Shown here one piece after another: positions 1-64,000 of a stretch of 64,000 bases of DNA. How positions within the stretch are numbered: the stretch's first letter is position 1; every line of letters starts with the position of its first letter. The notes under the pieces are model-generated. The model was given only the letters and a program-made list of their open reading frames with translations. It did no database searches and was not told where the DNA came from. The position numbers and the translations under genes were made by a program. The DNA comes from an uncultured Nitrososphaerota archaeon (GTDB taxonomy: Archaea; Thermoproteota; Nitrososphaeria; Nitrososphaerales; Gagatemarchaeaceae), in the NCBI GenBank assembly GCA_963718895.1, contig CAVRAG010000007.1, positions 736,001 to 800,000 of the forward strand, written 5' to 3'.

Positions 1-752
1 CCGACTATCTGGTTCATCGGATCCGCCACGCTGAACCATCCGACGAACGGAGGCGTGAACTGTGGAAAGAGCTTCGGATTCATGTAGAAGATGCCTCCGG
101 CCGAAGGTGCGAACGTCCACTTCTGTCCCCCGAGGGTTACCACATCTGCTCCGTCAGCGTCGGCGTGCATCTGAACCGCGCCGACACACTGGCTCCCGTC
201 CACCACGACCAAGGCCCCGTGTCGATGGGCGATCTCTGATATCTTCCGCAGGTCATATCGTATGCCGAAACGGTAGTCGACTGCGCTGACGCAGACCACC
301 CTCGTTCTGTCGTCTATCAGCCGTTCAAACTCTGAGAGGGGAACATCGACGCCTTCGTCCGAGAACTTGGCCTGTGCGTACTTCACCTCGATCAATCCGC
401 GTCTCTTCAGGAACGGATACACCACGGAAGGGAATTCGATGTTCGACATGACGACGCTGTCTCCCTTCTTCCATTCGATTCCGCTCGCGACGATGTTGAT
501 CCCATCGGATGTGTTGTTGACGAACCAGACGCCCTCCTTCTTCCCCCCGAGGATAGTCCCGACATTCTTTCTTGCGTCCTCTACCTTCGAGAGCCACCCT
601 TCGAATTTGAGGTGAGAATATAGCACCTTCTCCCGCATTACCTGACTCACGGCTCTTGCGACCTGGACCGGCGACGGTGACATGTTCGCGTGGTCCAAGA
701 AGACAAAAGATTTCGTGATGGGAAAGTCCTTCCGGTACCTAGAAAGATTCAA
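1..752 (-). CDS. Class V PLP-dependent aminotransferase / cysteine desulfurase-like (runs off window edge)
   Basis: Manual translation from TTG at 752: MNLSRYRKDFP..FLDHANMSP..NNTSDGIN..EFPS..VVVDGSQCVGA..GGQKW. It is open to position 1, which is why the ORF track lacks it. Confidence 0.85.
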   Translation of the reverse strand, partial: MNLSRYRKDFPITKSFVFLDHANMSPSPVQVARAVSQVMREKVLYSHLKFEGWLSKVEDARKNVGTILGGKKEGVWFVNNTSDGINIVASGIEWKKGDSVVMSNIEFPSVVYPFLKRRGLIEVKYAQAKFSDEGVDVPLSEFERLIDDRTRVVCVSAVDYRFGIRYDLRKISEIAHRHGALVVVDGSQCVGAVQMHADADGADVVTLGGQKWTFAPSAGGIFYMNPKLFPQFTPPFVGWFSVADPMNQIV

Positions 753-952
753 CAGCGTGAATAAGGTCAAAGTGAATTTAAATGTTTGAACCTTTGACTG
801 AACATCTCCCCAGCTGTCCTCCTCGCTTCATCACGGTCCGCCAGGCACCTGGTTGTCGCGCCCATCGGAGGAGATTAGCCAAGGGCGCCCGCGGTGAGGC
901 CGCGTCCTGAATCGCGCAAATTTTTTATATCTTCAGCAGGCATTTCCCTCCG

Positions 953-2143
953 ATGTTTCTTAGCAGAGACCGCGGATACGCAGTCATGGACAAGTATGGC
1001 CTGGATGTACTCGTGGCAACGACGCCGGCCAACGTAACCTACATGAGCGACTTCCGGGCCCTGGGCCACGACCTCCTCGGTTCCTTCATCTTTGTCGTCT
1101 TTCCTCGCGAGGGCGACGCCTCGATAATCCTCACCAGAGGCGAGAGCGCCGACCTGATCTCGCTCAAGATGACCTGGATAAAGGACGTGAGGACCTACGG
1201 GACCTTCTATCTCACGATACCAGACAAGCCGCTCTCCGGGGCGTCCGCCCTGCTTGCGGAGGCCCTGCGGGGAGAGGTGATCACCGACTCGTTCAAGCTG
1301 TTGCGTGACGTCCTTGACGAAAAGGGGTTGGGCGGTGGCAAGAAGATAGGGCTGGACGAGAAGTATTTCGGTGCGGCCGACTACGCACGTCTGCTGAAGA
1401 GCCTGGAGGGTCTGGACGTCGTCCCGGCGTTTGACGTCTTCAGAGAGATAAGGATGGTAAAGACTCCGGATCAGATCGCCGCCCTGGCCGAAGCGAATCG
1501 TATCACCGAGGAGGGCATCAGGGCGGTGCTCGAGAGCGTCAGAGTCGGGACGACGGGGCGGGAAATCTGGAAGACCTACATCGACACGATCACTGGGCTG
1601 GGAGCCACGTGCGTATCACCGAGCATTGCTCTAGGGGTGGACAGCTACCTCCAGAACATGTTCGTTCCCTCGCCGAGGAGGCTGGAGAGAGGCGACCTGA
1701 TCAGGTTCGATGTGGGAGTCCTTTACAGGTTCCATTTCACCGACCTTGGGAGGAACGCGGTCGTTGGCGAGCCATCATCCCTCCAGAAGAAGTACTACAA
1801 CGTGGTCTACTCCGGGGAAGAGGCAGCCCTTCAATCCCTCAGACCAGGCATCAAGGCTTCCGAGGTCTTCAGACAGGGCGTCGAGGGAGCAAGGAACGCC
1901 GGCATGCCGTCCTTCAAGCGACATCACTGCGGCCACGGAATAGGATTGGAGCTGTACGAATCACCTCTGATCGCCCCCAGCAACGAAACACCCCTGGAGG
2001 AGGGTGCGGTGATCAACATCGAGACTCCCTATTACGAGATTGACGCTGGGGGGTTCATGGTCGAAGATACGGTTGTGGTCCGCAGGTCCGGGCCAGAGTT
2101 CCTGTCGAAGTCTGACAGGGGTCTCTACGTGATCCCTGCCTGA
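953..2143 (+). CDS. Xaa-Pro aminopeptidase (M24 family)
   Basis: Creatinase-like N-domain plus M24 motifs RFDVG, TDLGRN, HHCGHGIGLELYE, NIETP, VEDT. Confidence 0.9.
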   Translation: MFLSRDRGYAVMDKYGLDVLVATTPANVTYMSDFRALGHDLLGSFIFVVFPREGDASIILTRGESADLISLKMTWIKDVRTYGTFYLTIPDKPLSGASALLAEALRGEVITDSFKLLRDVLDEKGLGGGKKIGLDEKYFGAADYARLLKSLEGLDVVPAFDVFREIRMVKTPDQIAALAEANRITEEGIRAVLESVRVGTTGREIWKTYIDTITGLGATCVSPSIALGVDSYLQNMFVPSPRRLERGDLIRFDVGVLYRFHFTDLGRNAVVGEPSSLQKKYYNVVYSGEEAALQSLRPGIKASEVFRQGVEGARNAGMPSFKRHHCGHGIGLELYESPLIAPSNETPLEEGAVINIETPYYEIDAGGFMVEDTVVVRRSGPEFLSKSDRGLYVIPA

Positions 2144-3111
2144 CCCATCTTGCGCAGGAGGTCTACGAGCAGGTCCTTCTCGAACGAGATAGGAACCAGC
2201 ACCAGGTTCGTGAGACCGAGTCTGCGGTATCGCTGGATTCCTGCTATGCATTCATCGGCGTCACCGGAGACTGACAGGGCATCTACGACATCGTCCGAAC
2301 AAGCCGCAAGCGACCTCTTCCTGTCTCCTGACGCGATGGCGTCCTCGAGCTCGCGGACCACCGACTCCTCTGAGAACACTTTCCTTGGCCGTCCCGGTCT
2401 CCGGAGCGTGAGGAGCAGCCAGGGTCGCAGATCGTCCCTGGCCTTCTTCTTGTCCTTGGTAAGAGAGCACAGGAGAAGGCACGTCGTGCTGAACTGCTTC
2501 TTCCCGACCTCGCTCAGCCCAACCCTCACGCGTTGCATTGCCCGCTTGACGTAGAAGGGGGAGCTCCCGGACGAGAGGATGACGCCGTCAGCAACCTTCG
2601 CCGAAGTCTTCATCATGAGTTCCCCGACGGCAGCAAGATGAATCTGGACTCGCCCACTCGCGGGGTCGAAGCCGAGATTCACGTTGTTTATGGAGAACCG
2701 TTTCCCCTCATAAGTCGTCGACGTCCTGTCCAAAAGACCTCTTATGATCCGATGGGCTTCGAGCAGCGACGTCTTCGGATCGCCGAATGGGATTCGCATC
2801 TGTTCCTCGACCCACAGTGGAATCGCGCTTCCCAGACCAAGGATGAAGCGGCCCCCGGACATCTCGTCGAGGGTCGCGCAGGTCATAGCGAGAAGGGCCG
2901 GGTGGCGCGTGTACGGGTTGATTATCGAGGTGCCAACCGTGATCCTCTTCGTGTTCGCGAGAATTGCAGAGCACGTCACTATCGCGTCTCTCGAGTAGTA
3001 ATGCTCGGCTACCCAAATGGAGTTGACTCCAAACTTGTCGGCGAGCACGGCATAATCCACTTTCTCCTTGACCGAGAGATTCTCAGAGAGATACCCGAGC
3101 CCTAGTTGCAT
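2125..3111 (-). CDS. LLM-class (luciferase-like, probably F420-dependent Mer-like) oxidoreductase
   Basis: WVAEHY..DA, GTSIINPYTRHPALLA, LDEMSGGRFILGLG motifs. Confidence 0.88.
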   Translation of the reverse strand: MQLGLGYLSENLSVKEKVDYAVLADKFGVNSIWVAEHYYSRDAIVTCSAILANTKRITVGTSIINPYTRHPALLAMTCATLDEMSGGRFILGLGSAIPLWVEEQMRIPFGDPKTSLLEAHRIIRGLLDRTSTTYEGKRFSINNVNLGFDPASGRVQIHLAAVGELMMKTSAKVADGVILSSGSSPFYVKRAMQRVRVGLSEVGKKQFSTTCLLLCSLTKDKKKARDDLRPWLLLTLRRPGRPRKVFSEESVVRELEDAIASGDRKRSLAACSDDVVDALSVSGDADECIAGIQRYRRLGLTNLVLVPISFEKDLLVDLLRKMGQAGIT

Positions 3112-3163
3112 GCCCTTCTACCCGGGTAGCTACGTGGATTGATATAAGCAGAGCCGGAGCCTC

Positions 3164-3446
3164 CTAGTTGCCCCCGTCCGGTCGAGGACGAGGACCGAGA
3201 TGCCCCCGATCGCGGTGAGCTCCTTGGCGATGACCATGCCCGTCACGGTCTTCCCGCTGCCGGTCCTCCCGAAGATGCACATGTGGTGGTTCAGGCTGTC
3301 CGCGGGATGGTGACGAGCCGGTCTTCTCGATGGTCGCGCTGGAGCTTGTAGACGGATGCGTCTCCCAGCGCGTCAACCCTGCGACCGAGGCGGATCTCTC
3401 TTCGCGGGGTTTGAGCGTCCCTCGATGGCTGGTCCGCGGTGGTCAT
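3164..3446 (-). pseudogene. Truncated HerA/DUF87 ATPase (N-terminal fragment, paralogue of 22760-24269)
   Basis: MTTADQP..REIRLGRRVDA..HHMCIFGRTGSGKT..ISVLVLDRTG, after which homology stops abruptly; ~400 aa are missing. Confidence 0.8.
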
Positions 3447-3458
3447 AGCTGGCTCGGC

Positions 3459-3762
3459 TCACAGAAGCGCCGGGAAGAAGCAGAAGACCAGCACCATGAC
3501 CCAGATGAACGCCGCGAACCCCACGTTCGGCCAGAACTCGGGCTTTGAGACCTTGTGGTCGAACATCGCCCCTCCCGCGATTATCCCCGTGAAGCCCCCT
3601 GCGTAGGAGATGCCGAAGAGGGCGCGCTCGCTGATCCTGTTCAGGCCCACCTCGGCAGATGCCTTGTCGACCCCCATCGCCCCCAGCCCGAGGGCGGACA
3701 GCGCCCCGAGGTAGCCGAATAGAGCGTGCGGCGGGAAGATCGCGGCAGGCTATCGCGGCCAT
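3459..3762 (-). CDS. DUF1294-family membrane protein, copy 1 (one frameshift)
   Basis: MGVDK..A....RISERAL..I...GG..G...G...F.HK..K pattern. Confidence 0.8.
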
Positions 3763-3771
3763 ACGGTTCCC

Positions 3772-3972
3772 CTACTCGACCCTGCAGACCGGGATGTCTC
3801 CCTCGTGAATCTCCGCCTTGCACTCGGGACAGACGAGCTCCTTGAAGAAGCGGCCCACCCTCTTGGGGCAGCTGTCGCAGTACGGCTTGCGGCAGCCTGG
3901 GCACTGCCACGCGATCCTGCCGCTGAACCCGCCGACCTCCTTGTTGCAGCAGAAGCAGAACCCTCGCACCAA
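3772..3972 (-). CDS. Small 4xCxxC double zinc finger (FYVE-like spacing), copy 1
   Basis: CFCC..CPGC..CDSC..CPEC; close paralogues at 7723 and 24608. Confidence 0.85.
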   Translation of the reverse strand: MVRGFCFCCNKEVGGFSGRIAWQCPGCRKPYCDSCPKRVGRFFKELVCPECKAEIHEGDIPVCRVE

Positions 3973-4013
3973 TTCAGTATCTCACCATCGCACCCGACAA
4001 AAGCGCCCAAGTG

Positions 4014-4352
4014 TCAAGGTGGCGAGATGGTAGGAAGGTAAGGGAACAAGGTATAGGACAGGATCATCAGGATGATGCCCCCAATGAGCATCCCCTCCCC
4101 CGTCCGCCTCCACACGTGCCCCCAGTACAGGATGGCCCCTAGGGGGATCAGCAGGATGCCTGCGTAGAAGGCGACCAGGGTCGCGGCCGCGTCGATGCCC
4201 GTCACCGCGACGTGGAACTCTGCGGCGAACTGTTGCGCAAAATTCCCGACGGTCGGGCCGATGTTGGGGAGCGACTGTAGGCTCGAAGCCGAAGAGGTGG
4301 TTGCCGATGAAACTATCGATGAGGTAGCCGACGCGGTATCGTTGAGGCTCAT
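4014..4352 (-). CDS. Two-TM small membrane protein, VirB2/TrbC/CedA-type pilin-like
   Basis: Ser/Thr-rich leader and amphipathic helix, then TM-(WRRTG)-TM hairpin GILLIPLGAILYW..RR.G..MLIGGIIL. Confidence 0.55.
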   Translation of the reverse strand: MSLNDTASATSSIVSSATTSSASSLQSLPNIGPTVGNFAQQFAAEFHVAVTGIDAAATLVAFYAGILLIPLGAILYWGHVWRRTGEGMLIGGIILMILSYTLFPYLPTISPP

Positions 4353-4519
4353 CGACCTAGGAGGTTGGCGGGATTAATAAGCGGCAACCACACCGATCTT
4401 GCTTCTCAGCCATAGGTCCGCTCGGACGAGCCGCAAGCGGTCCACGGCCAAGTCCCTGTCGTTAACTTTACACGCTTGACCCATTGACAATTTTCCACCC
4501 ATCAAGAAGGACATGGTGG

Positions 4520-5392
4520 CTATCGACGGAAGTCATCAAGGGAGCTGCCGGCACCCGGAACAACCTTCTGGCGGACCTCGGCGCGTGGCTCCATCCCGTA
4601 CCTTCGGATTAGGCTCGAGAGCCTCTCCTGAAGCTCCTCCCAGCCGGCGATGGCCGCCGCGAACTTGATCCCCGCCGAGTCTTCGAACATCTTCTTCGAC
4701 TCCTCGTAGCCGGCGAACCTCAGGAGACCGAACCGGACCGTGGAGACTCCTGCGCTCTTCAGATCCTCGAAGAGCCTCTCGAGGTCGACCATCACGATTC
4801 CAGGGATGACAGGCGCCAGGGAGACCCAGGTCGGTATCCCGGCTCCGGCGAGCCTCCTCAGGGTCTCTATCCTCCTCCGGAGAGGGGGGACGCCCGGCTC
4901 GAACTGCCTGACCGGAACGGTAGTTATGGACATCCCCACCTCGACGTCCTCGAACCTCTTGAGCAGCTCAAGGTCCCTGAGGACGAGCGGCGACCGGGTC
5001 AGAATGGAGATAGGGAAACGGTGCCTGAGGAGCGAACGGATGCACTGCTTGGTCAGACCGTACTTCGCCTCGACCGGCTGGTAAGGGTCCGACGCGCTCG
5101 AGAGGAAGACGGTCTCCCGCCTCAGTCCCCTGAGCTCCCTCTCAAGGACCTGCGGCGCGTTCACCTTCACGTCGACGTAGCTCCCCCACCCCCTCTCATC
5201 GTGGATGAGCGACGGGGCGTAGCAGTAGGTGCATCCGTGCGTGCACCCCCTGTAGAGGTTGGCGGTGTATTCAGTCGCCGACCCGTAGTTCATCTTGTGC
5301 AGCAGAGTACTGCACCTGACCTCCCTGACCGTGACCCTGGCCTTCGACCGGGTTGGAGGCGGCGTGGGCGTCTGGAGCGAGGTCGCGAGCAA
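4520..5392 (-). CDS. Radical SAM protein, SPL/Rv2578c-like
   Basis: NLYRGCTHGCTYCYA (CxxxCxxC), SDPYQPVE, ILTRSPLVLRD motifs. Confidence 0.9.
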   Translation of the reverse strand: MLATSLQTPTPPPTRSKARVTVREVRCSTLLHKMNYGSATEYTANLYRGCTHGCTYCYAPSLIHDERGWGSYVDVKVNAPQVLERELRGLRRETVFLSSASDPYQPVEAKYGLTKQCIRSLLRHRFPISILTRSPLVLRDLELLKRFEDVEVGMSITTVPVRQFEPGVPPLRRRIETLRRLAGAGIPTWVSLAPVIPGIVMVDLERLFEDLKSAGVSTVRFGLLRFAGYEESKKMFEDSAGIKFAAAIAGWEELQERLSSLIRRYGMEPRAEVRQKVVPGAGSSLDDFRR

Positions 5393-5513
5393 AGGGAGAC
5401 CGCGGGAGCGTTCCGAGAATAAAAGGGGTCGAGTCGCCGAGGCTTGAACCGGGAGCAGGGGAGACTGAAAGTGTCATCCGAGGAGCGTGCCCTGACGGTG
5501 ATGTTAGTTAGGA

Positions 5514-7049
5514 TCACACGGCAGCCGAAGCGAGCAGGGCGCGGAAACTAGCTGGTCTAGACAGACCGGCGGGGAGCGGGTTTCCGGACTCGTCGCGCGG
5601 CCGGTCGGCCGTCGAATACGCAGGGCCGGCCCACGTGCCCTTCCCTATGTTATCGAGGGACTGGACCAAAAGGAACAGGGAGAGCCCCTTGCCAGTGGTG
5701 TCCGTGAAGGAAGGAGTCGGGCCCAGGATGCCTCCCCCAATCTGACCCAGAACCCTGCACAGTTCCCGCGCAGACCAATCCCCGGTCGCGGCGGTCCCAT
5801 CCCCAAGCCGCACCTCCGGGTATGAGGGCGCGTTCTTGGCTCCCTGGGGCACGCTCGTGATTATCTTGCGCAGGTTTTGCAGGGACGACCACACCTTGTC
5901 GTAGCCGTTGAAGATGTAGAGCGCCTTCCATCGCGCCATACGCCCCAGCGTCAACCTGGCCCGAAGCCACGGGTTCACCCAGTTGCCGAAGGTGAACTCC
6001 CTCAGGTACGGATATGGGTCGGAGGTCAGGACCAGGTCTATGCCCTCCGTGTCTATCATGTCGATCAGGTACGAGGGCGCGGCCATCCAGGAGAGCGAAA
6101 GGTCGGTCCACTCCGAGGGTTGAGGGCGATAGGCGCCGTACGGCGGGTATTCGTCGACGACGCCGTAGACGCCGTTCCACTGGGTCCCTGCCGTCGGCAG
6201 GGCGGGGCCGTCGGGGCTCACGGTGGCAAACTGCGGCATCGACGCCGGGCCGATCTGCGGGTCGTTGATGATGGGCTGCACCGCATCGCTGGCCGCGCCG
6301 AGTTTCCCTGCGTTCAGCCCGCGCTGGAAGATGTAGAACGTCAGGTACCCCAGGGAGTCGGCGGCGCTCGGCAGGTCGCTCTTCACGATTCCGTGGACGC
6401 TCTGGGTGTAGAGCGAATAGAGGAAGTTCGCATGCCCTATGAAGTCGTCGTTGTACTGCGACAGGAAGGTGCTGAACGTGGGCTGCTTGGGGTCGATGAA
6501 GTTGACCAGGCTCTGAAGCGTCAGGTACGATTGAATCGCGAGCGACAGGTATGGACGGAAGGTGCGCGGGTCCGCGACCGTGGGGATACCTGTGGGGGCT
6601 GCAATGCTTTGAGCCTGCGGAAGCTTCCCATACCACAACTGCGTGTATGGCGGGGCGGTCTGGGGGGCATTCGGAGGGATGTTCGTGAGGCCCTCGTCCC
6701 CGTATGGATAGAGGGTGGCATACCATATCTTGCTGTAGGGTGAGAATCTCAGCTCTTGGAGGTCCGGCCGCTGCCAGAAGGCGCCCCAACTATCGGGAGG
6801 GATGAGGTTGTCCGGTCCCGCGGCCGCCGAAGGGACCAGGTTGCCCACGAATCCATTCGCATTGTCGTGATACTTCGCCGCGTCCCTCGTGACGTAGTTT
6901 CCCCTGGTCCCCTGGGCGCCCAGGTCGTCGAAATCGGTTTGCAGGCCTCTCCGCCGCCCGGCTAAAGCGTCCTCCCGTCGCTCTGTACCGGCTCCACCAG
7001 GAAGCGCGGACAGAACGAGAGCGACTGGCCTCTGATGCGGCCCTGACAC
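5514..7049 (-). CDS. Hypothetical protein, possibly the C-terminal part of a larger protein
   Basis: 511-aa ORF with protein-like composition after ~residue 35; no family recognised. Confidence 0.6.
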   Translation of the reverse strand: MSGPHQRPVALVLSALPGGAGTERREDALAGRRRGLQTDFDDLGAQGTRGNYVTRDAAKYHDNANGFVGNLVPSAAAGPDNLIPPDSWGAFWQRPDLQELRFSPYSKIWYATLYPYGDEGLTNIPPNAPQTAPPYTQLWYGKLPQAQSIAAPTGIPTVADPRTFRPYLSLAIQSYLTLQSLVNFIDPKQPTFSTFLSQYNDDFIGHANFLYSLYTQSVHGIVKSDLPSAADSLGYLTFYIFQRGLNAGKLGAASDAVQPIINDPQIGPASMPQFATVSPDGPALPTAGTQWNGVYGVVDEYPPYGAYRPQPSEWTDLSLSWMAAPSYLIDMIDTEGIDLVLTSDPYPYLREFTFGNWVNPWLRARLTLGRMARWKALYIFNGYDKVWSSLQNLRKIITSVPQGAKNAPSYPEVRLGDGTAATGDWSARELCRVLGQIGGGILGPTPSFTDTTGKGLSLFLLVQSLDNIGKGTWAGPAYSTADRPRDESGNPLPAGLSRPASFRALLASAAV

Positions 7050-7050
7050 C

Positions 7051-7395
7051 CTAACTTATCAGGACAATGTGCTTCCCGCGCTCGAGTCCCTCTGCTTTTT
7101 GCATGCACTCCTCCTCGGTGAAGCAGACCTCGATGTGTGGGGCGTGAATCTTCGCTATCTCTCGAATCTCTGCCTGTTCCAGCCCGCTGGTCACCAGGAA
7201 TCGGAGGTACGCCACGTCGTGCTTCATGGCGTCCTCTTCGTTGCTCAAGAACTCAAAAATGGGGGCTCCTGAGGTAAAAAGCCTTCCTCGGCCTAACGTA
7301 TGCCATCGACAGTTGTCGAACCAGCGGCCCGCGCGTATCTCCCTCCGGACGGGGTTCTTCGGCGGCTCTTCGAATCGGTTGTCCAAGCGCGCCAC
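7051..7395 (-). CDS. Hypothetical protein
   Basis: 114-aa ORF tightly coupled downstream of DUF1294 copy 2, in the position HerA occupies in the other copies. Confidence 0.5.
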   Translation of the reverse strand: MARLDNRFEEPPKNPVRREIRAGRWFDNCRWHTLGRGRLFTSGAPIFEFLSNEEDAMKHDVAYLRFLVTSGLEQAEIREIAKIHAPHIEVCFTEEECMQKAEGLERGKHIVLIS

Positions 7396-7398
7396 TGC

Positions 7399-7709
7399 TC
7401 AGAACGAGACGACCCACGGGAAGAAGTAGAAGGCGAGGAACGCGCCCAGAGCGCCCAGGCTACCCCTACCGGGAACCAGAAGCCGGGCTTCGAGGTCTTG
7501 TGATTGAAGAAGAGCCCCCCGAGCGTTATGCCCGCGAACCCTCCGAGAAGGGCGATGAAGGCGAGGCTCTGTTCGCTCATCCTGTCCAACCCGATCTTGG
7601 CCGCAACCTTGTCGGCGAGCATGGCGCCACCACCGACAAAGGTCATGACGAGGAGCACGTCCTCGAGGACCTGCGGGGAGATCACGGAAGCCAGGTTGGC
7701 GGCAGGCAT
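7399..7709 (-). CDS. DUF1294-family membrane protein, copy 2 (frameshift near 3' end)
   Basis: MLADK..A.IG.DRMSEQSL..GG..G..LGG.FFNHKT.K; the shifted frame ends FYFFPWVVSF* at 7399. Confidence 0.8.
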
Positions 7710-7722
7710 AGGTGTTGACCCC

Positions 7723-7926
7723 CTAGGTGATCTTTGGCACCGGGATGCCGCCCTCGTGCATCTCTATCCGGCACTCGGGGCAGACGAGCTTCTTGAAGAA
7801 CCGGCCCACCTTCTTCTTGGGACAGGTGTCGCAGTAGAGCTTGCGGCAGGACGGGCACTGCCATGCGATCCTCCCGCGGAACCCGCCGACCGCCCTGTTG
7901 CACTGGATACAGTAGCCTCGGACCAA
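7723..7926 (-). CDS. Small 4xCxxC zinc finger, copy 2
   Basis: MVRGYCIQC..CPSC..CDTC..CPEC; TTAAAT box on the minus strand at 7951-7956. Confidence 0.85.
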   Translation of the reverse strand: MVRGYCIQCNRAVGGFRGRIAWQCPSCRKLYCDTCPKKKVGRFFKKLVCPECRIEMHEGGIPVPKIT

Positions 7927-7978
7927 AGCACCATAGAATTCTGAAGGATGATTTAACCCCCAAGCAACCAGGCGATTG

Positions 7979-8194
7979 TCAGACAGCTTTCAGAAGCTTA
8001 GCCTTCACGTCCGGTTTTGTTTCCCTTGGAAGCAAGAGTTCCAGGTCCAGCAGTTCTCCCTTCGCGTCCTCGTCCAGGATCACGTTCTCCGCGAGCGGCT
8101 CGCTGGAGGACACCTTCCCTCTTCTCAGCCGCAGGTAGAGGGCACCCGCCTCTTCATCAAATTCCAGTGGAGCCATACCTTTTTGCGCCCTCAT
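7979..8194 (-). CDS. DUF2283-family putative antitoxin
   Basis: FDEEAGALYLRL...VILDED..G.LL.LE signature. Confidence 0.8.
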   Translation of the reverse strand: MRAQKGMAPLEFDEEAGALYLRLRRGKVSSSEPLAENVILDEDAKGELLDLELLLPRETKPDVKAKLLKAV

Positions 8195-8408
8195 TGTCAG
8201 CTTTCAGAGCCGTTATCACTATTAAGCCTTCATCACTCTCCTCGATGATCACGATGGTGAAGCTGCCATCCAAACGAGACGCGCACGAGGCCTTCCTTCC
8301 CTGCTTTGTGTATCTCGCTTCGAGAGGACGCACGATTGCTTCCCCGACTTCCATCTTGGTTACTCCGCGCTCCAACATCCTCTTCTCGGCGTGAGGGGTG
8401 TACCTCAT
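8157..8408 (-). CDS. DUF4258-family (RelE-like) putative toxin
   Basis: MRYTPHAEKRMLERGV...IVITA signature; overlaps the DUF2283 gene. Confidence 0.8.
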   Translation of the reverse strand: MRYTPHAEKRMLERGVTKMEVGEAIVRPLEARYTKQGRKASCASRLDGSFTIVIIEESDEGLIVITALKADNEGAKRYGSTGI

Positions 8409-8463
8409 CGGTCACAGCTCGAAACCTCATTGGCCCCTAAAACCGTCATTGCAATGAGGAGAC

Positions 8464-8557
8464 GCCCAAAGACGCGCAAATGACTCTCCCGCCCTAAACG
8501 AGAGACGATACACAGGAATTACCTGCGCCGCAAGACATGACCACGAGCGCAGGGGTC
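8464..8557 (+). ncRNA. Dispersed structured RNA element, copy A (5' domain only)
   Basis: Shares ATGACTCTC..GAGACGATACACAGGAATTACCTG..CACGAGCGCA.GGGTC with copy E; CTAAAA box at 8437. Confidence 0.6.
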
Positions 8558-8813
8558 CTTCACTGAACCCACCCCGACACGCCTGTTGCGCTGGGAGCAA
8601 GCCTCTGACCAAACCAAGATGGAATCTTGAGGCGCAATTCAACCGCAAACCGGCGGAGCATCGTGGGACGATCTCTCCACCCTGGTTTGTCAGCGATGAC
8701 GAGAGGTCCCTTGAGCCGGGATACCCACTATCTTCTCTCCGAGTTTGGTCAGGACGAGCACGCCTAGCTCATCATTCGGCTCAGCGCGGTCCTCCGCCGA
8801 ATCGCGCTTTGGC

Positions 8814-9671
8814 TCAGGTCCTCTGCCCGGAAGGAGGCCGCCAGTCGCTGCATCTGGGGCATATCAGGAAGAACTTCGATCCGCTGACGATCTTGAACGA
8901 TGGAGCGCTGCATGTCGGGCATTGGGCCTCTTCCTCCTTCCAGTGCACCTCGAGGCCACGTTCCTTGAGCCAGTCAACGACCGAGAGCACCGTTGGGTCG
9001 GTCAGCATCTCGACGGGTAAGTCTTCGTAGTACTCGACCGCCAGCTTCAGCCTCTCGAACTGGCTCGGAGAGATTTGCCCGTTGAGCGAGTGCCTTGCGA
9101 AGACCGCCGTAAGGCGCTTCCGCTCATCCCCGTCCGCGAGCTTCGTGTCGACGCCGGAGAGCAGGACAATGCACACGAGCGAAACAGCGGCGATGAGCCC
9201 GTAAGGGCTCTGGAGAAACAGTATTGGCAGTCCGACGTAAGGGATGGTGACGGCCGGCACGCCCAGGACGCTGGTCGAGTCTGTGACGAACGGGTCCGGG
9301 GACAGGTTGTTGTCTCCCTTCGTATCGTAGTACGTCACCCCGTTGGCCTCCTGACCGACCCCCACGACCCTGTGGATCACGACAGGCTTCAGGAACGAGT
9401 CGAGGGCCGGAATCCCAGATGAACCCTGAACGAAGACGATGATGCTGCCGTTCGCGATCTGTCCCCGCGGGGCGGTGAAGAAGATGAGCTCACCGTTCTG
9501 GAGCTTGGGGTACATGCTGTTCCCCTGTACGATAGCGACCGGATAGGTGGTCGTCCCGGCGATGAACGGAAGTGCGGCGAGAGTGACAAGTAGGCCGAGA
9601 CTGAGCATGAACAGCAAGCGCCGTTTGTCGAATTTCATTTCCAAAGTCTCCGTTGTGACCATTCTTCTCAT
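8814..9671 (-). CDS. Signal peptidase I (S26, SipW/Sec11-like) with C-terminal Zn-ribbon extension
   Basis: GNSMYP (catalytic Ser), VIHRV (His), TKGDNN..PD, IPYVG; C-terminal CPTC..CPRC. Confidence 0.9.
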   Translation of the reverse strand: MRRMVTTETLEMKFDKRRLLFMLSLGLLVTLAALPFIAGTTTYPVAIVQGNSMYPKLQNGELIFFTAPRGQIANGSIIVFVQGSSGIPALDSFLKPVVIHRVVGVGQEANGVTYYDTKGDNNLSPDPFVTDSTSVLGVPAVTIPYVGLPILFLQSPYGLIAAVSLVCIVLLSGVDTKLADGDERKRLTAVFARHSLNGQISPSQFERLKLAVEYYEDLPVEMLTDPTVLSVVDWLKERGLEVHWKEEEAQCPTCSAPSFKIVSGSKFFLICPRCSDWRPPSGQRT

Positions 9672-11617
9672 GCCCTGTATGTATAAGCCACCTCGAACAG
9701 CGTGGGTTTCGGTGAGCCCCAGAAGATTGTTAGAGCTGCCGACGCTGGCCCGGTTATCACGACCTCGATGTAGCCCGAGGCCGGTACTGTCCCAGCAGAA
9801 GAGGACACAGAGAGAGGCTGGTAGAGCGCGGTCGTCGCCGCGGGCGAATTACTGGCCATCGTGGACTGGACTGTGCCGGCCGAGTCCGTCGTGTAGTACG
9901 AGACTGTGACCGTCTGGGGTGCTGGCATTATCGCGTCGCACAGGGCGCCCCAGTACGTCGTAGACTTCCCGAATGCGCACGATGAAGAGGACAAAGAGGA
10001 GGTCGTTGCAACGTACTCTACAGCGTTCGAATAGCCTACTCCCGCCTCGGTGGCGACGAGAGTGGCCTTTGTTACTCCGATGGTTCCAGCCGTCTCCGTG
10101 ACCGATGTATGGGTGCCAAAGAGCGAGAAGACGAAGTCCGTCTCCGAGACCGTCGAGACGCTAGAGACCGTCGGCGCGGCTGAGGTGGAACTGCAGGAGG
10201 AGACTGCGGCGTCCGGCAGACCCGAGGCGGGGTCGAAGGGAGTGATAGTGTCCGCGCCGGAGACCGCGATGGCGATTCCCGAAGCAGCGGTCGTGGTCGG
10301 AGTCGACGCGAGTTGGACCGTTATCGTGTCCGACGAGAGGGCGGAGGACGCTATCCCGTACCACTCGACCTCCGTGCTCTCCTGCGCGCCGGTGCACACC
10401 GTGTAGGAGTGCCGAGCAGACGACTGCCACGTTATCGCGCTGGCAGAGTCTGATATCGAGGAGACCGCGACGGAGGAACCAGAGTGGTAGGTGACTATCG
10501 AGAGCACGACCACATCGTTGGCATCAGTCGTCGTTAACGACGAAAGGGCGAACGAGGTCCCAGAGGACCAAGTCCCTTCTGCGCTTCCATCCACCGCTGG
10601 CGCGGGCATGTCTGCGAAGAGCTGCAACGACAGTGAGGATGCGGGAATAGACTTTGCTGAAGCGAATTGAGGCGACCAGAGATACATGCTCTCCCCCGCG
10701 GGGAGGGTGAAGCTGGCACTTGAGACGACCGCGTCGCAGATGTCGGCCCAATAGGTCGTTGTCTTCCCGAAGGTGCACGTGATGCCGGACTCGACCGTTG
10801 AGACGACGCTGTACTCCACGGCGAGGGAGTATCCCCTTCCCGCTACGGTACTCAGAAGCGTCGCGGCCGTGGCGCCGATGTTCCCGGCGCTCTCCGTCTT
10901 CGACGTGTAACCGCCGAAGAACGCGATTACGAAGTCGTTGGCGTTCGCGGTCGAGATGGTGTCGCTCGGGTCCGCTGCGGTGGACGAGCAGTCGTTCCCT
11001 ATTGTGCCCCCGTTGGCGGAGGTGTCGATCGGGCTGGATGTGGCTGCGCCGGAGATTGCGACGGCCTCGGCCGAGGCAGCGGTGGGAGTCGCGCTGAGTG
11101 TGATGGTTATCGTATCCGAGGAGAGGACGCCGGAGGCTACACCGTACCACTGAATGTCAGTGGTCTCTTGTGTAGAACTGCAGTCAGTGTACTCGGTCAG
11201 GAAACTGGTCCGCCAGCTTACCGCACCGGCGGTGTCTGTGACGGAGGAGACCGTTATCTCGCTGGCCGACTTGTATGTTACCACGTTGAGGAGAATCACG
11301 TCCGACGTATGGGCCGTGGTCACCGACGTTATGGTAAACGAGGTAGCCGAGGACCACGTACCCGTCCAGTTACCGTCCGAGGAGAGCACTGAGGTCCTGG
11401 TGGGCTCGGTGGTCTGAGTGTCGACGGTGAGGCAGGGCAAGGTGCACCCGGCCACAGGTGCGTTGACGTTCTCGTAGTAAGGGTTCAGAAAGGTGCCTGC
11501 GAAGTCGGCGCCGGTGCTCTTCAGAATCGTCACGTTGGCCGCGGCAGCGACAATGAGCATCGTTGTGGCTGCGCCAGACAGAAGGAGCAGCCGCCACTTC
11601 AGGTTCTGCGAACCCAA
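9668..11617 (-). CDS. Large secreted Ser/Thr-rich protein with a duplicated ~220-aa beta-rich domain
   Basis: N-terminal signal; two repeats (GTWSS.TSF..TT....DV..L..VTY..WYG.AS..LSSDTIT..FGK.TTYW...CDA) with conserved Cys. Confidence 0.8.
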   Translation of the reverse strand: MGSQNLKWRLLLLSGAATTMLIVAAAANVTILKSTGADFAGTFLNPYYENVNAPVAGCTLPCLTVDTQTTEPTRTSVLSSDGNWTGTWSSATSFTITSVTTAHTSDVILLNVVTYKSASEITVSSVTDTAGAVSWRTSFLTEYTDCSSTQETTDIQWYGVASGVLSSDTITITLSATPTAASAEAVAISGAATSSPIDTSANGGTIGNDCSSTAADPSDTISTANANDFVIAFFGGYTSKTESAGNIGATAATLLSTVAGRGYSLAVEYSVVSTVESGITCTFGKTTTYWADICDAVVSSASFTLPAGESMYLWSPQFASAKSIPASSLSLQLFADMPAPAVDGSAEGTWSSGTSFALSSLTTTDANDVVVLSIVTYHSGSSVAVSSISDSASAITWQSSARHSYTVCTGAQESTEVEWYGIASSALSSDTITVQLASTPTTTAASGIAIAVSGADTITPFDPASGLPDAAVSSCSSTSAAPTVSSVSTVSETDFVFSLFGTHTSVTETAGTIGVTKATLVATEAGVGYSNAVEYVATTSSLSSSSCAFGKSTTYWGALCDAIMPAPQTVTVSYYTTDSAGTVQSTMASNSPAATTALYQPLSVSSSAGTVPASGYIEVVITGPASAALTIFWGSPKPTLFEVAYTYRA

Positions 11618-11651
11618 CCGATCACCCCTGGGCTCACTTCCCGGCCCGCTC

Positions 11652-12164
11652 CTAGGCGACCGTTATCTGGACCGCCGCGGGGGCCGTCCACGTCACTGCG
11701 CCCGTGTCCCAGAGGACGGTCATCGTCTGTCCGTTCACGATTGAAGCCGGGCTCGTGAACTGGAAGGTGTAGAGGGTGCTCGTGACGCCGCTGACGGCGG
11801 TGCTCGTGACTGTGATTGTGTAGAGGTAGCTCGTCGCCGCGCCCGTCTGGATCGTTATCGTCCAGGCCACTTCCCAGTCGCCCGCCACGAGAGCGTTCAC
11901 GTACGTCGGGGCCAGGTTAGCCCACGCAAGCCCGCTGACCGATGCAGATTGGGGGGCCTCGACGACGTTGTAGCTGATCGCGGAGGCGAGGAAGTAGCCG
12001 TTGTCGACGACGTACTCTCCTTGGTATCCCACGTTGTTGCTGGTGTTGATGGTCACCGATGCCGCGTAAGCGCCTATGGAGCCGACCATGATGAGTGAGA
12101 GAACGAAGAGGTAGACCAGCCTGACGCTCCTGTGCATGAAAGGTACCTTGATGAATCTCGTCAT
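11652..12164 (-). CDS. Secreted 170-aa filament/pilin-like subunit, paralogue 2
   Basis: Signal peptide ending IGAYAA; beta-rich; highly similar to 12189-12701. Confidence 0.8.
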   Translation of the reverse strand: MTRFIKVPFMHRSVRLVYLFVLSLIMVGSIGAYAASVTINTSNNVGYQGEYVVDNGYFLASAISYNVVEAPQSASVSGLAWANLAPTYVNALVAGDWEVAWTITIQTGAATSYLYTITVTSTAVSGVTSTLYTFQFTSPASIVNGQTMTVLWDTGAVTWTAPAAVQITVA

Positions 12165-12188
12165 CTCCCCAAGACCTCCTCCAAGCTC

Positions 12189-12701
12189 CTAGGCAACCGC
12201 CACTTGAACCGCGGCCGGGGCCGTCCATGTCACAGCTCCCGTGTCCCAGAGAATCGTCATCGTCTGCGTGGGGGTTATCGTCGCGAGGGTCGTGAACTGG
12301 AACTGGTACAACTGAGTGGTCGTTCCAGTGGCTGAAGTGCTGGTCACGGTGATAATGTACGTGTGGCTGGGTGTCGCTCCCGCGTTGAGCGTGATGGTCC
12401 AGAGGACCTCCCAGTCGCCTGGTACAAGGGCGTTCACGTAGGCCGTGCCACTGGGCGCCCATGTCATTGGCTGGGTCGTCAGCGCCTGCGCGCCCTCGAC
12501 GACGTTGTAGGTAATGGCAGAGGCGGTGAAGTAGCCGTTGTCGACGACGTACTCTCCTTGGTATCCCGCGTTGTTGCTAGTGTTGATGGTCACCGATGCC
12601 GCGTAAGCGCCAATCGATCCGATGAGTATGAGCGAAAAGACAGCCACATAGAGCAGCCTTATGCTCCTTCTGACGAAAGGAATCCTTATCATCTTTGCCA
12701 T
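12189..12701 (-). CDS. Secreted 170-aa filament/pilin-like subunit, paralogue 1
   Basis: Same architecture; first gene of an operon that ends in the S26 peptidase. Confidence 0.8.
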   Translation of the reverse strand: MAKMIRIPFVRRSIRLLYVAVFSLILIGSIGAYAASVTINTSNNAGYQGEYVVDNGYFTASAITYNVVEGAQALTTQPMTWAPSGTAYVNALVPGDWEVLWTITLNAGATPSHTYIITVTSTSATGTTTQLYQFQFTTLATITPTQTMTILWDTGAVTWTAPAAVQVAVA

Positions 12702-12889
12702 GATTCTCTCACTTTCTCCTGATGTTTTTTCTTGTGTTATGAGCAGGGGTTACGATTCCCGTCTGATAACCAGAACAGTTTGGCGGGTGAACCCGATATA
12801 AAGTCGTCTAAAAATATCCCAAAAGTCCACCATGTTATCAATTTCTCTTAACATTTCGTCGTTTGAGCCCGTTCGGTTCGTTAGTCCGC

Positions 12890-13510
12890 ATGGCGTTCAC
12901 TGACCTAACGGACGAGGAGTGGGAGGACGTCAGGGGCCTCATCCGGCCACGAGCCAAGAAAGGCAGACCGAGAGGAGACGAAAGACGAACCCTGAACGCA
13001 ATCCTGTTCGTCCTGCAGGAGAAGATACCCTGGAACTACCTCCCGAGCGAGTACGGCAACGACTCGACCCCCAACAGGAGGTTGAAAGAGTGGGAGGAGG
13101 ACGGGACGTGGGACCGAATAGCGGACGCCCTGGGGCTCGTCGAGGACTCCGACCTCATCGGGGAACCCGGCAGCGGAGACTCGGGTCTCGATTCTGGACT
13201 GTGGGACGTCTCGCAGGACTACCCTGCATCGGGTCGAGGGGAACTCCTCTGTCCGGCTCGACCAAGGATCACCATAGCCCGTGGAGATGCACCCGGAGAG
13301 GCTATCGGCGGCATGACAATCATCAGCTGCACGGAGGCAGACACCTGTCTTCCCATGTTTCACGGACCCGTGGGGGGAACGCGTCAGGAATGCATCCCGG
13401 CGACCTGCTTCTTGTTCGTTGAGGGAGAAGATGGGTTCCCGGGGTGCGCACTCGAAGTTCAGCTGGTGAGTTCGACACGCCGCAGGGCTGGACGACCTTC
13501 CCGGCCCTGA
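12890..13510 (+). CDS. IS5-family transposase N-terminal (DUF4096-like) domain fused to an unrelated Cys-rich tail; no DDE domain
   Basis: DLTDEEW...GRP..D.R..LNAILFVL....W..LP.EYG..ST...R...W...G.W. Confidence 0.7.
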   Translation: MAFTDLTDEEWEDVRGLIRPRAKKGRPRGDERRTLNAILFVLQEKIPWNYLPSEYGNDSTPNRRLKEWEEDGTWDRIADALGLVEDSDLIGEPGSGDSGLDSGLWDVSQDYPASGRGELLCPARPRITIARGDAPGEAIGGMTIISCTEADTCLPMFHGPVGGTRQECIPATCFLFVEGEDGFPGCALEVQLVSSTRRRAGRPSRP

Positions 13511-13896
13511 ACTGGGGTACCGAGGTTCAGGCCCACGGGCCCTCGAATTCGATGAGACCTCAGCTGACAAGCCGGGCCGAGTCCTGGCGCAGCTGGAGAC
13601 AAAGGGGCTTGCGACGGACCCGAGGCATCTTCACAGGATGCACGCACCTGTCCGATGGCTATCCCCTCCTGACCAAGGACCGGAGGCATCTGGACCGGAT
13701 ACCGGACCTCCTCGTCCTCACTCGGCGGACCTAGACTCCGGATGGGGCCTGGCTCGGGGTCTCCCTGTCGACCGTGCCTTCTTTGGGCTCGCCACGCCCC
13801 TTGTTGAGGGCGGCTGACCTAGCAAAGACCGGTCCTCGAGTCTGGACCGAGAGAAGGAAAGGTTGGCGGTTAAATTGACTGTCAGCGTGCTTCTAC

Positions 13897-14115
13897 ACCC
13901 GATTGCGCGGACATGAGTCTCCTCCTCGAACTGGAGATGAGCACAGGAATTACCTGAGCCGCAAAAACGTGATCGCGAGCGCAAGGGTCTTCCACGGCGA
14001 GGCGGCCAACGGGTCGAAGAGGAAGACATCACGTCCTCTGACTTTCAAGCGAATGCCGTCCCCGTGTATCGGGAGGGCCAACGAGCGAATGTCTCTTGAG
14101 CAGGCGGACGAACAA
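13897..14115 (+). ncRNA. Dispersed structured RNA element, copy B
   Basis: Near-identical core to copies C and E; TTAAAT box at 13870. Confidence 0.7.
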
Positions 14116-14369
14116 CGAATGGACAGGACCAAGCCTTGTGATTTCGGGGGGCTGAGCGTTTCCAGAAATTCCTGCAAGACTTGCATAGAATAGGACGCTT
14201 ATCCAAGATATGTAACCCAGCGTCCAAGTCCTCTTAGACGGAAATACGGAGCTTTGCAGAGGAGGTTGTGTACTATGTATCACTAACTGGGCGAATATCG
14301 ACCTTGTCGCCCCTATGTGAACGTCCTCGTTATCTACTCTCTTGCGCCGTTGAGGACCGTGGATTGAGG

Positions 14370-14702
14370 ATGACAACGGAAGAAAACCTCCGTGAAGCAA
14401 CGGGACAATCTCCAGAGACCATCATCTGCGCGGGATGCGACGAACCTGTTCAGGAGCTCCTGCAAGAGGATTCCCTGCGTCTGAGGAGGACGAACATGGA
14501 GGAAGTCCTCCCTCCGGTGAGGGCTTTCGAATGCCCCCGATGTGAAGCCATAATCTATTCAGACGAATTCACGTCCGGCAGATTTGTGCCTCCCCAGTTC
14601 AGGCGTCTGATAGTGCCGGTTGCTCGGCCCATGAGCGGGAGCCACTTCTCGCCGCAGACCGAGGTAGCCGTTCTGGGTGCGTCGGAGCCGTCTAGGAGTT
14701 GA
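14370..14702 (+). CDS. Small Zn-ribbon protein
   Basis: CAGC ... CPRC pairs. Confidence 0.5.
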   Translation: MTTEENLREATGQSPETIICAGCDEPVQELLQEDSLRLRRTNMEEVLPPVRAFECPRCEAIIYSDEFTSGRFVPPQFRRLIVPVARPMSGSHFSPQTEVAVLGASEPSRS

Positions 14703-14742
14703 TGGGAACGAAGAGAATCGGTGCGGTCCGGAAGGACGCCTC

Positions 14743-15390
14743 TTACAGCGTCATTTTGACCATCACCGATGATTCGGTGGCATCGATGGTCGGGATAATC
14801 TTGAAGAGCGTGCGGAAGTCCGTGTCCAGGGCGGTTTTCAGGTAGGCTGTGTAGTGTTGACCAAAATCATGGGTCACAATAAGCGTGACATTGGATCCTT
14901 CCCGCTTGAGCTCTACCTTGATGTCGAGCCCGTACCGGCTCCTCATCTTGAGATATTCGAGGAAGTCGTCCACCCTGACATCCTGGAACCAGAACATCAT
15001 CATGTCCTTCATCAACTGATGCGAGTGCACCCCGGCGAGCTCCTGGAGCCTCTCGGCGTCAACGGCGTTGACCATGTCCTGAAATTGCGCCTTGGGGATC
15101 GTCACGAAGCCAAACCGCTCGGTGACGCTGTCCCAGAGGACGTACTTGTTCAGGACCGATGAGACCAGGGCATTCAGCGCTATACCCTTGTTCGCTGCCA
15201 AGCCCTCGAGCTTCGCCTCCAGCTCTTCCGGGAGCCTGATGGTCCTAAGGACGGTCCTGCTTTTCTTCTGCTCCCGCTTGGCGTCCGGAGAAGAGGTTTC
15301 CAAGTCCTTTAGTTTTTGCACGGGAATCTGTGCCGTATATGTTCCTTTTGACGAAGCTCCCGATTCGACGGTCAGTGAATCCACATTCAT
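14743..15390 (-). CDS. Ribbon-helix-helix putative regulator with C-terminal ligand-binding-like domain
   Basis: RTIRL...L...A...GI.LNALV..VL.KY..WD...RFG pattern typical of Nitrososphaerota hypotheticals; ATGA overlap with the upstream gene. Confidence 0.65.
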   Translation of the reverse strand: MNVDSLTVESGASSKGTYTAQIPVQKLKDLETSSPDAKREQKKSRTVLRTIRLPEELEAKLEGLAANKGIALNALVSSVLNKYVLWDSVTERFGFVTIPKAQFQDMVNAVDAERLQELAGVHSHQLMKDMMMFWFQDVRVDDFLEYLKMRSRYGLDIKVELKREGSNVTLIVTHDFGQHYTAYLKTALDTDFRTLFKIIPTIDATESSVMVKMTL

Positions 15391-15701
15391 GCGGCGATGG
15401 TCGAGACCTTCGACCTCTCGTTCCATTGAATGAGTCGGACGAGTCCGATTAGGAGGAGGGCGAAGGAGACCATGAGCGCCGCACTGAGGATACCGGATGG
15501 GACCTCCTGACCGACGGTGAGAAGGAGGGCGTCTCCGAAGCCGACCAAGGCGATCAGGGCGAACCCCACGACCATGAACTTGAAGAGTTGCTCCATGACA
15601 TCGCCCTTGAACATCTTGATGACGCTGTCAACGCACACGATTCCCACGACGCCAAGGATTCCGAACCCATAGGCGATGGCGACCTGGGTCGTGTCGAGCA
15701 T
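15387..15701 (-). CDS. Small 3-TM membrane protein
   Basis: Three hydrophobic helices; translationally coupled to the RHH gene. Confidence 0.65.
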   Translation of the reverse strand: MLDTTQVAIAYGFGILGVVGIVCVDSVIKMFKGDVMEQLFKFMVVGFALIALVGFGDALLLTVGQEVPSGILSAALMVSFALLLIGLVRLIQWNERSKVSTIAA

Positions 15702-16026
15702 GGACCGTGGGAACGAAAGTATCGGGATTTAGGAAGGAGGTACACTAAGTAGTACCTAGGCGACGAAGATGAGTGTTTTGTCCACCTAGGCAACGGGAGC
15801 GACAGCCTCGTGCATGATTAACAGGGCCGTTAGCAGCTTGCCAGGGCTGTTGTTTCATCAACCAGAGGCCTCGGTGGATGGGACTTCGGGGAGGGGACAC
15901 AGAATCTCGCCCGTGTGGCTGGCTCACCAAGAGAAACCTCCAGGAGGTTCACGTCGCTCATGGTCGTGTCTGTGAATCCTGCGGTATCGAGTGGCGCTTA
16001 AAAATCGCCTTACAGGCTTCGAGGAC

Positions 16027-16250
16027 ACCTGATTGCGCGAAGATGAGTCTCCGGCCTTGAACTGGAGATGAGCACAGGAATTACCTGAGCCGCAAAAACG
16101 TGGTCACGAGCGCAAGGGTCTTCCACGGCGAGGCGGCCAACGGGTCGAAGAGGAAGACATCACGTTCTTTGACATTCCAGCGAACGCCGTCGTGGTGAAA
16201 TCCCGGGAGGACGAACAAGCGCATGTCTGCCTAGACATGCAGACAAACTA
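16027..16250 (+). ncRNA. Dispersed structured RNA element, copy C (weak similarity may extend to ~16392)
   Basis: Near-identical core to copies B and E; TTAAAA box at 15998. Confidence 0.7.
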
Positions 16251-16654
16251 GCGAAGAAGATCAGTCACAGCACACCGAAATCAGGAACCGCTCGGCAGGG
16301 CATCCTATCTTCTGGTAGGGCGCCTCATGATATCCACCGGCCATCCGATTCGGGAAGTGCCAGCCGACGCCTGAGGCGGATCTTGAGCTGAAGCTTCGCT
16401 TCCAGGCTGTCACGATTCAGCTGGTAGAGGAGCCCCCGGACGACCTGTGGCTATCGCGATGCCAGATTCTCCAGCCTTTGAAGGACAGGGTGCAGCCTTC
16501 CCTTGAGCTTGATCGAGCTCGCTTTCTCCGCACTTTGCTGTCACCTATCGCGGCAAAGACTTGTCAGACTTGAGGAGGACCCGGGTTGCCGACAATCTCC
16601 AAACTGCGCTGGGAGGCAATGTTAAAGACACCAGTTTCTCCACACCCAATCAGA

Positions 16655-17443
16655 ATGATTGTCCCGAACAGGTTCAAGGACACCGTGGTGCTGATTACGG
16701 GTGCGGGGTCAGGGATAGGTCGCGGAATAGCCTCCAGGTTCGCTGCGGAGGGAGCAAGCGTTGTACTCGTGGATATCCGGGAAGAGGCCGCAAACGCCGT
16801 CTTGAGTGAGATACAGTCGCGAGGCGGCATCGGCATGGTCATCAAAGCGAACGCCACGTTGCCGAGCGACGTTAACCGCGCGGTGGAGGCAGTGATTGAA
16901 AGGTTCGGAAGGATAGACGTACTCGTGAACAACGTGGGTCTGTTCGTACTGAAACCAATCATGGAGATGTCAGACGCAGACTGGGAGCCGATGATGGACA
17001 TCAATGCAAAATCCACCTTCCTGTGGTCCAAGACCGCGGCCAAATCGATGAAAGAGGCCAAGCATGGCTGCATTGTCAACATCGCCTCAGGGTCCGGCAA
17101 AGTTGGGGACCCATATTCTGGCGTCTACGTGGCGGCGAAGCACGCCGTCATCGGGCTCACGAAGAACCTTGCGCTGGAGCTGGCACCATTTGGCGTACGG
17201 GTCAACGCTGTATGCCCGGTCGACACAGACACGCCAATGCAGAAGAAGTTCTTGGAACAGCTCGGCGCGAGGGTCGGCAAGTCGCCGGACGAGCTGAGAC
17301 AAGAGACGATGCACAACATACCACTGGGCAGGCTGGCGACCCCAGAAGACATCGCGGGAACGGTTACATTTCTTGCGTCTGACGACGCGAACTACATAAC
17401 GGGACAGTCGATCAACGTCAACGGCGGATGGCTGATGCTCTAG
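16655..17443 (+). CDS. Short-chain dehydrogenase/reductase
   Basis: TGAGSGIG, LVNNVG, YVAAK, GQSINVNGG. Confidence 0.92.
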   Translation: MIVPNRFKDTVVLITGAGSGIGRGIASRFAAEGASVVLVDIREEAANAVLSEIQSRGGIGMVIKANATLPSDVNRAVEAVIERFGRIDVLVNNVGLFVLKPIMEMSDADWEPMMDINAKSTFLWSKTAAKSMKEAKHGCIVNIASGSGKVGDPYSGVYVAAKHAVIGLTKNLALELAPFGVRVNAVCPVDTDTPMQKKFLEQLGARVGKSPDELRQETMHNIPLGRLATPEDIAGTVTFLASDDANYITGQSINVNGGWLML

Positions 17444-18583
17444 CAGCGGCGCCGGCCAGCGCCGAGGTCAGCCGCTCGATGATGACTGAGACGTCCACCT
17501 CACTGAGACACTGCGGGTTGATGAAGATCGCTCTTCCGATAGAGTAGAGTTTGATGGGCGGGTCGCCGCTCTCGAGTACTCGAACTAGCTCCTCGACGGG
17601 GACGGAATACGGATCCTGTTCGACCTTGATTCGGGGGATGGTCAGCGGTCTTATCGTGTCTTCCGGGCCCGGCATTACCCTCTTCACGTTCAGGTGCGGC
17701 AGCTTTGACAGGCCGTCCACGAGAGAGTCGATGATCCTCTCGCATCTCTCCAGCCTCTCCTTGCTTCTCGCAGGATAGGTTCTCAGGGCGACGATCAGGG
17801 CCGCGATGTCCTCCTTGCTCGTCTTCATCGGCCGCCCAAGGAAATACGTGCGTTGCCCGTTGACGGTCGCGGAGTAGTACGGTCCAAGAGAGAAGCACGC
17901 GTCCACCAGGCTCTTCCTGCCGCAGACGAACCCCGTGTCACTCGGACCTCCAATGTCCTTCCCCCCGCTGAATACCACCAGGTCTGAACCCAGCGAGATG
18001 TACCGCCGGAGGTTCTCCGCCGGAGGGAGCTCGGCGGCCGCATCTACTATGACCGGTACGCCGCGAGAGTGCGCAAGTTCGATGACCCGGTTCAGCGGCA
18101 CCACGGATTGTTGAGGGCCGAAGTCGATGTACAGGATTGCCGCCGTATCAGTCCCTATCGCCGCTTGCAGCTCTTCCTCGGTCGTTCCTTGGGGACTTCC
18201 CACATAGACTGTCCGGCCTCCCGCAATCTTGACGAGCGTGGTGTAGACGCTCCTGTGCGGCGCCTGGACCAAGACTCGCAACGTAGGCCTTCGTTTTCCG
18301 GCAGCATGCTGGCAACCTCGAGGTCCCCCCTGGAGATACAGGCGACGACCGACATCATCAGGCCGGCGGCCGCGCCCGAGACGACGTATGCGGATTCCGC
18401 GCCTGTGATCCCGGCTATGACTTCACCTGCCTTCCTCTGGAGCTCATCCATGAATACGAATGACAGGGCGGCTTCCCTCATCGCCTGCGTCACTTCTGGG
18501 TCGAGCGTGTTGCCACCCAACGACGTCAGAGTTCCGGAGCCGTTGATGACCTTCCTCACTCCCAGCTTCTCGTAGACGTCCAT
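17418..18583 (-). CDS. SelA-like PLP enzyme (DgaE-like ammonia-lyase family), one frameshift
   Basis: MDVYEKLGVRKVINGSGTLTSLGG; VSGAAAGL; VDAAAE; FSGGKDIGGP. Confidence 0.85.
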
Positions 18584-18672
18584 TGTCCTGTCCCGCCGGT
18601 CAACATCGATACTTATGCCTGTTTCGACGGGCGGGCTCCTGCACTTATAATGAGAGCTGTGCGCTCCTCCGC

Positions 18673-19480
18673 ATGGGAATCTCGAAGAAGGTAGCCCTCG
18701 TCACGGGGGCGGCGTCCGGGATTGGTGAAGGAATAGCTCTCCATCTCGCAAGAGAGGGCGCCTCGGTCATAGTGGCAGACGTGGACGAGGTCAAGGGCGA
18801 GAGAGTCGCCGCACGAATCTCGAAGGGGAAGGGCGATGCCGTCTTCATCAGAGTGGATGTCTCCAATCAGGGTGAGGTCAAGGCGGCGCTTGCGAAGTGC
18901 AGGAAGAAGTTCGGCGGCCTCGACATCCTCGTAAACAACGCCGGCATCAACGTGGGCTTGAGCAGCGGTCCGAATCCTACAGGGTGCCCGAAGAGATATG
19001 GATCGTACCATCGATACCAACCTGAAGGGAACGTTCCTCTGCACAAAGTATTCTGTGCCGCTCATGAGGAAGAGGCAAGGCGGGTCGATAATCAACATAT
19101 CTTCGATGCTGGGGCTCTACGCCATCCCAGGGGCGTCCTCTACTGCGCCTCCAAGGGAGGATCATATCGCTCACGCGGGCGACAGCCATGGACTCCGCGA
19201 GGTTCAAGATAAGGGCAAACTGCATCTGCCCTGGTGCGATCAAGACGCCGGCCTTCGGAAGGGCGTTCACCGACCCCACCGAGCTGCGCCGTCTCTTTGC
19301 GATCTATGAGAAAGGGTATCCGGCCAAGCGCATAGGGGAACCAAAGGACATCGCGTCTTTGGTGGCCTATCTGGCGGATGAGGCCTCCTCGTTCATCACT
19401 GGGTCCGTCATAACAATCGACGGCGGCATGCACGCCCAGTACGGCGAAGCGCTGCTGAAGATGAGGATTGACGGGATAAT
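18673..19480 (+). CDS. Short-chain dehydrogenase/reductase (frameshifted; 3' end approximate)
   Basis: TGAASGIG, NNAG, YCASKGG, ICPG, ITGSVITIDGG spread over three frames. Confidence 0.85.
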
Positions 19481-20553
19481 CTATCGCTCTCGCTGCCCGG
19501 ATGGAGCCACTTGTACTTGTACTCCTGACCGCTCATCGAGGATTTCTGCACTAGGAGGCCGAGGAGCTCAACGAGGTTGGCGTGCTGCGTCATGGGCACG
19601 TCGTCCGCTCCCGGGTCGAGCAGGCCGGGACCGCCGTTTATGGCACCCGCCGCGGCGCAGTAGGCCTGCGTCTGCAACTCAATCTGTCTGTCGTGCAAGA
19701 CCGCGGGTTTCTGCAGCAGCGCCGAAAGGCAGGCCTCTATGCCGTAGGCGCCCCAGTTCGAGATCGTCGCGGTGACCAGCACCTCCGTCGCGATGTTGGA
19801 GGCCGAGCCTCCCTGGCAAGGGCACTTGCACTCCCCCGAGAACGGGACGTACTTCAGGACCGAGTCTCTTATGAGACCACAACCTAGCTCGTTCCCCCCA
19901 TCCCCTATCCCGATAGTCAGCGTGCCCTGAGCCGTAGCCGAGAGAAACATGCTGTCGGGTTTGGCGAGGTACTTTGAGATGTTTATCCCAGTCAGCCCGT
20001 GATATTCGCCCTTGACGTTCTGCGACGGTCTCTCAATCGCAATGAGCGCGGAGGGGTTGAGTTCCTTAAGCATTCGTTCCCCGGCGGCGGCCGCCTGGTT
20101 GGATTCCGTAGTGAATTCGACGATAGATGCGAGTCTCGGAAGCCTCAGCACCTCGTCTATAGAGCCCACGTTCAGACCCGAGCCAGCGAGTGCGGCCTTG
20201 GTTATCCCCACGTTGAAAGAATCCGTCACAAGCACCACCTTGGCGTCCAGCCCGAGTACCAGGGCGCGCGCAAGGGTCGCTGCGCCGACGGGGCCATCCT
20301 GCTCTCCGACGGTGAACCACGGCGGACAGGCGAACCCAGTCGTGATTATCACCACATCATTCGCCTTGACACATTGCGCCAGCCGTTGGGCCGCGAGCAT
20401 CGTAATCGGAAAGTTACCCTGCTTCTCCCTCGCCGCACCATAGAGTTTGTCGATAACGCCGCGGCACGAGATGTCCGCTGTGATCAGTCGATCGACGGTA
20501 TTGCCCAGCACCTGGTGGTGTTGCGACACGGAGTGGGAATCGCTTTGGTCCAT
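19480..20553 (-). CDS. D-glutamate cyclase-like (DUF4392) protein (3' end approximate)
   Basis: TTGF, EQDGP.GA, IAIERP, IGIGDGGNELG, ISNWGAYG motifs. Confidence 0.82.
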
Positions 20554-20621
20554 CTTGATCTCCACCTCACGGCCTCTTCCATCTCGCAACATCAACCTTT
20601 GGTCCGAGGTCGAGTGCCCTT

Positions 20622-22530
20622 CTATCCGAATGTGACGGTATTGAAGAGCGGGGAGGTGTCCGCGCCCTGGAGCATCGGGTCTAGGTAGAAGTTCTTGACT
20701 ACGCCTGTCTTCCAGACGAGTGAACCGCTTCCCTGCCAGAGTTTCACGACGGCCACCCACGCGTATGGGGCATCTGCGTTGATCTGCTCTTGCGCCTTGG
20801 TGCAGAGCGCGGCTATCTGGGTCTGGTTCGCGTCCGTGGTGAAGGCGTTCACGCAGGCCTGGACGGTTGGAGTGGAGTAGGCCGCAAAATCTCCATAGAG
20901 TGAGCTGTTGCTGACAAAGGATATCCAGTCATCCGCCGGGGTCAGCGCGTTCAGCGTCCACGTGGGAGCCCCGTTCAAGATGTTAATCTGCCCAATCTCC
21001 TGGGCGTTCTGAACGTTTGTGGTGTAGCTGCCGAAGAGCGAGGTGTACTCGCCGAAGGTCTCAGTGACGATGTTGGTTTGTATCCCTATGTTGGAAAGGT
21101 CCCCCTGGGATCAGCTGCGCCTCATCGGTGCACGAACCGCAGTTCGCAAGTATCCTGATGGCGAGCGTGGGCATTGTCTTTACGTCAGCGGCCGCAAGGT
21201 AGTGCTGCGCCAGCGTCACGTTGTAGGAGTATGGTTGCGCACCACCCAGGTCGTAGAAACTCCCGAAGAGCGGAGCCTCCGGACCGACGAATTGCGACCC
21301 TTGTCCGAGCCAGACCTTCTGGATTATCTGGCTGTAGTTGATCGTGCTGGACTATTGCGAGTCTCACATCTGTGATATTGGTAGGATAGCTCTGCGTATT
21401 CAGGTCGACGAAGTTGACCTGGGCTCCGAGCCCGCTCGTCGCGACGTAGGAGTACTCGTTAGGGTTCGCGTCACAAGGTTCCAGTCCTGCGCCATTATCA
21501 TAGCAACCTGCGCCGTCCCTGTGCTGAGGTCTGTGTATCGTGTGACATCATCGGGCTTGTAGTTTATGACGACGTTCTTGACGTGGCCCGGATCGAACAT
21601 GGGCTGCGCTGCTATCTGCGCTGGTGTGAGGCTGTCCCCCCAGTATGTCGGATTCTGCGCGAAGGTCACGAAATTATTCTCAGACACCTGTGTGACGACG
21701 TACGGGCCTGTACCGGGGATTGGATGCTGGTTGAAAGCCGTGTTGTAGTTTCCTGGTGTACCGAAGCCACCATTGTTGAGTACGTACTGCGCGTCAAAGA
21801 CCTGACTCATCCAGGGCACCAGCAGTCCGAGGAACCACTGGAAGGGTGCTTGCAGGTGGAAGACTATCTGGTTGGGACCGGTAACATAAATCGGCCAATG
21901 GTTGTTCTCCATCACGCTCAGGGCCGCCGACGAGGGCGAGGAGAGTCCTGACTTCGTCAGAGTTGAGAGCGTCGACGAACCGAAGTTCACGCTACTCATG
22001 TTGAAGACATCGTAGGAGTTGAACCAGGAGGAGGCATTCCCGGATACGTAGTAGAGCCCGTAGAGTTCAGCCCATACCTGATATGCGTTGAAGGGGTCAC
22101 CATTGGAGAAGGTCACTCCTTGCCTCAGATTGAGGGTGTAGGTCTGTCCGCCGTCCGAGACGGTCCAGTTGTCGGCCAGGCCAGGCATGTATTGGATACT
22201 ACCAGTCTGGTACTCGGCCGTGAGGTTGACAGCGACTAGCGGCTGGTACACAGTGATTTCCTGCCAGTCAGGATAAGGCGCCAAGTTGACTGTGTCAAGC
22301 GCGTTCAGGTCGCCAGTCGGCCAAATCCAGTCGTCAATGGTGAGCGTCTGTGGCGCAGACGCGCTAGAGCTGCTCGAGGCTCCCTGGGAAGATGAGGAAG
22401 GGGACGAAGATGGACTCGACAGCGAGGCAGCGTAATAGATACCGACCGCGGCTACTACAATTATGACAATGAGGGCCAGTGCAATCATCGCTCGGCCCAC
22501 GGCGATTCGACTTTCGGACCCAGCAATCAA
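20622..22530 (-). CDS. ABC transporter peptide-binding protein (SBP family 5), frameshifted
   Basis: N-terminal TM plus Ser linker; PGLA.NW.VS.G..YT..LR.GV.FS.G.PF.A; GTGPY. Confidence 0.85.
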
Positions 22531-22759
22531 ACGGCCTGGACTTTGGCCATTGTGTCTTAAGTCTTTCGAGAAAGCAGTCTGCGAAGCACTTTCGACAGGG
22601 TCATAATCACGAAATCGGCAGCCAAGAAACCTTGGATGCTCACTTAGTCTAGGCTTGCGGGGACCCAGAGGACCTCAACTTCAGGGTCGTTCCGTTTGGA
22701 GCGGAGACCGGTTCGGGACATCAAATGATGACGCATTGAGGCTCCAGACTCCTCGACGG

Positions 22760-24269
22760 TCAATCACGGGCTGCGGATACGACGGCGATCTTCTCTCCGA
22801 GCTTCGTGAGAACGAGAAGGCTCCCCGACATCTCAGCTATTGCAAAGCTACCATGTACCATCTGCTTCAACCGTTTGTTGGAGTAACCCTGCTGGGAGAG
22901 CCTCTTCCTCGGGACCTTGCCTCCTGAATTGTGGATGAGCTTGGCCGTGTCCCTAGCCCAGGCCGGCAATTTGTCGTAGACCTTCCAGGCCGAATCACCG
23001 TCAGGAACCCCTTCCAGTGAGATTGGAGGTGTTTTCGGACTCCCTACTATTGGGTGATTCTGATTTGGCAGATTTTGCGTCGGGGCGAATAGGAAACTGT
23101 GCTCCGGGAGGCCCACCATGCACCCCACCGGAATGTCAGTACTGGCGTCGTTGAGCTGGACCAGGCACTCTCCCACCTCCAGCTTGCGAAGGTCTGATGC
23201 GAACTTGTCCGCCTCCAACCTGCTCACCATGTAGTTCAGCGCGAGGTCGACGTCCTTGCCGCTGGTCATCGAGTGGCAGACTATGGTGTTCGAGTTGGAG
23301 ATGATGTCCTCGCTGACTTGTGTCGGCCGCGTTGCCATGACGACCAGCCCCATCCCGTACTTCCTCAGCTCGGTGGCGTACCTCTCGAGGATCCCCTCGT
23401 AGTCTCGCCTGGCGGGAGCAATGTGGTGCGCCTCGTCGACCATGAGCACGAACCTGAGCGCCTTGGTCCACCCGAGCCTCTTGCCGCGGGTGATGAGGAG
23501 CTTGCAGAGGACCTGGGAGACCATGTTCCTCGCCTCGTCGGACTCCAGCGGGCCGAGGTTGACGATGCGCAGGCCCGGCGCGAAGAGCTCGGACTCGTCC
23601 AGCGGTGGCGCGTCGGTGTCGAAGACCCGCGCCAGGGAGCCGCTCGCCAGCGGCCTGAGCCGGGAGACCACAGCCTCGTTCCCCTCGAGCCAGCCCTTGA
23701 CCTTGGTCCGGGACTCCTCGCCCTGCGCCCTGAGCTCCGAGAGGACATCGGAGAGCCGGGAGGTGTCGGCCCCGTAGCAAGACTTCAGGGCCTCGCCGAG
23801 GGCGCGCTCCTGGTACGGGGTGAAGGTGATGCCCCTGAAGGAGCTGCCGACGTAGTGGTGCATCAGGGATATGGCGCGCTCGACGTCGTCGTCGCTGTTG
23901 TCGGACCTGCGGGCGAACGGGGAGAGCGTGAGGTTGGTCCCGGGCGTGTAGACGGTCGCGCTCGGGAGAGAGGCTAGTGGTGAATGGGCGAACTCGCCGG
24001 TCCGGTCGAGGACGAGGACCGAGATGCCGTTCATCGCGGTCGAGCTCCCTGGCAATCACCATGCCCGTACCGCTCTTGCCGCTGCCGGTCCTGCCGAAGA
24101 TGCACATGTGGCGGGTGAGGCTGTCGACGGGGATGGTAACCGGGGGTCTCTCCGGCGATTGCCCGCGTTGAAGACCGTAGGTGGATGCGTCTCCTGGCGC
24201 GTCGACGCGACAACCGAGGCGGATCTCACGTCTCCCGGCGGGCGGCGATTGCTGATTCTGAAGGGGCAT
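22760..24269 (-). CDS. HerA/DUF87-family ATPase with C-terminal wHTH-like tail (frameshift near 24040)
   Basis: Walker A HMCIFGRTGSGKS, VLDRTGEF, Walker B MVDEAHH, ELRKYG motif. Confidence 0.85.
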
Positions 24270-24285
24270 GGAGACTGGCTCACTC

Positions 24286-24603
24286 TCAGAGGTTCACGAC
24301 ACCGGGGAAGAAGTAGAGCACGAGGAACGTGAGCCAGAGCAGGCCCGATGCGCATATCGTGACCCAGAAGTATGCCTTGGTGGTCTTGTGGTGGAAGAAG
24401 AGCCCGCCGAGTATCACGCCTGCGACCCCGCCGGCGAGGGCGATGTGCGCGAGGCTGCGCTCGCTTATCCTGTCGAACCCGATTCGGGCGGAAGTCTTGT
24501 CGGCGAGCATGGCGGCTCCGCCGAGTAGGCTCCAGACCAGGAACCACTCACCGAGAAGCCGCTCGGGGATCATGGAAGCGAGGTTGACGGGGAGCATTGC
24601 CAT
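24286..24603 (-). CDS. DUF1294-family membrane protein, copy 3
   Basis: MLADK..RISERSL..GG..G..LGG.FFHHKT.K. Confidence 0.85.
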   Translation of the reverse strand: MAMLPVNLASMIPERLLGEWFLVWSLLGGAAMLADKTSARIGFDRISERSLAHIALAGGVAGVILGGLFFHHKTTKAYFWVTICASGLLWLTFLVLYFFPGVVNL

Positions 24604-24607
24604 CGCC

Positions 24608-24811
24608 CTAGGCGGTCTTGGGGACCGGGATGCCGCCTTCGTGCATCTCTATCCGGCACTCGGGACAGACGAGCTTCTTGAATAAGCGCCCCACCTTCTT
24701 CTTAGGGCAGGTGTCGCAGTAGAGCTTCCGGCAGCTAGGACACTGCCAAGCGATCCTCCCGCGAAACCCGCCGACCTCCTTGTTGCACTGGATGCAGAAT
24801 CCTCGGACTAA
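24608..24811 (-). CDS. Small 4xCxxC zinc finger, copy 3 (start reads TTA instead of TTG)
   Basis: Manual translation xVRGFCIQCNKEVGGFRGRIAWQCPSCRKLYCDTCPKKKVGRLFKKLVCPEC..; same 204-nt length as copy 2; TTAAAT box at 24836-24841. Confidence 0.8.
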   Translation of the reverse strand, partial: LVRGFCIQCNKEVGGFRGRIAWQCPSCRKLYCDTCPKKKVGRLFKKLVCPECRIEMHEGGIPVPKTA

Positions 24812-24862
24812 AGTGCCCTATGATCAGGAACAAAGATTTAACGACCAAGGACACCTTCGAGA

Positions 24863-26921
24863 TTACGCTTGAGAAGAACTTGCAACTCCCTTTTCGACAA
24901 CACTCAGGGGAGGAAAGGCTCTACTCAAGAGGGGTCCTATTGACTTGTCCAAGGTTCGGGGGTTGGTTTCAAGGAATTTGGTGATGAATGCATGAGCAAT
25001 CAACGGCTTCTTTTCAACACCCTCCCTTCCCTTTATGTACTCGGAAACATCCTTGTATAGGGAACTGTCGAGTTTTTGGATAAAATCCTCCAAATTCTTG
25101 GAGAAGAAGAACACTTGATTGGTCAAATCGTCTATTCCATCATTTCTTACAATGGAGTAGGATTCGCCATCGTCAGAGTACTTGGCAGCGAGCTTTTCTT
25201 AGCGTGTTATCATCATGGTTGTCTCCATCGGCCAAAATCGTAAATGGAATGCCAATGTTGTTTAGAACCCGAGAGTACTTCCCGAAGTTGCCGTTGCTTC
25301 CTACATCTACTATGATGTTCTCTCTCTTGTCAATCTCCATGTCATAGTGCCTCGCCGCAATGTCCAGGAATTCCCGATCGGCCTCTCCCTCGCACATGAC
25401 TATCCTGTTCGCGAAGAATACTCTTGTGTCGATTTGGTATGATAGCTTGTACCGATCCTCGTCTTCAAAATGGAGAGCAGCATTCAGTTGGGTAGCGATA
25501 CTCTTCGCACCGGTTCTTCTAACGTAGAAGAGATTCGCGTTGAAGTCGAATATCAGATTGTGAACCAACTTGGGAGAGTGCGTTGCCACAATAATCTGGC
25601 TCTTCGTTGCAACTAACTTATCCATTAGAGCCTTCATCTGTGGAGGATGGAGATTGACAGCGGGCTCGTCCAGCAATATCACAGAATCTTCTACCCCGAT
25701 CGCCGCGGCCAAGAGAAAAAGCGATTCTGCCAAACCTGCTCCAACACGGTCCAGCTCGAATTGCTTCGAATTCGTTGAATCAGTTACAATGATGTATGTG
25801 TGGTGTGGAACCTGAGGTATGTTTCGTTGTTGAAAGTTTTCTTGACCGAGACTCACGTATCTGGGCAGTACATCGAAACTCAAGGAAGGGAATAGATCCT
25901 GGAAAGATTCCCTTATTGCGCGAAATCTCTTCCTCTGCTCAAGAATGTTGGACTCTTTCAGGCTAAACAGAAACTGGCCAAGATTCCACCCGTCAGCTTC
26001 GAGTCGATTTGTGTACTGTAGAGGTTCGTCTGCCGAGGCTGCCTGAGTGGCAACTGGTGTTTGGGCCACATGGTCAGCTTCGACTGTTGCCTTGCCGAAT
26101 ATCGTGCCTCCGCTTGTGAATATTATCTTGTTCCGCAGAATTGAACCGAGAATTGAAGAGAACGTAATCTGGGAGTTCTGACTTGGCGGAAATCCAGCTG
26201 AAATCAAGACTTGCTGGAACATCCTTCGATGATCCTCCGAGGCATTTGTCAAATATTGATCCTGAATGTCTTGGATTGTAAAGTAGGTCGAATCCTCGAC
26301 AAAGACTTTGTGTGAAGCGGCTTGGGGATCTGCGGACAGACTGATGCCATCCAGGAGACCTGCAAGATTGCTTTCGGGTTGCTTACCTTTGAACCCATTC
26401 TGCATCGAATCTCGAACATCATCCACCACATAGATCGTCCCCGTCCCATTGGGAGCGTGGAATCGTACGCCTAAGTCTATCAGTTCGAGTTCAAACACAT
26501 TATCCCGAGTAGTTGGAAAGTAGCCCAAGGGCCAACCCAGTGTGAGCCGAGCCCTTCTGCAAAGCTCGACGAGACGGTCGAAATTCTTGTAGTCGTAAAC
26601 ATAGGTCCTTTCCCCTGCGGCATCTCTTACTCGATAGACTCTGAGGAAGTCGAGCAGAGTCTTGGCCTCACTATTTGAGAACACCAACTCGGCTGAGAGC
26701 ACTGGAGGCTTGTTCGAGAATACTTCGTCCTCTGACGGCCTCTTGGAGGACGGAGGGAGGCTCTCCGCGAAGAGACGGACTATTCGGAGGAGATTTGACT
26801 TCCCGGAGTTGTTTGGTCCGACAATCACGTTTGACTTGCTAAGCGAGAGGCGTGTGGGCGGCTGCGAGTCGCCATCATACGAGTAAAGGCCTTGCACGGT
26901 CAATTCCTTGAGCTCCACCAT
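24863..26921 (-). CDS. OLD-family ABC-ATPase/TOPRIM nuclease (frameshift near 25170)
   Basis: GPNNSGKS, LLDEP..LHP, ATHS, then TOPRIM-like CEGEAD and ADGD; lower GC than flanks. Confidence 0.8.
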
Positions 26922-27069
26922 GGATTTTACCTCAATTGATTAGAGAATATCGCTTCTCTTAAGGTCTAGTCGATTAGTCTTGGAATGCATCAAGAAGACA
27001 ATCCCGAACAGGCCGGATGCTTCTAGCAAATGCCATTGGTGCTTAAATGCGCTACCAAACTGAGTTTTC

Positions 27070-27240
27070 ACCCTACGACACGCAAATGACTCTCCCGCCC
27101 TAAACCAGAGACGATACGTGGAGTTGCCTGCGCTGGAAGAACGCAGTCTGAGTGTCGAGGGTTGCTCCGCGGAAGGCGAGCCAACAGGTCCGAAGAGGAA
27201 GACTTCACCACGGATCTTTGACTTTCCAGCGAATGCCGTA
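27070..27240 (+). ncRNA. Dispersed structured RNA element, copy D (most divergent; compensatory changes)
   Basis: ACCCT-A-CGACAC pairs with GTGTCG-AGGGT where copies B/C have ACCY..TTGCGC/GCGCAA-GGGT; TTAAAT box at 27043. Confidence 0.65.
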
Positions 27241-27350
27241 CCGTTAACCAGAGAGGGCTCGTTAACCGCGCCCAGTGAAACTTCGACTCAGGCAACACAA
27301 CTCCTATTAGTCAAAGACTAGATTTCTTCTGCGTTGAGAATCTCACAAAC

Positions 27351-29730
27351 GTGTCGTGCAGCTCTTGCCTTCTCGCCTCCTTTGTATTAGCGCTCTCGTT
27401 TACCCCTTTGAGTTCAGCCGCGGCCGGCACACTCGCTCTCCAAATGATAACCACGCCTGCCGGAGCTTCTGCCCGCAATGATTTGATGACGGTGGAAGTA
27501 ATAATATCTTCGGCTGGAGCACCTGTCTCAGGAGCTTCGGTCACACTAAAGTGAGATTCCTTTGGTTCCACCTTCTCACCTTCAACCACAGTAACTAGCT
27601 CTGATGACACAGCATTCGTTAGGCTATACTTCTCTGCAAGTACTTGCGGAGCTGATAAGATTACGGGTACCGTTATTGCCTCTGGGTACTCGGCAACTAC
27701 AAACTCCACTTCCGTGATCCTAAACTGTAGCAATACACAGCTGAGCGTCACCGCCTCGGTGCAGAACAGTCCGGTGGCAGGAGGGAGTTCAGACTTAATC
27801 AGCGGGCGCGTCTACGTTTATGGTGTGAACAATGGTGTATCTGGTGTGACCATGACATTCTCCGATACCATAGATTCACAATTCTTCTCGCAATCCGCCC
27901 AGACTGACAATAGTGGGAATGGAAATTACAACGTCAACTTCACTCTCGGGGTGGTTAGCAAGCCTACAATCGATTTCATAACAGTCACGGCGTCAGAGAG
28001 TGGGTACACCCGGAGCAGCTCGACGATATTCTCTTCCCCCTTTAACCCTTTTGACTCGAACGACCTCACAGTAACGCTAAACAAATTCCTCCCCTCAACA
28101 CTGACTACCATTCAGGAACCATCCAATAATTTGGTCTGCCGTCAACGACTACATGGTTGTCGAGGCTAAAGTGACCGCAGGAGGAACACCGATCGCGGCT
28201 GTTTCTGTCTCGTTCAGCGACTCATTCGGGTCAGGTTTCACGCCCTCGGTTGTAACAACAAACTCCTCTGGCGTAGCTGTTACACAGCTCTTTCTCTCTT
28301 CCGGGAATACCGGAGTCGATGTGATGAGTGCCTCAGCGTCTCAAGCGGGGCGCACCACCGGTATCGGGTCTAACATCTTTTACGTCGCCCCTCGAACCGG
28401 TACGCAGCTCACTGTAACCGCCGCTGTACAGAACAGACCAGCGACGGGAGGGAGCTCAGATCTCATCACCGGGCGTGTCCAAGTATACGGTGTGAACTTC
28501 ATACCGGGCGTAACCGTAACATTCACTGATACCATAGGCTCACGGTTCTTTGTGCAGTCTGCCCAGACTGACAGCGGTGGATTCTATACTGTCAACTTCA
28601 CTCTCGGATCTCCAAAGACGGTCTCGACCGATTTTATCACCATCGCTGCAGCGGCAGGTGGTTATACAGGTAGCAGCTCGACGATATTCATGACCGTGAA
28701 CCCGTATAACTCTAGCGTCTTGTCGGTGGCAGTCGATGGTTTCCTCCCATCTACGCTGAGCACATATCAGAATCATCCGTTTACGTCATCTGCCGTGAAT
28801 GACTACCTGATCGCAGAGGCTGAGATAACAGCCGGAGGAACACCCGTCCAGGGTGCTTATGTCACGTTCAGCGACTCGTTTGGTTCCACCTTCACGCCGA
28901 CAGTGGCCAGAACGGATGTATCAGGCGTGGCGATCACAGAACTTTTTCTCTCTTCTGGGAATACGGGAATCGATACGATAAGTGCTTCGGCATCACTGCC
29001 CAGCTATTCAGGTGGCATTGGCTCCAACGCAATTTACGTGCTTCCCAGGACGTCGACTCAGCTAAGTGTCAGCGCGAGTACTTCGATAGGGAGCCCGACC
29101 TCAGGGAGCTCAGATTTCCTCAATGGACGTGTCCAGGTATACGGTGTGGCCTACATCCCCGGTGTGACCCTGACCTTTTCTGACACAATAGGCTCCCAAT
29201 TCTTCCCGCAGTCCATTCAAAGCGACAAGACTGGCTCCTATTCTGTCACCTTTACTTTGGGGACCGTAAGCGGCCCAACATTCGACCTCATAACGGTGGC
29301 TGCATCAGGGAGCGGCTATACGGGGAGCAGTTCGGCGATACTTGTACTTGTGAACCCATCTGGCAGCATCTCTGTTTCGACGCAAGGAAGCCAGACCATT
29401 GTCGTGTCTACCACAACCGTCACGAATACAGAGACGGTCACCAGCGTATCAGTATTGACCATGCCTGGAGGCGCGACTGCGACAGTGACTTCAACGGCTG
29501 TCCAAGTCATCACAATCTCTGGAACAACAACGATCACTCGGCTGGTAAACTCGACAGCATCTCAATCGACCACGCCGCTCAACTCGTCCCAAGGTGGCAG
29601 CTCCTCGACGCCTAATTCAGATGAAGACTACCTTGCTGTTTTCCTCGTCATAATCGTGGCGTTATCCGCCACCGTTGCCGTACTGTTCAGGGGTCGTGGG
29701 TCGAGAATCACTCCCACGGAACCATGGTGA
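27351..29730 (+). CDS. Membrane-anchored surface protein with three tandem Ig-like/invasin-type repeats (first repeat interrupted)
   Basis: Signal peptide; repeats G.P..GA.V.FSDSFGS.F.P..T..SGVA / TQL.V...SSD.I.GRV.VYGV; Thr-rich stalk; C-terminal TM plus basic tail. Confidence 0.75.
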
Positions 29731-29863
29731 TGTGGGGGGCTGGCAGAATAATCGCAAAGTCAAGAATTAGGCGCAATCCGGGTATGGAGATACGAATGAG
29801 TTTGGACCTGCGCTTACGTTTCACTTCGTGGTCAAGGCCATGTTGTTCGCTAGGTCTCCCACC

Positions 29864-31074
29864 ATGATTCTGGTTCCGGGTGACGTGATCCAAGGCAAGA
29901 GCGAGTCGTATACCATACGCGTCCCACTTTCGAATAGGTCAGTTACATCGGACGTCTACAAAGCAACGACCGAAGATCGAAAGGCGCGTTCGCGGTGAAG
30001 ACCCCGAGGATTGAAAACGACCAAGACAACAACGACCTGTTAACCCAAAGGATGAGAAGGGAGGCATCCATACTGCAACGAATCAACCATCCCAACGTCG
30101 TGAAATATGTCGACCAGGCAGAGCGGGATGGAAGCTTCTTGCTCGTTGAACAGTTTGTATCCGGAGAGAATCTGAACGACCTTCGCGGCCATCCTCCTCA
30201 GCCGATGAAGGAACTCGACGCGACCGGTTACAGTCTCACTCTTCTCAAGGTCTTGGAGTACCTACACGGTCAGGCCGATCCCATCATCCATGGAGACATA
30301 AGACCAGAGAATGTCCTCATAGGCAATCGGACAGGACGTTTTGTGCTAATCAACTTCGCAACGCAGGACTTGGTTGAGACATCGAACCTGACGTTTCGCC
30401 CCGGTATCAAGGGGTACAGCGCCCCTGAGCAGTTAAGAGGTGAAGCGACAGCGCTCTCAGATATCTATTCGGCTGGCGCGTTCGTCTTCGCGTCAGTTAC
30501 AGGAAGGCAACCAAGTGACTATATCGACCTGGTCGATGGTCACCTGACCACCCTTCCCAGCGAAATCGTTCCATCGGTCAGCGAGAATCTTTCGAAGGTC
30601 ATAGCTCAGGCCATGAGCCCCCAACGCTTCGAATCAGCACGGTCGATGTATGCAGCGATTCGCAACGCGATGCCGAAGAATCCAGCGACCGTTATGCTAG
30701 AATCAAGATCGTATCAGGTGACCGATAGCATTGAAATCGGCCGTCGGCACGAGTGCAATCGCATCTGCGCACAGAGGGGAAGCCACTGTCTACCCGAGAT
30801 CCTCGTCTCTGAAGGCGCCCAGTACGTGTCGCCCCACCACGCCAAGATCTTTCGGAGTGAGCAAAATGTGTGGTATGTTAAGGACCTGATCACTCGGAAC
30901 CACACGGCCCTGTCGTCCGATGGAGGCAAAACTTTCCGGGTCATACCTCCCGGAGGCGTGGACATGATGCACTCTGACGACGTCATCGCGATCGTCTATT
31001 CCGGCAGCTCATGCTGTGAAATCGCTCATAAACACGAAGGAGCACTCAAGACGTTGTTATTCAAGGAGACATGA
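29864..31074 (+). CDS. Ser/Thr kinase-fold protein (degenerate motifs) with C-terminal FHA domain; frameshift near 29990
   Basis: AVK, HPNVV, HGDIRPEN, YSAPEQ, DIYS; FHA-like IGR..VS.HHA..DL...N.T. Confidence 0.8.
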
Positions 31075-31087
31075 GGCGGGAATCTCG

Positions 31088-31951
31088 ATGAGCGATGGTA
31101 GAGAGCGATTTCAGGAGGGCCTCGACTCGGAGGCAGATTCGACTCAGACCAATGACCCGCAGGCTTCGGGTCCAGGCCCTCGATTTGGCTTCGCCTCTAA
31201 CGTGGGGTTGAAGAGGAAGGTCGACGAAGACAGCCTTCTTGTCCTTGAGGTTACGGTGGTATTCGACGCGAGGGTGAGGAGGAGGGTCTTGCTGGCCATC
31301 TCGGATGGCATGAGTGGACACCCCAGGGGTGAAATTGCGAGCAGAATAGTAATCAGAACCCTTGTTGGAGTTTTGTGCAACGTCATGGCCAGTAATACCG
31401 CAATCAGCGCCAAGATGGCGAGCGAGGAGATCGTTGGCGCAATCCAAGAAGCAGGCAAGAGAATGAACGTTTACTCGAGCCGCGTTCCGGGCAGCACTGG
31501 AATGGGCGCGACAGTGGTCCTCGCCATGATAGACGGAGACCAAATCTATTCCGCGAATCTGGGCGATTCCAGAGTCTACGTGATCAATCGAGAGGGGATA
31601 CGACGGGTCACGAAGGATCACTCGTACGTCCAAGAACTCGTAGATTCAGGTAAGATAGAGGCCGATGCAGCCAAGACCCATCCCAGAAGGAACTTGGTGA
31701 CCCGCGTTGTTGCCGCAGATTCCGATTCGACGCCACGCACCTTCGCAGATACTCTAGTCGAAGGCGACATTGTGCTCGTCTGCTCTGATGGTATCCACCT
31801 TTACATCGATGACGATGAGCTGAGAAAAATCATTCTTGAGGAATCAGATCCCCAGCGTGTCTGCGACAAACTCATCGCGATGGCGAACGGAAGAGGAGGC
31901 GCCGACAATGTATCCGTAATCATGTTTCCGTTCGGTTCCATGAAGGAGTGA
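31088..31951 (+). CDS. PP2C-family Ser/Thr phosphatase
   Basis: EDS, SDGMSGH, GDSRVY, DHS, CSDG, GGADN. Confidence 0.92.
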   Translation: MSDGRERFQEGLDSEADSTQTNDPQASGPGPRFGFASNVGLKRKVDEDSLLVLEVTVVFDARVRRRVLLAISDGMSGHPRGEIASRIVIRTLVGVLCNVMASNTAISAKMASEEIVGAIQEAGKRMNVYSSRVPGSTGMGATVVLAMIDGDQIYSANLGDSRVYVINREGIRRVTKDHSYVQELVDSGKIEADAAKTHPRRNLVTRVVAADSDSTPRTFADTLVEGDIVLVCSDGIHLYIDDDELRKIILEESDPQRVCDKLIAMANGRGGADNVSVIMFPFGSMKE

Positions 31952-32102
31952 TAACGAAGGTGCAGGTAGCTGTAGCAGGAAGTAATCGGGCATCGGTTCC
32001 TTACGCCTCAGATTGGAGAGGCGGAGGTCTACGCGCGGCGAATGGTTATAAGGCTCGGACCCCTCGATGAAGCTCGCTCTCGTAGAGCATAGATGAGCTC
32101 AA

Positions 32103-32895
32103 TTGTCGACCAGTGGTGAAGAAGGAGGTCACGAATCGGCGCCAAAGGCGGAGAGTGGTGCAGGGTCAGAGGGAGGAGGTCCCGCCGCTAGCACACCGAA
32201 GGCCTCGACGGAGTCGAGTCCCAGTGCTCCATCGTCGGTTGAGACCGTGACCACGCCCAAAGGAGAGTACGATGTACAGCAGGAGTCTGTTCCGGCAAGA
32301 ATCGAAGCAAATAGGGTGGATTTAGGGCATGAAACGCCTGCACCCGGTTTACAGGAATCGAATAGCATTCTCTCATCTGCGCCGAGTGATGGGAGTGTGG
32401 AAGTAGGCGCGAGCAATGACAAGATTCTTAGCCATCAAGTACGGTGAAGTTCCGGCTGCGAAGTCAGGAGACAAACCAGAGACATTCTACTTATGGCAAG
32501 GACACAGTGAGGACCCTCAAGACGCTCCAAGCCTCGAAGAAGCAAAAGAGGAGGTAGCATATGCGGGTGTGCCTTCTAGGCCCCTCGAAGAGGGCGAGCA
32601 AACCAAGAAGATAGAAGAGGCCAAACTCAAGAATCCTGCCGATTACCTCGCCCCCCTCGAGCCTGTGGAGCCCGGAACATACGTCGATCTCGACAAATAC
32701 CATTATCACATGAGAGAAAGGCACGAGGGGATTGGAATAGCCAAGCCCGGTCCCATCAATGCAACCATGGATGCCAATAGCGTGAGCTTTGAATCAGCGT
32801 TGCCGCCATATGAAGAAATCCGTAAGCGCGATAACCCCGAGACCAAAGATTCTAATGAGCCTGGGGAGGAAGAGGAAGATTCGGGTCTGGGCTGA
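32103..32895 (+). CDS. Acidic hypothetical protein (probably one gene split by a frameshift)
   Basis: Overlapping ORFs 32103-32447 and 32416-32895, both E/S/P-rich; TATA-like TTATAA near 32046. Confidence 0.5.
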
Positions 32896-33042
32896 GATCT
32901 CCAGTGTGATTCGGAGTGAGTCAAGCCTAGCTTGCCGTTTTGCCATCCTCCTCAGGTGCATGTCGGAGTAGAGGTCGATCTGTCTCACTTAGGACTAGCT
33001 AACTAGCTACAGGTTGTTCCCGTGAAGAGGGCGGGATGCAGT

Positions 33043-35667
33043 TCAGCGATTTTCCTCAAAGGAGGCGCTATAGGCTCGTTTGAAAAGCTCGATGCCTCTT
33101 GGCGTAGTATTCGTCTCCCTTAGGAGGTACATCTCCAATGCTAGCAGACTCATCTGCAGCGTTTCTTCTTGGTATCCCATCTCCTTCACAGCATCGACTA
33201 GCACGGATTGGAGTCCCTCTATCCTCTCCTGGTCGTTCTTCTTTTTCAGAGCATCATCTACTCCTTGCCTTACTTTGGGTTGCTTCAGAAGAGGCTCGAG
33301 GGCAATCATGCGCTCCCAGTCTTGGTTAGCTCGGAAGTCTTTCGCATGCGCATCGTAGAAGGCGCGCATCGTCTCTGAGAGCAGGGCTTCACTCTCTTGA
33401 GGGGTCGCACTCTCCACCATCGAGATGTCGATCAGGTAAGGGCCGTGAAAACCACCCATGGAGACCATCGCCTGACCCCTCGCCAGGTACATCAGATACT
33501 GGTTCTGCTCTTCCCCAAGTCCCATGGCCTCACTCATGACCTTTCTTTCGTTCCCATCGACCAGCCCGTGCGTGATCTTCAGGTTGGTGTTCTTGATGGC
33601 GTCAGGAGCGAGCTTCGTCGGCGTCTGGTCCACGATTATTATCCCGACTCCGAACGCCCTTGCTTCATCTATCATCTCGCTTAGGGTCTCGACTGCCTTC
33701 GCCTCGGAGTGGGCACCGGTGAAATCCCCGCCGGCGGCCACCTTTGATGTGGTCGAGAAAAGCCTGTGCGCCTCCTCGATCAGGATTACCTGTCCGAGCT
33801 GCGAACTCGCGCCTCGAGCCTCCAGATGCTCGTAGATCATGCCGAAGATCACGCCCATTAGGAAGCTCTTCTCCTCGTTGTCGGCGATCAAACCCAACTC
33901 CAGTATCGTGGGTTCCCTCAGCAGTTCCTCGATCTCGATGTGGCCTGAGAACATCAATCCCTTCCCGGCGATGAGTAGGCTGTGAATCCTCCTTCGCAAC
34001 GCTTCCCTGATCTCGCCGATCGTATCCTTCTTGTACTCCAGCCTATCCACCACTCGCATCGTCTCGACGTAGAAATCGTACATGTCCGGCGTCTCGCCAC
34101 GGGTCGATGTCGCCAGGCCCCATCCTCGTCTGGTGTACGTGTTGTAGAGAGCTTCTTCGAAGATCTGCGGCAGAGGTCCCCACATTGTGAAGCTCGCCTT
34201 CAGTACTGACTTGAGCATCTCTATGTGCCTGATCACGGGGACTCGATCTGGTACGGCAAAGGGGTTTATCCTAAATCTGTACCTCATTTCATCACCGAGG
34301 GTGAAGACCCGAAGCCCTGGGACGGCCTTCGAAAGTGAGCGATACTCTGACTTCACTGGCTCGATTATTATGAAGGGGGTGGGCTTCTCGCCCGAGCGGA
34401 TTTGGCTCAGAAGCCATTTCGCGGTCTCTGTCTTGCCCCTTCCTGGCATCCCAGAGATGAAGCAGTGCATGGTGAGGTTGTTCTTCCCAATCGTCAGCGA
34501 GTTGTTTGTCGTCGCGCCTCTGTCGAGAATGGTCCCGAGCCTTATCTCTGAGCCCGAGTCGCCGCTATCATCTCTCGCGGGAGGGTTGACGGCACACTTC
34601 ACCACTGGATATACATCAAAGCCTGGCATCTCCTCCTCTGGAAGGTTGACGAGGGCGGCGAGTTCCCGGGACGTCAGGGGCGTGCACAGGCTCGGGGTCT
34701 CGAATATCCCGATCTTTGGGGTATTTCTCACGTGCCAGAACTCCAGGTTCCTTGCTGCTGCCCGCAGGTAGCTTGCGTATTCGTCGGCCAATCCAGTAAT
34801 CCGGATAATCTCGGGCTGGGACGCTTCACCCACGAAGCTACTCTTGAGAATCGAGGCCAGTTTGGCATAACCGCCGGCGGAGCGGGCGCCGAAGTAGTAG
34901 GCGACATCCCACATCCCTATCGCTTTTCCTGACCGGATACGGTCCAAATCGGTTGTAAGTGCCTCTACGTAGTCCTTCAGGTATCTGTCGCTGACCTGTC
35001 GAGTCGCAGAGACCTTGGAATCATGATACGAGACGCTGGCGAATTCTTGGTTTCCCTCTATCTCGTTCATCAGTATCTCTTCCGTCCCAATCAAGTCAGT
35101 TCTTCGGAGCGGTCTTGCCAGGACTAGGGACCACCACTCTTCGTGCTCTCCGCCGCTCGCATCTGTCATGCAGCGCAGGACTTGGTTCAGCTGGCCAGAC
35201 TTGAGACTCGGTATCCCGGTCAGGAGCCCCCCGAACTTCGTGGACCCGGCGATTCTCATAAGGATTCTCGCCGCGGATGAAGTTGCTTCCTCTGAATCGT
35301 CCAAGACAAGTCCCGGACACTTGGCCCGGTAGAGCGCGACTACGGGCGCAAGCGTCCCGGCGTCTGGTGGGCCTCCGGCTCGGAGCTCCTTCTCATAGGA
35401 TTCGAGAAGAAGGTACATGTCGATTCGATTTTGCGTTCCACGAACGAGAATACCAAAGTCTAGATTCAGAGTCCATAGCGAGACCACTACGTCCTCCACA
35501 TTCGTTCCACCGGATGGAATCCGCTCGAACCTTGCGGCTCGATAGCCTGCGACCTGCGTGACTACCGTGTTCTGCAGGAGGTCCTGTAGCTTCTCGTGGT
35601 CCCCCGAGATGCCTTCGATCGAAGCGTTGCGAAGGATACCCAGCTCGTCCTGCGGAGGACTAGTCAA
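33043..35667 (-). CDS. Large HerA/DUF87-family ATPase with N-terminal extension
   Basis: Walker A HCFISGMPGRGKT, IIEPVKSEY, Walker B LIEEAHRL, EARAFG..DQ.P. Confidence 0.88.
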   Translation of the reverse strand: MTSPPQDELGILRNASIEGISGDHEKLQDLLQNTVVTQVAGYRAARFERIPSGGTNVEDVVVSLWTLNLDFGILVRGTQNRIDMYLLLESYEKELRAGGPPDAGTLAPVVALYRAKCPGLVLDDSEEATSSAARILMRIAGSTKFGGLLTGIPSLKSGQLNQVLRCMTDASGGEHEEWWSLVLARPLRRTDLIGTEEILMNEIEGNQEFASVSYHDSKVSATRQVSDRYLKDYVEALTTDLDRIRSGKAIGMWDVAYYFGARSAGGYAKLASILKSSFVGEASQPEIIRITGLADEYASYLRAAARNLEFWHVRNTPKIGIFETPSLCTPLTSRELAALVNLPEEEMPGFDVYPVVKCAVNPPARDDSGDSGSEIRLGTILDRGATTNNSLTIGKNNLTMHCFISGMPGRGKTETAKWLLSQIRSGEKPTPFIIIEPVKSEYRSLSKAVPGLRVFTLGDEMRYRFRINPFAVPDRVPVIRHIEMLKSVLKASFTMWGPLPQIFEEALYNTYTRRGWGLATSTRGETPDMYDFYVETMRVVDRLEYKKDTIGEIREALRRRIHSLLIAGKGLMFSGHIEIEELLREPTILELGLIADNEEKSFLMGVIFGMIYEHLEARGASSQLGQVILIEEAHRLFSTTSKVAAGGDFTGAHSEAKAVETLSEMIDEARAFGVGIIIVDQTPTKLAPDAIKNTNLKITHGLVDGNERKVMSEAMGLGEEQNQYLMYLARGQAMVSMGGFHGPYLIDISMVESATPQESEALLSETMRAFYDAHAKDFRANQDWERMIALEPLLKQPKVRQGVDDALKKKNDQERIEGLQSVLVDAVKEMGYQEETLQMSLLALEMYLLRETNTTPRGIELFKRAYSASFEENR

Positions 35668-36505
35668 GTTCGACTTCGTCGTCCTTTAGCGGGGCCCGGG
35701 ATCTCGACCTGAAAAGGTCCTTCCCCAGTTCAGAAGCTCCGGTCTTGGCGACGGTCCTTTCGATCTCTCTCTTGGCACTATAGCTACTATCGGCCAAGTG
35801 ACCGACGACCAAAGGGCCTAGCATCTGGTTCAGCGTGTCTACCCTGCTTTCAAGACCCTTCATCATGGTCTTCTCGAAATCCAGTCGTCCCTCTTGATTC
35901 TTGCGGAAATCTTCCTGCAGTCCCCTGAAGGAGGATGTGACCTGTTCAGTACCGGCTATCACCTTGCCCATTCGCTCTTCCTTTATCGCGCCCAACCTCG
36001 CATTTCCGCCCTGAGCGATCGTGAACCCGGCTCGGACGCTCCCAATCGCTATCACTATTATCACCGCCAGTGAGATAATCGACGCGTACGAAGGAATGCT
36101 CTTTGACAGGATCGGGTCGACTACGAACGCGAGGAAGAGAATTACCAGAGCGGCAGTAGCGCCGATCTTGGCGAGGTCTATCAAGGTGGTGACATGGACG
36201 TGCCGCCTCATAGAGGGTTCGTGGTAGGTCGAGGAGATCTCTTCGAGGGATGTGTCGAGCAGATTCTCCATTTTCGACTGGACGCTATGAAGCCTCGTAG
36301 TCTCCTCGTCGAACTTGTCCTCCGCGCCGTCGATGAAGTTCTCCAGCTTCGCGCTCACGTGCGTGAGGTTACCAAAGACGGATTCCATTGCAGTTGGGAT
36401 GGTCTGTGAGGGGGTCAGAATCGTGGGGGGCGAGTGCGGTTGAACCCTGATCGGTAATTTCTCGTCGGAAATCGCCATCTCATCGTCGGGGTCGTCGGCA
36501 GGCAT
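35660..36505 (-). CDS. Two-TM coiled-coil membrane protein coupled to HerA
   Basis: Helical segments flank two TM helices; overlaps the HerA start. Confidence 0.75.
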   Translation of the reverse strand: MPADDPDDEMAISDEKLPIRVQPHSPPTILTPSQTIPTAMESVFGNLTHVSAKLENFIDGAEDKFDEETTRLHSVQSKMENLLDTSLEEISSTYHEPSMRRHVHVTTLIDLAKIGATAALVILFLAFVVDPILSKSIPSYASIISLAVIIVIAIGSVRAGFTIAQGGNARLGAIKEERMGKVIAGTEQVTSSFRGLQEDFRKNQEGRLDFEKTMMKGLESRVDTLNQMLGPLVVGHLADSSYSAKREIERTVAKTGASELGKDLFRSRSRAPLKDDEVELD

Positions 36506-36612
36506 AGCGTCAAAGTCCTCGTATCAACTACACCATTGAGTATTTATGACTTGTCAGCTGGAAGGAACCCTAAGGCTTTGGAGAGGAATTGAAAGACGGA
36601 GTGACAACGTAG

Positions 36613-37127
36613 TTGCCGAGTGATGGAAATGATATTCAAAGCGGCCAGTCGACACTCCAAGCTGCTCCTTCTCCCGCACAGACCAATCAACCAAAGAGCG
36701 CGGAATCTGGCGCCAACGGGTCAGCGGTTGACACCAAGCCGATGGGTGAAGTTGATTCTGTCCTGTCCGAGAATCCCAAAGTGAAATCCCTCAATGCAGA
36801 GGAATCAAACTCCATCAAGAATGCAATCTCCACAGGTTCCGGCACACAGATTCCGCAGATCGAGTAGCTTTCGAGTTCGTCTTAACCTTCCAAGTCGACA
36901 CCTCCAGCAGATGAGACCAACCTTGGCGACGCCAATTGTCATCGATGGACTCCACACCAAGGAACGGGCAGAGGGCTGTTGACAACTCTAAACTCGATTC
37001 CCTGAAGCCGCGCCTGAGATGGAAGGTGAGAAGGAAGAGAGGGGGATTGCAGGAGCGCAATGAAGACGAGCCATTCATCGGTGAAGACGAGGGCGAAGAG
37101 TAGGATGATAGAGGTGACGAGGATTGA
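36613..37127 (+). CDS. Acidic/low-complexity hypothetical protein (frameshifted; 3' end approximate)
   Basis: ORF 36613-36867 continues in other frames to a D/E-rich end. Confidence 0.35.
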
Positions 37128-37282
37128 TGGCGATCATCGGACTCGCGAACTCACGATAGCGGAATAGCAAGCCTCACAGGTGGAAAGAGCTCTCCCCGTG
37201 ATGTGGGCATCAGTCGGTCGGACCTCTTGGCGGGAAGCCTTTTAGATTCCGGAGCAGCCCGATTGAGACCGGCCAGGGTGGA

Positions 37283-39384
37283 TTGAAGGCGAATCGGGAA
37301 ATCATTTTGGGGGTAGACCTGGGAACCACAAGTTCCTGCGCAGCAATATTTGATTCTAAGGGCCTCCGAATAATCTCCACTCAGGGCATATCTGCTGAAG
37401 CGGAAAAGACATTCCCCTCGGTAGTGGCCGTCACCGGCGAGGGTCGCGTCGTGGTAGGAGAGAGGGCCAGGCTTCAGCTCTCGAATAACCATGAGAGCGC
37501 CGTGAGCGAGAACGAAGGGCAAGCTCGGCACGAACTATAGGGTGAGTTTGAATGGAAAGGAGTACACCGCTGAGCAGATAAGCGCCTTTATCATCCGGAG
37601 AATTCGGAACGAGACAGACAAGGTGCTCGGGTATCCCATCAGGAAGGTGGTCATGACCGTACCCTCGTACTTCAACTACAATCAAGATCGAGCTGTACGA
37701 GAGGCTGCAAATTTGGCAGGACTAGAGTTGGTCAGGCTGCTCCCTGAGTCCGTGGCAGCGGGCGCCGCCTGGTGCGTCGACAGGCCTGACTGGGAGGGAG
37801 AAAATGTTGGTGATCTCCCTTGGAGGGGGTGGTCACGATGTGGCAGTTATGAATACAGGAGGAGGGGTGATGCAAGTCCTCTCTACGATCGGGCAACCCG
37901 AGAGCGGAGGAGATAGCTTGGACTGGGCCATCGTCGAGCTCTTCCTGGAGGACATCAAGAACACGACGAGAACGAACCTTAGAGACGATCCAGCCTCCAT
38001 GGTCCGGTTGAAGCTCGCCGCGGAGAAGGCCAAGATGGAACTCTCGAATTTGGATTCGACGAATGTCACACTCCACTCTTCCAGCGCTTCCGAAATACTT
38101 AGATGGAACTACACGCTGACGAGGATGAAGCTAGAGGAGCTGGCGGCCCCTATGATATCGAAACTGGAGGAGTCGGTGGGCGACGCTCTCGAATCGGCAG
38201 AAGTCCCTGCGTCGGCGATTGACAGGCTGATCCTCGTCGGAGGAATGACGAGAATCCCGTTCGTCAGGACCGAATCGAGGGATTGGTCGGCAAGAGCGCA
38301 GAGGCGAAGGTCGACTTAATGTACGCACCGGCCCTCGGCGCGGCAATCGAAGCATCCGTTCTTGACGGCCAGCGGAAGGACTTCCTGATTCTTAGAACGA
38401 CGAGGCTCTCGCTCAGCGTCGACTAGGGGAGGGAAGTGTGACCAAAATCGTGAGCAAGAACACCACAATCCCCACCAAGCAGACGAGGATATTTTCGACG
38501 GCGGCGGACCTCCAGACGGCGGTCACGATTCGCGTGCTCCAAGGGGAGAGCGCGATGGCCTCCGACAACCTCCCTCCTAGGTACACTCGGGACTCGATGC
38601 AGTCCCCGCTCCCAAGGGGGTCCCTCAGATCGAGGTCGGCGTGGAGATAGATGCTTCCGAAATTCTGCGGGTCGTCGCCAAGGACCTCGGAACGGGAAAG
38701 AAGAAGGAGATGTCTCTCTCGAGATGGCACACGCTATCCGGTTCGACGAACACCGCACGCAGAGGCTCCATCGCTGAGACACCCGACGCGTCTCAGAGCG
38801 TCACTGCGACAGCCGGGACAGGCCCGGCCGCTGGTCGTGAGAGTGGCGGCCCTCCCGAGGCTGAAGAGCGGCGAATCTATCAGGAGAGGAGTGAGAAGGT
38901 GGTTGCATCAACACCTCTTCAGCACAACAGCAGGGAAGATTGGGAAAGGGTCTATCACCGCGACGTACGTCTGGCAGAAGGGGCAGCCGTGCGCAACGTC
39001 CTCGAAAAACTTCTTGCGGTGCGGGATGACCTCGATGCGGCGATAATGGCCATGGAAAAGCGAGGGGATGAGGGCCCCCTCCTTGAGGGTGTGAAAATGA
39101 CCCTCAGGAAGCTCGATTCGCTCATGGCGACAGAGGGCGTGAGGCCCATCGAGGCGGTCGGAAAGCTGTTCAACCCGCACCTGCACGAAGCAATAGATAG
39201 GGTTCAGGGTACGGGGGACAGAGACCTGGTGATTGAAGAGATTCGAAGGGGATTCATGTACGGGGACAAGGTCCTCAGACCGAGCTCTGTGAAGGTCGAG
39301 CTGGCGTCTCGGACGAACGACAATCGAACAACTGATTGGGCCGAGAGCCCGGGCCTTGTATTCCTATGGTGGGCGCGAGGTTAA
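37283..39384 (+). CDS. Divergent Hsp70/DnaK-like protein fused to a GrpE domain (several frameshifts in the Hsp70 part)
   Basis: [48 protein letters not shown]; ORF 38641-39384 runs from [13 protein letters not shown] into GrpE LEGV..FNP.LHEA..GF..GDKVLRP. Confidence 0.75.
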
Positions 39385-39469
39385 TCGAAGATCACCTCGG
39401 TCAAGCCGCCACCTCGGCAGAAGCCAGAAGGCGACGGGAGGCAGACAACCAATCAAGGACGGCGGGGGG

Positions 39470-39476
39470 TTAAATA
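39470..39476 (+). promoter_or_regulatory. Archaeal TATA box for RNA element E / LAGLIDADG unit
   Basis: TTAAATA 27 nt upstream of the element start; the same spacing occurs in copies A, B and D. Confidence 0.65.
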
Positions 39477-39496
39477 GAGTGACGGATGGTTTGTGT

Positions 39497-39895
39497 GCCC
39501 GACTCCGCGAAAATGACTCTCTCGCCCTGAACGGGAGACGATACACAGGAATTACCTGAGCCGCAAAAACGTGGTCACGAGCGCAAGGGTCTTCCACGGC
39601 GAGGCGGCCAACGGGTCGAAGAGGAAGACATCATCTTTGACTTTCCAGCGAATGCCGTCCTGGTGAAATCCCGGGAGGGCGAAACAGCGCATGTCTGCCG
39701 ACGAGGCGGACGAACAGGCGAAATCGCGCAAAGCGGACTCAGGCACCCGACCACGGCTTCTCCGAAACCAGACCCACGCTGCAGGCTCAGGTGGCCGTCT
39801 GCCCCATCTGGGATGCGTTTCAGCGTCGTTTCCCGATTTGTGGCGTGCGTGGGACCTGGCGGGAAGGAAGCTGCGGTCGAGCACAGGAGCTGAAA
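39497..39895 (+). ncRNA. Structured RNA element, copy E (leader of the LAGLIDADG gene; conserved core to ~39720)
   Basis: Hairpins TCTCTCG/CGGGAGA, CAGG/CCTG, GCCGC/GTGGT, CTTCC/GGAAG, TCCTGG/CCGGGA, GTCTGCC/GGCGGAC. Confidence 0.7.
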
Positions 39896-41146
39896 ATGCC
39901 GGATGCAAACCTACGAAAACCGGACGAAGTGGGGAAGACCGACCTTGAGCAGTACGACGTCGAGCAGGCCATCGGCATCGTCCGCGGGCTGGGAGAGGGG
40001 CTAATCGAGGCGACGGCGCACTCGAAGCACCACTTCCGCAGGGAGTGGCTCGACCAGCTCGTAGAACGGTACCGGAGACAGCCCGGCAAGCCCGTCATCC
40101 ATCTGGACGACCTCGGCGACGAAGTAATACCCACGCTCTCGGGCGGCGCTCGCGAGTTCCTCAGGCCCTACTGGGAAGGACTCGTGAAGGAGCACGGCTC
40201 GGAGTGGGGTGCCCAGAAGTTCAGGTGCGTCTGGGACATCTTCTCGGCGAGAGGGAACGTCTCGAGGTGGGCGAAGCTCGGGAACTGGAGGAGGTTCTCC
40301 GGGCTGAGGGGGCTACACGTCGACGACCTTGAGCCCTATGTCGTAGCACTGCGGGCGTCGAGCGTTGGGACCAGCAGGGTGATACTGAACCCCAAGCTGC
40401 CTTTCAACCTCGCGACGCCTGCGGGAGCGAAGATCATAGGGTACAGGGGGGATGCTGCATACAGGACATCAGCATTCCACAACCTCGAGCCGGTGCTTCA
40501 CGAGGACTACAAGCAGGCGATCACGGAGACGATAGGCGGGAATCCGTTCACGACCACCTCGAGAGAGGATGGTTGTAACAGGACGAACGTCGGAGTCTTC
40601 GTGACAATGCTGCAGTCTATCGCAGGCATCGACAACACACAGAAACAGAAGAGAGCATGCAACCCATTCCCGAGCTGGTTCTTCACCATCCCAAGCGATG
40701 TGATGGCGGCCGGTTTGAGGGCAATCTGGGACTCTGAGGGCTCGCCGGGCAAAGAACTTAGACTGGGACAGACCGTCGCAGTCGAGAACGCTAGTCCCAA
40801 GTTGAGCGCTCTGGGAATCGGAATCAAGAGACCCTTCAGCTGGCTGGAAGAATCAGCACAGGAGACGATGGGAGCAAAACCACCGATGCTTCTCACATCG
40901 ACAGCGCTGCTCTTATACACCTTCGGCATAGATTCGTATGTTGGACCGCAGAAGACTTGGAGAAGCAAGGACCAGCTCACAAGCGTGTTCTGGGTCCTCT
41001 CCATCTACAGAAAGCGGAACATGGAACTCTTCCGACAACACATCGACTTCCTGTCCACAGACAAGCAACAGAGACTACGAGACGCCATCGAGAACACAGA
41101 TCCGTCTTCCCCTTCCTCCTCTTTTTTTTCTCCTAGGGTGACTTGA
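39896..41146 (+). CDS. Free-standing two-motif LAGLIDADG (DOD-type) endonuclease-like protein with N-terminal extension
   Basis: Motif 1 AKIIGYRGDA, motif 2 PSWFF..AGLRAIWDSEGS, tail LL..FGI.S..W.L.I..N...F...I.F...K..RL; AGGAG ribosome-binding site before ATG 39896. Confidence 0.75.
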   Translation: MPDANLRKPDEVGKTDLEQYDVEQAIGIVRGLGEGLIEATAHSKHHFRREWLDQLVERYRRQPGKPVIHLDDLGDEVIPTLSGGAREFLRPYWEGLVKEHGSEWGAQKFRCVWDIFSARGNVSRWAKLGNWRRFSGLRGLHVDDLEPYVVALRASSVGTSRVILNPKLPFNLATPAGAKIIGYRGDAAYRTSAFHNLEPVLHEDYKQAITETIGGNPFTTTSREDGCNRTNVGVFVTMLQSIAGIDNTQKQKRACNPFPSWFFTIPSDVMAAGLRAIWDSEGSPGKELRLGQTVAVENASPKLSALGIGIKRPFSWLEESAQETMGAKPPMLLTSTALLLYTFGIDSYVGPQKTWRSKDQLTSVFWVLSIYRKRNMELFRQHIDFLSTDKQQRLRDAIENTDPSSPSSSFFSPRVT

Positions 41147-41427
41147 TGAAATACAAAGTGTACGCTTCGATCAGTCACGTCCCCGAAGAACGCTCGGTGA
41201 AAGCGGACTTGATTCTCGTAACCAACGGTGAGGGTAAGCTTGTTGACTACTTGCCGGGCCCGGCTACCATAGACGGGTACGAAGGGAGGTTTACTAAGAA
41301 CAAGGCTAAAGAAAGCGCGAAAGACTGGGTCAACGAAAGCCTCGAAATCGACACGAAGATAGATGACGTTCGACTCGTGCCCTATCCGCGGTTGAGCAAA
41401 ATGCTCTTCAAGCTTCAGAACAAGTGA
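41143..41427 (+). CDS. Hypothetical 94-aa protein coupled to the LAGLIDADG gene
   Basis: Overlaps the LAGLIDADG stop; truncated paralogue at 43874. Confidence 0.7.
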   Translation: MMKYKVYASISHVPEERSVKADLILVTNGEGKLVDYLPGPATIDGYEGRFTKNKAKESAKDWVNESLEIDTKIDDVRLVPYPRLSKMLFKLQNK

Positions 41428-41540
41428 TTGCTTTCTCTTGTTCGACGTTGCCGGCTAAATTCGCGGGAGCTGGAGGAGCGGAAATCGAGGGCAAGGAAGG
41501 ACGGGAAGACGCCGTTGGAGCAGCGCCAGTGTAGTTGTGA

Positions 41541-42170
41541 CTACACCGCTGTTCCGACTGTGGGCACGATCTGCGGGAGGCTCTTCTTCTTGAGGAAGAG
41601 GAGGCCAACCGCACCTAGCACCACAGCCAGGCCCGTTCCGACAACCGCGAACTGGGGCACGGTCGCTGTGACTGTGAGGGAAGCTACCTCAGTGTAGGAG
41701 CCACCACACTTCACCTCTGTACCGGTCTGAGAGCACGCGTAGATGGTCAGCGTCTCCTGGCCGTTTGTGGGAGTTACTGTGGTTGGCGCAGTCAGCGACA
41801 GTGTCATAGTCGAGGGCGACCCGTACGATGCTCCCTCACAGGTTCCTGATGGGCACGTGCTCACAGTCCCTGATGCGGGAGTGAAGGTCCAGCTCCATCC
41901 GTTGTCGGTGCCTGCGTTTGAGCTGCATCCGCTGCCTACGGGGCAGACGTAGTAGTGCATCGTCGTGCCGGAAGGCGCGTTGCTTGCATAGAACTCGAAG
42001 GTCGCGGACCCTGTGGATCCAGGTCCGGTCAGCGGTATTGTGTTACCCGACGCGCAACCGCTTACGCATTGCAAAGATCCAGAATACGGTGTTGCCATTG
42101 CGGTTGGCAGCATCATGAGAGCGAACATTGCTCCAACAGACGCCAGTACAGCGAGCTTCCTCAGTTGCAT
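41541..42170 (-). CDS. Secreted Cys-rich surface protein with PEF-CTERM-like sorting signal
   Basis: Signal peptide MQLRKLAV..; C-terminal VPQF-TM-KKK. Confidence 0.7.
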   Translation of the reverse strand: MQLRKLAVLASVGAMFALMMLPTAMATPYSGSLQCVSGCASGNTIPLTGPGSTGSATFEFYASNAPSGTTMHYYVCPVGSGCSSNAGTDNGWSWTFTPASGTVSTCPSGTCEGASYGSPSTMTLSLTAPTTVTPTNGQETLTIYACSQTGTEVKCGGSYTEVASLTVTATVPQFAVVGTGLAVVLGAVGLLFLKKKSLPQIVPTVGTAV

Positions 42171-42309
42171 ATTCTTCTCGTGGTTTGGGTCGGTTATAAG
42201 GCCTAAGAAGCCGAAATCAATGGACGTGTATTTGAAATTCATGTCTAATTTGGTGGAGAATTCGCAAAAAACTTGGGTGTTTTCTGAGGGCTGCGGGGCA
42301 CGTAGTAGG

Positions 42310-42903
42310 TCAGGGCAGGAGTCCCGGGATGTTGGTCGAGGTTACTTGCAGGTCGATCGTCGGAAAGTTGCCGAGTGTGAGGTTGAGGGCGACCGGGGGC
42401 AATCCGAGCCGGTAGAAGTAAGCAGTTGTGAGCAGCTGGGCATCCGCGGTCTCGAAGGAGTCGGCCGTCACCGACATCACCTTCCCCTGGACAACTTGAG
42501 TAGTCGAGTATTGACCCGCGATGGCGTCTTTTCCAGTGAGAAAGAAGGTCGAACCATGGTTCAATCCCGGAGTGACCCAATCTACTCGGTGGTTGCTGAT
42601 TGGCGCTCCATTGCCGACGGTCACGTTGTCCATGGATAGGACCTCGGCCTTGGTCGAGTTCATGGCGAGGACGCGGATTGCGTACGTCATCGTGACAGAG
42701 GAGCCATCGACGCTTGTTGTCCCTGAATATACCACTTCCGCACCCGGGACCACCCAGGACGGGAGCCCCTTGGTCTCTCCGGTCGCAAATCCCGAAGTCG
42801 GGGCCATGGCAAGCAGGAAGATCGCGGCCAAGACCGCTGAGACGCCGACGATGAGAATGATGAGGCGCGTCCTGCGGCTTGGGCGCGAGTGTTTCGTCCT
42901 CAT
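42310..42903 (-). CDS. Membrane-anchored exported protein
   Basis: Basic N-terminus plus TM helix, then a beta-rich domain. Confidence 0.65.
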   Translation of the reverse strand: MRTKHSRPSRRTRLIILIVGVSAVLAAIFLLAMAPTSGFATGETKGLPSWVVPGAEVVYSGTTSVDGSSVTMTYAIRVLAMNSTKAEVLSMDNVTVGNGAPISNHRVDWVTPGLNHGSTFFLTGKDAIAGQYSTTQVVQGKVMSVTADSFETADAQLLTTAYFYRLGLPPVALNLTLGNFPTIDLQVTSTNIPGLLP

Positions 42904-43507
42904 GAGCTGAGAGAGCGGGCGCTCTAATAACGACCACGGAGTGGGATTCTGGTTACGGCAGGGTTGCCGCTTAAATCGGCCGATGCAGTATGACGGCATG
43001 TCCACGGGAGTCGCAAAGTTAGCCTACGAGGATGTTCCTGCCTCGGAAATCACAAGGCAGACGCACTCGGTACCGGTTCAGACCTCGTTAGGTGGAAACC
43101 AATGACAGGTGACGACGAGATCCCCCGGTTGAGGAGGACCTACAGGTACGAAGTCAGAGTGACTGGGGTAGGGAGGGAAGTCTCAATCCTGTTTACCAAC
43201 GAAATCGCGACAGACGACTCTACGTTGACTCTCGATCCCGTAGAGATAGTCAATAACCACAGGCTGTACACACTGAAAGACAAACGCGCATCTATCCGTT
43301 GGCCAGGGTGGTCGAGATCAAGCTCCGCGGGAACAACCCGGAACGCAGTCAAGCCACAGCGAGCGCGGAAGACGCAGAGGAGACCGCTGAGGCAACAGCC
43401 ATCGCGAACTCGTGGTGCGGTCGATGATGTCGAGGCGGTCCCAAGAGGTCTTCGTGGCGACCCTGCCGTCTGCGGGTTCCTGAGGCGACCCCCCCGGAGG
43501 AACAGAA

Positions 43508-43821
43508 ATGGTAATTGACCTCTTCATGGCTCTTCTGAACGCCACCCTAGGGTTCGCCGCGGGGTTTTCGCAGGCCTCGTCGCCTTTGAGCTGGCCAAGC
43601 ACAGCGGCGGGAGGCTGAGCGAGAGGTTCGCGATGCTCGCAGCCCTCCTCGGCTTGCTAGTCGGGACCGGCTTCGGCGTTGCCCTCTTCGGTGGTCCACC
43701 AAGCCCGACTCCGGTCTGGTTGGCGGTTTCTGGCGCCGACGGGTCGCCGCTTCTGGGGTACGGATCGCAGTGGTACACCTACGTCGCCATCCGGAAGCAC
43801 CCCGAGCGATACACAGACTAG
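43508..43821 (+). CDS. Small membrane protein (frameshifted)
   Basis: Hydrophobic segments spread over two frames. Confidence 0.4.
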
Positions 43822-43873
43822 CGTGGACCAGGGCAACTGAGAGGCGGCATAACTTGGGTGTGAGAGGGACGAC

Positions 43874-43975
43874 ATGAAGGCGAATCACGGGTACAAAGTG
43901 TATGCCTCAATCCGTCACGTTCCGGAAGCGTCCGCGAAGGCGAACCTGATTCTTGTCACGGACAGCGGGGGCACT
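43874..43975 (+). pseudogene. Truncated paralogue of 41143-41427
   Basis: YKVYASIRHVPE.S.KA.LILVT matches, then similarity stops at the low-GC ATPase end. Confidence 0.6.
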
Positions 43976-43991
43976 TCAAATGGCGTTGCCT

Positions 43992-44978
43992 CTATGATTC
44001 CCGCGATAGCTTGTACATCGAGTCGACCAACTCATACATCCCCTCTGTCTTCCGAATCAAGCGCATGTTGATGAGCGAGTCAATTGACCTTTGCAGGCTT
44101 TTGTCATCCGGCGTTGATCCATAGTAAGCACTGCTAAGGGCCTTCAGTTCTTTCCAAGTACATCGCTTTTCGAATGATGAAATGGCTTTCATGATTGAAA
44201 GTTCGAGTGGACCGAGACTCTTCAGCTCGTCGTTTAGGACGTGCTTAGCGTTGTCCTTGACTTCGAAAAGGGATTTCTCGTGGCTGATTCCCTGGCTCCT
44301 TTTCGCGCCGTAGAAGGATAACCATCCCGGAATGCCGCTGAATGTCTCTGTAGCTTCTGTGATTTCCTGCTCCGAAGATTTGACTTTGCATATGCGAAAC
44401 CCCTTCTGGAGGAAATCTCTGCTTGTGGAGGAATTGAAGGGTTCCAGTTCTATCTGTTGAGTTGGTCTACCAAGCATTGATGGATCGTTGGACAGTCGCT
44501 TAATCATGCCGGTTGCTGATCCCGAGAATAAGAACTTCGCTTTGGATTCATTGTACGCTACTGAAAGCAGTTTTGGAAAGGTTGGATCGTTGATGTTCTG
44601 GATTTCGTCCAGAGCAATTGTGACTTCTGGGAGATTCCTGAGGAATTGTTCGAGTGTTCTTACCGGTTTCTTCTCGAATTCAGCTTTGACTAGTTTCAGG
44701 TCTAATGTGATTTTGGCTTTTACCTTTGCACTTACCAGGTCTATTATCCGGTTGCCAAGATCGGGGATTGCTAGGCAGGTTGAACTGTCGATGAATACGC
44801 CGTTTCTTTCCTTGGTTATCGTCTTTAGGATCGATGTCTTTCCGATTCTTTTCGGTCCTATTACGAGTACCCAGAAGCCGGCATCTAGTTGTTTTGTGAT
44901 GTTCGTTAGCTCTGCGTCTCGCCCATACATGAGATTCCTGTTTTCCTTTGGGCGAGTGTCAAAGTATGGACATGGCAA
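43992..44978 (-). CDS. Archaeal AAA+ ATPase with C-terminal wHTH
   Basis: YFDTRPK..L.GR..E, GPKRIGKTS, LDEIQ, SGS, GIPGWL. Confidence 0.88.
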   Translation of the reverse strand: MPCPYFDTRPKENRNLMYGRDAELTNITKQLDAGFWVLVIGPKRIGKTSILKTITKERNGVFIDSSTCLAIPDLGNRIIDLVSAKVKAKITLDLKLVKAEFEKKPVRTLEQFLRNLPEVTIALDEIQNINDPTFPKLLSVAYNESKAKFLFSGSATGMIKRLSNDPSMLGRPTQQIELEPFNSSTSRDFLQKGFRICKVKSSEQEITEATETFSGIPGWLSFYGAKRSQGISHEKSLFEVKDNAKHVLNDELKSLGPLELSIMKAISSFEKRCTWKELKALSSAYYGSTPDDKSLQRSIDSLINMRLIRKTEGMYELVDSMYKLSRES

Positions 44979-44983
44979 AGATA

Positions 44984-45127
44984 ACCCTCGCCAGTAGCTG
45001 GCGTGGGTAGATGAGAAAAGAGTTTTGATTGGATACAAGAATGGAATCTAGGAATGTCAGAATGTAGGGGACTTTGCAGTAGTTGGTACTTGTAGTAGTT
45101 ACCCTCGCCAGTAGCTGGCGTGGGTAG
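44984..45127. repeat. Two identical 27-bp hairpin-forming direct repeats, 90 bp apart
   Basis: ACCCTCGCCAGTAGCTGGCGTGGGTAG at 44984-45010 and 45101-45127. Confidence 0.9.
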
Positions 45128-45779
45128 GGGAATTGGCATATTGAATTTGAAGAGTCGTATGAGGTCCAGGAGTGAAAAAGAATGGATCGCAATCCGAGCG
45201 ATTTCCAGAACATGACAGGAATTGAACTTGGTGTTTCCGTGGTTCCGACTCTGGGATGAAATGACTTGACCTCAGTGATAAGATTGACGATGGCGATGGT
45301 GGACGATTTGAAACCTGGTCATTGCAAAAATTGTGATTTATAGTTGGCACTATAAACCGGGGCCACCCCGCTCTGCACAACCCTGGCTTTACGCCTCCGG
45401 GCATGTCAAGCATCCACGAGCCTCCATGCCAACACGATTAACGCTCCCAGCATGGAAGACATGAGCCGGAACCTCACATCCTTCCTTCACTACCGGAACC
45501 GTAGCGGCCTTGTCGAACCACGGATGTTGCTAAACAGCTCATGTGGGGATAGGGGTAACTATCGAGATTCGATCCACCAAGGGCATGTTATAAACTATAC
45601 CGATGGTATCCAATCATCAAAACTCCGAAGTCATGCAAATCAGGTAATCTAGGTAGCCATAACACTTGGATCTCCAGCTCCAGTAGGCTGGGTTAACGAG
45701 TAGTCGCCGGCCTAGATGGGAAGAATGCGAAGGAGGTCAGACATGAATACGCGGTTAGTGGGAGCTAATCGGCTTTCAG

Positions 45780-48700
45780 TTAGACGTCCTTGGTCTTCAG
45801 ACTTCGCTCGATTAGTTCTTGTTCGTCTTCTCCGACGTCATATAGTTTGTAAACTGCTTCATCCAACTCATTCTCAATCACACTGATTCCACTCTTCAAG
45901 TCCCTAAGTTCAGCCTGATTATCCGTCAAGTATCTCTCCCAATCGTCCTGTTCGTCGAGTTTCATCCTCCGCCTTGCTGCTCCTTCAATCTCACGGCGGA
46001 CATCTTTGAACAAGAGTCCAGTTATATCCTCCAAGTTCCTAGGAATTCCTATTCCGAAATTATCAGCAATCCGACGGAGAATTCTGTCTTTCACCCCATA
46101 ATACTCTGGATATAGTCTTGAAAGTCTCTCCGCCAGTCCTGCAATATTCGATTGTTCAGTCATCGAAATGTTCTTCACAGGGAGGCTTCGAATCTCAGCA
46201 AGTGTGGTCTGTCTAAAATCATCTTTCAAAGCGATGGATGATTTCTTGGTGTACAGAAACGAGAACAACTTAGAATTCAGTAACAGCGAGAATGTAGAAT
46301 GGGTTGAACTTGCCCGAGTAGTCCTGTGTGATTACGAACGGGTTGAAATCCTTATTCGTTATTATTCCTGAGTCTTCATGGAAAGCCATAAGGCGATTCT
46401 GGCGATTCACAATTCTTCTTACCAGGATTTTCGGTTGTGTGTACAAGTGCTGAATACTCTTTGCCTTACGAAAGTCAATGAAGGCGGAAGACTTGATGAA
46501 GAAACGGTATCTATTGGCGTCGGCCTCGAGTAAGAAACGGGAATGGTCTTCCGACATATTAGGACTTTGATACAGGAAACTTACTCGTGACGATTCCTTG
46601 ACAGGAATCAGTGAGAGGAGGACCAAGTTCTATACTTCCCTTCCGAACTTCTTCCAAGATTTCGTATGTGCTATCGTTCGCGAAGACCTTGAGGTTTGGT
46701 TCAAGAAGAACTCTCCTCGTCTTCACGCATTCAGAATTCTCAACCTCGATAGCAGTGATTTTCTCGTCCTTCTCGTATTCGTGTGCAAGGAATGATTCAC
46801 TCTCCTTATTGTTCCTAAATACGACTATTCCAGTATCTACGTATGCATCCGGGAAGACGTCAAAGGGCAGGTTCACCAAGTTTCGCAAGCTTACTTTCTT
46901 GTCCACGAATAGCATCTTGCGAAAGGTGAAGTAGTTGTCCCCAGTCTGCCATGTCAGAGGCATGATGAATCCAATGAAGCCTCCTTCCTTTATTAGGTCG
47001 AGAGCTTTTTCAACAAAAATGACCGGAGGTATCGTACTTTCTGAAAATGCCATCGTAGTTAGCCACGTAGTGGCTGCTTCGTCGTCCTCCATTTCCTCCA
47101 GCGGAATGTATGGTGGATTCGAAATGACAACATCAAAGCGACCTCCAATCTCCTTGAACTCATTCTCCCCAGTCGAACCCTTTTCCATGAGTAATCTCTT
47201 TGTCGAGGATGATACTATTTCCAATCCGGATGTTCTGAGACAGGTCGATAAGTTTTCGATTAGTACTTGCTATCTTCAAGAACAAACTCAGTTTTGTAAT
47301 CTCGACCGATTCTTCGTTCACATCCACCCCAAAAATATTGTTTTCAACGATTCTCCTCGCCTCCTCCTCCTCCTCCCACTTCTTGAGCGAGTAGAATTAG
47401 GTCGGAGGGGAGTTCTTTCTTGTTCCTGTCTTCACAAGAGTATATTCGCCTTTCAATTCCTTGAATGCTCTAATCTCTTTGTGAACGTCCAAGAGTATGT
47501 CCACCGCCTTGATTAGGAACGCTCCACTCCCACAAGCTAATCTACAATATTAAGGGCCTTGAATCTCTTCTCCAGCGAATTAATATCGTCAGAATACTCT
47601 TCAATCAGCTCAGAAATCGTAGTTGTCCCGTTCCTTGAAAGGGCAGGTATTATCGTATTCCTGCATATGTAATCGGTCACAAAGTCTTCGGTATAGTAGA
47701 TTCCTCCCTTCTCCTCCTTGAAAACCTCACTTCACCTTGAATCTCCTCCAAATCCGTAAGTGATTGTTCGAAGATGTGCCCCAGTATCTTCACATCAACT
47801 TCAGACTGAAAATCAAATGATGACAAGAATAGGAGATTGCCGATGATGGGAATCAGTCTACTCCTGAATCGCTTCATTACTAACTGGGAAATCTCATCTA
47901 ACTTCATTTCATTCTTCAGATTGGAGTGTTGGAGAATATCTCTGAAATAGGAATTGCTCCTGATATCCCTAAAAAAGACGTTCGGAGGAATCTTCTCTCC
48001 AAACAAGCCACCGTTGAATCCGAATATCTCGATTGGAGACTTGGAACCCTTGTCCAACCTCTCGAACAAGTTCGAAATCGTATCAGATGCGTATAGCGAG
48101 TATTCTGACACTATAGCGGGATTCAGACTCTCAAGAATTGACTCTGAGAAGATTCTGCGTTTGATATTGCCTGTCCCTTGAGCGAAGAACATGAAGTTCA
48201 TTCGGTTGAGGAAGAGCTGGGCGTAGTGTAACGATTCTTGGTGACTTATTTTACCATTCTCTTCGAACTCCCGGAGCAACATTAGCCTCGTTTCATGATA
48301 AAGTTTGTAGAATTCGCCCGTGAAGAGTCTCTCTTCTATTGAAGACTCGTAAAGTAACTTCGGTATGAAGTCCCGATCTATTATGCTTTCCTTTGAGAAG
48401 ATTGAAATGAACTCCCTCAGTTTCTCGTCAATTCCTCTGGTGCTCAGGAAGTCAAAGAGGTGATCACACAATACCCCTTGGCCTTGTCAATTAGGACAAA
48501 GTACTGGTAGTTTGTGGCTATACCATAATCGAAGTTGCCACTTCCCATGTAGTTCCAAGTTTGCGTTATGGGAGTCTTGTGTTCGGGCTTCTCTCTACTT
48601 TGCTCAGCGAATACGTGAGCAGTGGCCGTTCCTTTAGCCTCGATGCAGACCCCTCCTTCTCCTGAGGGGTTCCTGAAACTAAACTCTACGTTGCCTCCTC

Positions 48701-48895
48701 AAAATCCAAGTCCTCGGTCACTGAATATCCAAGAACACCTTGAAGAATCAGTACAGCGAACTTCAGGTAGTTTCTCTCCTCCCGCTCAATTTCGCCGGAT
48801 CTAAGGAGATATATCCACTTCTGAGCATTGAACTTTTGTTTTAGAGTTGGCTTGATGGCTGAGCTCATCCTCGCAATAGTTCGAGGGTTGAACAA
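45780..48895 (-). CDS. Type IIG (Eco57I/TaqI-like) restriction-modification fusion, multiple frameshifts
   Basis: FNGGLF, LGHIFEQ, ACGSGAFL (motif I), ISNPPY (motif IV), TaqI_C-like PKILVRRI, LDEAVYKLY tail. Confidence 0.85.
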
Positions 48896-48927
48896 GGCCT
48901 CGTCGCTAAGGGTCGAATGCCATCAGG

Positions 48928-49900
48928 CTACAGGAAGTCCCCGATATTTTGAGCTTTCTTCGCTAGCTCAAGCTTCGTGTATACAGGACTCCGGGGCACG
49001 ACTCCCCTTCTTCCCTCCTCGGCCGTCAGTTTAAGCGGCTTGGGTAGTTGTTCTCTTGTATTGAGGATAATCTGGAATTTCCCAGAGTCCTTATAGGGCC
49101 TTATCGTCTTAACGGTGCCTATCCATCGGATTGAGGAAATGGGCAGCTTGATAGTACATGGCCACATACTTGATTTGTGGGATGATAGAGGGAGACATTA
49201 AAATACATACCACATGTTCTCGCCTAGGAATGTTTCTTCAATCCCTTTTTGTTAGCCGGACAAACTATGGTATCGACATCAGCGATATTCCTCACCCCCT
49301 TTGACACTGAAGCCTTGATTTCTTCCTGGAACTCCGAGAACTGATAAGCGACCACACCTTCTTAAGTGAAGTGAATTTCCTCAGCTCAATAATGTCCGGT
49401 TGAGTCGCAAGTTGGCGGAGCACAAAATTCAGGTCCTCAGAGATCTTTTCGTCTATTATGACTATGAACCCATAGTCATTATCAAACACAACGCCATCCC
49501 AGAGATATGAGAAGTTAGGGTAGTGACCTTGCATTAAGGCGCTTACTGCTTCTGAGATTTTTGTATTATTCTTGATTTCTTCTAACAAGACACTCTTAAG
49601 TCGTCGAGACCCGGTGTTGAAGGAGCTTACGAGAATCGCCATAGTTGCAAGCCGATGTCCTCATCAACATCATCAGGATGAGATTTCGTTTTCTATCACA
49701 TAGAGCTTTGGACGTCCGCTTGAGAAACTGATTACATAACCGTCTGGAATCGATGCAATATCACCCTTCTGGGAGTTCACTTTCCTCTTTATGTCAAGGT
49801 AGACCGAATCCTCACCAAAGATGAGGTGACTATTCTCGACCACTACTCTCTCAAGCTCTTCCTCCTTAGAATTCTGCGCTTTGAAATAGTCTTCCTTCAA
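48928..49900 (-). CDS. PD-(D/E)xK-like nuclease domain plus C-terminal EVE/PUA-like domain (frameshifted)
   Basis: IPDGY..YVIENE N-domain; DTIVCPA..FLGENMWY..IKYVAMY..PISSI..GKF C-domain. Confidence 0.55.
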
Positions 49901-50016
49901 CGAGGAGCCGGCTCATGTCTCTCGTGCGGCAGAGTAGAGACGACCAAGATAAGGCCAGTTGTTCGTAAAACGTTATAACCATCGCGCCTCGGACGGGTTC
50001 GAAGCAGGAATAGGTT

Positions 50017-52208
50017 ATGCCGAAGTTCAAGTCGACAACAGAAGCGCTCAAAATCGTCCACGATAGGGAACACATACGCAACCTAGGGATCATCGCCCAC
50101 GTCGACCACGGGAAAGACGACCGACCTCTGACTCCCTTTTGGCGGCTGCGGGATGCTTTCACCCTCCGTTGCCGGCCAAGCGTTAGCTTTGGACTACATG
50201 GAGCTGGAACAGACAGACAGATGACGATCAAGGCAGCGAACGTCACTTTGTACTACGAAGAGGATAACAGCCGTATGTAATCAATCTAATCGATACGCCG
50301 GGCCACATCGACTTCACCGGGAAAGTAACGAGGTCGTTTGAGGGCCGTTGACGGCGCAATCGTCGTCGTAGACAGCGTCGAGGGGGTAATGACCCAGACC
50401 GAGACTGTCACCAGGCAAGCGCTCGAAGAACGGGTCCGTCCGGTCTTATACATCAATAAAATCGACCGTTTGATAAAAGAGCTTCGATTAGCGCCCGAAA
50501 CGATGCAGGAGTGGCTCTTCAACATCGTCAAGGACTTCAACCGCCTCATCGACACGTACGCGGAGCCGGAGTACAAGGAGAAGTGGAAGGTGACGGTCGC
50601 GGACGGGCAGGTCGCCTTCGGCTCGTCCAAGGACAAGTGGGGCTTCAACTTCGGTCATGGCCAAGAAGGTCGGGCATGTCGTTCAAGGACATCATCGACG
50701 CCTACCAGACGAAGGGCCCGAGGAGCTGGGCAAGAAGCTCCCGCTCCACGAGGCGCTCCTCGGCATGGTCGTCAAGCACCACCCGCCGCCCCACGTGGCG
50801 CAGGCGTACCGCATCCCCAAGATCTGGCAGGGCGACCTCAACAGCGACGTGGGCAAGTCGCTGCTGGCCTGCGACGAGAACGGCCCGATGGTCATGATGG
50901 TCACGAACGTCGTCGTCGACCCGGCCGCGGGGCTTGTGGGCGTCGGCAGGCTCTTCTCCGGCACCGTCACCAACGGCGACCCGGTCTACCTCCTCAACTC
51001 GAAGAAGGAGGGCAAGATCCAGTCGGTCCAGCTATTCATGGGCTTCCAGAGGGAGATAGTCGACTCGCTCCCGGCGGGCAACATCCCCGCGCTGCTCGGG
51101 CCTCGACATCCGGTCCGGCGAGACGATATCGACGCTCAAGGACGTCGTCCCGTTCGAGTCGATACACTACGTCTGCGAGCCGGTCGTGACGACGGCGGTC
51201 GAGGCGAAGCACCCGAGGGACCTCCCCAAGCTCGTCGAGGCGATGCGCAGGCTCAACATCGAGGACCCGAACCTCATCATCACCATCAACCAGGAGTCCG
51301 GCGAGACGCTGATGGCCGGCATGGGCGTGCTGCACCTCGAGATAGCGACGACGATGCTCCAGCAGCAGGGGCTCGAGATAATCACCTCGCCGCCCATCAT
51401 CAACTACAGGGAGGCGGTCAGGCCGGTCGGCGGGCCCGATAATGTCGCGCTCCCCGAACAGGCACAACAAGATATTCATCAAGGTCGAGCCGCTCGACCC
51501 GCACATCGTCGAGCTCATCAGCAACGGCACCTCAACGAGATGACGGACAAGAAGGGCATCCAGAAGACGCTGAGGGACAACGGCTGGACCTCGGACGAGG
51601 CGAAGTCCGTGGTCGGCATCGACCCGAAGGGCAACATGCTCACGGAGGAGACCAAGGGAGTCCAGTACCTGCAGGAGTCGATGGACTCCATCAGGGCGGG
51701 CTTGGAGGACATCATGAAGAACGGGCCGCTCGCCTACGAGATCTGCAGGGGCATCAAGGTCACGCTGACCCACTACGTCCCGCACGAGGACCCGGCGCAC
51801 AGGACCTACGCGCAGCTGATGCCGGCGACGAGGAGGGCCATGCTCGGGGCGATGCTGATGGCGAACCCGACGCTGCTGGAGCCGATCCTCGGGATAGAGG
51901 TGAAGGGGCCGGGCGACCTCATCGGTGCAATCACGGGCGTCATCAGCGCCAAGAGGGGCAAGCTCATCAACGTCGAGCAGAGGGAGGTCGTGACGATAAT
52001 CCAGGGCGAGATCCCGGCGTCGGAGACCTTCGACCTGTCGCAGGTCATGAGGGGCGCGACGGCGGGCAAGGCGACCTGGAACACCAGCTTCAAGCTCTGG
52101 CAGTCGGTCCCGACGAACATGCTCCTGCCGCTGGTCACGGAGACGAGGAAGAGGAAGGGCCTGTCGCCGGAGCCGCCGACCCCGTCAGAGTTCATCGACA
52201 AGGAGTAG
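50017..52208 (+). CDS. fusA: Archaeal elongation factor 2 (frameshifts probably sequencing errors)
   Basis: [37 protein letters not shown], diphthamide loop HEDPAHR. Confidence 0.95.
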
Positions 52209-52847
52209 GCGTGCCAGGCGCCCACAAGGCGCTGAAAGATAGGATAGCGTGGCTGTGGCGGAAGAAATGGCCGTCCAGCCTCTCTCCGGCTCTTCCGCCG
52301 CAACCGCGCCGGGTCCCTCGGCTCAGATGATCGATTCCGCCCTTTCCGGACTTTCAATCAGGACACATTGTCTTGGATGGAATTCTGGAGTACTCAGTCT
52401 GGTCGCAATGTCGATGAAGTTCAGAGTGAAGATATCCAAGGGAGACAAAGTTCTATGCTCGCGAGGGTCCCTGAACTCGAGAGGTCCCACCCAGGAAGGG
52501 CGAGGGACGAAGGAAAGCATCTAGTCAGTCTATGAGTTGGTTGGGGCAACGCAGCGCGACGAGGCTGAATCTCCTCTCGCTTGGTTCGCGGCACGACGAC
52601 GAGCCGAGGTTTAACCTCCTCTTCCAGATGGACAATCTTCCAGTTGGCACTGTATGCTACGAAAAGCACGGAGTTAATGGTGCTGTCGATAAGTTTCCAC
52701 ACCCGGTTCATTTCAATCCTCTCTTGCGGAGCCACGTTGCCATACCGGTGGGCGAAATCGATGTGGCTTTATGGCTTTGGCTTTGAACGGGTTCAGTCGT
52801 CGAACTCGAGTATGACCTGACGTGCGACAAGACCCGGGTGCGATGGT

Positions 52848-53123
52848 GTGCAGTTGAATCCGTTCCTCGACGGGAACAAGAGGATGGCGTTCGCGTCGGC
52901 GGCTGCCATACTGAGACTGGAGGGTTTCGAGGTGGTCGCCTCTGACGATGACGCAGTCAGGTTCATGCTAGAGATGGCAGCGAATAAGCTCACACTCGCC
53001 CACGTGTCCGCCTGGCTGAAGGATAGGCCTAGAGTTGGAATAGGAAAGAATGCGCTTCGCATGAAGGGCAAGCGTGAGGGGGTCGTCTGGAGTCAGAGGA
53101 AGAGGCCAAGAGAAGAGCGATAG
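52848..53123 (+). pseudogene. Fic/Doc toxin C-terminal fragment
   Basis: NPFLDGNKR (catalytic His position reads Asn); no N-terminal half. Confidence 0.6.
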
Positions 53124-53361
53124 AGGAGACGCTGGAGACTCAAAAGGCGCTCATGAAGAAGCTCTCCAAGCTGTGAGCCCCCGGTCATCCCGAACACGAC
53201 TTTCTTGCCGCATCGGACCGTTCCTTGATGGCCGTTGCGGCCGTCGAAGCGCGATAGCCTTTCCGCGGAGCCACAGACGCCCTCAGAGTTCAGCGAGAAA
53301 CAGTAGTGATCTGGAAACTCGTTGGTGCGGATCGATTCACCACGTCGGTACCGCCCACCGC

Positions 53362-54248
53362 TTAGGGACTACTTGCGGCTAACCAACGATGAACGTCGGG
53401 GATTCGCCCAACGAAGAGGTTAGGTGCCCTTCGTTCTTCTCCAGGTGGGCCTCGGCCCGAGGGATGCGGGAAGCGAACCACTCTCCGTGTGAGAAGGGCA
53501 CGAACTTGTCGTGCTCGCCGTGCCAGACTTGAACAGGATCTTGATCGAAGCAGGGTCGAAGCCCCAGGGCTTGGAGATGGCGAGCCCATCGTCACAGAGT
53601 CCCCTTATTCCGGTCCTGTAGGCTTCTTGCATCGTGTCTGCATCCACCCCGCCAATTCATCGGAGGCAAGAGCCACTTTGTCCTCCTCAGACAGCAGGTT
53701 GCGAAGATTTGGGCGAGCTCGAGAGGAGAAGCCTTCAAGATTGAGTCAGCGTCCCGACGGCTCTTCAGTTCCCATTCGGCCTCATTGTCCAGCATCAGCT
53801 TGAAATCCTCGACGTTGAACTCGCCCGTCCCAGCGAACCAATCGATGCCCTCGGCAGGATATGGCGCGCACCCCCTAGGCTTGCGGCGGCTACGACTCGC
53901 TGGGGGAGGGCTGCGGCGCAGGCCAGGGCGGGAGCTCCTCCGCCCGAGTGACCCCATACCGCGAATCTATCCAGCCCTAGGCTGTCTGCGATAGCCTCTA
54001 CATCGGCGGCATCGTCGGATTATCCTCCGCCCCGGGACAGGAGTCGAGTTTCCTAATCCGGGCTGGTTAAACTTGTAACTGATCACCCGAATGTGGCGAC
54101 GCGCTGCGTCAGCGACGTGTGGAGGATAGAAGAGCCTTGAACATGGGGTACCGTACAGGGCGAAGATGGGCAGTCCGCTTGGATCCCCCGCTTCAGAGAT
54201 TTCCAGCATACGGCCAGAAGACAGGTGGACGGCAAACTCCTTGGCCAT
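53362..54248 (-). CDS. Alpha/beta hydrolase (heavily frameshifted)
   Basis: EAGDPSG.PI....GTP, PG.G.S, GxSGG nucleophile region, PWGFD. Confidence 0.65.
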
Positions 54249-55097
54249 GCAACGAATCGAGATACGAAGGCAATACATGAACCTTCCCGGCGTGTAGTGA
54301 TTAGGGCTTCTCTTCCGTCGAGACAAGCGACTGGATGTCTGTGATCAGGAGTGACACTCTGAGAACAAAGACAGTCCAGGAAGCAAACACGGGAAACCAG
54401 TACACTACAAGTGAAGCGGCGGTGGCGGCGCCGCTCGAGTTCTTCCATCGACAGGGAGTAGCCAGAGTCAGGCTGCTTGACTATGTGCCGCTTCGGCCGC
54501 ACAGGTCCCTCCTTAGCTCAATTACGCTCTCGAGCAGGAGAATTTCCTCAGGGAGAGTCTCGGGAGACCTGTCCGAGGCAGCGACGACCCGGCGGAGCAT
54601 TACAGGCTCCAGCTCGGCGAGAAGCGAGCAGACTGCGGAGCGATCGTCGGACTCTGTCACGGGCTCTTACCGTGAGTCGCGGCCCCTCTCCTTCGGGTTA
54701 TCCAGCTGTCGACAATCCCGTTGAGCCACTCCTCCCGTTCTTTCTTCGGTGAGGCCAGCTTCTCCCTTAGGTGCGCCAGGGCCCGCTCGTACTCCTGAGG
54801 CGTCATGGTCATGTCCCAGCACCTTGTCCAGCGATTTAAGCGCATAGGACGTCGTTTCGAGCCATTCCCGGAAGCGGGTTGGAGTTCATCAACAAGGAGT
54901 GGACGACGTTCCGTCACGGGTCGCTCAAAGAGGGAGAGCTTGATGCCTCCAGCTCGGTCCAATCGCCGTGAGGGGGTAGGTCGTGAATCGGGTTTAGCCT
55001 AGGGCAGAATCAGGCGGCCATTTCCGTCCGTCTCCAGCCAATGTTCACCACCCCCTGAATCGCGGCTCCGAGTCGGCTCGCGCACCGTGGATGCAGG

Positions 55098-56071
55098 TCA
55101 GGTGCCGGTGTCTCCGCCGTAGAGTCTCTTGAAGACACGGGAAATCGCGAAGGAGACCCAGAGCAGGGAGTCCTTGTCCCTCCCCCTGACGATCCTGAGC
55201 GCCCAGAGCCCGTCGGCCCCCTCGCGCGCCTTCAGCCAGTGCAGCGACTCCTGCAACTCGGGCTCGCCCCGGTCCGTTCCCATATCGAGAGCGTGTCCAG
55301 GGCCGAGACCAAATCGGTGAACCAAAAGGGAAAGGAGAACTCGGTCCAGTAGGAAGGGTCTCCCCTGTCCGGATATGCGTCCCTCGCGAGAAGCCTGGAG
55401 GAGAGGCTCCGCGCCGCCCGTCGAGCGACCTGCGACCTCCTGTATCTGGGGTGCGACGCGAACGCCCTCAGACCATCCGGTAATCAGGTGGAGGACGGCT
55501 TGGCACGATCGGGTTCGACCAACCCTTCCCTCATCGAGATCACGTCGAGCTTCAGGCCTCTCGTCCGCAGCGGGAGGGCCCAACCCCCATCGTCCTGCCG
55601 CATTGAGGCGAGCCACTCGAAGCCCTTCCCTATCCTGTCGTCTTTCTGGTATCCCGCCTTAATCATCAGCTCCATCATGGCCGCGGTGTAGTACGGCGCG
55701 TACTGCTGCCCCAGGATGCCCCTGATGTCGCCGTCTCCTGTCTGGTGGGAGAGCAGGAACTCGCACGCCCGCTGTATCGGAGGCTTTCTCGGGTGAACCC
55801 GTACTTCTCGATGAGCTCGCCCAGGTTGCGGAAGGTCTCTATCTGGTCATAGTTCTCCTGGGTTCGGATCCCGGATTGCCGCCCCGGTAGCTCCACCCCC
55901 CGTCGGGCCTCTGCCTTCTGAGCAGCGCCAGGGCCGGAGGTCGGTCCCACAGCGAGCGCAGGTCCTGTTCCTCATCGAGCGGTTGCTTCCTGGCGTTGAG
56001 GGCGACCGCCGGGTTGTGCGAGGAGACCAAGGGAGCCAGGGGGTCGTAGTTGAGCGCAGTCGTCCACTCAC
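55098..56071 (-). CDS. Prenyltransferase/squalene-cyclase-like alpha-barrel repeat protein (frameshifted)
   Basis: QRPDGGW, RQDDGGW and DGLW repeats. Confidence 0.6.
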
Positions 56072-56272
56072 GCCCCAATCGATTCCTGCCCCCGCGGGCG
56101 TGACCCTGAGCAGGATAAAGGATTGATTGACCGCTCGAGTGCTGGGCTGAAAAGAGAGAGGAGGTCCGGCGCGGTGTCAGAGCGCGGTCTCTTGGCGAAC
56201 CGGGCGGTCGAACCGGCCGCGCTGCCGGTTTTTGAAAGAGCGGGGGAGCGAAGTAGGAAATGGTACCTCTCC

Positions 56273-56644
56273 TCAGACGAATGTGACGCCCTTCAGGCAT
56301 TTGAGGTCTTTGTCGCTCGTATAGAGTTCTGCGTCGTGATGCTGGGCGGTCGCGTAAATCAGGGAGTCGGCCATGTGAAGGCCGTGCTCAAGGCTGTGGT
56401 CAGCGGCTTCGAGGGACAGCGTCTGGTCGATGTCGACGATCTTGGTCTGGCTCAGTGCGGCGACCGCTTCAAGGGCCGTCTCCTCGTCCTTGGCTTTTTT
56501 CACTTTCCTGTAGACCTCGTACAGGGTGACGACGGAGGTGATTATCTCCGACGGCTCCGTCCCATCGATGACCCGATTGAATTGCGGAGCCCTGGGACCG
56601 TCTGTGAAGCGCTCTATCCAGCCGTAGCTGTCCACGCTAATCAA
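56273..56644 (-). CDS. vapC: VapC PIN-domain toxin
   Basis: VDSYGWIE, YEV, ADSLIYATA, TSD. Confidence 0.9.
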   Translation of the reverse strand: MISVDSYGWIERFTDGPRAPQFNRVIDGTEPSEIITSVVTLYEVYRKVKKAKDEETALEAVAALSQTKIVDIDQTLSLEAADHSLEHGLHMADSLIYATAQHHDAELYTSDKDLKCLKGVTFV

Positions 56645-56849
56645 TTTCGGTCTGACTCGTCGCGAAGGTCGGTCGTGTCAAGCCCCTTGACCATGCCCTT
56701 CGTGTCTCATCGAGCGGACAGGTACGTACTGCAGGATTCCCGATGCTGGTGATCGCGACGATCATGTCCCCTGGTCGAATCTTCGCCTCTGCCCGCAGCC
56801 TTTCGGGAATCACGACCTGATACTTCTTGGACACTTTGACCGTCTCCAT
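56637..56849 (-). CDS. AbrB/MazE-type antitoxin (frameshift near 3' end)
   Basis: VKVSKKYQVVIP..R....I.PGD; directly upstream of vapC. Confidence 0.85.
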   Translation of the reverse strand: METVKVSKKYQVVIPERLRAEAKIRPGDMIVAITSIGNPAVRTCPLDETRRAWSRGLTRPTFATSQTEID

Positions 56850-57630
56850 CGTTAGTCGCTTCGTATTACGATATACCTATCGATAAAAAGGCTTCCTCTC
56901 CTTCTCCAGTGGTCTATGGTCCGCGCCCGGAGACGTCGACGCCTTCCGACCTCATCGAGAAGGAACAGCCAGGACCCGCTTTTCGATTCCTGTCGGGTCC
57001 GCTCAGAGGCTGGGGAGAGGCTCCCAGGGCGGGCATCCTTCATGTTCCCAACAGAGGCTTGAAACTTGTGCCCCACCCCTCAAGGCTCAGCCCGACAGCT
57101 CGAAATGGCCTCTCCGAGAAATCAATCTGGAGACCCACCACGAAGGGGAGCATGACCCTGAGCTGAAACACGAACAGCTGATTCGCGAGCGTCATGGCGA
57201 TCAGCCTCTGTATCTCATGAATCTTTTCCCTTATCCAATCGTCGCAAAAACCGGCGAGATTCCCCAGGTGCTGCGACAGTTCGAGCATGAGTTCCTGGGT
57301 CGTATTCCTGTGGGCTGCTTGGAGGTTTAGGAGCGGAAGAAGCTTCTTGGCGATCGCTGTCAGTTTCTCACGCTCGCCTAGCACGACCTCAATGTCATAT
57401 CGTCGCCGTTCCTCTTCCGACGCTTTCGGTCTCAAGTTCTCGGTTTTCGGGAGTTGGAGGAGGAGATAAGGATGCTAACCCGCCTGAGAAGGACCCCTCT
57501 GAGGAGGAGAAGGCTCCGCCAGAGGCGGCGCTCCCGGCGGTCAGGTTAACGGCGGGACCATCTAGCGCGCGCCGCGGGAGCGGCTTGCGAAGGGGAGGAC
57601 ATCGAGAAGTGCTCCTCGATTCGTTGTGAC

Positions 57631-58428
57631 TCACCTGTTACGTTCGCTTCGCATGAACAGGTAGGTACCTAGAATCAGGAGCCCTGTCGCGAGGGCTAGG
57701 CTGATTATCAGGTCGATAGCCGGGTTGTACAAGACCACCTGACCATAGGCGGGCGTGCCTTGGTAGAAGACGCCCCGCAGCAGGTCCACAAGATAGGTGG
57801 CTGGCATCAAATGAACGAGGACGCCCAGCACGCCTGTCGAGTCCTTCACAGGGATGAGGGCTCCCGAGAGGAACATCTGGGGGAACATGACCATGATCGT
57901 TGCACGGTCTACCCCCTTGGGGCTGGAGCCGAAGATCCCGCTCAGTAGGACACCCAGGGCGCCGCCCAACAGGAACACGACCGGAACGACGAGCAGCATG
58001 CGTCCGATGCCCCCCAAACTGAGCGGTATGCCCATGGCGAATGCCACCACGAGAAGGGCGACTAGCGAGACCACGCCCGCGAAGCTGCCGCCGATTATCT
58101 TCCCGATCGGATCGAGTACCTCGACACGGGCGAGACGAAGATCTCCTGGGTGAATCCGCTCTCGCTCTTCGATGAGAGAGGTCACACCCATCATCGTGAA
58201 CTGGACGAGCAGGTTGGCGACCATCCCCAGCAGCGCGAACTGCATGTAGTCGTACCCCAGTCCGGCGCCAAGGTTCTGCCCGATCGTGCCTCCCAGTATC
58301 CCCAGGAACGCGATCGGAAAGAAGAAGCTGAATAGGAGGCTGGTCTTCCAATCTCGGACGTAGCGCAGCACGTCCCGGGCGGCGATGGTCACCGACGCGT
58401 TGAGCTCTCTCTGAATCGGCACCTTCAC
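57631..58428 (-). CDS. ABC-2 type exporter permease
   Basis: Multiple TMs; FLSGA..P..P.TY.VD..R motif. Confidence 0.85.
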   Translation of the reverse strand: MKVPIQRELNASVTIAARDVLRYVRDWKTSLLFSFFFPIAFLGILGGTIGQNLGAGLGYDYMQFALLGMVANLLVQFTMMGVTSLIEERERIHPGDLRLARVEVLDPIGKIIGGSFAGVVSLVALLVVAFAMGIPLSLGGIGRMLLVVPVVFLLGGALGVLLSGIFGSSPKGVDRATIMVMFPQMFLSGALIPVKDSTGVLGVLVHLMPATYLVDLLRGVFYQGTPAYGQVVLYNPAIDLIISLALATGLLILGTYLFMRSERNR

Positions 58429-59413
58429 GCCGCCTCCTCCTCCTCTTGCCCGTTGCTGACCAGGTCGATGTAGGCCTCCTCGAGCGTGGGCTCGTGAAGG
58501 CGCATGAACGACAGCGGGGTCTTAATCCGCGAAAGGATGTTCTGCGGCGTGCTCTCGCTGAAGCGGACCCTAAGGCGTCCGTCCTCCGTCGACTCTGGTC
58601 CAAAACCAGCGAGCTCGGCCCTCAGGGAGTCGCGATCCTCGGCATCGAGCAGCAGGTAGTTGCCGACCATCAGGTTCTTCATCGCCTCGGGTGAGCCCAG
58701 GAACAGCATCTTCCCGCGGTTGACGATGCATATCCGGTCAGCGCTCTCCGCCTCTTCGATGTAGTGGGTGGTCAGGAAGATCGTCGTCTTCTTCTCCCTG
58801 TGGACCTTCTGCAGATAGTCCCACAGGGAGGCCCGGCTGACGGCGTCGAGCCCCGTGGTCGGCTCGTCCAAGAAGAGTATCTTCGGGTCGTGCATGAGGC
58901 TGCGGATGATCTCCAGCTTCCGCTTCATTCCCCCCGAGAAGGTCTTGACCTGCTCGAAGATCTCCTCAGTGATTCCCACTACCTCCGCAAGCTCCATCAA
59001 CCTATCTCGGTAGTTCTCGGCATCAGGCCATAGGTTGGCTTGTAGCCATAGACTCCGTAAAGGCAGACATGAAACCGGACGTTCTCCTCTGCGGTCAGAT
59101 TAAGGTCGAGGCTCGGGTTCTGGAAGATGATGCCGATGCTCTGGCGGACGTCCTTGGGTTGTCTGTCCAGATCATAGCCACCGATGCTTACCGTGCCGCT
59201 CGTCATCGCCAGCGTCGTGGTCAGGATGGAAATGGTCGTGGTCTTTCCGGCACCGTTCGGCCCGAGAAGGGCGAAGAACTCGCCAGGATAGACGTCGAAA
59301 CTTAGGCCGTCCACCGCGGCGGCCTCGGAATGGCGGTAGCTCTTGACCAGGTTCTCTACATGAATCACCGTCTTATGATCTTGTTCGCCACGCTTCAACA
59401 CCGTACTTAACAT
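58425..59413 (-). CDS. ABC exporter ATP-binding subunit (DrrA-like), one frameshift
   Basis: GPNGAGKTT, FSGGMKRK, LDEPTTGLD, TTH. Confidence 0.9.
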
Positions 59414-59432
59414 AGTTAAGTGCACTTAACTA
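59405..59432. promoter_or_regulatory. Overlapping palindromes, probable TetR operator
   Basis: ACTTAAC-ATA-GTTAAGT (59405-59421) and perfect TAGTTAAGTGCACTTAACTA (59413-59432) between divergent ABC and TetR genes. Confidence 0.7.
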
Positions 59433-59487
59433 CACTAAATAAACTTATCTCCGTTTAGCGTATATACAGAGTCGACGTCTCGATACA

Positions 59488-60179
59488 GTGATGAGAGTTC
59501 GAGTAGCCAGGGCGCCGCACATTGAACCTGAAGCGGTCATCAAGGCGGCCTTGGAGGATCCTCGATGCAGAAGGCCTCGAGCACGTCACACTGCGACGGA
59601 TAGCGTCGAAGTTCGGAGTCCAAGCTCCGGCGCTGTACTGGCACTTCAAGGACAAGCAGGACATCATCGATGACATGGCACAGGCGATCCTGGTGGAGGG
59701 CGGGTTGGAGGACATTGAACGTCCGGCCGTCGCTAGGGCTTGGGCCGACTGGCTGGTCGAGACAGCCCACATCGTGCGCAAGGCCGTGCTTTCTCACAGG
59801 GACGGCGCCCGTGTCGTGTCAGGCGCCTCTCCCTTTCGCGGCGGAGATCCTGGCGAAGGCGGCGACTCTTACAATGCAGATCCTGAACGACGCCGGTTTC
59901 GACATCCTCCACGCAGCCCTTGCTACGGTGACCACCTTCGACTACGTTTGGGGGTACGTCACCGCAGAGCAGACCGGCGAAGGGCCGGAGTCTGAACCCG
60001 CGTCTCAACGAGGATCAAGGGGTCCGTCCCCCTTCGGGTCGGGCATGATGGACGCATTCATGACAGAGATCGACATCCTCAGCTCGACAGAGAAGTTCGA
60101 TTGGGGACTGCGAGTGATCGTAAGCGGCTTGGAGTCCGCGCTCGTCGACTCGACGAACGGCACGAGGACCAAGCCTTGA
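59488..60179 (+). CDS. TetR-family regulator (frameshifted)
   Basis: GLEHVTLRRIA..GV.APALYWHF.DK; TetR_C-like FDWGL..I..GL. Confidence 0.85.
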
Positions 60180-60386
60180 GTCCTCACGGGTCGCCTCCAA
60201 GGAGCAACCCGCACCCCCGGCGCTTGAAGACTCGAAGGATATCCTCTCAGATCACGGATGGTACGATTCAAGTTCAGGAAGATATTTTGGACGATTCCCG
60301 TCGCTCCGGGCACTCTTGCTTCGGTCCTCGTCGTTGAGACTTGTATGGTGACCGCTGAAACTTGAGGTAACAGCCTTGTCGTATAC

Positions 60387-61502
60387 TCAGAGGCGCGTGA
60401 AGCTCTCCACGGTCTTCACATCGAGCCTCTTTAGCAGTGCGACGACGAGCCTTACTGCAGCGTCGATGTCCGAGAGGTCGGCGACAGCGGAGTGGGAATG
60501 AATGTGCCTCGTCGGCACGCCCAGGACGATTGAAGGACACCCAGCCTCATTCACATGGAATCTGCCCGCATCGGTCCCACCCTTGACAGTTGAAAGCTGG
60601 TGAGGTATGCGTTCCTTCTCCGCAGTCTCGATCACGAACGATTTGAGGCCCTGGTTTGGTATCATCGACGTGTCGAACGTAAGGATGCTCGCACCCTCCC
60701 CCATCCTTGCTGGAGCATCCTGTGGTCTGATGCCGGGCACATCTCCTGCTATATCGACCTCCAGCGCGAACGCAACGTCGGGGCGGACCAGATTCGCGAC
60801 GGTCTGTGCCCCCCTGAGACCCACCTCCTCCTGCACCGTCCCGGCGACGAACACGGTGTTGGGGTGCTGCACCTTGCCAACCTTCAGCCGCTTGAGAACC
60901 TCCAGTCCTACGAAAGTCCCAATCCGGTCATCGAATGCCTTCCCCATCACGACGGTGCTGCGTCCCAACCTGATGAACTCGGAGAGCGGCGCGACGGGGT
61001 CGCCGATGCGTACGCCGAACCCCTTCTCAGCCTCTTCCTTACTGGTGGCGCCGATGTCGATGAACATCGAATCCAGCTTGACGACCTTGTCCCTCTCCTC
61101 GGCGCCCAATAGGTGCGGCGGTTTGGACGCGATGATCCCTGTCACGTCTCCCTTCCTCGTCCTCACTGTCACCCGGTGACCCAGCAGCACCTGGTCAAAC
61201 CATCCTCCTAGAGGGCTGAAGGTCAGGTATCCGGATTCCTTCTCTATCCCGTTTACGACAAAGCCGACCTCATCCATGTGCCCAGCCAGCAGGACTCTGG
61301 GCGAATCGCTCTTGCCCCGCTTCTTGAAAATCACGGAACCGAGCTTGTCGAAGGAGACTTCGTCGCTGTACTTCTCACCGGCTTCCTTGACGATGCATGC
61401 GGTCGCGCGCTCGAACCCGGACGGACCGAAAGATTCGGAGAGATTCTTGAGGAGGGCAACGGAATCGGCGTCGACTGCCACACGCTCGCGTGCTCGCTCC
61501 AT
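60387..61502 (-). CDS. M42 (TET-like) aminopeptidase
   Basis: GHMDEVG, KAFDDR, QEEVGLRGA, GGTD, RHIHS. Confidence 0.93.
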   Translation of the reverse strand: MERARERVAVDADSVALLKNLSESFGPSGFERATACIVKEAGEKYSDEVSFDKLGSVIFKKRGKSDSPRVLLAGHMDEVGFVVNGIEKESGYLTFSPLGGWFDQVLLGHRVTVRTRKGDVTGIIASKPPHLLGAEERDKVVKLDSMFIDIGATSKEEAEKGFGVRIGDPVAPLSEFIRLGRSTVVMGKAFDDRIGTFVGLEVLKRLKVGKVQHPNTVFVAGTVQEEVGLRGAQTVANLVRPDVAFALEVDIAGDVPGIRPQDAPARMGEGASILTFDTSMIPNQGLKSFVIETAEKERIPHQLSTVKGGTDAGRFHVNEAGCPSIVLGVPTRHIHSHSAVADLSDIDAAVRLVVALLKRLDVKTVESFTRL

Positions 61503-61667
61503 CGATATATCTGCATCGTCAGGACGAGACCGGGGCGGCGTCTTGCGCAGAGGTCGATGTTGCCGTCATGGCTAGAGTCATCGTGAGCGCTTTTGCCCGG
61601 ACCTGTGACCTACGGCCTCGGCCTGGGACAACGTTTACAGACCAAGGGACGCGAAGGTGGGGCTACG

Positions 61668-62708
61668 ATGAGGCTGATGAGAGCCGCCAGGCTGCACACC
61701 ACCGGGAGGGACTTGAGCGTAGACTCGGTGCCCGTTCCACAGTTCGGAGCCGATGATGTCCTGTTGAAGGTGGAGGCGGCGGGCATATGCCACTCGGACG
61801 TCAATTACCGAGAAGGCATCGCTCCGGTTGCCAAACTGCCCATCACCCTCGGCCACGAGTTCGCCGGGACGGTAGTCGGGAAGGGTGCGGCGGTGGTCGA
61901 CGTCGAGATTGGCGACCGCGCCTGCGTGCACTACGTGATTGGCTGCGGAAAGTGCGGATTCTGCGCATCCGGCCGGGAGACCTACTGCGATCAGTATCGG
62001 ATGATCGGGAAGGATGTCGACGGTGGCTTTGCGGAGTTCGCCTCCGTGCCCTCCCGAAACGTCTTGAAGGTCCCTCGTACCGTCCCCGTCGACGAGGCTG
62101 CGATACTCGGCTGTGCCGTCTCGACCGCCTACCATGCCCTCCGAAGAGGGAGGGCGAGGGAAGGCGAGACTGTCCTTGTCAACGGTTTGGGAGGTCTCGG
62201 GCTTCACGCGGTCCAGATCGCATCCAGGGTCTTCAGGGCGAAGCAGATCATCGCCGTGGACGTCTCGGATGCCAAGCTGCAGCTTGCAAAGAAGTTCGGG
62301 GCGGACTCGTTGGTCAACGCGAGCGAGGAAGGGGCAGCGGAGCGGATCCTCGAGCTTACCGACCGCAGGTTCGCCGACCTAGCGCTCGACTTTGTCGGTA
62401 GGAGGGGCACCGTCGAGAACCTCCTCCGCTGGATCGGCAAGGGAGGGAGGCTGGTCGTCGTCGGGATAAGCGCAGACAGCGTGACACTCTCCCCGTACAC
62501 CGGGCTCATCGGCAGGGAGGTCGAGCTCATCGGAGTCAACGACCATCTGAGGTCCGAACTCTCCGAGTTAATCCGGCTCGTCGAATCAGGGACACTGGAC
62601 CTCTCGCACTCGATAACTCACAGGGTCGGGCTCGAAGACGTCAATCAGGGGATGCGGGTGCTCCGGGAACAGACGGGAAACCCGATTCGAATAGCCGTGA
62701 CGATGTAG
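61668..62708 (+). CDS. Zn-dependent alcohol dehydrogenase (MDR)
   Basis: GICHSD, GHE, CGKCGFC..C, GLGGLG. Confidence 0.93.
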   Translation: MRLMRAARLHTTGRDLSVDSVPVPQFGADDVLLKVEAAGICHSDVNYREGIAPVAKLPITLGHEFAGTVVGKGAAVVDVEIGDRACVHYVIGCGKCGFCASGRETYCDQYRMIGKDVDGGFAEFASVPSRNVLKVPRTVPVDEAAILGCAVSTAYHALRRGRAREGETVLVNGLGGLGLHAVQIASRVFRAKQIIAVDVSDAKLQLAKKFGADSLVNASEEGAAERILELTDRRFADLALDFVGRRGTVENLLRWIGKGGRLVVVGISADSVTLSPYTGLIGREVELIGVNDHLRSELSELIRLVESGTLDLSHSITHRVGLEDVNQGMRVLREQTGNPIRIAVTM

Positions 62709-62806
62709 CGCCGCTTACCCTCGGCCACCTCTTCCTGCAAAGAGTAAACTAGAGGAGCCGGAGAGACCTCGGACTGCCAATCTTGCGCGGCCCAAAGTCC
62801 GATGGG

Positions 62807-63424
62807 ATGATAGTGGTCTTCGACGTAGAGGGTGTGCTCGTCGACGGCGAGTTCCTCCCCGAGCTCGCCGAGCTGGTAGGCAAGAAGAGGGAGGTCGAGG
62901 CGCTCACCATGAAGGGCATCAGGGGCGAGATAAGCTGGGAGAAGGGCCTCGCGAAGAGAATCGACCTGGTCAGGGGCGTGAGCTACTCGCAGTGCATGCG
63001 TGTCGCTAACTCGCTCCCGATGATGAGAGGGGCCGTGGAGGCCACGGAGGCTCTCCGGGAGATGGGGTGCCTGATGGTCGGCATCAGCGGAGGCTTCTCC
63101 CTGCTCACAAACAGGGTGAAGAGTGAGCTGGGTCTCGACCACGCTTTCTCGAACGAACTCGTGTTTCACGACCGGAAGCTCGTCGGCTACGGGCTACTTG
63201 TGAACGTTAACAAGGGTCAGATCCTACGGACCGCTTTCGGCGACAGGTTCAAGGGGATGAGGAAGATGGCGGTCGTCGACGGGGCCAACGATGTCGACCT
63301 GTTCGACCTCGTGGACGTCAGGGTCGCCTTCAACGCCCAGGAGATAGTGAGGAAGAAGGCTGACGTCCAGGTGGACGTCAAGGACCTCCGCGGGATAATC
63401 GACCTCGTGAAGGCCAGGCAGTAG
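62807..63424 (+). CDS. serB: Phosphoserine phosphatase (HAD)
   Basis: FDVEGVL, SGGF, K, DGAND motifs. Confidence 0.85.
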   Translation: MIVVFDVEGVLVDGEFLPELAELVGKKREVEALTMKGIRGEISWEKGLAKRIDLVRGVSYSQCMRVANSLPMMRGAVEATEALREMGCLMVGISGGFSLLTNRVKSELGLDHAFSNELVFHDRKLVGYGLLVNVNKGQILRTAFGDRFKGMRKMAVVDGANDVDLFDLVDVRVAFNAQEIVRKKADVQVDVKDLRGIIDLVKARQ

Positions 63425-63872
63425 TCAATCAACCTCCTTCTCTCGACCGTGCCGCCGGACCTTCAGAACCTTGGTTGATTGGAATTCGCGAGCGGAAATC
63501 GTCTATATTCGGAAGCACCCGGAAGGATTCGGGACATTCTGGACGAATACCCCAATATATTTTATAGGACACTTTCATTGGCTGGTTGGGCAACGTCTTC
63601 CACACTAGGATTTCTCGCCCTCTCTCCGGTGTGGGACTTGAGGGCTGCCTTCTGAGCTCGAGAAGCGCTCACCCTCATATTCGACTGATTTCCAACTGTT
63701 CTTTCGAGGCAGACCACTCGTCCCAAGAGAGGCGGGGAGCCGCTCTTCTTCCGGGAGAGCGCGGCTCTCCTCCAGGGGCTAGCTCTTCGAGACCGAACCG
63801 GATCTGCTGAACCACACCCGCATGAGAGTAATCAAGTCCATTTGTCAGCGTGCCCTGCTCACGCCGCGGTCC

Positions 63873-64000
63873 TCACGGTCTTATCCCAACCTTGCGGCAG
63901 AAGTCAGGAAAGCGGGGGTCCTTTCGCATCTGCGCGAAGAGCGGGTCGAACCTTATCGAGAATGGCCAGGAATGCGTCTCCGCCTGCCGCATCAGGACCC
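63873..64000 (-). CDS. C-terminal end of a TPR-containing (adenylate-cyclase-associated type) protein, partial
   Basis: ..IRFDPLFAQMRKDPRF..G.* terminal motif. Confidence 0.55.
   Translation of the reverse strand, partial: VLMRQAETHSWPFSIRFDPLFAQMRKDPRFPDFCRKVGIRP

Follow-up and report, generated by a model that had tools for sequence, protein, structure and literature searches.

A modular zinc-finger and HerA-like ATPase cassette of soil Nitrososphaerales archaea

CedD and CedB, which serve DNA import in the Sulfolobales, are described as HerA-clade ATPases essential to that process (PMC11868833), and MAD7-MAD8 is presented as an ATPase-nuclease module required for MADS defence (PMC13662399). 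HerA-like helicases are also listed among the commonest families of archaeal 'dark matter islands', and a role as viral ATPases that pump DNA was suggested for them (PMC4158269). As for small zinc fingers, aS34, an archaeal protein of ~70 aa that holds two zincs, is called RING-like, and the published account places it solely in four Thermoprotei orders (PMC11698992). A Zn-finger gene that is conserved in Nitrososphaera is described as the target of a thaumarchaeal element, which integrates into its 3' end (PMC6563490).

Here, we describe a cassette, without a name so far, from a Nitrososphaerales soil archaeon whose genome was assembled from a metagenome. In the window, that is, the whole 64-kb stretch of DNA analysed, the gene order finger, DUF1294, HerA-like ATPase occurs three times on the minus strand (copies 1, 2 and 3 at 3172-3972, 7315-7926 and 22760-24811). 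The original prediction of three cassettes with a common gene order was thus borne out by ORF lists, repeat families and DNA alignment. Only copy 3 carries a full-length ATPase, copies 1 and 2 having nothing of it but remnants. Chance likeness or recent duplication of the copies was rejected, as the fingers of copies 2 and 1 are 91% and 78% identical to that of copy 3, the other two DUF1294 copies are 55% and 42% identical to that of copy 3, and the finger copies show a pairwise dS of ~0.5, with dN/dS of 0.09-0.40. The cassette is an accessory one, restricted to certain lineages of soil Nitrososphaerales.

The zinc finger and its gene

The finger genes of copies 1, 2 and 3 (3772..3972, 7723..7926 and 24611..24811, all minus strand) comprise 66 aa, 67 aa and 67 codons respectively, within a family of basic proteins of 66-71 aa that is under purifying selection (dN/dS 0.07-0.4 within the clade). 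The four CxxC pairs noted originally, as seen in copy 1, proved to be a family trait, their eight cysteines being invariant in 22/22 aligned members, and one homologue was seen to carry an intein insertion. Copies 1 and 2 start with TTG, as do 15/20 other complete finger-gene loci, the remaining five starting with ATG or GTG. In copy 3 the start codon is TTA as assembled, in place of the TTG of the family, at a position with zero read cover. In 14/17 loci of cassette type, a TTAAAT box, or its variant TTTT(A/G)T, begins 30 nt 5' of the start codon; it stands as TTAAAT at -30 of copy 2 and is intact in copy 3. The finger mRNA is probably transcribed from its own TATA-like box, leaderless and TTG-initiated.

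The finger had been predicted to be FYVE-like. All of its Pfam matches fell below cut-off, FYVE_2 (PF02318) reaching 14.3 bits versus 27.2. When the family profile was compared with solved chains, however, the best full-length match was the FYVE domain of EEA1 (PDB 1hyi, E 5.9e-4), with all four Cys pairs aligned, and the FYVE domain of RUFY1 (2yw8) was matched at E 0.06. None of the lipid-binding motifs WxxD, R(R/K)HHCR and RVC was found in the finger sequence. The fold searches proposed with the prediction were run on an AF2 model that is weak (pLDDT 66.8), and returned cross-brace neighbours: the best match was aS34 (PDB 9fhl chain a; Z 6.3, rmsd 1.8 Å, 53 residues, 26% identity), the next stood at Z 4.8, with RING, U-box and ZZ domains at Z 3.5-4.8, and Foldseek gave the RING of TRIM69 at E 0.018. 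None of the matches listed in these fold searches was named as a FYVE domain. Compared with the aS34 sequence, the finger profile scored E 0.0026-0.71, on par with unrelated zinc fingers. Judged from profile and model, the finger is probably a two-zinc protein of the cross-brace type (FYVE/RING/ZZ). The cysteine spacing, the cross-brace type and the missing motif of the original prediction thus held, the finger being read as FYVE-like in spacing and not as a lipid-binding FYVE domain.

The ATPase and the small membrane proteins

The ATPase gene of copy 3 (22760..24269, minus strand; Walker A near 24090, followed by Walker B) is split as assembled into 76 and 431 aa by one extra base, a +1 frameshift at ~24041, just after Walker A. 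This base is absent from two short-read contigs (one soil study, two runs), and with their variant a single 502-aa frame is open, so that the split reflects either a mistake in the assembly or a difference between strains. Copy 3 had been called complete; this stands for its full-length ATPase but not, as assembled, for the frameshift and the TTA start codon, and the copy may be intact in the population. The remnant in copy 1 (3172..3428, minus strand; tblastn in two frames, DUF87 30.2 bits) spans approximately residues 2-95 including Walker A, as predicted of a gene ending soon after this motif; it has a frameshift before Walker A and then abuts a luciferase-like oxidoreductase gene (2125-3111). 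In copy 2, where the ATPase was thought to have been replaced by an unrelated ORF, ~25 N-terminal HerA codons (7315..7395, minus strand) survive at the start of the ORF at 7051-7395, which is otherwise unrelated, this 114-aa ORF matching no family beyond these codons. Further split genes elsewhere in the window point to indel errors in the assembly, and the small frameshifts of copies 1 and 2 are thus no proof of decay; both HerA truncations are structural.

The columns of Walker A and Walker B do not vary among the full-length members (11/11), and by its sequence the protein is a compact HerA-clade ATPase (HerA/FtsK superfamily) with intact Walker motifs. Its profile matched HerA (4d2i) at E 1.1e-18 over residues 130-474, with no HAS barrel at the N-terminus. 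The best PADLOC rows for the family were HerA (72.9 bits, up to 77.9) and mad8 (positions 18-286 of the 314-position model, E 1.7e-20), from models that have no curated cut-off and match the generic ATPase core. In NCBIfam, CedD ranked first (96.9-100.5 bits) and was the best row for three members, at 77-100.5 bits against a cut-off of 600 and over the ATPase part of the model, while HerA models scored 41-71 bits against cut-offs of 800-970. The C-terminal 86 aa (22763..23020, minus strand; pI 9.9) are modelled as a winged helix with an AF2 pLDDT of 90.6. Its best Foldseek matches were MarR-like and viral winged-helix proteins, and among the best 50 VIA-align matches winged-helix DNA binders lead, with TubR at Z 9.4 followed by the MarR family at Z 8-9. 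This predicted domain supports DNA handling by the ATPase.

To our knowledge, the DUF1294 family (PF06961) has no known function. All three window copies exceed the Pfam cut-off of 25 bits, namely copy 1 (type A; 3459..3762) with 46.5, copy 2 (type B; 7399..7709) with 48.8 and copy 3 (24286..24603) with 54.8, all on the minus strand. They nevertheless score low and have diverged from a standalone paralogue, which 46/81 genomes of the family possess, as do the Bacillus, Lactococcus and Methanosarcina controls. The three copies account for all DUF1294 genes of the host genome (3/3). Copy 3 is intact, with 105 aa and three hydrophobic segments, and shows T>C at 24330 in two short-read contigs. 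Copy 1 is orthologous to the genes of loci L028, L032 and L035 (dN/dS 0.09 versus L028) and, when aligned with L028, shows a gap of 2 nt around codon 6, its domain lying in frame at 3459-3677. A 1-nt gap near 7440 puts the last helix of copy 2 out of frame as assembled.

A 112-aa protein with two hydrophobic segments, the 2-TM protein c20, is encoded 41 nt ahead of finger copy 1 (4014..4352, minus strand), and borders the cassette as well in L032, L035 and L039 (clustering) and in L062 and L063 (tblastn). It matched no family in Pfam or NCBIfam; its Atlas look-alikes are a TrbC/VirB2 pilin cluster and DUF3852 at 0.83, where scores below 0.9 count as leads only.

Linkage, distribution and neighbourhood

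A finger gene lies upstream of the ATPase gene, on the same strand, in 16 of the 19 loci where the 5' end of the ATPase gene is present. Two of the misses have <100 nt of upstream DNA and the third (L051) is a short paralogue, 38-44% identical. The 16 loci are not independent, representing about five lineages by ATPase identity. DUF1294 stands between finger and ATPase in four of them. Beyond the window, the full trio was found only in close relatives (L028, L032, L035 and L038; ATPase 80-90% identical), the slot being taken elsewhere by an unrelated 4-TM protein (L039), a decaying ORF (L029 type) or nothing (L040, L042, L045). Finger-DUF1294 pairs without the ATPase occur in L061-L064. Conservation thus upholds the finger-ATPase part of the three-gene operon originally proposed, but not a regular place for DUF1294, and a modular cassette, with the finger as its sole constant member, describes the locus better.

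The finger was present in 19/22 genomes of the same genus and in 0/18 genomes of other genera; close members of the ATPase family (E < 1e-90) turned up in 4/201 genomes sampled across the order, all from one family. The distribution of the cassette is patchy and confined to that one family. Most genomes of the genus also contain standalone 'core' paralogues of the finger and of DUF1294, and the cassette parts may therefore have ordinary cellular roles. The core finger shows conserved synteny with PDCD5-like and PAC2 genes (5 loci), and among the best-scoring 30 DUF1294 loci of the family a finger lies nearby in one.

Directly upstream of finger copy 2 is a toxin-antitoxin-type pair, DUF4258/DUF2283 by Pfam (7979..8408, minus strand), which also precedes the cassette in L035. 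Upstream of copy 3 are an 87-aa ORF and an OLD/GajA-type ATPase-Toprim nuclease (24863..26921, minus strand), in a stretch of lower G+C (0.50-0.53 versus 0.60) that was probably acquired separately. HicB is also encoded within the window and Fic in L032; ORFs of L063 and L064 were recognised by eye as HicAB-like, methyltransferase-like and SLATT-like, and short ATPase paralogues adjoin PIN- and HicAB-looking genes, likewise named by eye. Cassettes of the L029 type have housekeeping genes, for a peptidase and a permease, on either side. Remnants are frequent: partial copies of finger and ATPase genes occur 5' of intact cassettes in L032, L035, L029, L041, L044, L045 and the window, where a repeat upstream of the copy-2 region (8730..8763, minus strand) holds the last codons of another ATPase gene. 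A conserved non-coding element of ~80 nt (8428..8511, minus strand) recurs at 27034-27117 and near 39480-39560, its first two copies being placed 5' of variable cargo, which in turn stands ahead of finger copies 2 and 3.

Possible functions and comparison with known systems

Our preferred reading, held tentatively and at somewhat less than even confidence, is that of an accessory conflict module, for antiviral or anti-plasmid defence or for addiction, set in variable, defence-island-like DNA. From the genes, domains, linkage, patchy distribution and neighbourhood observed, we infer that the parts bind one another. The ATPase would form a ring, bind DNA via its basic winged helix and pump or remodel it, and the finger may regulate it or act as its adaptor or sensor. 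The small membrane proteins (DUF1294 paralogue, 2-TM, 4-TM) are one of two kinds of partner with which the finger pairs modularly, the other being the HerA-clade ATPase; they could anchor the complex or serve as effectors. A protective effect would be exerted without a recognised effector (nuclease, Sir2 or such), none having been found within the cassette, and the defence-island context is circumstantial. Translocation or defence, as first proposed, is still the right pair of options, of which the genomic context favours defence or conflict.

The ATPase could instead drive a minimal membrane DNA translocation machine, Ced- or type-IV-secretion-like, for import or export, with c20 as VirB2/CedA1-like pilin or channel, DUF1294 as platform, the finger as adaptor and the winged-helix ATPase as pump. 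CedD, the best NCBIfam row of three members, is with CedB a HerA-clade ATPase essential to DNA import as published (PMC11868833); mutually unrelated small membrane proteins (DUF1294, the 4-TM protein of L039, c20) flank the finger in several lineages, c20 resembles TrbC/VirB2 and DUF3852 in the Atlas (0.83), and a winged helix would suit DNA loading. We nevertheless consider it unlikely: CedD scores are far below the cut-off of 600; with only ~45 residues ahead of Walker A, the protein lacks the transmembrane and N-terminal domains by which CedB and CedD are defined; a polytopic channel protein of the VirB6/CedA kind is missing; the L030, L040, L042 and L045 types have no membrane partner; the Atlas scores are below 0.9 and at lead level; and the distribution is patchy, with decaying copies. 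The cassettes might also be relics of an integrated plasmid or virus, whose ATPase served segregation or packaging of the element's DNA and whose repeated finger genes mark successive integrations or recombination at the finger gene. The frequency of HerA-like helicases in 'dark matter islands' (PMC4158269), the published Zn-finger integration target (PMC6563490), if it belongs to this finger family, the partial remnants upstream of intact cassettes and the ~80-nt element bracketing variable cargo 5' of copies 2 and 3 are consistent with this. However, a non-exhaustive scan of ORFs around the cassettes found no integrase, capsid, relaxase or replication gene, the window contains no tRNA gene, and the copies are old paralogues (dS ~0.5) under purifying selection and not att-type duplications, which makes relics distinctly unlikely.

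The finger-DUF1294 pairs that stand alone in four loci (L061-L064) raise the idea of a toxin-antitoxin-like unit, the finger being a small DNA-binding regulator or antitoxin encoded upstream, DUF1294 a small membrane toxin, and the ATPase a separate, often co-located gene. A spacing of 7-14 nt with the small basic protein first, the adjoining toxin-antitoxin pairs (partly named by eye) and the multiple, decaying copies agree with it, but the wide retention of standalone DUF1294 argues against intrinsic toxicity, and in 12/16 loci finger and ATPase are paired without DUF1294; we regard this idea as improbable. Most improbable is a housekeeping role carried over from the core paralogue, for instance as a ribosome-associated RING-like finger akin to aS34. 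While aS34 leads the structural matches (Z 6.3), the synteny of the core finger is conserved and an intein interrupts one homologue, the model has a pLDDT of just 66.8, the profile matches aS34 (E 0.0026-0.71) no better than unrelated zinc fingers, aS34 is confined, as reported, to four Thermoprotei orders (PMC11698992), and the cassette copies are accessory and patchy.

The finger shares with FYVE domains eight Cys in four CxxC pairs, their order, near spacing and near size, but is archaeal, standalone, basic and without phosphoinositide-binding motifs. Its likeness to aS34, RING, U-box and ZZ rests on a low-confidence model, sequence similarity not being significant; any ribosome or E2 binding would be putative, and the reported range of aS34 leaves out Nitrososphaerota, the host phylum of the finger. 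HerA of HerA-NurA (PDB 4d2i) and the anti-phage HerA of Sir2-HerA and DUF4297-HerA have the same ATPase core, and the Walker A context of the cassette ATPase is typical of DUF87; the latter, however, lacks the HAS-barrel N-terminal domain, has an extra C-terminal winged helix, and is not accompanied by NurA, Sir2 or DUF4297. MAD8 is likewise compact and HerA-like, with an ATPase core about as long, but MADS is bacterial and has a nuclease partner where the cassette has a zinc finger, and the cassette is without the mad1-mad7 set, the nearby OLD gene being a generic mad3 match only. With CedD and CedB it shares the HerA-clade ATPase domain and a linkage with small membrane proteins, but its ATPase lacks a transmembrane helix and a VirB4-like N-terminal domain, no CedA-like channel gene is present, and the CedD score is one sixth of the cut-off. 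FtsK, from another clade of the same ATPase superfamily, likewise joins a motor to a winged helix (gamma) at the C-terminus; the cassette ATPase has neither its membrane domain nor its linker, and FtsK gamma is absent among the listed winged-helix fold matches. In this FtsK-like layout, the winged helix that follows the motor could read DNA.

The three cassettes, their state and their age

The window carries three cassettes on its minus strand (copy 1, 3172-3972; copy 2, 7315-7926; copy 3, 22760-24811), each composed of a gene for a small zinc finger protein, a DUF1294 gene and a gene, or the remains of one, for a compact HerA-clade ATPase. The original prediction of a triplicated finger-DUF1294-HerA arrangement was borne out by the ORF lists, by Pfam, and by repeat finding and a four-way DNA alignment, which showed that homology between the copies starts about 40 nt upstream of the finger gene and reaches into the ATPase gene. 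Pfam DUF1294 (PF06961) was matched at 54.8, 48.8 and 46.5 bits in the three copies (cut-off 25), in agreement with a scan of the genome, and all three DUF1294 genes of the source genome lie within cassettes. The HerA central domain (DUF87) was matched around Walker A at 30.2 bits in copy 1 and 32.9 bits in copy 3 (cut-off 23.2).

Copy 1 keeps its finger gene, has a 2-nt gap near codon 6 of DUF1294 and retains about 95 ATPase codons, the remnant being frameshifted and then cut against an unrelated oxidoreductase gene. Copy 2 also keeps its finger gene, has a 1-nt gap near the end of DUF1294 and retains about 25 ATPase codons, fused to an ORF without a known family. As predicted, HerA is thus cut short in the one and replaced by an unrelated ORF in the other, and both truncations are structural. 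Further pieces of the ATPase gene were found at 8730-8763 (its last codons) and 6.5 kb before the window (a C-terminal piece). Copy 3, which had been described as complete, does hold all three genes; as assembled, however, its finger gene begins with TTA and its ATPase gene is frameshifted by one extra base just after Walker A (24041). The start codon is TTG in copies 1 and 2 and in 15 of 20 other complete finger-gene loci, the other five having ATG or GTG.

Contigs from four soil-metagenome runs of one study were aligned to 22600-25000 at a depth of about 2, with 24706-24867, including the finger start, uncovered. The extra ATPase base was absent in two contigs from two runs, which also differ from the assembly by one nearby substitution, and with the contig variant the copy 3 ATPase becomes one open frame of 502 aa, its intact relatives being 490-526 aa long. 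The split in this gene is thus an assembly error or a strain difference. Other genes in or near the window are likewise split, namely a short-chain dehydrogenase lying in two ORFs (18583-19775) and an MFS transporter (positions 1-1164 of L004, the core-finger locus elsewhere in the source genome), and the small indels in the cassettes were therefore not read as decay. The single frameshifts, together with the disagreement at 24041, suggest indel errors in the assembly of the 3.13 Mb genome, which would also fit a completeness of 80.5% despite only 11 contigs. The window is C7:736001-800000 of this genome, which the names carried by its relatives assign to the Nitrososphaerales (Thaumarchaeota) of soil and peat.

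Between finger copies dS is about 0.5, with dN/dS of 0.09 for copies 2 and 3 and of 0.3-0.4 for copy 1 against the others. The DUF1294 genes fall into a type A, comprising copy 1 and those of three homologous loci in other contigs (L028, L032 and L035; dN/dS 0.09 against L028), and a type B, comprising copies 2 and 3 (dN/dS 0.68). Judged by these sequence comparisons, the cassette copies are old paralogues.

The zinc finger and the ATPase

All eight Cys residues (four CxxC pairs), two Gly, one Trp and one Pro are invariant in the 22 aligned members of the finger family, and the protein is basic (pI 8.4-9.6). Among 1.84 billion cluster representatives searched with a finger profile, only 57 reached E <= 1e-3, and most of these are standalone proteins of 55-120 aa; where the sources give any name, it is 'hypothetical protein' throughout. 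In Atlas, a resource in which scores below 0.9 were treated as leads only, the look-alikes were clusters without a name (score 0.92, under 170 features shared) and were of no help in assigning the finger.

The finger had been predicted to be FYVE-like. Its best full-length sequence match among solved structures was indeed the EEA1 FYVE domain (E 5.9e-4), in an alignment that takes in all four Cys pairs; the RUFY1 FYVE domain reached E 0.06 against a narrower finger profile. Pfam yielded sub-threshold matches only (C1, B-box, IBR and FYVE_2), FYVE_2 scoring 14.3 and 13.7 bits against a gathering cut-off of 27.2. Since RING, C2H2 and ribosomal zinc proteins score about as well as FYVE against the finger profiles, the FYVE matches were taken as pattern similarity and not as membership. 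FYVE domains bind phosphoinositides through the motifs WxxD, R(R/K)HHCR and RVC. All three are absent from the finger sequence, with other residues aligned at those positions, in keeping with the original remark that the finger lacks the RHHCR lipid-binding motif. In structure searches with a weak AF2 model of the finger (pLDDT 66.8, made without zinc), the nearest solved chain was aS34 (Z 6.3, rmsd 1.8 Å over 53 residues, 26% identity), a RING-like protein with two zincs in the 30S subunit of Saccharolobus, followed by RING, U-box and ZZ domains (Z 3.5-4.8). The S. solfataricus aS34 sequence gave E values of 0.71, 0.0026 and 0.059 against three finger profiles. The protein was taken to be a two-zinc finger, probably a cross-brace one, whose Cys spacing resembles that of FYVE and which gives no indication of binding lipids.

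Of 17 cassette-type loci, 14 have a TTAAAT box, or a TTTT(A/G)T variant of it, that starts 30 nt upstream of the start codon. In archaeal promoters the spacing from box to start predicts where the transcript begins, and by this geometry a leaderless TTG mRNA is implied for the finger gene. A core version of the finger, which has a Gly/Ser-rich tail, forms its own clade; in five genomes of the genus its loci (L004, at C7:567259-567414 of the source genome, L016, L017, L026 and L027) share the synteny MFS - finger - PDCD5-like - PAC2. P0076, a 455-aa finger homologue from a representative library, carries an apparent intein with a homing-endonuclease-like insert between the second and third Cys pairs. 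Such an interruption is unusual for a 60-aa protein and may be a hint that the core paralogue matters to the cell.

A search with the ATPase gave 66 relatives; few of their source names bear a taxon, and those that do read Nitrososphaerales or Thaumarchaeota. The ATPase core aligned to S. solfataricus HerA (4d2i) with E 1.1e-18, the alignment beginning at chain residue 130, and only about 45 residues precede Walker A, so that the HAS barrel is missing. The Walker A (GxxGxGK) and Walker B (DE) columns are invariant in all 11 full-length members. The last 86 residues were modelled confidently as a winged helix (AF2 pLDDT 90.6; topology H-S-H-H-S-S) with a pI of 9.9; its best structural matches were TubR (Z 9.4) and the MarR family (Z 8-9), winged-helix proteins leading the 50 matches listed, FtsK gamma not being among them, and Foldseek gave a probability of 1.0 for a MarR-like protein. 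The ATPase looks to be a catalytically competent member of the HerA clade with a predicted DNA-binding winged helix. Shorter paralogues of about 380-410 aa are without this domain, including two of the source genome (C8:879198-880418, 406 aa; C8:893387-894526, 379 aa), which are 35-38% identical to the cassette ATPase and have no finger; by eye, these two sit among PIN-like and HicAB-like genes, and another N-terminal remnant is present at C8:881541-881765.

Linkage and surroundings of the cassette

An ATPase-anchored search of public genome and metagenome contigs gave 26 loci, a Prevotella row with a weak 45-residue match being excluded. The finger gene lies upstream on the same strand in 16 of the 19 loci that hold the ATPase 5' end; of the remaining three, L037 and L049 have less than 100 nt of upstream DNA and L051 is a short, distantly related paralogue. 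These 16 loci are related to one another and, by ATPase identity, make up roughly five lineages. While the finger-ATPase pair is thus conserved, DUF1294 stands between the two genes in only four of the 16, all close relatives of the window. Its place is taken by a different 4-TM protein in L039 and by a decaying non-membrane ORF in loci of the L029 type, and the finger and ATPase genes are adjacent in L040, L042 and L045. The original finding is real and its interpretation partly recast: what is shown is a cassette that is modular and accessory, with the finger at its centre. A predicted complex of ATPase and finger scored 0.00, which is no evidence either way.

A family of membrane proteins with two hydrophobic helices, c20, lies upstream of the finger in copy 1, L032, L035 and L039, downstream of DUF1294 in L063 and likewise, at a distance, in L062; it had no Pfam or NCBIfam match. 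The close ATPase family was found in four of 201 genomes sampled across the order, all from one family. The finger was detected in 19 of the genus's 22 other genomes and in none of 18 from other genera. Cassettes of the L029 type are flanked by ordinary peptidase and permease genes.

An element of about 80 nt, whose core of about 45 nt is nearly identical between copies, is conserved in non-coding DNA at 8428-8511, 27034-27117 and about 39480-39560, and these are the only matches in the genome to its 24-nt core with up to three mismatches. The first two are upstream of the cargo (toxin-antitoxin and OLD genes) found before finger copies 2 and 3, and the third has grpE on one side and a dnaK-like gene on the other; by eye, an apparent stem of the element has C-A in this third copy in place of U-G.

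The window also holds a different HerA/DUF87-type ATPase of 874 aa (33043-35667, minus strand) with an upstream 281-aa ORF of no known family (35660-36505, minus strand); in L032, a second HerA-like gene of 581 aa lies 3 kb from the cassette. A 525-aa ORF without a Pfam family (28153-29730) contains most of a set of three tandem repeats (27838-29343; about 654-664 nt each, 71-75% identical). Two adjacent paralogous ORFs of 170 aa, also without a family (11652-12164 and 12189-12701, in the region 11648-12701), are 72-83% identical in DNA at a spacing of 537 nt, and a 137-nt direct repeat, 94% identical, occurs 2.1 kb apart at 13924-14060 and 16055-16191. The G+C content of 44000-50000 is 0.43-0.47, against about 0.60, which points to foreign DNA; at 43992-45038 there is an archaeal ATPase_2/STAND-like gene. 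The region 37804-41146, which holds an Hsp70 fragment, grpE and a 451-aa ORF bearing a LAGLIDADG-like domain, may represent a dnaK gene that holds an intein or is otherwise disrupted.

Possible functions and known systems

Among its window neighbours, the cassette has an OLD/GajA-type nuclease in DNA of lower G+C, a DUF4258/DUF2283 pair and HicB; a Fic gene lies in L032, and L063 and L064 hold ORFs that resemble, by eye, HicAB, a methyltransferase and a SLATT-like protein. This setting is defence-island-like. We tentatively favour the reading of the cassette as a conflict module, acting in defence or addiction. The ATPase would form a ring and act on DNA through its winged helix, the finger may dock on it as adaptor or regulator in place of the missing N-terminal domain, and the membrane proteins could tether the ATPase complex or serve as effectors. 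Top PADLOC rows for the ATPase were HerA and mad8, from models without a curated cut-off, the mad8 match (E 1.7e-20) covering nearly the whole model. No mad operon was found around the cassette, the sole other mad row being a generic mad3 match of the OLD gene, and the neighbouring genes scanned, in the window and at the other loci, included no NurA nuclease gene.

A role in DNA transfer like that of Ced is unlikely. CedD was the top NCBIfam row for the ATPase, with 96.9-100.5 bits (cut-off 600) and a match confined to model positions 213-516, the ATPase part, and c20 scored 0.83 in Atlas to a TrbC/VirB2-type pilin, under the 0.9 mark. A more specific version, in which c20, finger, DUF1294 and winged-helix ATPase would make up a minimal apparatus for DNA uptake or export in soil Thaumarchaeota, on the Ced/type-IV principle from unrelated parts, with the FYVE/RING-like finger replacing the membrane-docking N-terminal domain of CedB, CedD or VirB4, is a decidedly speculative proposal; if true, it would give DUF1294 its first function. 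That the cassettes are relics of mobile elements is rather doubtful: no integrase gene was found among the scanned ORFs around the cassettes, and the window contains neither a tRNA gene (tRNA scan), and hence no tRNA-type integration site, nor a known RNA family (Rfam at gathering scores).

It is also improbable that finger and DUF1294 form a toxin-antitoxin pair to which the ATPase is unrelated. Pairs of the two genes without the ATPase do occur, at four loci in three genomes of the genus. Better-scoring standalone DUF1294 genes exist in 46 of 81 genomes of the family, with a finger within 1.5 kb at only one of the best 30 loci, and a search for DUF1294-finger fusions returned four close relatives only. 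In bacteria, fusion of DUF1294 to a cold-shock domain is common. A housekeeping role appears very improbable.

Several antiviral systems solved in recent years, like archaeal DNA import, are built on HerA-type ring ATPases as scaffolds, and in each of them the partner protein determines the task of the motor. The partner in this case belongs to an unnamed family of two-zinc fingers, and the motor brings its own winged helix. Nitrososphaerales are abundant in soils and, to our knowledge, very few defence or DNA-transfer systems have been described in them; should finger and ATPase work together, they would represent a new type of adaptor in the HerA biology of this order. DUF1294 gains a first genomic handle, as a divergent paralogue tied to a finger of nucleic-acid type. 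No account of the cassette turned up in literature searches on DUF1294, on HerA, zinc and defence in this order, and on integrated mobile elements of Thaumarchaeota with HerA or VirB4.

In terms of known systems, the finger cannot be called a functional FYVE domain. CedD and CedB are defined by a transmembrane helix and a VirB4-like N-terminal domain (PMC11868833); the cassette ATPase has neither, and the cassette is not Ced by these defining domains. In how it might work, by analogy, it resembles the HerA-partner modules Sir2-HerA, DUF4297-HerA and MAD7-MAD8. It is, however, a member of none of these, from which it differs by its partner, its missing HAS barrel and its added winged helix.

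Follow-up and report, generated by a model that had tools for sequence, protein, structure and literature searches.

A conserved structured RNA gene and a divergent zinc-finger operon bordering a gap of variable content upstream of EF-2 in a soil archaeon and its relatives

Defence-gene hotspots lie between conserved flanking genes, examples being chromosomal defence islands and variable loci in P2/P4-like prophages. The locus described here, from a 64,000-nucleotide stretch (the window) of the genome of an uncultured soil archaeon of the Nitrososphaerota, resembles such hotspots in its conserved flanks, in its empty alleles, and in cargo that varies by genome, among it an OLD nuclease and a putative toxin-antitoxin (TA) pair. 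However, it is archaeal and lacks both the phage or satellite context and the integrase of the P2/P4-like loci, its flanks are the promoter of a zinc-finger (ZnF) operon and an RNA gene, and some of its cargo (an MFS-Usp transporter) is not defensive.

As in integrons with their structured attC repeats, direct, structure-conserved repeats of 100–190 nt lie here between variable genes beside a conserved platform. However, no IntI-type recombinase is present in the scanned ORFs, and the segments are 2–12 kb long with genes on both strands. With an A/T box of its own and several helices that contain G-U pairs, the repeat also reads as an RNA rather than as a folded DNA hairpin of the integron type. 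With integrative elements that target tRNA or tmRNA genes, acquired DNA is similarly bounded by copies of a small RNA gene, full or partial and in direct orientation. Here, in contrast, there is no integrase, and the partial RNAs retain the promoter-bearing 5' end and have variable end points.

In twin-ribozyme introns, the lariat-capping (GIR1) ribozyme precedes the ORF of a homing endonuclease. The RNA described here, at ~190 nt, is likewise structured and directly 5' of a homing-endonuclease ORF, probably on the same transcript. However, it has no Rfam match and no enclosing group I intron, the endonuclease is of the LAGLIDADG rather than the His-Cys box type, and the RNA also occurs alone. 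The protein shares the double-LAGLIDADG fold and both conserved motif acidic residues with free-standing homing endonucleases, I-DmoI and PI-SceI, and its gene, like other homing endonuclease genes, is patchy among relatives and near a highly conserved gene, EF-2. It differs from I-DmoI and PI-SceI in that the putative gene is outside any intron or intein and encodes an extra N-terminal domain of ~150 aa.

The structured RNA and its downstream genes

The repeat is an undescribed structured RNA gene of ~185 nt with no match of any kind in Rfam. Compensatory changes affecting both sides are found in 36 of 45 base pairs. Within the alignment 85.8% of paired cells are compatible with pairing, compared with 37–44% when the partners are slid, and the observed pairing statistics were reached by none of 500 shuffles. 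The G-U pairs favor the plus strand. Metatranscriptome contigs of 174–182 nt, from three runs of one study, cover approximately 39507–39690 and match the predicted extent of the RNA.

We identified five copies in the genome, all in the window and all on the plus strand (Table 1); cmsearch and blastn revealed no further copies elsewhere in the genome. The intact copy, c39498, forms 45 of 45 pairs, although the covariance model was built in part from this copy. The most degenerate copies in the window are the two beside the cargo, c8465 and c27071. A blastn alignment of c8465 covers only query positions 17–108 and its 3' part is 35–57% identical to all other copies; with homology over only about the first 95 nt, it is therefore a relic. 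The 5' 57 nt of c27071 are 88% identical to c8465. Downstream of c13895 is a Zn-ribbon ORF (14268–14702), an arrangement also present in genome G007, where the second RNA joins two flanks, having upstream the sequence that precedes c8465 and downstream the sequence that follows c13895.

Table 1. Coordinates of the features identified in the window
Feature	Position	Strand	Remarks
HerA-like ATPase, N-terminal fragment (module copy 3)	3164..3445	-	Repeat families D13, D17, D19 match 23997-24232
DUF1294 copy 3	3461..3762	-	tblastn match 3471-3746, 42-45% identical to copies 1 and 2
ZnF copy 3	3772..3972	-	TTG start; without TTAAAT box or adjoining RNA
DUF1294 copy 1	7399..7709	-	Pfam DUF1294, 48.8 bits
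ZnF copy 1	7723..7926	-	67 aa; four CxxC pairs; TTG start
DUF2283 protein (cargo 1a)	7979..8194	-	Pfam, 36.2 bits
DUF4258 protein (cargo 1b)	8157..8408	-	Pfam, 28.0 bits; 38-nt overlap with DUF2283
RNA c8465	8470..8658	+	cmsearch 149.8 bits; 16/45 pairs unpaired
RNA c13895	13903..14090	+	cmsearch 192.3 bits; TTAAAT at 13870
RNA c16028	16033..16224	+	cmsearch 204 bits
HerA-like ATPase (module copy 2)	22760..24269	-	Pfam DUF87; spans two overlapping frames
DUF1294 copy 2	24286..24603	-	Pfam, 54.8 bits
ZnF copy 2	24608..24811	-	TTA at homologous start position
87-aa ORF (cargo 2b)	24863..25126	-	Frame differs from that of OLD
OLD-family nuclease (cargo 2a)	25173..26921	-	Pfam AAA_21 71.6 bits, OLD-like_TOPRIM 51.1 bits; PADLOC Old 91.5 bits
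RNA c27071	27076..27266	+	cmsearch 141.4 bits; full length, divergent; TTAAAT at 27043
RNA c39498, intact	39503..39692	+	cmsearch 212.7 bits; TTAAAT at 39470
Free-standing double-LAGLIDADG endonuclease-like gene	39896..41146	+	416 aa from ATG 39896; follows RNA c39498
94-aa ORF	41143..41427	+	tblastn matches behind LAGLIDADG gene in L075, L136, L154, L156
EF-2	49964..52208	+	Sole copy in genome, split across frames; conserved anchor downstream of RNA

The intact RNA is most often accompanied by a LAGLIDADG gene downstream, with EF-2 further along; both were absent from the initial annotation of this DNA. Of 53 assessable RNA hits, 14 have a LAGLIDADG gene 31–258 nt further downstream (distance to the first aligned residue), and EF-2 is found on the same strand 1.6–10.5 kb downstream at nine loci. 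The AF2 model of the window protein (mean pLDDT 89.7) has Foldseek matches to intein homing endonucleases, I-DmoI and WhiA, and its homologue P0002 passes the Pfam cut-off for LAGLIDADG_3. Residues D186 and E281 do not vary across 35 sequences. The sequence GGAG occurs 8 nt ahead of the ATG, and no A/T box was found between the RNA and the gene. The RNA may form the 5' leader of the endonuclease transcript, or may be a product processed from that mRNA.

The gap between the two promoters

The same layout occurs twice in the window, as originally proposed. A minus-strand DUF1294–ZnF operon with a TTAAAT box, minus-strand cargo, and an A/T box leading into the RNA are found at 7399–8658 and again at 24286–27266. 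The operon and the RNA gene are transcribed away from each other. The proposed spacings are also exact: the TTAAAT box is 30 nt upstream of the ZnF start position at both loci (7956–7951 and 24841–24836), and the stops of the DUF2283 gene (7979) and the 87-aa ORF (24863) are 23 and 22 nt from it. The box ahead of the first RNA is CTAAAA (CTAAAA/TTTTAG at 8437–8442), not TTAAAT. Homology between the two loci stops 8 nt past the ZnF box (7964/24849) and restarts about 10 nt ahead of the RNA box (8428/27034).

The first ZnF copy is probably leaderless, and the alignment of the adjoining DUF1294 copy shows its tail leaving the frame near the C-terminus in the assembly. The second ZnF copy has no canonical start: the TTA at this position is preceded, at a distance of three codons, by a TAG in the same frame. 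The HerA-like ATPase gene of that module is 78% identical at the nucleotide level to an uninterrupted ZnF–DUF1294–HerA operon in L087, and its homologue in L068 matches PADLOC HerA (76 bits). A third ZnF–DUF1294 copy (3461–3972) has no RNA alongside and is followed by a HerA fragment, which residues 2–90 of HerA2a match by tblastn. Because c8465 is truncated, 11 of 45 pairs in c27071 are unpaired, the second ZnF start is non-canonical, and the second HerA and first DUF1294 genes have frame changes, the units beside the cargo may, judging from sequence, be dead.

Pfam supports the DUF4258/DUF2283 pair and the OLD nuclease as the two cargos; however, OLD occupies 25173–26921 and not the whole of 24863–26921 as first annotated. 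The remainder holds the 87-aa ORF, which has no Pfam or PADLOC match. It is possibly a shifted tail of OLD, and it shows no similarity to the C-terminus of a 679-aa OLD homologue in G071. OLD combines an ABC-type ATPase with a TOPRIM domain and has a GC content of 0.42–0.52, compared with ~0.62 in the flanks; low GC extends past c27071 to ~37 kb. It was not found in any of 22 same-genus genomes or in the other ZnF/RNA loci compared. Rather than having entered a gap that was already there, OLD may have come in with a larger block that included an RNA copy. At the first locus, the DUF4258 start is 34 nt from the CTAAAA box. G007 has a DUF2283 homologue (82% identical) in the equivalent position and the same arrangement of RNA, TA pair and ZnF start at 78% nucleotide identity, so the TA-filled gap is old.

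The empty alleles that had been predicted are present. In ten RNA hits from relatives and metagenomes (L170, L136, L169, L156, L133, L135, L126, L070, L068 and L069) the ZnF start is 137–146 nt from the RNA 5' end. These represent two closely related sequence lineages, both of which resemble genus g4 and not the genus of the window. In seven cases the distance is 0.5–2.5 kb and the contents differ: the TA pair (543 nt) and OLD (2264 nt) in the window, a 470-aa ORF for an unknown protein in L067 (1556 nt), ORFs of 151 and 138 aa in L121 and L166 (1225 nt), and an MFS-Usp transporter in L136 and L070 (2443 nt). All kinds of cargo but one share the ZnF orientation, and two of the five are defence-like. 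The description of the locus as a defence-gene hotspot therefore holds in that the contents vary among genomes, but not in that they include the transporter and unknown ORFs. The comparison partly supports the ZnF–RNA gap as a putative recurrent insertion point for different foreign genes in some genomes.

The RNA is within 2.5 kb of approximately 8 of 18 assessable ZnF/DUF1294 modules, and a module is present at approximately 19 of 51 assessable RNA hits and absent at 32. Modules with no RNA in reach are the third window copy and those of L087, L088, L090, L091, L092, L072, L071 (2709–2906), L109 and L118. The initial annotation regarded the two repeat families as halves of one element. Since they are also arranged head-to-head in other genomes, the objection that they are unlinked elsewhere fails; however, the linkage is partial and each also occurs without the other.

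Origin of the repeated layout

We consider it fairly probable that both loci are diverged, partly decayed copies of a conserved archaeal gene-pair unit whose gap repeatedly receives foreign DNA. One side of the unit would be the ZnF–DUF1294 operon, with or without the HerA-like ATPase gene and probably leaderless, and the other, divergent side would be the RNA with its own A/T box. In the intact unit a promoterless interval would separate the RNA from the free-standing LAGLIDADG gene, with the whole unit upstream of EF-2. The basal state would have ~85 nt between the A/T boxes, at the ZnF–RNA distance seen in the empty alleles, and this short gap would tolerate insertions. Multiplication of the unit would account for the three ZnF modules and five direct RNA copies that occupy 36 kb of the window, in a poorly syntenic zone before EF-2. 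Cargo may enter or be exchanged by recombination between homologous sequences, the conserved ZnF and RNA flanks acting as the homology arms, and breaks introduced by the LAGLIDADG protein possibly stimulate this process. The direct RNA copies could double as recombination breakpoints, in line with the flank-joining RNA of G007 and with the shared orientation of the copies in every contig that has two or more significant ones.

Repeated insertion of the unit as a mobile element, as initially suggested, is not borne out. The ORFs scanned throughout the window, along the 20 kb on its left side and next to the RNA copies of relatives yielded no integrase, transposase or other recombinase. Target-site duplications and terminal inverted repeats were not found at the cargo borders, and no viral context or link was found for the ZnF/RNA unit. 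The lack of a recombinase in these regions also argues against a model in which the RNA gene serves incoming DNA as a site of attachment or recombination, much as integrative elements use tRNA genes. Each acquired segment would then have direct full and partial RNA copies around it, and the ZnF neighbor would be incidental. Such a site would fit the direct orientation of the copies in seven of seven contigs with at least two significant copies, and the 5' partial RNAs (c8465, L070 2425–2521, L082 2420–2587, L067 15370–15505, and the 142-nt forms in L068, L069, L126 and L135). It would also fit the MFS-Usp gene of L070, which is flanked by a full and a 5' partial copy, the 5.2 kb that the window has between two RNA copies relative to G007, and the defence-like genes (SLFN-type helicase, DNA methylase, Fic and OLD) near RNA copies in several genomes. 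However, the repeat includes a promoter, all window copies but c8465 are full length with no short shared core, truncation points vary among copies, and the copies are only 51–92% identical and therefore old. We regard this origin as distinctly unlikely.

An unlikely account is that there is no special insertion point, and that the ZnF–RNA pair was caught in segmental duplication and decay in an unstable zone upstream of EF-2, the intervening genes being ordinary products of rearrangement. Four relatives without the RNA share no synteny upstream of EF-2 with the window or with one another, and in three of them homology begins at most one base from position 49964. Gene fragments (Hsp70, SDR, MmeI-like, HerA, EF-2) are abundant in the window, and ZnF N-terminal and HerA fragments are scattered across G007 and L136. 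This instability does not readily account for five fillings of one ~85-nt inter-promoter gap in at least three lineages with both flanks alignable, for the predominance of the ZnF orientation among the cargo, or for cargo that stops 22–23 nt short of the ZnF box at both window loci.

An assembly artefact as the source of the duplicated geometry is extremely improbable. The assembly does contain frame errors and, as the only EF-2 gene is split across frames, some indels may be assembly errors. However, the copies of the window loci are only 72–85% identical, differing at 15–28% of positions, and thus are not a collapsed-repeat artefact. Misassembly, which had been named as a potential refutation, is excluded by this divergence together with the matching layout in a single-contig relative, and the layout is also found in independent metagenome contigs.

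Empty and filled gaps in a divergent unit

A zinc-finger gene (ZnF) and a DUF1294 gene, with or without a HerA-like ATPase gene, face a structured RNA, with or without a LAGLIDADG gene behind it, and together form a conserved divergent unit. The promoter-to-promoter gap of this unit is found naturally both in an empty state and in differently filled states. The source genome (3.13 Mb, 11 contigs, 80.5% complete) has three copies of the small ZnF-DUF1294 operon in the window, all on the minus strand and with 4-16 nt between the genes. The third gene of the operon encodes a DUF87/HerA ATPase core. Its homologue in the fetched locus L068 matches DUF87 at 60.8 bits, HerA_C at 29.7 bits and the PADLOC HerA model at 76.4 bits, and the window copy matches Pfam DUF87 at 30.1 bits. 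The part of the literature accessible to us offered nothing relevant on DUF1294 with HerA.

Features of the window, in window positions (for the RNA copies, the position of the copy)
Feature	Position	Strand	Remarks
HerA, operon copy 3	3164-3445	-	N-terminal fragment only
DUF1294 copy 3	~3461-3762	-	
ZnF copy 3	3772-3972	-	
DUF1294 copy 1	7399-7709	-	
ZnF copy 1	7723-7926	-	
DUF2283	7979-8194	-	Pfam; overlaps DUF4258 by 38 nt
DUF4258	8157-8408	-	Pfam
RNA copy c8465	8470	+	
RNA copy c13895	13903	+	
RNA copy c16028	16033	+	
HerA-like ATPase, operon copy 2	22760-24269		
DUF1294 copy 2	24286-24603	-	
ZnF copy 2	24608-24811	-	
87-aa ORF	24863-25126	-	Other frame than OLD; no family match
OLD-family ATPase-TOPRIM protein	25173-26921	-	Pfam, PADLOC
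RNA copy c27071	27076	+	
RNA copy c39498	39503	+	
LAGLIDADG ORF, 416 aa	39896-41146	+	After c39498; fold, motifs
EF-2	49964-52208		Sole genome copy; spread over at least three frames; a single ORF (684-731 aa) in relatives

ZnF1 and ZnF2 (operon copies 1 and 2) share 85% nucleotide identity. The ZnF1 start codon is TTG, with a TTAAAT box 30 nt upstream. The box of ZnF2 is also 30 nt off, TTA occupies the expected start codon position, and an in-frame TAG lies three codons further upstream. With 9 occurrences against 8.1 expected, the window shows no enrichment of the hexamer TTAAAT, and five of the nine are at homologous promoter positions. Elsewhere on the source contig, at G000:C7:567259-567420, a 164-aa frame contains a fourth ZnF paralogue, which is more distant (56% identity).

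With the ZnF query, matches were found in 28 of 60 family genomes, mostly to a distant paralogue (50-63% identity, no adjoining DUF1294) that we judged to be a different orthologue group and left out of the module counts. Such matches are found about once per genome in most relatives, and the paralogue may be the ancestral housekeeping gene of the ZnF family. The modules counted are 18 ZnF/DUF1294 pairs whose upstream sequence could be used: the three of the window plus 15 from elsewhere. The linkage of ZnF and RNA proposed in the initial annotation is seen in part: the RNA is within 2.5 kb and head to head in 8 of the 18, and both components often occur apart. A search of 34 further ZnF loci with 6-kb flanks on either side, using the RNA model R1, gave one hit at E 0.87, which we counted as none (most of these loci carry the distant ZnF paralogue), and nothing was found between ZnF and the LAGLIDADG gene of locus L092 with search filters off.

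Seen from the RNA, 51 hits have at least 400 nt of upstream sequence (L134, which is ambiguous, was not counted). The ZnF start is 137-146 nt from the RNA in ten of these and 0.5-2.5 kb away in seven, two of which (L121 and L166) are apparently the same sequence; DUF1294 alone is found about 400-490 nt away in two more. The ten close cases are the empty alleles that the annotation had suggested seeking in related genomes, and their A/T boxes are about 85 nt apart. They represent two sequence lineages, both resembling genus g4, and are therefore not ten independent observations.

Fillings include a DUF4258/DUF2283 pair, which we take to be a putative toxin-antitoxin (TA) pair, in the window and in the single-contig relative G007 (78% nucleotide identity, order kept); the OLD gene, in the window only; a 470-aa protein of G007; an MFS-Usp transporter in G039 and L136; and, in L121, ORFs of 151 and 138 aa. 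Of the five kinds of cargo, four are oriented as ZnF. The 470-aa protein has no match in Pfam or PADLOC, and its nearest named language-model clusters, HEPN_Apea-like at 0.90, provide a lead only. The proposal of an exchangeable slot survives in part, as a conserved unit with empty and filled gaps; a mobile element is not supported, and the unit is not a dedicated defence hotspot.

The cargo of the two window slots is as originally described, with identities borne out by Pfam and PADLOC and stop codons exactly 23 and 22 nt from the ZnF boxes. DUF4258 scores 28.0 bits (Pfam cut-off 25) and DUF2283 36.2 bits (cut-off 23). PADLOC gave no match to the pair, and we found no paper naming the two families together in the portion of the literature available to us. 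The 582-aa OLD protein combines an N-terminal ABC-type ATPase (Pfam AAA_21 71.6 bits, AAA_15 49.2 bits) with a C-terminal TOPRIM domain (OLD-like_TOPRIM 51.1 bits, residues 502-567), and scores 91.5 bits with PADLOC Old. Its ORF ends 47 nt before an 87-aa ORF, and a homologue in the relative G071 has 679 aa. The 87-aa ORF, considered as a possible detached OLD tail, has no similarity to the tail of the G071 homologue. Distant OLD matches occur in only 2 of 100 relatives searched, and no homologue was found in the other fetched loci or in 22 same-genus genomes. At exactly the point where the two slot copies stop being homologous, the GC content on the OLD side drops from about 0.62 to 0.42-0.52, and low GC extends beyond c27071 to about 37 kb; OLD may have arrived with a larger block. 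The ends of the OLD cargo show no direct or inverted repeats other than short, chance-like matches.

In several metagenome contigs (L169, L156) the ZnF gene adjoining the RNA changes frame at codon 24/25, always in the same place, and in L170 and L136 the gene is found for its first 23 codons only. The cause may be a real break point that recurs, or a sequencing error common to these contigs.

The structured RNA

Each RNA copy is preceded at about 30 nt by an A/T box (TTAAAT in three copies, TTAAAAAT in one and CTAAAA in one), and no copies beyond these five were found elsewhere in the genome. For the covariation test, 29 hits from the window and relatives were aligned to the model, with a consensus structure of 45 pairs. 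A standard pair is present in 85.8% of cells, compared with 37-44% when partners are slid by 1-3 columns; 36 of the 45 pairs have changed on both sides, and none of 500 shuffles matched the observed covariation values. Fitting an alignment to the model biases it toward structure, yet the slid controls carry the same bias and score far lower. Because G-U pairs are frequent, the RNA is assigned to the plus strand.

The RNA represents a new structured family absent from Rfam. The whole window has no match in Rfam 15 at gathering score, and Rfam searches by E-value with c39498 and seven short metagenome contigs returned chance-level lncRNA hits only. A tRNA/tmRNA scan was negative, and neither the RNA pattern nor the LAGLIDADG alignment found a relative among viral contigs. 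Metatranscriptome contigs of 174-182 nt span positions ~39507-39690, near the predicted RNA extent of 39503-39692. As these contigs come from three runs of a single peat study, they are a weak hint of a discrete transcript.

Model R1 finds the RNA in 12 of 60 other family genomes. R2, a 5'-domain model with a poor consensus structure of 14 pairs, finds it in 11 of 96 (six of 22 genomes in genus g1, 1/6 in g2, 2/3 in g4, 1/3 in g6, 1/1 in g8 and 0/55 in g9) and added no new genomes. The RNA is present in a minority of family genomes and is therefore an accessory feature. A 21-nt RNA pattern also occurs in 26 bacterial records (L189-L218), mostly Bacteroidota and Rhodothermota, against about four expected by chance by our own estimate. 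These bacterial matches were rejected as members of the family since they do not match the RNA model. Half of the metagenome loci with the pattern (32/64) likewise have no RNA hit and may be of the same kind.

The two copies at the slots are the worst preserved in the window: c8465 is homologous over ~95 nt only, and c27071 leaves 11 of 45 pairs unpaired, compared with 1-4 in distant homologues. Over their first 57 nt they are 88% identical. Given this identity of the RNA 5' ends and the 85% identity of ZnF1 and ZnF2, the two ZnF-gap-RNA blocks are sisters with different present cargo.

The LAGLIDADG gene and entry of cargo

The gene after the intact RNA copy encodes a predicted double-LAGLIDADG fold (double alpha-beta-beta-alpha-beta-beta-alpha). 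An SD-like GGAG lies 8 nt ahead of its ATG, and there is no A/T box between the c39498 RNA and the ORF. The AF2 model (mean pLDDT 89.7, pTM 0.88) resembles intein homing endonucleases, I-DmoI and WhiA in Foldseek, and the 12 PDB hits at E <= 0.001 are all intein or intron LAGLIDADG enzymes. Among 35 sequences, G182, Y183, G185 and D186 and E281 and G282 are invariant or nearly so; D186 and E281, both invariant, end the two LAGLIDADG motifs as assigned by eye. With Pfam LAGLIDADG_3 (cut-off 22.5 bits) the homologue P0002 scores 26.2, the window protein 19.0 and the homologue P0003 19.5. The 37 homologues found carry only the functional names "hypothetical" or "LAGLIDADG family", the named ones being labelled Thaumarchaeota. 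They constitute a new family of LAGLIDADG genes that are free-standing, none of the 37 being characterised, and the literature on LAGLIDADG with Thaumarchaeota, to the extent accessible to us, offered nothing relevant.

The complete set of RNA hits numbers 61, of which 28 are from species genomes (the window included) and 33 from metagenome contigs. Of the 53 hits with enough downstream sequence, 14 are followed by a LAGLIDADG homologue, and in nine loci EF-2 is found on the same strand 1.6-10.5 kb further downstream. None of the strongly truncated RNA copies (at least 25 pairs missing) has a LAGLIDADG gene behind it. We rejected the idea that LAGLIDADG-linked copies are better paired than solo copies, as the numbers of unpaired pairs in metagenome hits overlap without clear difference (3-6 versus 0-9).

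Bacteria and their phages are known to have sites of variable cargo framed by conserved flanks. To our knowledge, very little is known about the acquisition of accessory and defence genes in archaea of this soil and peat lineage. We favour entry of the cargo by recombination through the conserved flanks, possibly helped by breaks made by the LAGLIDADG enzyme; no clean presence/absence allele with a defined target site was found for its gene. A rival explanation, that cargo integrates at the RNA gene, is in keeping with direct and partial RNA copies, the orientation being direct in all seven contigs with at least two significant copies (window, G001:C112, G007, G019:C23, G029:C74, G039:C187, L136). 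However, an integrase is absent from the ORFs scanned: a Pfam search for integrases and transposases found none in 72 ORFs of the window (1-64 kb) or 22 ORFs in the 20 kb to its left. The locus differs in the same way from an integron, in which the IntI tyrosine recombinase stands beside the array.

In G007, the second RNA is flanked upstream by the TA pair, as c8465 is, and downstream by a Zn-ribbon ORF and a HicB-like ORF, as c13895 is. Therefore either the window carries an extra 5.2 kb between two of its RNA copies or this stretch was lost from G007, and under either direction of change the RNA copies would be recombination breakpoints. The defined gap of ~85 nt, with natural empty and filled alleles, is suited to testing insertion or exchange. 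Should capture prove to be driven by the endonuclease or the RNA, genes would be acquired here by a new route.

We consider it improbable that the 185-nt RNA works together with the LAGLIDADG enzyme rather than being a passive leader. As a partner, it could serve the endonuclease mRNA as a ribozyme or protective cap, or it could be bound and guide or license cleavage. The ZnF-DUF1294-HerA operon, RNA and LAGLIDADG gene would then be one system, which would break DNA at the site where it lies itself, process the breaks and in this way take up foreign genes. It would be an archaeal platform for gene capture that works without a recombinase.

The region before EF-2

The whole region upstream of EF-2 is unstable, and four relatives without the RNA share no synteny there with the window or one another. 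The unit copies in the window look like old, decaying duplicates in this zone. The split of the EF-2 frame is probably due to assembly indels; all frameshifts of the window are consequently in doubt, and we call no pseudogene with confidence.

Several other features were observed in this region. A tandem duplication with a 537-nt period (11648-12701) comprises two 170-aa paralogues (72-83% nucleotide identity) adjoining a 649-aa ORF and an S24/S26-like peptidase gene. A gene at 27714-29730 has three tandem repeats of ~654 nt (71-75% identical), and its 525-aa product matches no Pfam family. The cluster at 29995-36505, which may be a separate defence or signalling module, contains a Ser/Thr kinase with an FHA domain, a PP2C phosphatase, a 281-aa unknown protein and a second, larger HerA/DUF87 ATPase (874 aa, PADLOC mad8/HerA hits). 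Directly upstream of the intact RNA copy, at 37804-39384, are Hsp70 (DnaK) in at least two fragments and then GrpE. Directly upstream of EF-2, a low-GC block (0.43-0.48) at 44000-50000 contains a PDC-S27-like archaeal ATPase (by PADLOC) and pieces of a restriction-modification gene of the MmeI/Eco57I type.

In G007 (locus L067) a Fic-domain ORF adjoins the RNA, and a group II intron-type reverse transcriptase (RVT_1, GIIM, HNH) is located between the RNA and EF-2 at 5250-7049. Schlafen-group-3-type helicases with PADLOC PDC-S41, Nhi and AbiO hits occupy the corresponding interval of two relatives, in L073 (894-2771) and L084 (3267-5159).

Follow-up and report, generated by a model that had tools for sequence, protein, structure and literature searches.

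A pseudoknotted archaeal RNA preceding LAGLIDADG-type nuclease-like genes in a variable, defence-gene-rich locus

Organization of the locus

The DNA analysed here (the window) is a 64-kb stretch from the genome of an uncultured Nitrososphaerota archaeon, whose lineage belongs to the little-studied archaea of soil and peat. The window carries five copies of a repeat, designated A to E, together with a gene for a LAGLIDADG-type endonuclease-like protein, P0002, and the genes that border the locus (Table 1). The first-pass annotation had described five same-strand copies of one RNA fold, each with a TATA-like box at a fixed distance, and on both points it was borne out, as all five RCCY starts were recovered where it had placed them and the boxes begin 27, 27, 29, 27 and 27 nt upstream of copies A to E, respectively. 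The genome-wide copy count that it had proposed was performed by BLAST with copy E, and returned the five places in the window and none other in the assembly, which comprises 3.13 Mb in 11 contigs and is 80.5% complete.

Table 1. Features of the locus, with positions counted from the first nucleotide of the window
Feature	Position	Strand	Remarks
DUF1294-like gene, left border	7293..7963	-	divergent from copy A; split into two ORFs; homologues upstream of the RNA elsewhere
Copy A	8437..8582	+	CTAAA box 8437; RCCY start and 5′ domain from 8464; type 1 (R1) model 91.3 bits
Copy B	13870..14122	+	TTAAA box 13870; RNA from 13897, 5′ and 3′ domains; 123.6 bits
Copy C	15998..16255	+	TTAAA box 15998; RNA from 16027; 137.5 bits, the top model score
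Second DUF1294-like border	24285..24849	-	72-85% identical to 7398-7964; repeat families D2, D3 and D14
Copy D	27043..27262	+	TTAAA box 27043; RNA from 27070; 84 bits
Copy E	39470..39745	+	TTAAA box 39470; RNA 39497 to ~39745; 126.2 bits
LAGLIDADG-type endonuclease-like gene (P0002), 416 aa	39896..41146	+	start ATG 39896
Second cassette gene	41143..41697	+	split here into 94-aa and 89-aa ORFs; follows the LAGLIDADG gene
aEF-2 gene, right border of the variable locus	50338..52208	+	read as two ORFs; downstream in relatives

Copy E forms the 5′ leader of the LAGLIDADG-type gene and is the sole copy in the window still accompanied by that gene; its RNA, as aligned with six other gene-linked copies, consists of helices P1 to P8 and a short conserved tail. 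The second cassette gene encodes about 200 aa in relatives, directly follows the LAGLIDADG gene in G025, G028, G019 and L106, and gave no Pfam match. No LAGLIDADG gene lies downstream of copy A, where no gene remnant was found by tblastn either. Copy B is followed not by a LAGLIDADG gene but by a 144-aa ORF and a HicB-like gene, neighbours that also follow copy G027b of a related genome, while a short-chain dehydrogenase gene is situated approximately 330 nt past copy C, and Ig-like repeat ORFs, a Ser/Thr kinase-FHA gene and a PP2C phosphatase gene lie downstream of copy D. The flanks of the copies are intergenic and differ for each copy.

Homologues of the DUF1294-like border gene are located upstream of the RNA in five related genomes (G025, G028, G027, G040 and G041), and those of G025 and G028 are matched by PF06961. 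An OLD/GajA-like gene is inserted between copy D and the second DUF1294-like border upstream of it, and repeat family D12 represents the promoter regions of copies A and D. At the other end, aEF-2 is encoded downstream of the RNA or of the LAGLIDADG gene in G027, G036, G021 and G012, and in L115, L107, L103, L099 and L117 the highly conserved ORF that follows at a distance of 46 nt to 2 kb is probably aEF-2 as well. The island contains stacked duplicates of one locus between the DUF1294-like gene and the aEF-2 gene, and its defence-type genes include OLD/GajA-like, HerA/mad8-like, PD-T4-6-like kinase and restriction-modification genes.

Fold and covariation of the RNA

The repeat is a structured RNA of approximately 230-250 nt that represents an undescribed class. 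It comprises helices P1 to P3, a pseudoknot of P4 and P5 and, in its 3′ part, the hairpins P7 and P8. The compensatory changes on which the annotation had based its fold were all found in the copies concerned, namely TTGCGC/GCGCAA in B and C versus CGACAC/GTGTCG in D for the outer stem, TCTCTCG/CGGGAGA in E versus TCTCCGG/CTGGAGA in C for the first hairpin, and GTCTGCC/GGCGGAC in E versus GTCTGC/GCAGAC in C for the 3′ hairpin, and the CCYYRAA loop is present in 5/5 copies. Covariation was also upheld when the MAFFT alignment was enlarged to 16 copies, representing 9 genomes (the five copies of the window and 11 from related thaumarchaeal genomes), in which 85.6% of 486 cells of the 5′ domain were paired as compared to 76.4 +/- 0.9% upon shuffling, and both-side changes were observed at 17 of 31 pairs as compared to 9.9 +/- 1.6. 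Neither value was reached in any of 500 shuffles, while sliding the partner columns by 1-3 positions reduced the paired cells to 35.8-45.2%. Covariation was seen in P1-P5, P7 and P8 and exceeded all controls.

The 5′ part had been interpreted as a multi-way junction closed by the outer stem. That it forms a structured domain was substantiated, but simple closure was not, as the 3′ strand of this stem is crossed by another two helices, GCCGC/GCGGC and CGUGG/CCACG, giving a pseudoknot that the first reading had overlooked. Copy A, which is truncated and without the 3′ domain, retains the 5′ domain, as had been proposed, yet no further than the 3′ strand of the outer stem, and its pseudoknot partners are degenerate (1/5 pairs in P4 and 3/5 in P5). 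All helices of copy C are intact (P1 10/10, P2 7/7, P3 4/4, P4 5/5, P5 5/5), the tips of P2 and P8 are weakened in copy B, and copy D is the most divergent of the five, with a fully compensated outer stem and a P8 hairpin that is no longer recognisable in the 3′-domain alignment. The unpaired stretches of the RNA are strongly conserved.

A protein-coding signal, which the annotation had named as the finding that would overturn its RNA reading, was not encountered: the variable columns are distributed as 52/53/49 over the three codon phases, copies C and E contain stops in all six frames, and the indels among the RNA copies are mostly of 1 nt. A search with the 4227 models of Rfam 15 gave no match across the whole 64-kb window, and at E up to 10 the region 39400-41400 gave four chance-level matches (13.7-17.7 bits versus gathering scores of 41-62), none of them to an intron, ribozyme or HEARO model.

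In the paired columns G-U (46 cells) is only slightly more frequent than A-C (36 cells), so that pairing by itself leaves the strand unfixed, and the RNA strand was assigned from the promoter box and the orientation of the gene. This composition could be taken to mean that the repeats act as DNA, either as recombination sites delimiting cassettes in the manner of integron attC sites or as plain homology arms, with a fold that is that of single-stranded DNA or is irrelevant; the five same-strand copies do part blocks of unrelated genes, and the borders of the locus are stacked. Such a role is nonetheless most improbable, given that no tyrosine or serine recombinase was detected among the 80 window ORFs scanned, that the cargo genes lie on both strands, that a promoter box is held at a fixed distance and the unit runs on into the ORF, that the element is long, multi-helical and pseudoknotted, unlike attC sites, and that close relatives of it are present in RNA libraries. 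An integron cassette array was rejected on the absence of a recombinase from the 80 ORFs, the cargo on both strands, and the nature of the repeats, which span ~250 nt, are multi-helical and bear a promoter box.

Promoter box and transcription

Of the 24 family copies, 20 have an A/T-rich box at the same spacing (TTAAA itself in 12 and a variant in 8; four copies are without it), and a box of this kind also precedes the start codon of leaderless LAGLIDADG genes in related genomes, at 26-27 nt. Judged from this sequence pattern, the box belongs to the conserved unit. Transcription would begin near RCCY and would probably extend into the gene, whereas the 20 nt separating the box and P1, which vary, lie upstream of the presumed start. 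The RNA of copy G036a continues straight into the start codon, and an RNA-library contig from a relative of 95-97% identity covers the leader to just before the start codon, albeit with contaminating DNA as a possible source.

The annotation had concluded that selection acts on an independently transcribed RNA and not on a neutral duplicated remnant. Much of this stands, in that the RNA is real, structured and non-coding, its fold is selected and it has its own box; it is not, however, simply a free-standing RNA gene, since the intact units have the RNA as the 5′ part of a LAGLIDADG-type gene. The gene-less copies, here and elsewhere, vary in preservation: C is intact at one end, A, G027b, G040b and G041d are eroded or truncated at the other, and some gene-less copies are consequently remnants after all. 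The covariation arose between cassette lineages and is no proof that the gene-less copies A to D are each maintained.

The LAGLIDADG-type protein

Residues 1-170 of P0002 constitute a helical domain that is conserved in the family and without a recognisable fold, while residues ~170-405 are predicted to form a monomeric double LAGLIDADG domain with the motifs GYRGDA and WDSEGS. D186, in GYRGDA, and E281 and G282, in W-D-[AS]-E-G-S, are invariant in 34 sequences, and the family thus possesses two LAGLIDADG helices that each end in a conserved acidic residue. PF14528 matches 13 of the 34 members with E values no higher than 0.01 (2.8e-6 for the best), whereas P0002 itself, at 19.3 bits, falls under the 22.5 cut-off. 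The structure model of P0002 (pLDDT 88.8) was searched with Foldseek, and 13/13 matches at E up to 1e-3 were LAGLIDADG enzymes; it superimposes on the archaeal, intron-encoded, monomeric enzymes I-DmoI (Z 11.5-12.2, rmsd 2.4-3.0 Å over 153-167 residues) and I-Tsp061I (Z 12.2) and on the intein enzymes PI-PfuI, PI-SceI and TliVMA (Z 12.5-15.2). The family is accordingly characterized by both a profile match and an alpha-beta-beta-alpha-beta-beta-alpha double-domain fold, and the model also retains the beta-sheet saddle of DNA recognition. P0002 differs from these enzymes in its low identity to them (9-17%), in the additional conserved N-terminal domain of 170 residues and in being encoded by a free-standing gene with neither intron nor intein. 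According to the model, P0002 has an endonuclease-like LAGLIDADG fold in which both acidic motif residues are kept.

Linkage and distribution of RNA and gene

Besides the form found in the window (type 1, R1), the RNA has a divergent second form (type 2, R2). Type 1 is present in 12 and type 2 in 14 of 97 genomes of the family, neither was found in 150 genomes elsewhere in the class (0/150), and RNA and protein were found only in one archaeal family. A LAGLIDADG-type ORF follows type 2 on the same strand in 13 of 14 cases, one of which is located elsewhere in the present genome, and this count is unbiased as the search started from the RNA side. Among type 1 copies with at least 700 nt of downstream sequence, 4 of 22 are followed by a LAGLIDADG gene or its remnant, and one further weak copy precedes a 74-residue gene remnant. 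When the search was conducted from the protein side, the RNA was upstream at 10 of 16 genomic places and in 9 of 10 metagenome loci whose upstream sequence was long enough. No such RNA lies upstream of four full-length proteins of the family, three of them at one conserved position in genus g10, and the complete genome G027 contains a well-kept gene-less copy (132 bits) and no gene of the associated subfamilies.

The type 2 RNAs of the present genome and of G019 are 84% identical, and the two cassettes also share the ribosome-binding region and the first ~7 codons, while their proteins are unalignable; the RNA is linked to LAGLIDADG genes of two very different subfamilies. Behind type 1 the ORF is intact (E and G025a), frameshifted or truncated (G028, G036a and G037) or absent, and these states of gain, decay and loss would fit a homing cycle for a putative nuclease. 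They could likewise be accounted for if the RNA were an autonomous non-coding RNA gene, as the annotation had supposed, with the LAGLIDADG genes as parasites homing into its 3′ flank, the gene-less copies as empty sites and the truncated ORFs as decaying invaders. Conserved RNA genes are typical targets of homing endonucleases, and this explanation would accommodate all three stages of the cycle behind type 1 as well as two unrelated LAGLIDADG subfamilies behind the same type 2 RNA. We nevertheless consider it unlikely: the shared sequence spans the ribosome-binding site into the first codons, as befits a leader and ORF start that form one unit rather than a host gene with an insert, type 2 is nearly always occupied, the distribution in the family and class is patchy, and the RNA erodes when alone, which a useful host gene would not be expected to do.

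Role of the RNA

The explanation that we favour, and to which we would give an even chance, is that the new RNA class is a conserved 5′ module of free-standing LAGLIDADG cassettes and acts mainly in cis. The RNA would be transcribed from a BRE/TATA-type archaeal promoter ~27 nt upstream, and the cassette would be ordered as promoter, RNA, variable linker, ribosome-binding site, nuclease gene of ~415 aa and, often, second gene of ~200 aa, with its home in the variable, defence-gene-rich locus between the DUF1294-like and aEF-2 genes. Copy E would be such a cassette, and copies A to D derivatives at various stages of decay that have lost the nuclease gene, the RNA modules having accumulated as alleles of the locus were stacked in tandem, as reflected in two DUF1294-like borders and five RNA modules. 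By analogy with LAGLIDADG maturases and intron RNA, the leader may be bound by its own protein, which would set the amount of nuclease or hold it in check; such binding would account for the retention of the entire 5′ module and its recombination onto different nuclease bodies. Several observations weigh against a cis-acting leader. The boxes of B, C and D are perfect and the helices of C are all kept, which a trans-acting RNA would fit equally well, and the well-kept copy of G027 and the four family proteins without the RNA are also at odds with it; moreover, leaders that merely tune expression seldom need seven helices and a pseudoknot.

The boxes of B, C and D and the intact helices of C would also suit an RNA that acts in trans, as cofactor, scaffold or guide of the nuclease, in a ribonucleoprotein resembling that of IscB with HEARO/omega RNA; the gene-less copies would then be extra RNA genes, all serving the one nuclease gene that the genome has. 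The layout is HEARO-like in that a nuclease ORF is immediately preceded by a structured RNA, conservation is far higher in the RNA than in the protein, and the fold is complex and pseudoknotted with strongly conserved unpaired stretches. Close copies, however, show no hypervariable, guide-like single-stranded segment, their differences being spread over stems and compensated there; the 5′ end begins directly with conserved P1; LAGLIDADG enzymes read DNA through their own beta-sheets, the saddle of which is kept in the model; the gene-less copies are often eroded; and in G027 the RNA is present but the protein subfamilies associated with it are not. A trans-acting cofactor is for us an unlikely reading, and it is quite unlikely that the RNA is an obligate partner, in a LAGLIDADG ribonucleoprotein where a dedicated, non-intron RNA would scaffold, license or help target DNA cleavage and the promoter-bearing copies B, C and D would be alternative RNA subunits for the nuclease of the genome.

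HEARO/omega RNA of IscB (RF02033) is similarly a large pseudoknotted RNA lying directly upstream of a nuclease ORF in the same orientation, and both systems are patchy, multi-copy and were noticed as RNAs before a function. The present RNA differs in that it has no Rfam match, the protein has a LAGLIDADG and not a RuvC/HNH fold, and transposon ends were not seen. An assignment to HEARO/IscB was rejected on the adjoining ORF, which is not of the IscB/IsrB type and has no RuvC or HNH match, and a HEARO-type 5′ guide segment on the start of the RNA at a conserved, base-paired P1, the variable 20 nt ahead of P1 lying upstream of the presumed transcription start.

An inhibitory role, with the RNA as the antitoxin-like part of a module for defence or addiction, or a ribozyme activity by which the nuclease mRNA acquires its 5′ end, would suit a defence island in which the RNA precedes the nuclease gene, the order seen in type III toxin-antitoxin loci, and orphan copies could then be anti-addiction elements. 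The lariat-capping ribozyme GIR1, a double-pseudoknotted RNA of ~190 nt immediately 5′ of the ORF of the homing endonuclease I-DirI that forms the 5′ end of its mRNA, provides a precedent; it is eukaryotic, part of a twin-ribozyme intron and followed by the ORF of a His-Cys box enzyme, in contrast to the present RNA, which is archaeal, without an Rfam match and placed before a LAGLIDADG-type gene. We regard these roles as quite improbable: no tandem repeats occur between 8000 and 42000, P0002 had no match in PADLOC, GIR1, group I introns and all self-cleaving ribozyme families of Rfam remained unmatched even at E 10, and toxicity and cleavage are both putative. A ToxIN-like type III toxin-antitoxin system was itself rejected, as the RNA is a single unit of ~250 nt.

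LAGLIDADG enzymes are the classic protein-only meganucleases, and to our knowledge they have no RNA partners other than their host introns. Group I and some group II introns, including archaeal rRNA group I introns (PMC6125680), likewise combine a LAGLIDADG gene with a pseudoknotted RNA, and LAGLIDADG proteins bind RNA as maturases in these systems. The RNA described here, unlike introns, lies outside host genes, has its own promoter box and is wholly 5′ of the ORF, no match to Intron_gpI or group II models was obtained, and neither exon context nor splice-site features were seen. A group I intron with a LAGLIDADG ORF was therefore rejected on the lack of an Rfam match to the group I core, P3-P9 with its P3/P7 pseudoknot, the intergenic, differing flanks and the promoter box. 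Autoregulatory leaders such as those of ribosomal proteins (PMC7247131) resemble the present RNA as structured 5′ leaders that the product could bind; it is much larger and pseudoknotted, is tied to a selfish or defence-type nuclease and also occurs in gene-less copies.

A free-standing LAGLIDADG family whose large pseudoknotted RNA exceeds the protein in conservation offers a concrete RNA-protein pair, and one that sits in an archaeal defence island beside the aEF-2 gene. Structured RNAs beside nuclease genes have repeatedly proved to be functional partners, as for HEARO-IscB, omega RNA-TnpB and bridge RNA-IS110. If the RNA were an obligate partner, the pair would be the equivalent, for LAGLIDADG enzymes, of HEARO/IscB and of TnpB with its omega RNA, and might drive the exchange of cassettes within the island; as an autoregulatory leader of a selfish nuclease it would still be a new RNA class of the archaea, which are poorly covered by Rfam. 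The stacked alleles and decaying cassettes illustrate, in addition, how an archaeal variable locus is built up.

Five RNA repeats with a promoter-like box

The five plus-strand repeats (copies A to E), described in the first-pass annotation as copies of one RNA with a TATA-like box at fixed distance, were located by reading the sequence at the positions claimed, as were the boxes and their spacing from the RCCY that opens the RNA (see the table of coordinates), and the stretch between box and start is indeed different in each of the five. A MAFFT alignment of the five copies gave 64% mean column identity over 405 columns, the likeness stopping shortly past a 3′ hairpin and the match of copy A to the others being confined to approximately the first 100 nt, while a BLAST search with copy E against the whole assembly (3,127,762 bases in 11 contigs, 80.5% complete, with the window at 736001-800000 of contig 7) returned the same five places only. 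An archaeal-type signal peptidase is encoded in the window, and a scan of a species-level genome collection with a 20-letter core pattern yielded 30 stretches, five of them true copies, all from genomes named as Thaumarchaeota or Nitrososphaerota/Nitrososphaerales archaeon; the other 25 were discarded as bacterial chance matches, as expected of an 18-base pattern. As the window and the true RNA copies are archaeal, the archaeal BRE/TATA promoter is the right model for the box. The covariance model R1 of the RNA as found in the window (type 1) identified 24 places in 12 of 97 genomes of the same archaeal family, with TGG(C/G)G(C/G)TTAAAT or a close variant 22-33 nt upstream; by reading, the box is an exact TTAAA at 12 of these, an A/T-rich variant (TTATAT, TTAGAT, CTAAAA, TCAAAT or TTATTA) at eight, and absent from four low-scoring or divergent copies. 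Other LAGLIDADG-type genes of related genomes, which have no leader, possess a box of this kind 26-27 nt ahead of the start codon, and as this spacing matches the 27 nt between box and RCCY, it is a well-founded prediction that transcription starts at or beside the first base of the closing stem, P1.

Coordinates of features in the window and at related loci
Feature	Coordinates	Strand	Remark
Copy A	box 8437; RCCY 8464	+	CTAAA, 27 nt upstream
Copy B	box 13870; RCCY 13897	+	TTAAA, 27 nt upstream
Copy C	box 15998; RCCY 16027	+	TTAAA, 29 nt upstream
Copy D	box 27043; RCCY 27070	+	TTAAA, 27 nt upstream
Copy E	box 39470; RCCY 39497	+	TTAAA, 27 nt upstream
DUF1294-like gene	7293-7963		divergent, upstream of copy A
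Duplicated DUF1294-like border	7398-7964; 24285-24849		72-85% identical
537-nt-period repeats	11648-12689		72-83% identical, across minus-strand ORFs
IS4/5 transposase fragment (DUF4096)	12863-13510		just upstream of copy B
OLD/GajA-like gene	25173-26921	-	between second DUF1294-like border and copy D
Three tandem units of ~654-664 nt	27838-29343		72-75% identical, in 151-aa and 525-aa ORFs
Kinase-FHA gene	29995-31074
PP2C phosphatase gene	31016-31951
Split or partial genes	37804-38319; 38641-39384; 46270-48471
Likely start of 416-aa ORF	39896	+	ATG, GGAG just before
aEF-2 gene	50338-52208		in two ORFs
Type 2 RNA, contig 8 of the same genome	894653-894795 (L131:5654-5796)	+
Aspartyl-protease-like ORF	L131:5813-6199	-	inserted
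381-aa LAGLIDADG-type ORF	L131:6312-7457
Type 2 RNA, contig 17 of G025	L118:943-1081		70 nt before type 1 RNA
Type 1 RNA, contig 17 of G025	L118:1151-1267
Weak type 1 copy	L093:2004-2110		30.6 bits
Group II intron-type reverse transcriptase (G027)	L085:7250-9049		RVT_1, GIIM, HNH

A covarying fold with a pseudoknot

Relatives of the repeat from other genera were found by BLAST over the 97 family genomes, and five helices were written down on a MAFFT alignment of 16 copies from nine genomes: the two-part closing stem P1, the first hairpin P2, the hairpin P3 (CAGG/CCUG), P4 (GCCGC/GCGGC) and P5 (CGUGG/CCACG). P4 and P5 jointly form a pseudoknot, since both have their 3′ strands past that of P1. 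The covarying fold claimed in the first-pass annotation was borne out, as 85.6% of 486 cells were paired as compared to 76.4 ± 0.9% in shuffled alignments and 17 of 31 pairs had changed on both sides as compared to 9.9 ± 1.6, neither value being equalled in 500 shuffles, although kin genomes are not independent and such controls overstate significance; with the 3′ partners slid by 1-3 columns, pairing was 35.8-45.2%. Because the structure had been derived partly from these same sequences, P4 and P5 were re-tested on an alignment of 27 distinct rows made with R1, a model that holds P1-P3 only. Here 83.3% of cells were paired (76.4 ± 1.2% when shuffled; 30.9-54.5% when slid) and seven of ten pairs had changed on both sides (2.7 ± 1.1 when shuffled, with no shuffle out of 500 as high). 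The hairpins P7 and P8 of the 3′ domain also covary, with double changes in seven of ten predicted pairs among 15 sequences; a stem P6 (GGGUCGAAGA/UCUUUGACU) is seen in the window copies and is absent from the consensus. Conservation extends to unpaired stretches: AUGAR precedes P2 and GAUGA follows it, CAAAAAC stands between P4 and P5, and the 3′ domain contains GGAAGAC.

Minimum-free-energy folds of single sequences and of the alignment differ among copies and miss the pseudoknot, and folding Z-scores (-2.1 for E, -0.3 for D and -2.2 for the leader G036a) are uninformative alone. With G-U in 46 paired cells and A-C in 36, pairing alone does not fix the strand of the RNA, which is taken from the box and the downstream gene. 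A protein-coding origin, which the first-pass annotation had named as an outcome that would tell against its claim, was ruled out by a codon-phase, indel and stop-codon test: variable columns are spread as 52 of 72, 53 of 72 and 49 of 71 over the three phases, indels relative to copy E are mostly of 1 nt, and copies C and E have stop codons in all six frames. Rfam gave no match over the window at gathering threshold and no known RNA over the cassette (box, RNA, linker, ribosome-binding site, LAGLIDADG gene and often a second gene of ~200 aa) at E up to 10, ARAGORN detected no tRNA or tmRNA in the window, and a search for tandem repeats gave none.

The gene after copy E encodes a predicted LAGLIDADG protein

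When the flanks of all copies were compared, relatives of the ORF behind copy E were seen to follow the RNA in three other genomes. Its 416-aa product (P0002), encoded at 39896-41146, matches PF14528, a LAGLIDADG-like domain, weakly (E 0.0014; 19.3 bits, cut-off 22.5), the homologue from G025 reaching 1e-5 and 13 of 34 aligned members falling at E up to 0.01, and nearly all of its 37 relatives in a large protein collection are unnamed, one being a LAGLIDADG family homing endonuclease according to its source. The motifs GYRGDA and WD(A/S)EGS are kept in the alignment, with D186, E281 and G282 invariant. An AlphaFold2 model based on this alignment (mean pLDDT 88.8, pTM 0.87) returned 13 Foldseek matches at E up to 1e-3, every one a LAGLIDADG enzyme; in a second-look alignment residues ~170-405 superposed on I-DmoI (Z 11.5-12.2, rmsd 2.4-3.0 Å over 153-167 residues), and the same region gave Z 12.2 with I-Tsp061I and 12.5-15.2 with intein endonucleases. 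The 416-aa protein is thus predicted to be a monomeric double-motif LAGLIDADG enzyme that retains both catalytic-type acidic residues and has an extra domain, and its gene lies outside any intron or intein. The extra domain, comprising the N-terminal 170 residues, is conserved and helical in the model; its profile gave weak helix-turn-helix-type matches only against PDB sequences (E 0.4-0.6), and a wide structural search with its own model (pLDDT 77.9) assigned no fold (best Z 5.3, a helical hairpin), which does not make the fold new. Searches of PDB sequences with the whole protein or profile gave chance-level matches only, PADLOC matched neither of the two LAGLIDADG proteins nor the second cassette gene, and the nearest ESM Atlas clusters of the homologue P0026 are of DOD/LAGLIDADG type (0.84-0.87), which serves as a lead only.

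Linkage of the RNA to LAGLIDADG genes

A metagenome scan from the protein side gave 19 loci, ten of them with at least ~330 nt upstream of the projected start, and among these ten, type 1 RNA was present in three (L096, L103 and L108), a divergent form (type 2) in six and neither in one (L112). As R1 proved blind to type 2 loci (at most 10.6 bits), a second model, R2, was built. Type 2 has the layout of type 1, in that a closing stem of two parts (around GCGC/GCGC) is combined with AUGAA, a hairpin, CGAU, another hairpin and the purine-rich GGAAGAC; a search by eye found no pseudoknot with support in it. The two types are likely, short of proven, to be homologous on account of the shared architecture, the junction motifs (AUGAR before P2, GAU after), the GGAAGAC stretch and the shared gene. 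In G025 the two types stand in tandem upstream of one LAGLIDADG-type gene. In the metagenome loci L095, L099 and L102 the type 2 RNAs are preceded by recurring palindrome-like motifs (e.g. GGCACATTTTGTGCC).

A search of 401 genomes of the order found the protein family in 13, every one of them a member of the archaeal family to which the window belongs (12 of its 96 other genomes, as compared to none of 304 in 19 other families), with an RNA within 1.5 kb upstream at 10 of 16 places. The six places without RNA are a second copy in G036, two C-terminal fragments, and L115, L116 and L123, all three in one conserved position of genus g10, with a membrane-protein gene on one side and a putative aEF-2 ORF on the other. 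Counting from the RNA side is free of selection bias, and type 2 was found once each in 14 of the 97 family genomes, followed in 13 by a LAGLIDADG-type ORF on the same strand, ~40-820 nt from the modelled RNA. Among these ORFs the P0002 type is represented five times and a second type, P0039, which has a textbook LLAFLVGDGG motif, eight times. One of the 14 lies on contig 8 of the window's own genome, where it is followed by an inserted aspartyl-protease-like ORF and a LAGLIDADG-type ORF with the LLAFLVGDGG motif and an apparently frameshifted second motif; HerA-like, RecA/KaiC-like and DpnI-like genes are nearby. Type 1 is followed by a LAGLIDADG gene at four of the 22 places having at least 700 nt of downstream sequence: the gene is of full length behind copy E and G025a, frameshifted in G028 and reduced to the first 64 residues behind G036a. 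A weak type 1 copy in L093 precedes a 74-residue gene remnant. Neither R1 nor R2 gave a match in 150 genomes from 12 other families of the class. A virus or plasmid origin was set aside, one viral-contig collection holding no relative of the protein alignment and no exact match to the RNA core pattern.

A 5′ module shared by different LAGLIDADG genes

The type 2 RNA on contig 8 precedes a P0039-type gene and that of G019 a P0002-type gene, and the two RNAs are 84% identical, rising to ~93% over the first 137 aligned columns. The likeness resumes in the ribosome-binding region (TTGAGCCAAAACTC.A.GGAGGTGA) and continues for approximately seven codons, after which the genes diverge, the alignable part of the proteins being limited to a brief segment ahead of the second motif (hhalign probability 1.8%). 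A shared RNA, ribosome-binding region and first codons in front of unalignable proteins indicate that one module was recombined onto different LAGLIDADG bodies, and judged by these comparisons promoter, RNA, ribosome-binding site and first codons behave as one conserved module. That the repeat would be a DNA-level recombination site is highly improbable. The linker between RNA and ORF varies from almost none in G036a, where type 1 RNA runs into the start codon, to ~150 nt in E and ~250 nt in L103. Contigs resembling the stretch at 95-97% came from only two peat metatranscriptome runs, both of a single study. One contig begins at P2, takes in the 3′ domain and reaches, across a linker deletion, to just before the start codon, and others cover parts of the ORF; these contigs, which come without strand or end information and may be DNA carry-over, hint that leader and gene may be transcribed as one unit.

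A possible role for the leader

What the sequences establish for the repeat is that its fold is conserved, that it has a promoter-like box, that it is linked to an endonuclease-like gene and that one module spans the RNA and the start of the ORF. LAGLIDADG proteins bind structured RNA as maturases. All functional statements made here are drawn from sequence, and on that footing we give an even chance to a reading in which the RNA, acting in cis, would serve the nuclease mRNA as its leader and would be recognised by the LAGLIDADG protein itself, so that expression or activity of a potentially genome-cutting enzyme would be held in check. The predicted folds contain no convincing sequestration of the ribosome-binding site. 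HEARO/IscB has a like arrangement on paper, and the RNA might by the same token be a trans-acting ribonucleoprotein cofactor or guide; this is unlikely, and every test of membership in the HEARO/IscB family failed here. The tests likewise failed for group I introns, GIR1, type III toxin-antitoxin loci and integrons. It is rather improbable that the RNA is an inhibitor or a ribozyme forming the end of the mRNA. In the literature available to us no structured RNA tied to free-standing archaeal LAGLIDADG genes was found, although supplements of RNA-motif surveys might hold one; within that literature the RNA belongs to the nuclease-associated structured RNAs and the RNA family itself is undescribed. 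To our knowledge LAGLIDADG as the partner enzyme class of such an RNA is unprecedented outside introns.

Copies without a gene

Behind copies A to D neither tblastn nor an HMM search over six frames detected a remnant of a LAGLIDADG gene. Copy A is followed by convergent genes, copy B by a 144-aa ORF and a HicB-like gene (the same neighbours as behind copy G027b), copy C by a dehydrogenase gene, and copy D by Ig-like repeat ORFs, then kinase-FHA and PP2C phosphatase genes. The repeat ORFs contain tandem units and give weak Ig-like hints only (Big_1, MG2). Taken over all genomes, roughly half of the copies lacking the gene have a convergent gene facing them, and so such copies are not consistently leaders of another gene. 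An autonomous RNA gene with a homing site as its 3′ flank, of which the gene-less copies would be empty sites, is an unlikely explanation. By pair count per helix, P2-P5 are nearly complete in gene-linked copies, while gene-less copies are complete (C and G027a), weakened (B and D) or eroded (A, G027b, G040b, G041d, G037a and G012); the most strongly eroded copies lack the box as well, and by reading P8 is unrecognisable in D and no longer pairs in G027a. The complete genome G027 has two gene-less copies and neither of the associated LAGLIDADG subfamilies, only a third, leaderless one. The simplest reading is that gene-less copies are leftovers after gene loss and that the covariation arose between cassette lineages; well-kept gene-less copies may act in trans.

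Apparent stacking of alleles in a variable locus

In G025 and G028, too, the RNA has the DUF1294-like gene as its neighbour on the upstream side. In G027, G036, G021 and G012 the RNA or the LAGLIDADG gene has aEF-2 downstream of it on the same strand, and a large, highly conserved ORF inferred to be aEF-2 follows in five further loci, at times 46-416 nt past the LAGLIDADG gene. These neighbours point to an ancestral order of a leftward DUF1294-like gene and, all rightward, RNA, LAGLIDADG gene, ~200-aa gene, variable genes and aEF-2. The 42 kb from copy A to aEF-2 hold five RNA modules. As the DUF1294-like border is duplicated and copies A and D are 75% alike in promoter and 5′ part, at least two alleles of the locus appear to be stacked, and the duplicated border suggests stacked alleles of one locus. 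The genes between, typical of a defence island, include an OLD/GajA-like gene, two HerA/mad8-like ATPases, a PD-T4-6-like kinase, a HicB-like gene, an IS4/5 transposase fragment and the pieces of an MmeI-like restriction-modification system, which lie in a GC-poor part of the window (43-47% GC at 44-50 kb). At the same locus related genomes carry a Schlafen-like helicase, MazG, GmrSD, PIN, Fic and a group II intron, the reverse transcriptase of G027 lying between an RNA copy and aEF-2. A variable spot rich in defence genes recurs upstream of aEF-2 in the family (the window; L085, L088, L089, L090, L099, L103, L107, L115 and L117).

The genome is metagenome-assembled, with dnaK (an Hsp70 fragment beside grpE), aEF-2, the restriction-modification genes and the second cassette gene split, probably by frameshift errors, possibly of assembly, and genes that appear frameshifted may therefore be intact in reality. 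The LAGLIDADG_3 profile matches 3-33 times per genome in G027, G021, G012, G040 and G041 (16-33 times in four of these), and many of the matches fall within open frames of 1000-2600 aa and are probably inteins. The third free-standing LAGLIDADG subfamily comprises proteins of 427-446 aa, with a TATA box 26-27 nt before the start codon, and is apparently leaderless.

Follow-up and report, generated by a model that had tools for sequence, protein, structure and literature searches.

A LAGLIDADG endonuclease gene preceded by a structured RNA upstream of archaeal aEF-2: a possible stacked homing cassette

Introduction

Some free-standing homing endonuclease genes adjoin the conserved gene that they target, and in the "collaborative homing" of phages an ORF-less intron occupies the target site; F-CphI is reportedly an example. 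The locus described here, from an uncultured Nitrososphaerota archaeon, has much of this arrangement. Its nuclease gene lies outside any intron or intein, at one locus beside the highly conserved aEF-2 gene, the surrounding gene content is variable, and many nuclease-bearing genomes carry a small ORF-less insert in the most conserved codons of aEF-2. Unlike the phage case, the host is archaeal, the enzyme is a LAGLIDADG protein with an extra N-terminal domain, and the homing target is putative. By its look, the aEF-2 insert belongs with bulge-helix-loop introns, which are spliced by proteins, and not with self-splicing ones. The cassette further comprises a structured RNA (about 240 nt) and a partner protein that is predicted to dock on the nuclease.

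Other known systems share single traits with the locus. The nuclease resembles I-DmoI, I-Tsp061I, PI-PfuI, and the TliVMA intein endonuclease in predicted structure (Foldseek E 6e-7 to 5e-3), and it has the two LAGLIDADG helices with acidic ends and the conserved Gln and Lys of archaeal intron and intein enzymes. In contrast to these, it is free of an intron or intein, carries an N-terminal domain of about 165 aa, and has sequence similarity below the Pfam level. As in HEARO/OMEGA systems (IscB, IsrB, TnpB), a structured RNA adjoins the nuclease gene, RNA-only copies lie nearby, and conservation is higher in the RNA than in the protein. However, the fold is that of LAGLIDADG enzymes and not of RuvC or HNH nucleases, many family members do without the RNA, no guide segment came to light, and the Rfam models of those RNAs did not match. 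The lariat-capping ribozyme GIR1 lies upstream of the homing endonuclease ORF in twin-ribozyme introns, and is likewise a pseudoknotted RNA of about 200 nt immediately 5' of such an ORF, but it is eukaryotic, embedded in an intron, and associated with a His-Cys box nuclease, and the RNA described here has no match in Rfam. Lastly, the small coupled protein is predicted to lie over the DNA-binding face and catalytic residues of the nuclease and is fused to it in two contigs, as might be expected of a nuclease-inhibitor (immunity or antitoxin) pair; unlike the members of such pairs, it matches no known fold or family, and inhibition is suggested by the predicted pose only.

Organization of the locus

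Within the window, i.e., the whole 64,000-nt stretch of DNA that was analysed, a promoter-like box, the RNA, the nuclease gene, and a partner gene follow one another on the forward strand (Table 1). The preliminary description had placed the TATA-like box, the ribosome-binding site, the LAGLIDADG ORF (416 aa), and the coupled gene (94 aa) correctly. The length of 94 aa is counted from a TTG at 41143, and the stop codon of the nuclease overlaps the ATG of the partner (TGATG at 41144-41148). A TT[AT][AT]A[AT] motif stands at equal spacing upstream of 27 of the 38 RNA copies examined. The RNA had been put at about 400 nt; its conserved part measures about 240 nt (237-250), because 39744-39877 is an unconserved spacer that is missing in the closest relative, in which the end of the RNA abuts the start region of the nuclease ORF. 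Similarity of this copy (copy A) to the relative G036:C28 extends to 39743, and the covariance model ends at 39730.

Table 1. Coordinates of the RNA copies, genes, and signals in the window.
Feature	Coordinates	Strand	Remarks
RNA copy D, 5' fragment only	8462..8613	+	62.9 bits; blastn 8473-8563, 86% identity
RNA copy C, full length, then 144-aa zinc-ribbon-like ORF	13895..14128	+	216.5 bits; blastn 13865-14114, 80% identity
RNA copy B, full length, ORF-less	16025..16263	+	235.9 bits; blastn 16028-16255, 87% identity
RNA copy E, full length, diverged	27068..27308	+	158.5 bits; blastn 27081-27239, 77% identity
TTAAAT box, promoter-like	39470..39475	+	about 25 nt 5' of the start of conservation
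RNA copy A, structured, nuclease next in line	39495..39743	+	model R1, 230.9 bits over 39495-39730
Unconserved spacer between RNA and ORF	39744..39877	+	missing in the closest relative
AGGAG ribosome-binding site	39885..39889	+	7 nt 5' of the ATG at 39896
LAGLIDADG homing-endonuclease-like protein, 416 aa	39896..41146	+	N-terminal domain of about 165 aa, then two-motif core
Pyrimidine-rich tract with T8 run (41122-41129), 3' end of nuclease ORF	41098..41133	+	conserved as DNA
Small partner protein, short one-domain form	41146..41427	+	translationally coupled to the nuclease
Partner-like gene fragment (N-terminal part)	43874..44071	+	tblastn, 71% identity over 28 aa
aEF-2 gene, conserved right-hand border of the island	50014..52357	+	P-loop codons near 50098-50115

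The nuclease and its partner

Judged by sequence, the nuclease is a divergent LAGLIDADG member, and its family is rare (67 clusters among 1.84 billion representatives). Its match to Pfam LAGLIDADG_3 (E 0.0014, 19.3 bits) does not reach the curated cut-off of 22.5 bits, and NCBIfam yielded a match only far below threshold (E 0.019). No match was retrieved by a PDB sequence search with the nuclease or by PADLOC for either protein, and the single nuclease protein found no relative when searched against genome contigs. The preliminary description had proposed structure prediction as a check. The AlphaFold model (pLDDT 91.4) has the alpha-beta-beta-alpha-beta-beta-alpha fold with a beta saddle, and Foldseek returned 13 PDB matches at E <= 0.001 with LAGLIDADG intein and intron endonucleases on top. 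By its predicted fold, the ORF at 39896-41146 is a two-motif LAGLIDADG nuclease of the homing endonuclease type, and its extra N-terminal domain contains a helix-turn-helix-like part. The two motifs with acidic positions that had been read from the sequence are borne out in 35 aligned homologues, in which D186 and E281 are nearly invariant and G282 is invariant; Q292 and K390 are also conserved.

Homologues of the partner follow the nuclease in G025, G028, G019, and five metagenome contigs, with an in-frame fusion in two of them. Predicted docking of nuclease and partner scored 0.80 against 0.01 for the best control; 58 of 80 solved complexes attain that mark, as do 2 of 110 mismatched pairs. 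At least 92% of contacts are common to the docking runs, the partner pLDDT is at least 87, and the predicted interface includes residues 185-186, 279-293, 352-367, and 387-393. The partner is thus placed, in the models, on the DNA-binding saddle and active site of the nuclease. Fold searches with the partner by Foldseek (best E 2.7e-3, probability 0.47, TM about 0.2), VIA (best Z 3.8), and Atlas (best score 0.80) were uninformative, and it matched no known fold or family in the searches run. We know of no inhibitor-type partner of LAGLIDADG enzymes.

A new structured RNA family

A covariance model and an Rfam scan had also been proposed as checks. In an alignment of 14 sequences, 80.8% of cells are paired, compared with 39-45% when partners are slid, and the covariation score was equalled by none of 500 shuffles. 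With 28 copies, 81.3% are paired and compensatory changes occur at 30 of 40 pairs. Copy A folds into six nested helices plus a supported pseudoknot, which is perfect in 13 of the 28 rows with five different pair sets, and the 237-nt RNA has many conserved unpaired bases. No model of Rfam 15, including those of group I introns, GIR1, and HEARO, reached its gathering score in the window, and the region 39440-39920 gave just two chance-level matches (E 0.77 and 7.3). The RNA is a genuine new structured, pseudoknotted family. It is also better conserved than the adjoining nuclease, as blastn still finds the RNAs where the nucleases share 25-40% identity.

Several more specific identities were considered. 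We rejected a C/D-box sRNA as an interpretation of the first 60 nt, as conservation is lacking at the would-be D' box, and the two supposed guides pair with each other and covary. The RNA also does not fit a type III toxin-antitoxin RNA, being a single unit of about 240 nt with copies kilobases apart and no tandem short repeats. A tandem GA motif flanking hairpin 1 may be a kink-turn. Local alignment of the RNA to the 5' region of aEF-2 was no better than shuffled controls. Nowhere inside the RNA do the alignments show a hypervariable stretch of at least 12 nt that could be a guide; the sequence past the conserved 3' end varies, and in cassettes it is the leader of the ORF. A guide-RNA role is unsupported.

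RNA copies with and without a nuclease

The preliminary description had counted four more copies in the window, all without the nuclease. Exactly four were found by blastn, every one on the forward strand, although copy D is only a 5' fragment whose blastn similarity stops after about 90 nt. No RNA matches beyond these five occur in the whole 3.13-Mb assembly, and with covariance scores of 62.9-235.9 bits the five are not chance matches. Copy B has no nuclease-profile match, and all three full-length ORF-less copies no nuclease trace, within 3 kb downstream. The synteny of copy C with its zinc-ribbon-like ORF recurs in G027. An IS5-like transposase fragment adjoins copy C.

Across genomes, the pairing of RNA and nuclease is far from random. 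Of 15 RNA copies in genomes, 4 have a nuclease-profile match directly 3' of them, and of 24 in metagenomes, 9 do (among the metagenome contigs, L226/L242 and L229/L234 are near-duplicates). The RNA-linked nucleases are spread over three separate clades of the tree, the deepest split included, and in a third genus (g4) a very distant LAGLIDADG ORF follows the RNA (hhalign probability 72%, E 3.3e-5). Co-occurrence, suggested earlier as a check, is nevertheless irregular: 9 of 16 places with a nuclease homologue in the family have no RNA within 1.5 kb, and these include the closest full-length relatives (37-43% identity). With the RNA absent from these places and no guide segment evident, the analogy to HEARO/OMEGA that had been drawn is not supported.

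The RNA itself is sporadic, being present in 12 of 97 genomes of the family and 3 of 151 in the order sample. In genus g10, none of 55 genomes has the RNA and six have the nuclease. In G027, a complete genome, the RNA occurs twice with no nuclease match. A degenerate 20-nt RNA pattern gave chance matches in bacteria only among genome contigs, and a stricter two-block pattern gave none in viral contigs. Among public sequencing runs, no RNA-holding source is listed, just soil, bioreactor, and peat DNA runs of small share.

Contigs with at least two copies are informative about how the copies arose. In all eight of them the copies are co-oriented, and in seven the best-scoring copy is furthest downstream. 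Comparison of L224 with L226/L242 reveals, in order, a truncated RNA, cargo, and a full RNA that has a different nuclease. Fragments of the nuclease adjoin RNAs in G036, G037, G041, L234, and L243. In related contigs, deeply different nucleases follow RNA and upstream DNA that are almost the same (93-97% identity), and the swap point lies about 30 nt past the RNA end or near codon 50. The ORF-less L243 is 96-98% identical to nuclease-linked RNAs until about 11 nt before the RNA end and retains a nuclease remnant of about 80 nt. Truncation points vary by copy (about 55, 62, 75, 100-150, and 125 nt). Going by these other contigs, the four ORF-less copies in the window are most likely promoter-proximal remains of earlier cassettes, and not genes for guide RNAs. 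The earlier suggestion of an autonomous/non-autonomous pair fits less well, given co-oriented arrays that are more degraded upstream and have nuclease fragments beside some copies. The fold is kept in 18 ORF-less copies (83.1% paired, compensatory changes at 25 of 40 pairs), which also fits an RNA that has its own function.

The aEF-2 locus

The nuclease lies 0.2-9 kb upstream of aEF-2, in matching orientation, in 11 genomes and in one metagenome contig that holds both. There is no counterexample among these 12 judgeable cases, and three more places are undeterminable. The island upstream of aEF-2 is variable and rich in defence genes. In the present assembly, aEF-2 has no insert and is broken by frameshifts which, like those in DnaK, may be errors. 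Elsewhere, 7 of 24 genomes have an intron-like insert of 23-39 nt in the P-loop codons. The nuclease or a fragment of it is present in five of the seven insert-bearing genomes versus 2 of the 17 insert-free ones, a contrast that is indicative only, because the 24 genomes are hand-picked and related. Exceptions run both ways: G000, G060, and contig L236 have the nuclease and lack the insert, and G005 and G031 have the insert with no nuclease detected.

The minimum-energy folds of all seven inserts contain a 4-bp central helix joining the end of the 5' exon to the 3' end of the intron, with the splice sites in a 3-nt bulge and a loop that flank it. At synonymous sites, covariation is seen in both the central helix and the exon-exon helix. 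This agrees with the archaeal bulge-helix-bulge/loop intron in its relaxed form (a loop, and no strict second bulge). In seven genomes the insert disrupts the reading frame of an essential gene, so that it is probably removed from the RNA by the splicing endonuclease. From its sequence, it looks like a candidate protein-spliced messenger-RNA intron, and in the parts of the literature that our search covered we found no report of one in archaeal aEF-2.

Interpretation

Our best explanation, to which we give an even chance, is that the locus is a stacked free-standing LAGLIDADG homing-endonuclease cassette with a structured leader RNA. An archaeal promoter would drive the pseudoknotted leader of about 240 nt, the nuclease, and the translationally coupled partner, and the cassette family resides, wherever its position can be judged, in a single genomic place, the variable, defence-rich island directly upstream of aEF-2. 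The RNA would be the cis-acting 5' leader of the nuclease message and govern how that message is expressed or processed. To go by the predicted pose, the partner would restrain the nuclease. The homing target may lie at or near the P-loop codons of aEF-2, where many nuclease-bearing genomes have the insert, and successive invasion and recombination would have stacked the ORF-less copies in one orientation. If this reading is true, the RNA would be the first structured family tied specifically to LAGLIDADG nuclease genes, the partner a candidate protein inhibitor of a homing endonuclease, the island a homing-endonuclease-bordered hotspot shuffling defence genes beside an essential translation gene, and the insert a candidate messenger-RNA intron in archaeal aEF-2. 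A bolder version, which we think unlikely, is a selfish module of three pieces, i.e., an RNA serving as cofactor, ribozyme, or RNA-level brake, the nuclease, and a saddle-masking protein. It would spread by cutting the P-loop codons of intron-less aEF-2, carriers being shielded by the protein-spliced mini-intron, and would amount to archaeal collaborative homing that carries defence genes.

Several observations count against this explanation. A pseudoknotted RNA of 237 nt is more elaborate than a simple leader needs, it is found ahead of unrelated genes as well, and it is better conserved than the nuclease. It might instead be a trans-acting part (a scaffold, a ribozyme maturing the nuclease message, or an antitoxin-like RNA), with the ORF-less copies as working extra genes. 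The complex covarying fold with its conserved unpaired bases, its retention in ORF-less copies, a promoter-like box for each copy, the three separate clades of linked nucleases, and the very distant ORF in g4 all speak for this. We give it a minor chance, as the RNA is missing at 9 of 16 homologue places and in all 55 genomes of g10, G027 has the RNA with no nuclease match, the alignments show no guide-like stretch, and LAGLIDADG enzymes recognise DNA with protein. The joining of near-identical RNA and upstream DNA to deeply different nucleases, the close identity of L243 to nuclease-linked RNAs, the two unrelated LAGLIDADG lineages that follow the RNA, and the maintained structure of ORF-less copies could also mean that the RNA belongs to the host as a non-coding RNA gene in its own right, a landing pad or homing target just behind which nuclease genes insert and borrow its promoter. 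Homing endonucleases, however, normally use conserved essential targets, and this RNA is sporadic; the seemingly empty L243 still has its nuclease remnant, RNA-less members of the nuclease family occupy the identical aEF-2 locus, and blastn found no 3' RNA fragments in the window. We therefore regard a landing pad as distinctly improbable.

Two further readings seem very remote to us. Site-specific integration into one RNA gene, in the manner of tRNA genes, would leave duplicated attachment sites, and the copies are indeed co-oriented and 5'-anchored with foreign DNA between them, one next to the transposase fragment at copy C. Yet their truncation points differ and share no crossover core, no integrase turned up next to the copies examined, and they are 77-90% identical, not near-identical. 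The other is that of a riboswitch-like cis-regulator of any following gene. ORFs start 20-190 nt past the RNA at several loci (nuclease, PEP carboxylase, small ORF, zinc-ribbon ORF), and unrelated genes are among them: in G024 a small ORF, and in G040 as well as three metagenome contigs what we take to be an archaeal-type PEP carboxylase. These downstream genes have no function in common, many copies lack an ORF on the same strand within 700 nt, and Rfam offered no match.

A minor feature of the cassette is the pyrimidine-rich tract at the 3' end of the nuclease ORF. A -1 frameshift on its T8 run, which would fuse nuclease and partner, is ruled out here by a TAG in that frame (41134-41136). 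The tract shares 86-95% identity with G025 and G028 over 22-36 nt.

The conserved RNA

Comparative sequence evidence indicates that the element preceding the LAGLIDADG nuclease gene is a real, structured RNA of a new family. A blastn search with 39400-39900 recovered the four further copies that the preliminary description had claimed, all on the + strand, although one of them (copy D, 8462-8613) is a 5' fragment only, and the assembly (3.13 Mb in 11 contigs, 80.5% complete) has no copies beyond these five. The RNA had been put at about 400 nt, and its conserved part is shorter: the covariance model ends at 39730, and the closest relative (genome G036, contig C28) aligns to 39496-39743 and then resumes at 39878, which makes 39744-39877 a dispensable spacer. 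No gathering-score match to Rfam 15, the check originally proposed, was found anywhere in the window, and relaxed thresholds over 39440-39920 gave two chance-level lncRNA matches only (E 0.77 and 7.3).

In a first alignment of 14 full-length copies, from relatives of the same taxonomic family, a structure of six helices and three pseudoknot pairs has 80.8% of cells paired, versus 39-45% in slid controls with the 3' partners moved by 1-3 columns. Covariation scored 0.250 (slid versions at most 0.106), and 0 of 500 shuffles came up to this score. From this alignment we built a covariance model, R1, of 237 positions and 40 pairs. When 28 copies were aligned to R1, 81.3% of cells were paired (37-45% slid) and 30 of the 40 pairs showed compensatory change, figures that, like those of every later alignment fitted to R1, are biased towards its structure. 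The pseudoknot, in which a 5-mer close to the 5' end pairs with the helix 4 loop, is perfect in 13 of the 28 rows, by five pair sets (UGCGC/GCGCA in six rows, GACAC/GUGUC in three, GACGC/GCGUC in two, and GACGC/GUGUC and GGGGC/GCCCC in one each); the other rows are mostly truncated copies that lack the 3' strand.

Upstream of the RNA, 27 of 38 copies have a TTAAAT-like box at a constant distance and the others have near variants; RNA conservation begins ~25 nt downstream of the box. Such a spacing is the expectation for an archaeal promoter and primary transcript, and box and spacing fit a putative pair of this kind. In several copies (e.g., 39455-39485 in the window) the box sits within an inverted repeat, GGCGC...GCGCC, a possible repressor operator. 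The box, the ribosome-binding site, the 416-aa ORF and the coupled second ORF are all present as first described.

Features of the window discussed in the text
Feature	Position	Strand	Basis or remark
RNA fragment D	8473-8563	+	blastn, 86%
170-aa secreted or pilin-like ORF	11652-12164	-	
170-aa secreted or pilin-like ORF	12189-12701	-	
IS4/IS5-type transposase N-terminal fragment (DUF4096)	12863-13510	+	
RNA copy C	13865-14114	+	blastn, 80%
Zinc-ribbon-like ORF, 144 aa	14268-14702	+	
Ribbon-helix-helix/HicB-like ORF, 227 aa	14743-15426	-	
RNA copy B	16028-16255	+	blastn, 87%
Old/GajA-like ATPase-TOPRIM nuclease	25173-26921	-	
RNA copy E	27081-27239	+	blastn, 77%
HerA/mad8-like ATPase	33043-35667	-	
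DnaK	37283-38650		frame broken
TTAAAT box	39470-39475	+	sequence reading
RNA copy A, conserved part	39495-39730	+	model
AGGAG ribosome-binding site	39885-39889	+	sequence reading
Nuclease ORF, 416 aa	39896 (ATG)-41146	+	ORF listing
Pyrimidine-rich tract with T8 run	41098-41133		
Partner ORF	ATG overlaps nuclease stop (TGATG 41144-41148), end 41427	+	ORF listing
PDC-S27-like STAND ATPase	43992-45038	-	
aEF-2	50014-52357		frame broken
aEF-2 P-loop codons	near 50098-50115		

The nuclease and its small partner

Predicted fold and motifs identify the nuclease as a divergent LAGLIDADG family member. Pfam LAGLIDADG_3 matched with E 0.0014 and 19.3 bits, below the 22.5 cut-off, and a PDB sequence search gave no match; the claimed LAGLIDADG identity was borne out by a confident AlphaFold model (pLDDT 91.4, pTM 0.90), whose best Foldseek PDB matches are LAGLIDADG enzymes (TliVMA intein endonuclease, 6e-7; further PI-PfuI, PI-SceI, I-Tsp061I and I-DmoI) and the related WhiA. 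An alignment of 35 homologues shows no variation at G282 and almost none at D186, E281, Q292 and K390. Residues 1-165 form an additional, mainly helical domain in the model, part of which aligns with the helix-turn-helix region of a distant relative by profile comparison. The family is rare: an exhaustive profile-free search of 1.84 billion representatives gave 67 clusters at E <= 0.001.

Partner homologues lie 3' of the nuclease in three genomes (G025, G028, G019) and three metagenome contigs (L224, L235, L234), and in contigs L242 and L226 the partner is fused in frame to the nuclease. The usual form has two similar ~90-aa domains; a one-domain partner occurs both in the window and in L234 (47% identity to each other), which rules out an assembly accident as the source of the short form. 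Family, fold and defence-system searches gave the partner no family match and no known-fold match. The predicted nuclease-partner complex scored 0.80 versus 0.01 for the best control, a mark that 58 of 80 solved complexes and 2 of 110 mismatched pairs attain, counts that apply here roughly because our own alignments were used; prediction runs agreed in at least 92% of contacts, with partner pLDDT of at least 87. The nuclease residues contacted include 185-186, 279-293, 352-367 and 387-393, i.e., both LAGLIDADG helix ends and the beta saddle. Because the predicted pose would block DNA binding by the nuclease, it suggests that the partner is an inhibitor or immunity protein.

The pyrimidine-rich tract, which encodes the conserved SSSPSSFF-like C-terminal end of the nuclease, is also kept as DNA sequence in G025 and G028 and may act as a terminator or attenuator separating nuclease from partner. 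Nuclease-partner fusion by frameshift at its T8 run is excluded in the window by TAG at 41134-41136.

Association of the RNA with the nuclease

The co-occurrence that the preliminary description proposed to test appears as a recurrent RNA-then-nuclease order. Among 97 family genomes the nuclease is present in 13, the RNA (by model) in 12, and both in six, with the RNA immediately 5' of a nuclease or nuclease fragment in G000, G025 (26% protein identity), G028, G036 (N-terminal 64 aa only), G037 (N-terminal fragment) and, weakly, G041. In genus g4 a distant LAGLIDADG ORF, linked by hhalign alone (probability 72%, E 3.3e-5), lies at +73 nt from the RNA. A two-block RNA pattern retrieved 29 metagenome contigs, and the RNA was present in 29/29. 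Among copies with at least 500 nt of sequence after them, a nuclease match comes directly next in 4 of 15 from genomes (score of at least 95 bits) and in 9 of 24 from metagenomes (at least 100 bits); these counts are not independent, since several contigs are near-duplicates.

Co-occurrence does not extend to 9 of 16 nuclease homologue places, among them G060, G080, G019 and a second G036 gene (37-43% identity), which have no RNA within 1.5-kb flanks. Of the 55 genomes of genus g10, six carry the nuclease and none carries the RNA, and the single-contig genome G027 has two RNAs and zero nuclease matches. In an order-wide sample of 151 genomes, three gave an RNA match: G000, G027 and a third that matched weakly. 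The RNA-nuclease link is not obligatory.

In genus g9 (L057, which is G040:C49, and L221, L225 and L239) an ORF that we take, from its N-terminal sequence, to be archaeal-type PEP carboxylase lies 47 nt 3' of the RNA, a housekeeping gene apparently placed behind a cassette-type promoter and RNA.

RNA copies without a nuclease ORF

The ORF-less copies look like remains of earlier cassettes (box, RNA, nuclease and partner). Copies are co-oriented in all eight contigs with two or more RNAs, and the most downstream copy scores best in seven (in the window, B is slightly above A). In every truncated copy the 5' end is retained, and the point of truncation differs. Contigs L224 and L226 have in common the first truncated copy plus 2.2 kb; where L226 has a full RNA and nuclease, the RNA of L224 is cut after ~150 nt and followed by ~3.8 kb of other DNA, then by a full RNA with a deeply different nuclease. 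Stages of nuclease decay comprise N-terminal stubs (G036, G037), an internally deleted gene (L234), a frameshifted gene (L229), a C-terminal stub (G041) and a ~80-nt remnant after a 'solo' RNA (L243). In the 3 kb downstream of window copies B, C and E no nuclease remnant was found, so their history is one that we infer.

We consider that the cassette would behave as a free-standing homing endonuclease gene with flanking co-conversion, and hold, with about even confidence, that the RNA is the cis leader of such stacked cassettes. The HEARO/OMEGA-type analogy first drawn did not survive, because the nuclease is of another class, no guide was found and many relatives do without the RNA; an RNA acting in trans is unlikely. 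Purely passive remains are opposed by 18 ORF-less copies that retain the fold (83.1% paired, 25 of 40 pairs compensatory, fitted to R1), although this compensatory change may predate ORF loss. That the RNA is an independent gene serving as a landing pad is distinctly improbable, and we give very little credence to the copies being attachment-site duplicates and equally little to a riboswitch-like regulator.

Between copies C and B lie the zinc-ribbon-like and ribbon-helix-helix/HicB-like ORFs, which keep their order next to RNA copies of G027 and G025 too, and the transposase fragment is just 5' of copy C. Upstream of the tandem paralogous 170-aa ORFs are a 649-aa surface protein and a signal-peptidase-like ORF; putative transcripts from fragment D would be antisense to this block.

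The aEF-2 locus and the aEF-2 insert

Wherever nuclease and aEF-2 share a contig, the nuclease is upstream in the same orientation, at 0.2-0.3 kb (G060, G080, the second G036 gene, G075:C132), 1.2 kb (G037), 3.2 kb (G067, G064, G054), 4.1 kb (G025) or about 9 kb (G028, G000), a count that leaves out G019, G041 and G075:C40, where position is not judgeable. In L236 the RNA, nuclease and aEF-2 are directly consecutive, and the RNA-only copies of G012, G021 and G027 lie 2.7-12 kb upstream of aEF-2. The DNA between cassette and aEF-2 varies between genomes and contains defence-type genes (table), with MazG-like and DUF2075/Nhi-like genes in relatives at the same locus.

In 7 of 24 genomes examined (G080, G067, G005, G031, G037, G036, G025), aEF-2 carries an insert of 23-39 nt that separates the HVDHGK from the TTTSD codons exactly at their junction and breaks the frame (in G036, L047 about 4470-4500); the window aEF-2 is without it. 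All seven inserts share one fold: an exon-exon helix covaries at synonymous sites (ACGUGG/CCACGU, ACGUAG/CUACGU, ACGUUG/CAACGU, AUGUCG/CGACAU), a covarying 4-bp helix joins the His-Gly codons to the insert 3' end, and the 5' junction is a 3-nt bulge and the 3' junction a loop. Archaeal splicing endonucleases accept a relaxed bulge-helix-loop form of this kind, which makes the insert a candidate intron within the messenger RNA of an essential archaeal gene. A nuclease gene or part of one occurs in 5 of 7 insert-bearing versus 2 of 17 insert-free genomes, which in this hand-picked and related set is a lead and no test; L236 has the nuclease and no insert. From this co-occurrence, the P-loop codons may be the homing site, with the insert as its shield. 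In the part of the literature covered by our search there was no report of the RNA family, the partner (here with predicted docking), the fixed aEF-2 locus with cargo or the candidate aEF-2 intron, all of which appear new.

The window aEF-2 and DnaK genes are broken across several frames and intact in other genomes; assembly indel errors are likely and pseudogenes less likely, and window ORF ends should be read accordingly. G034, in which no nuclease was detected, has a short-form partner-like ORF (L091, 7504-7779) ~4 kb upstream of aEF-2.
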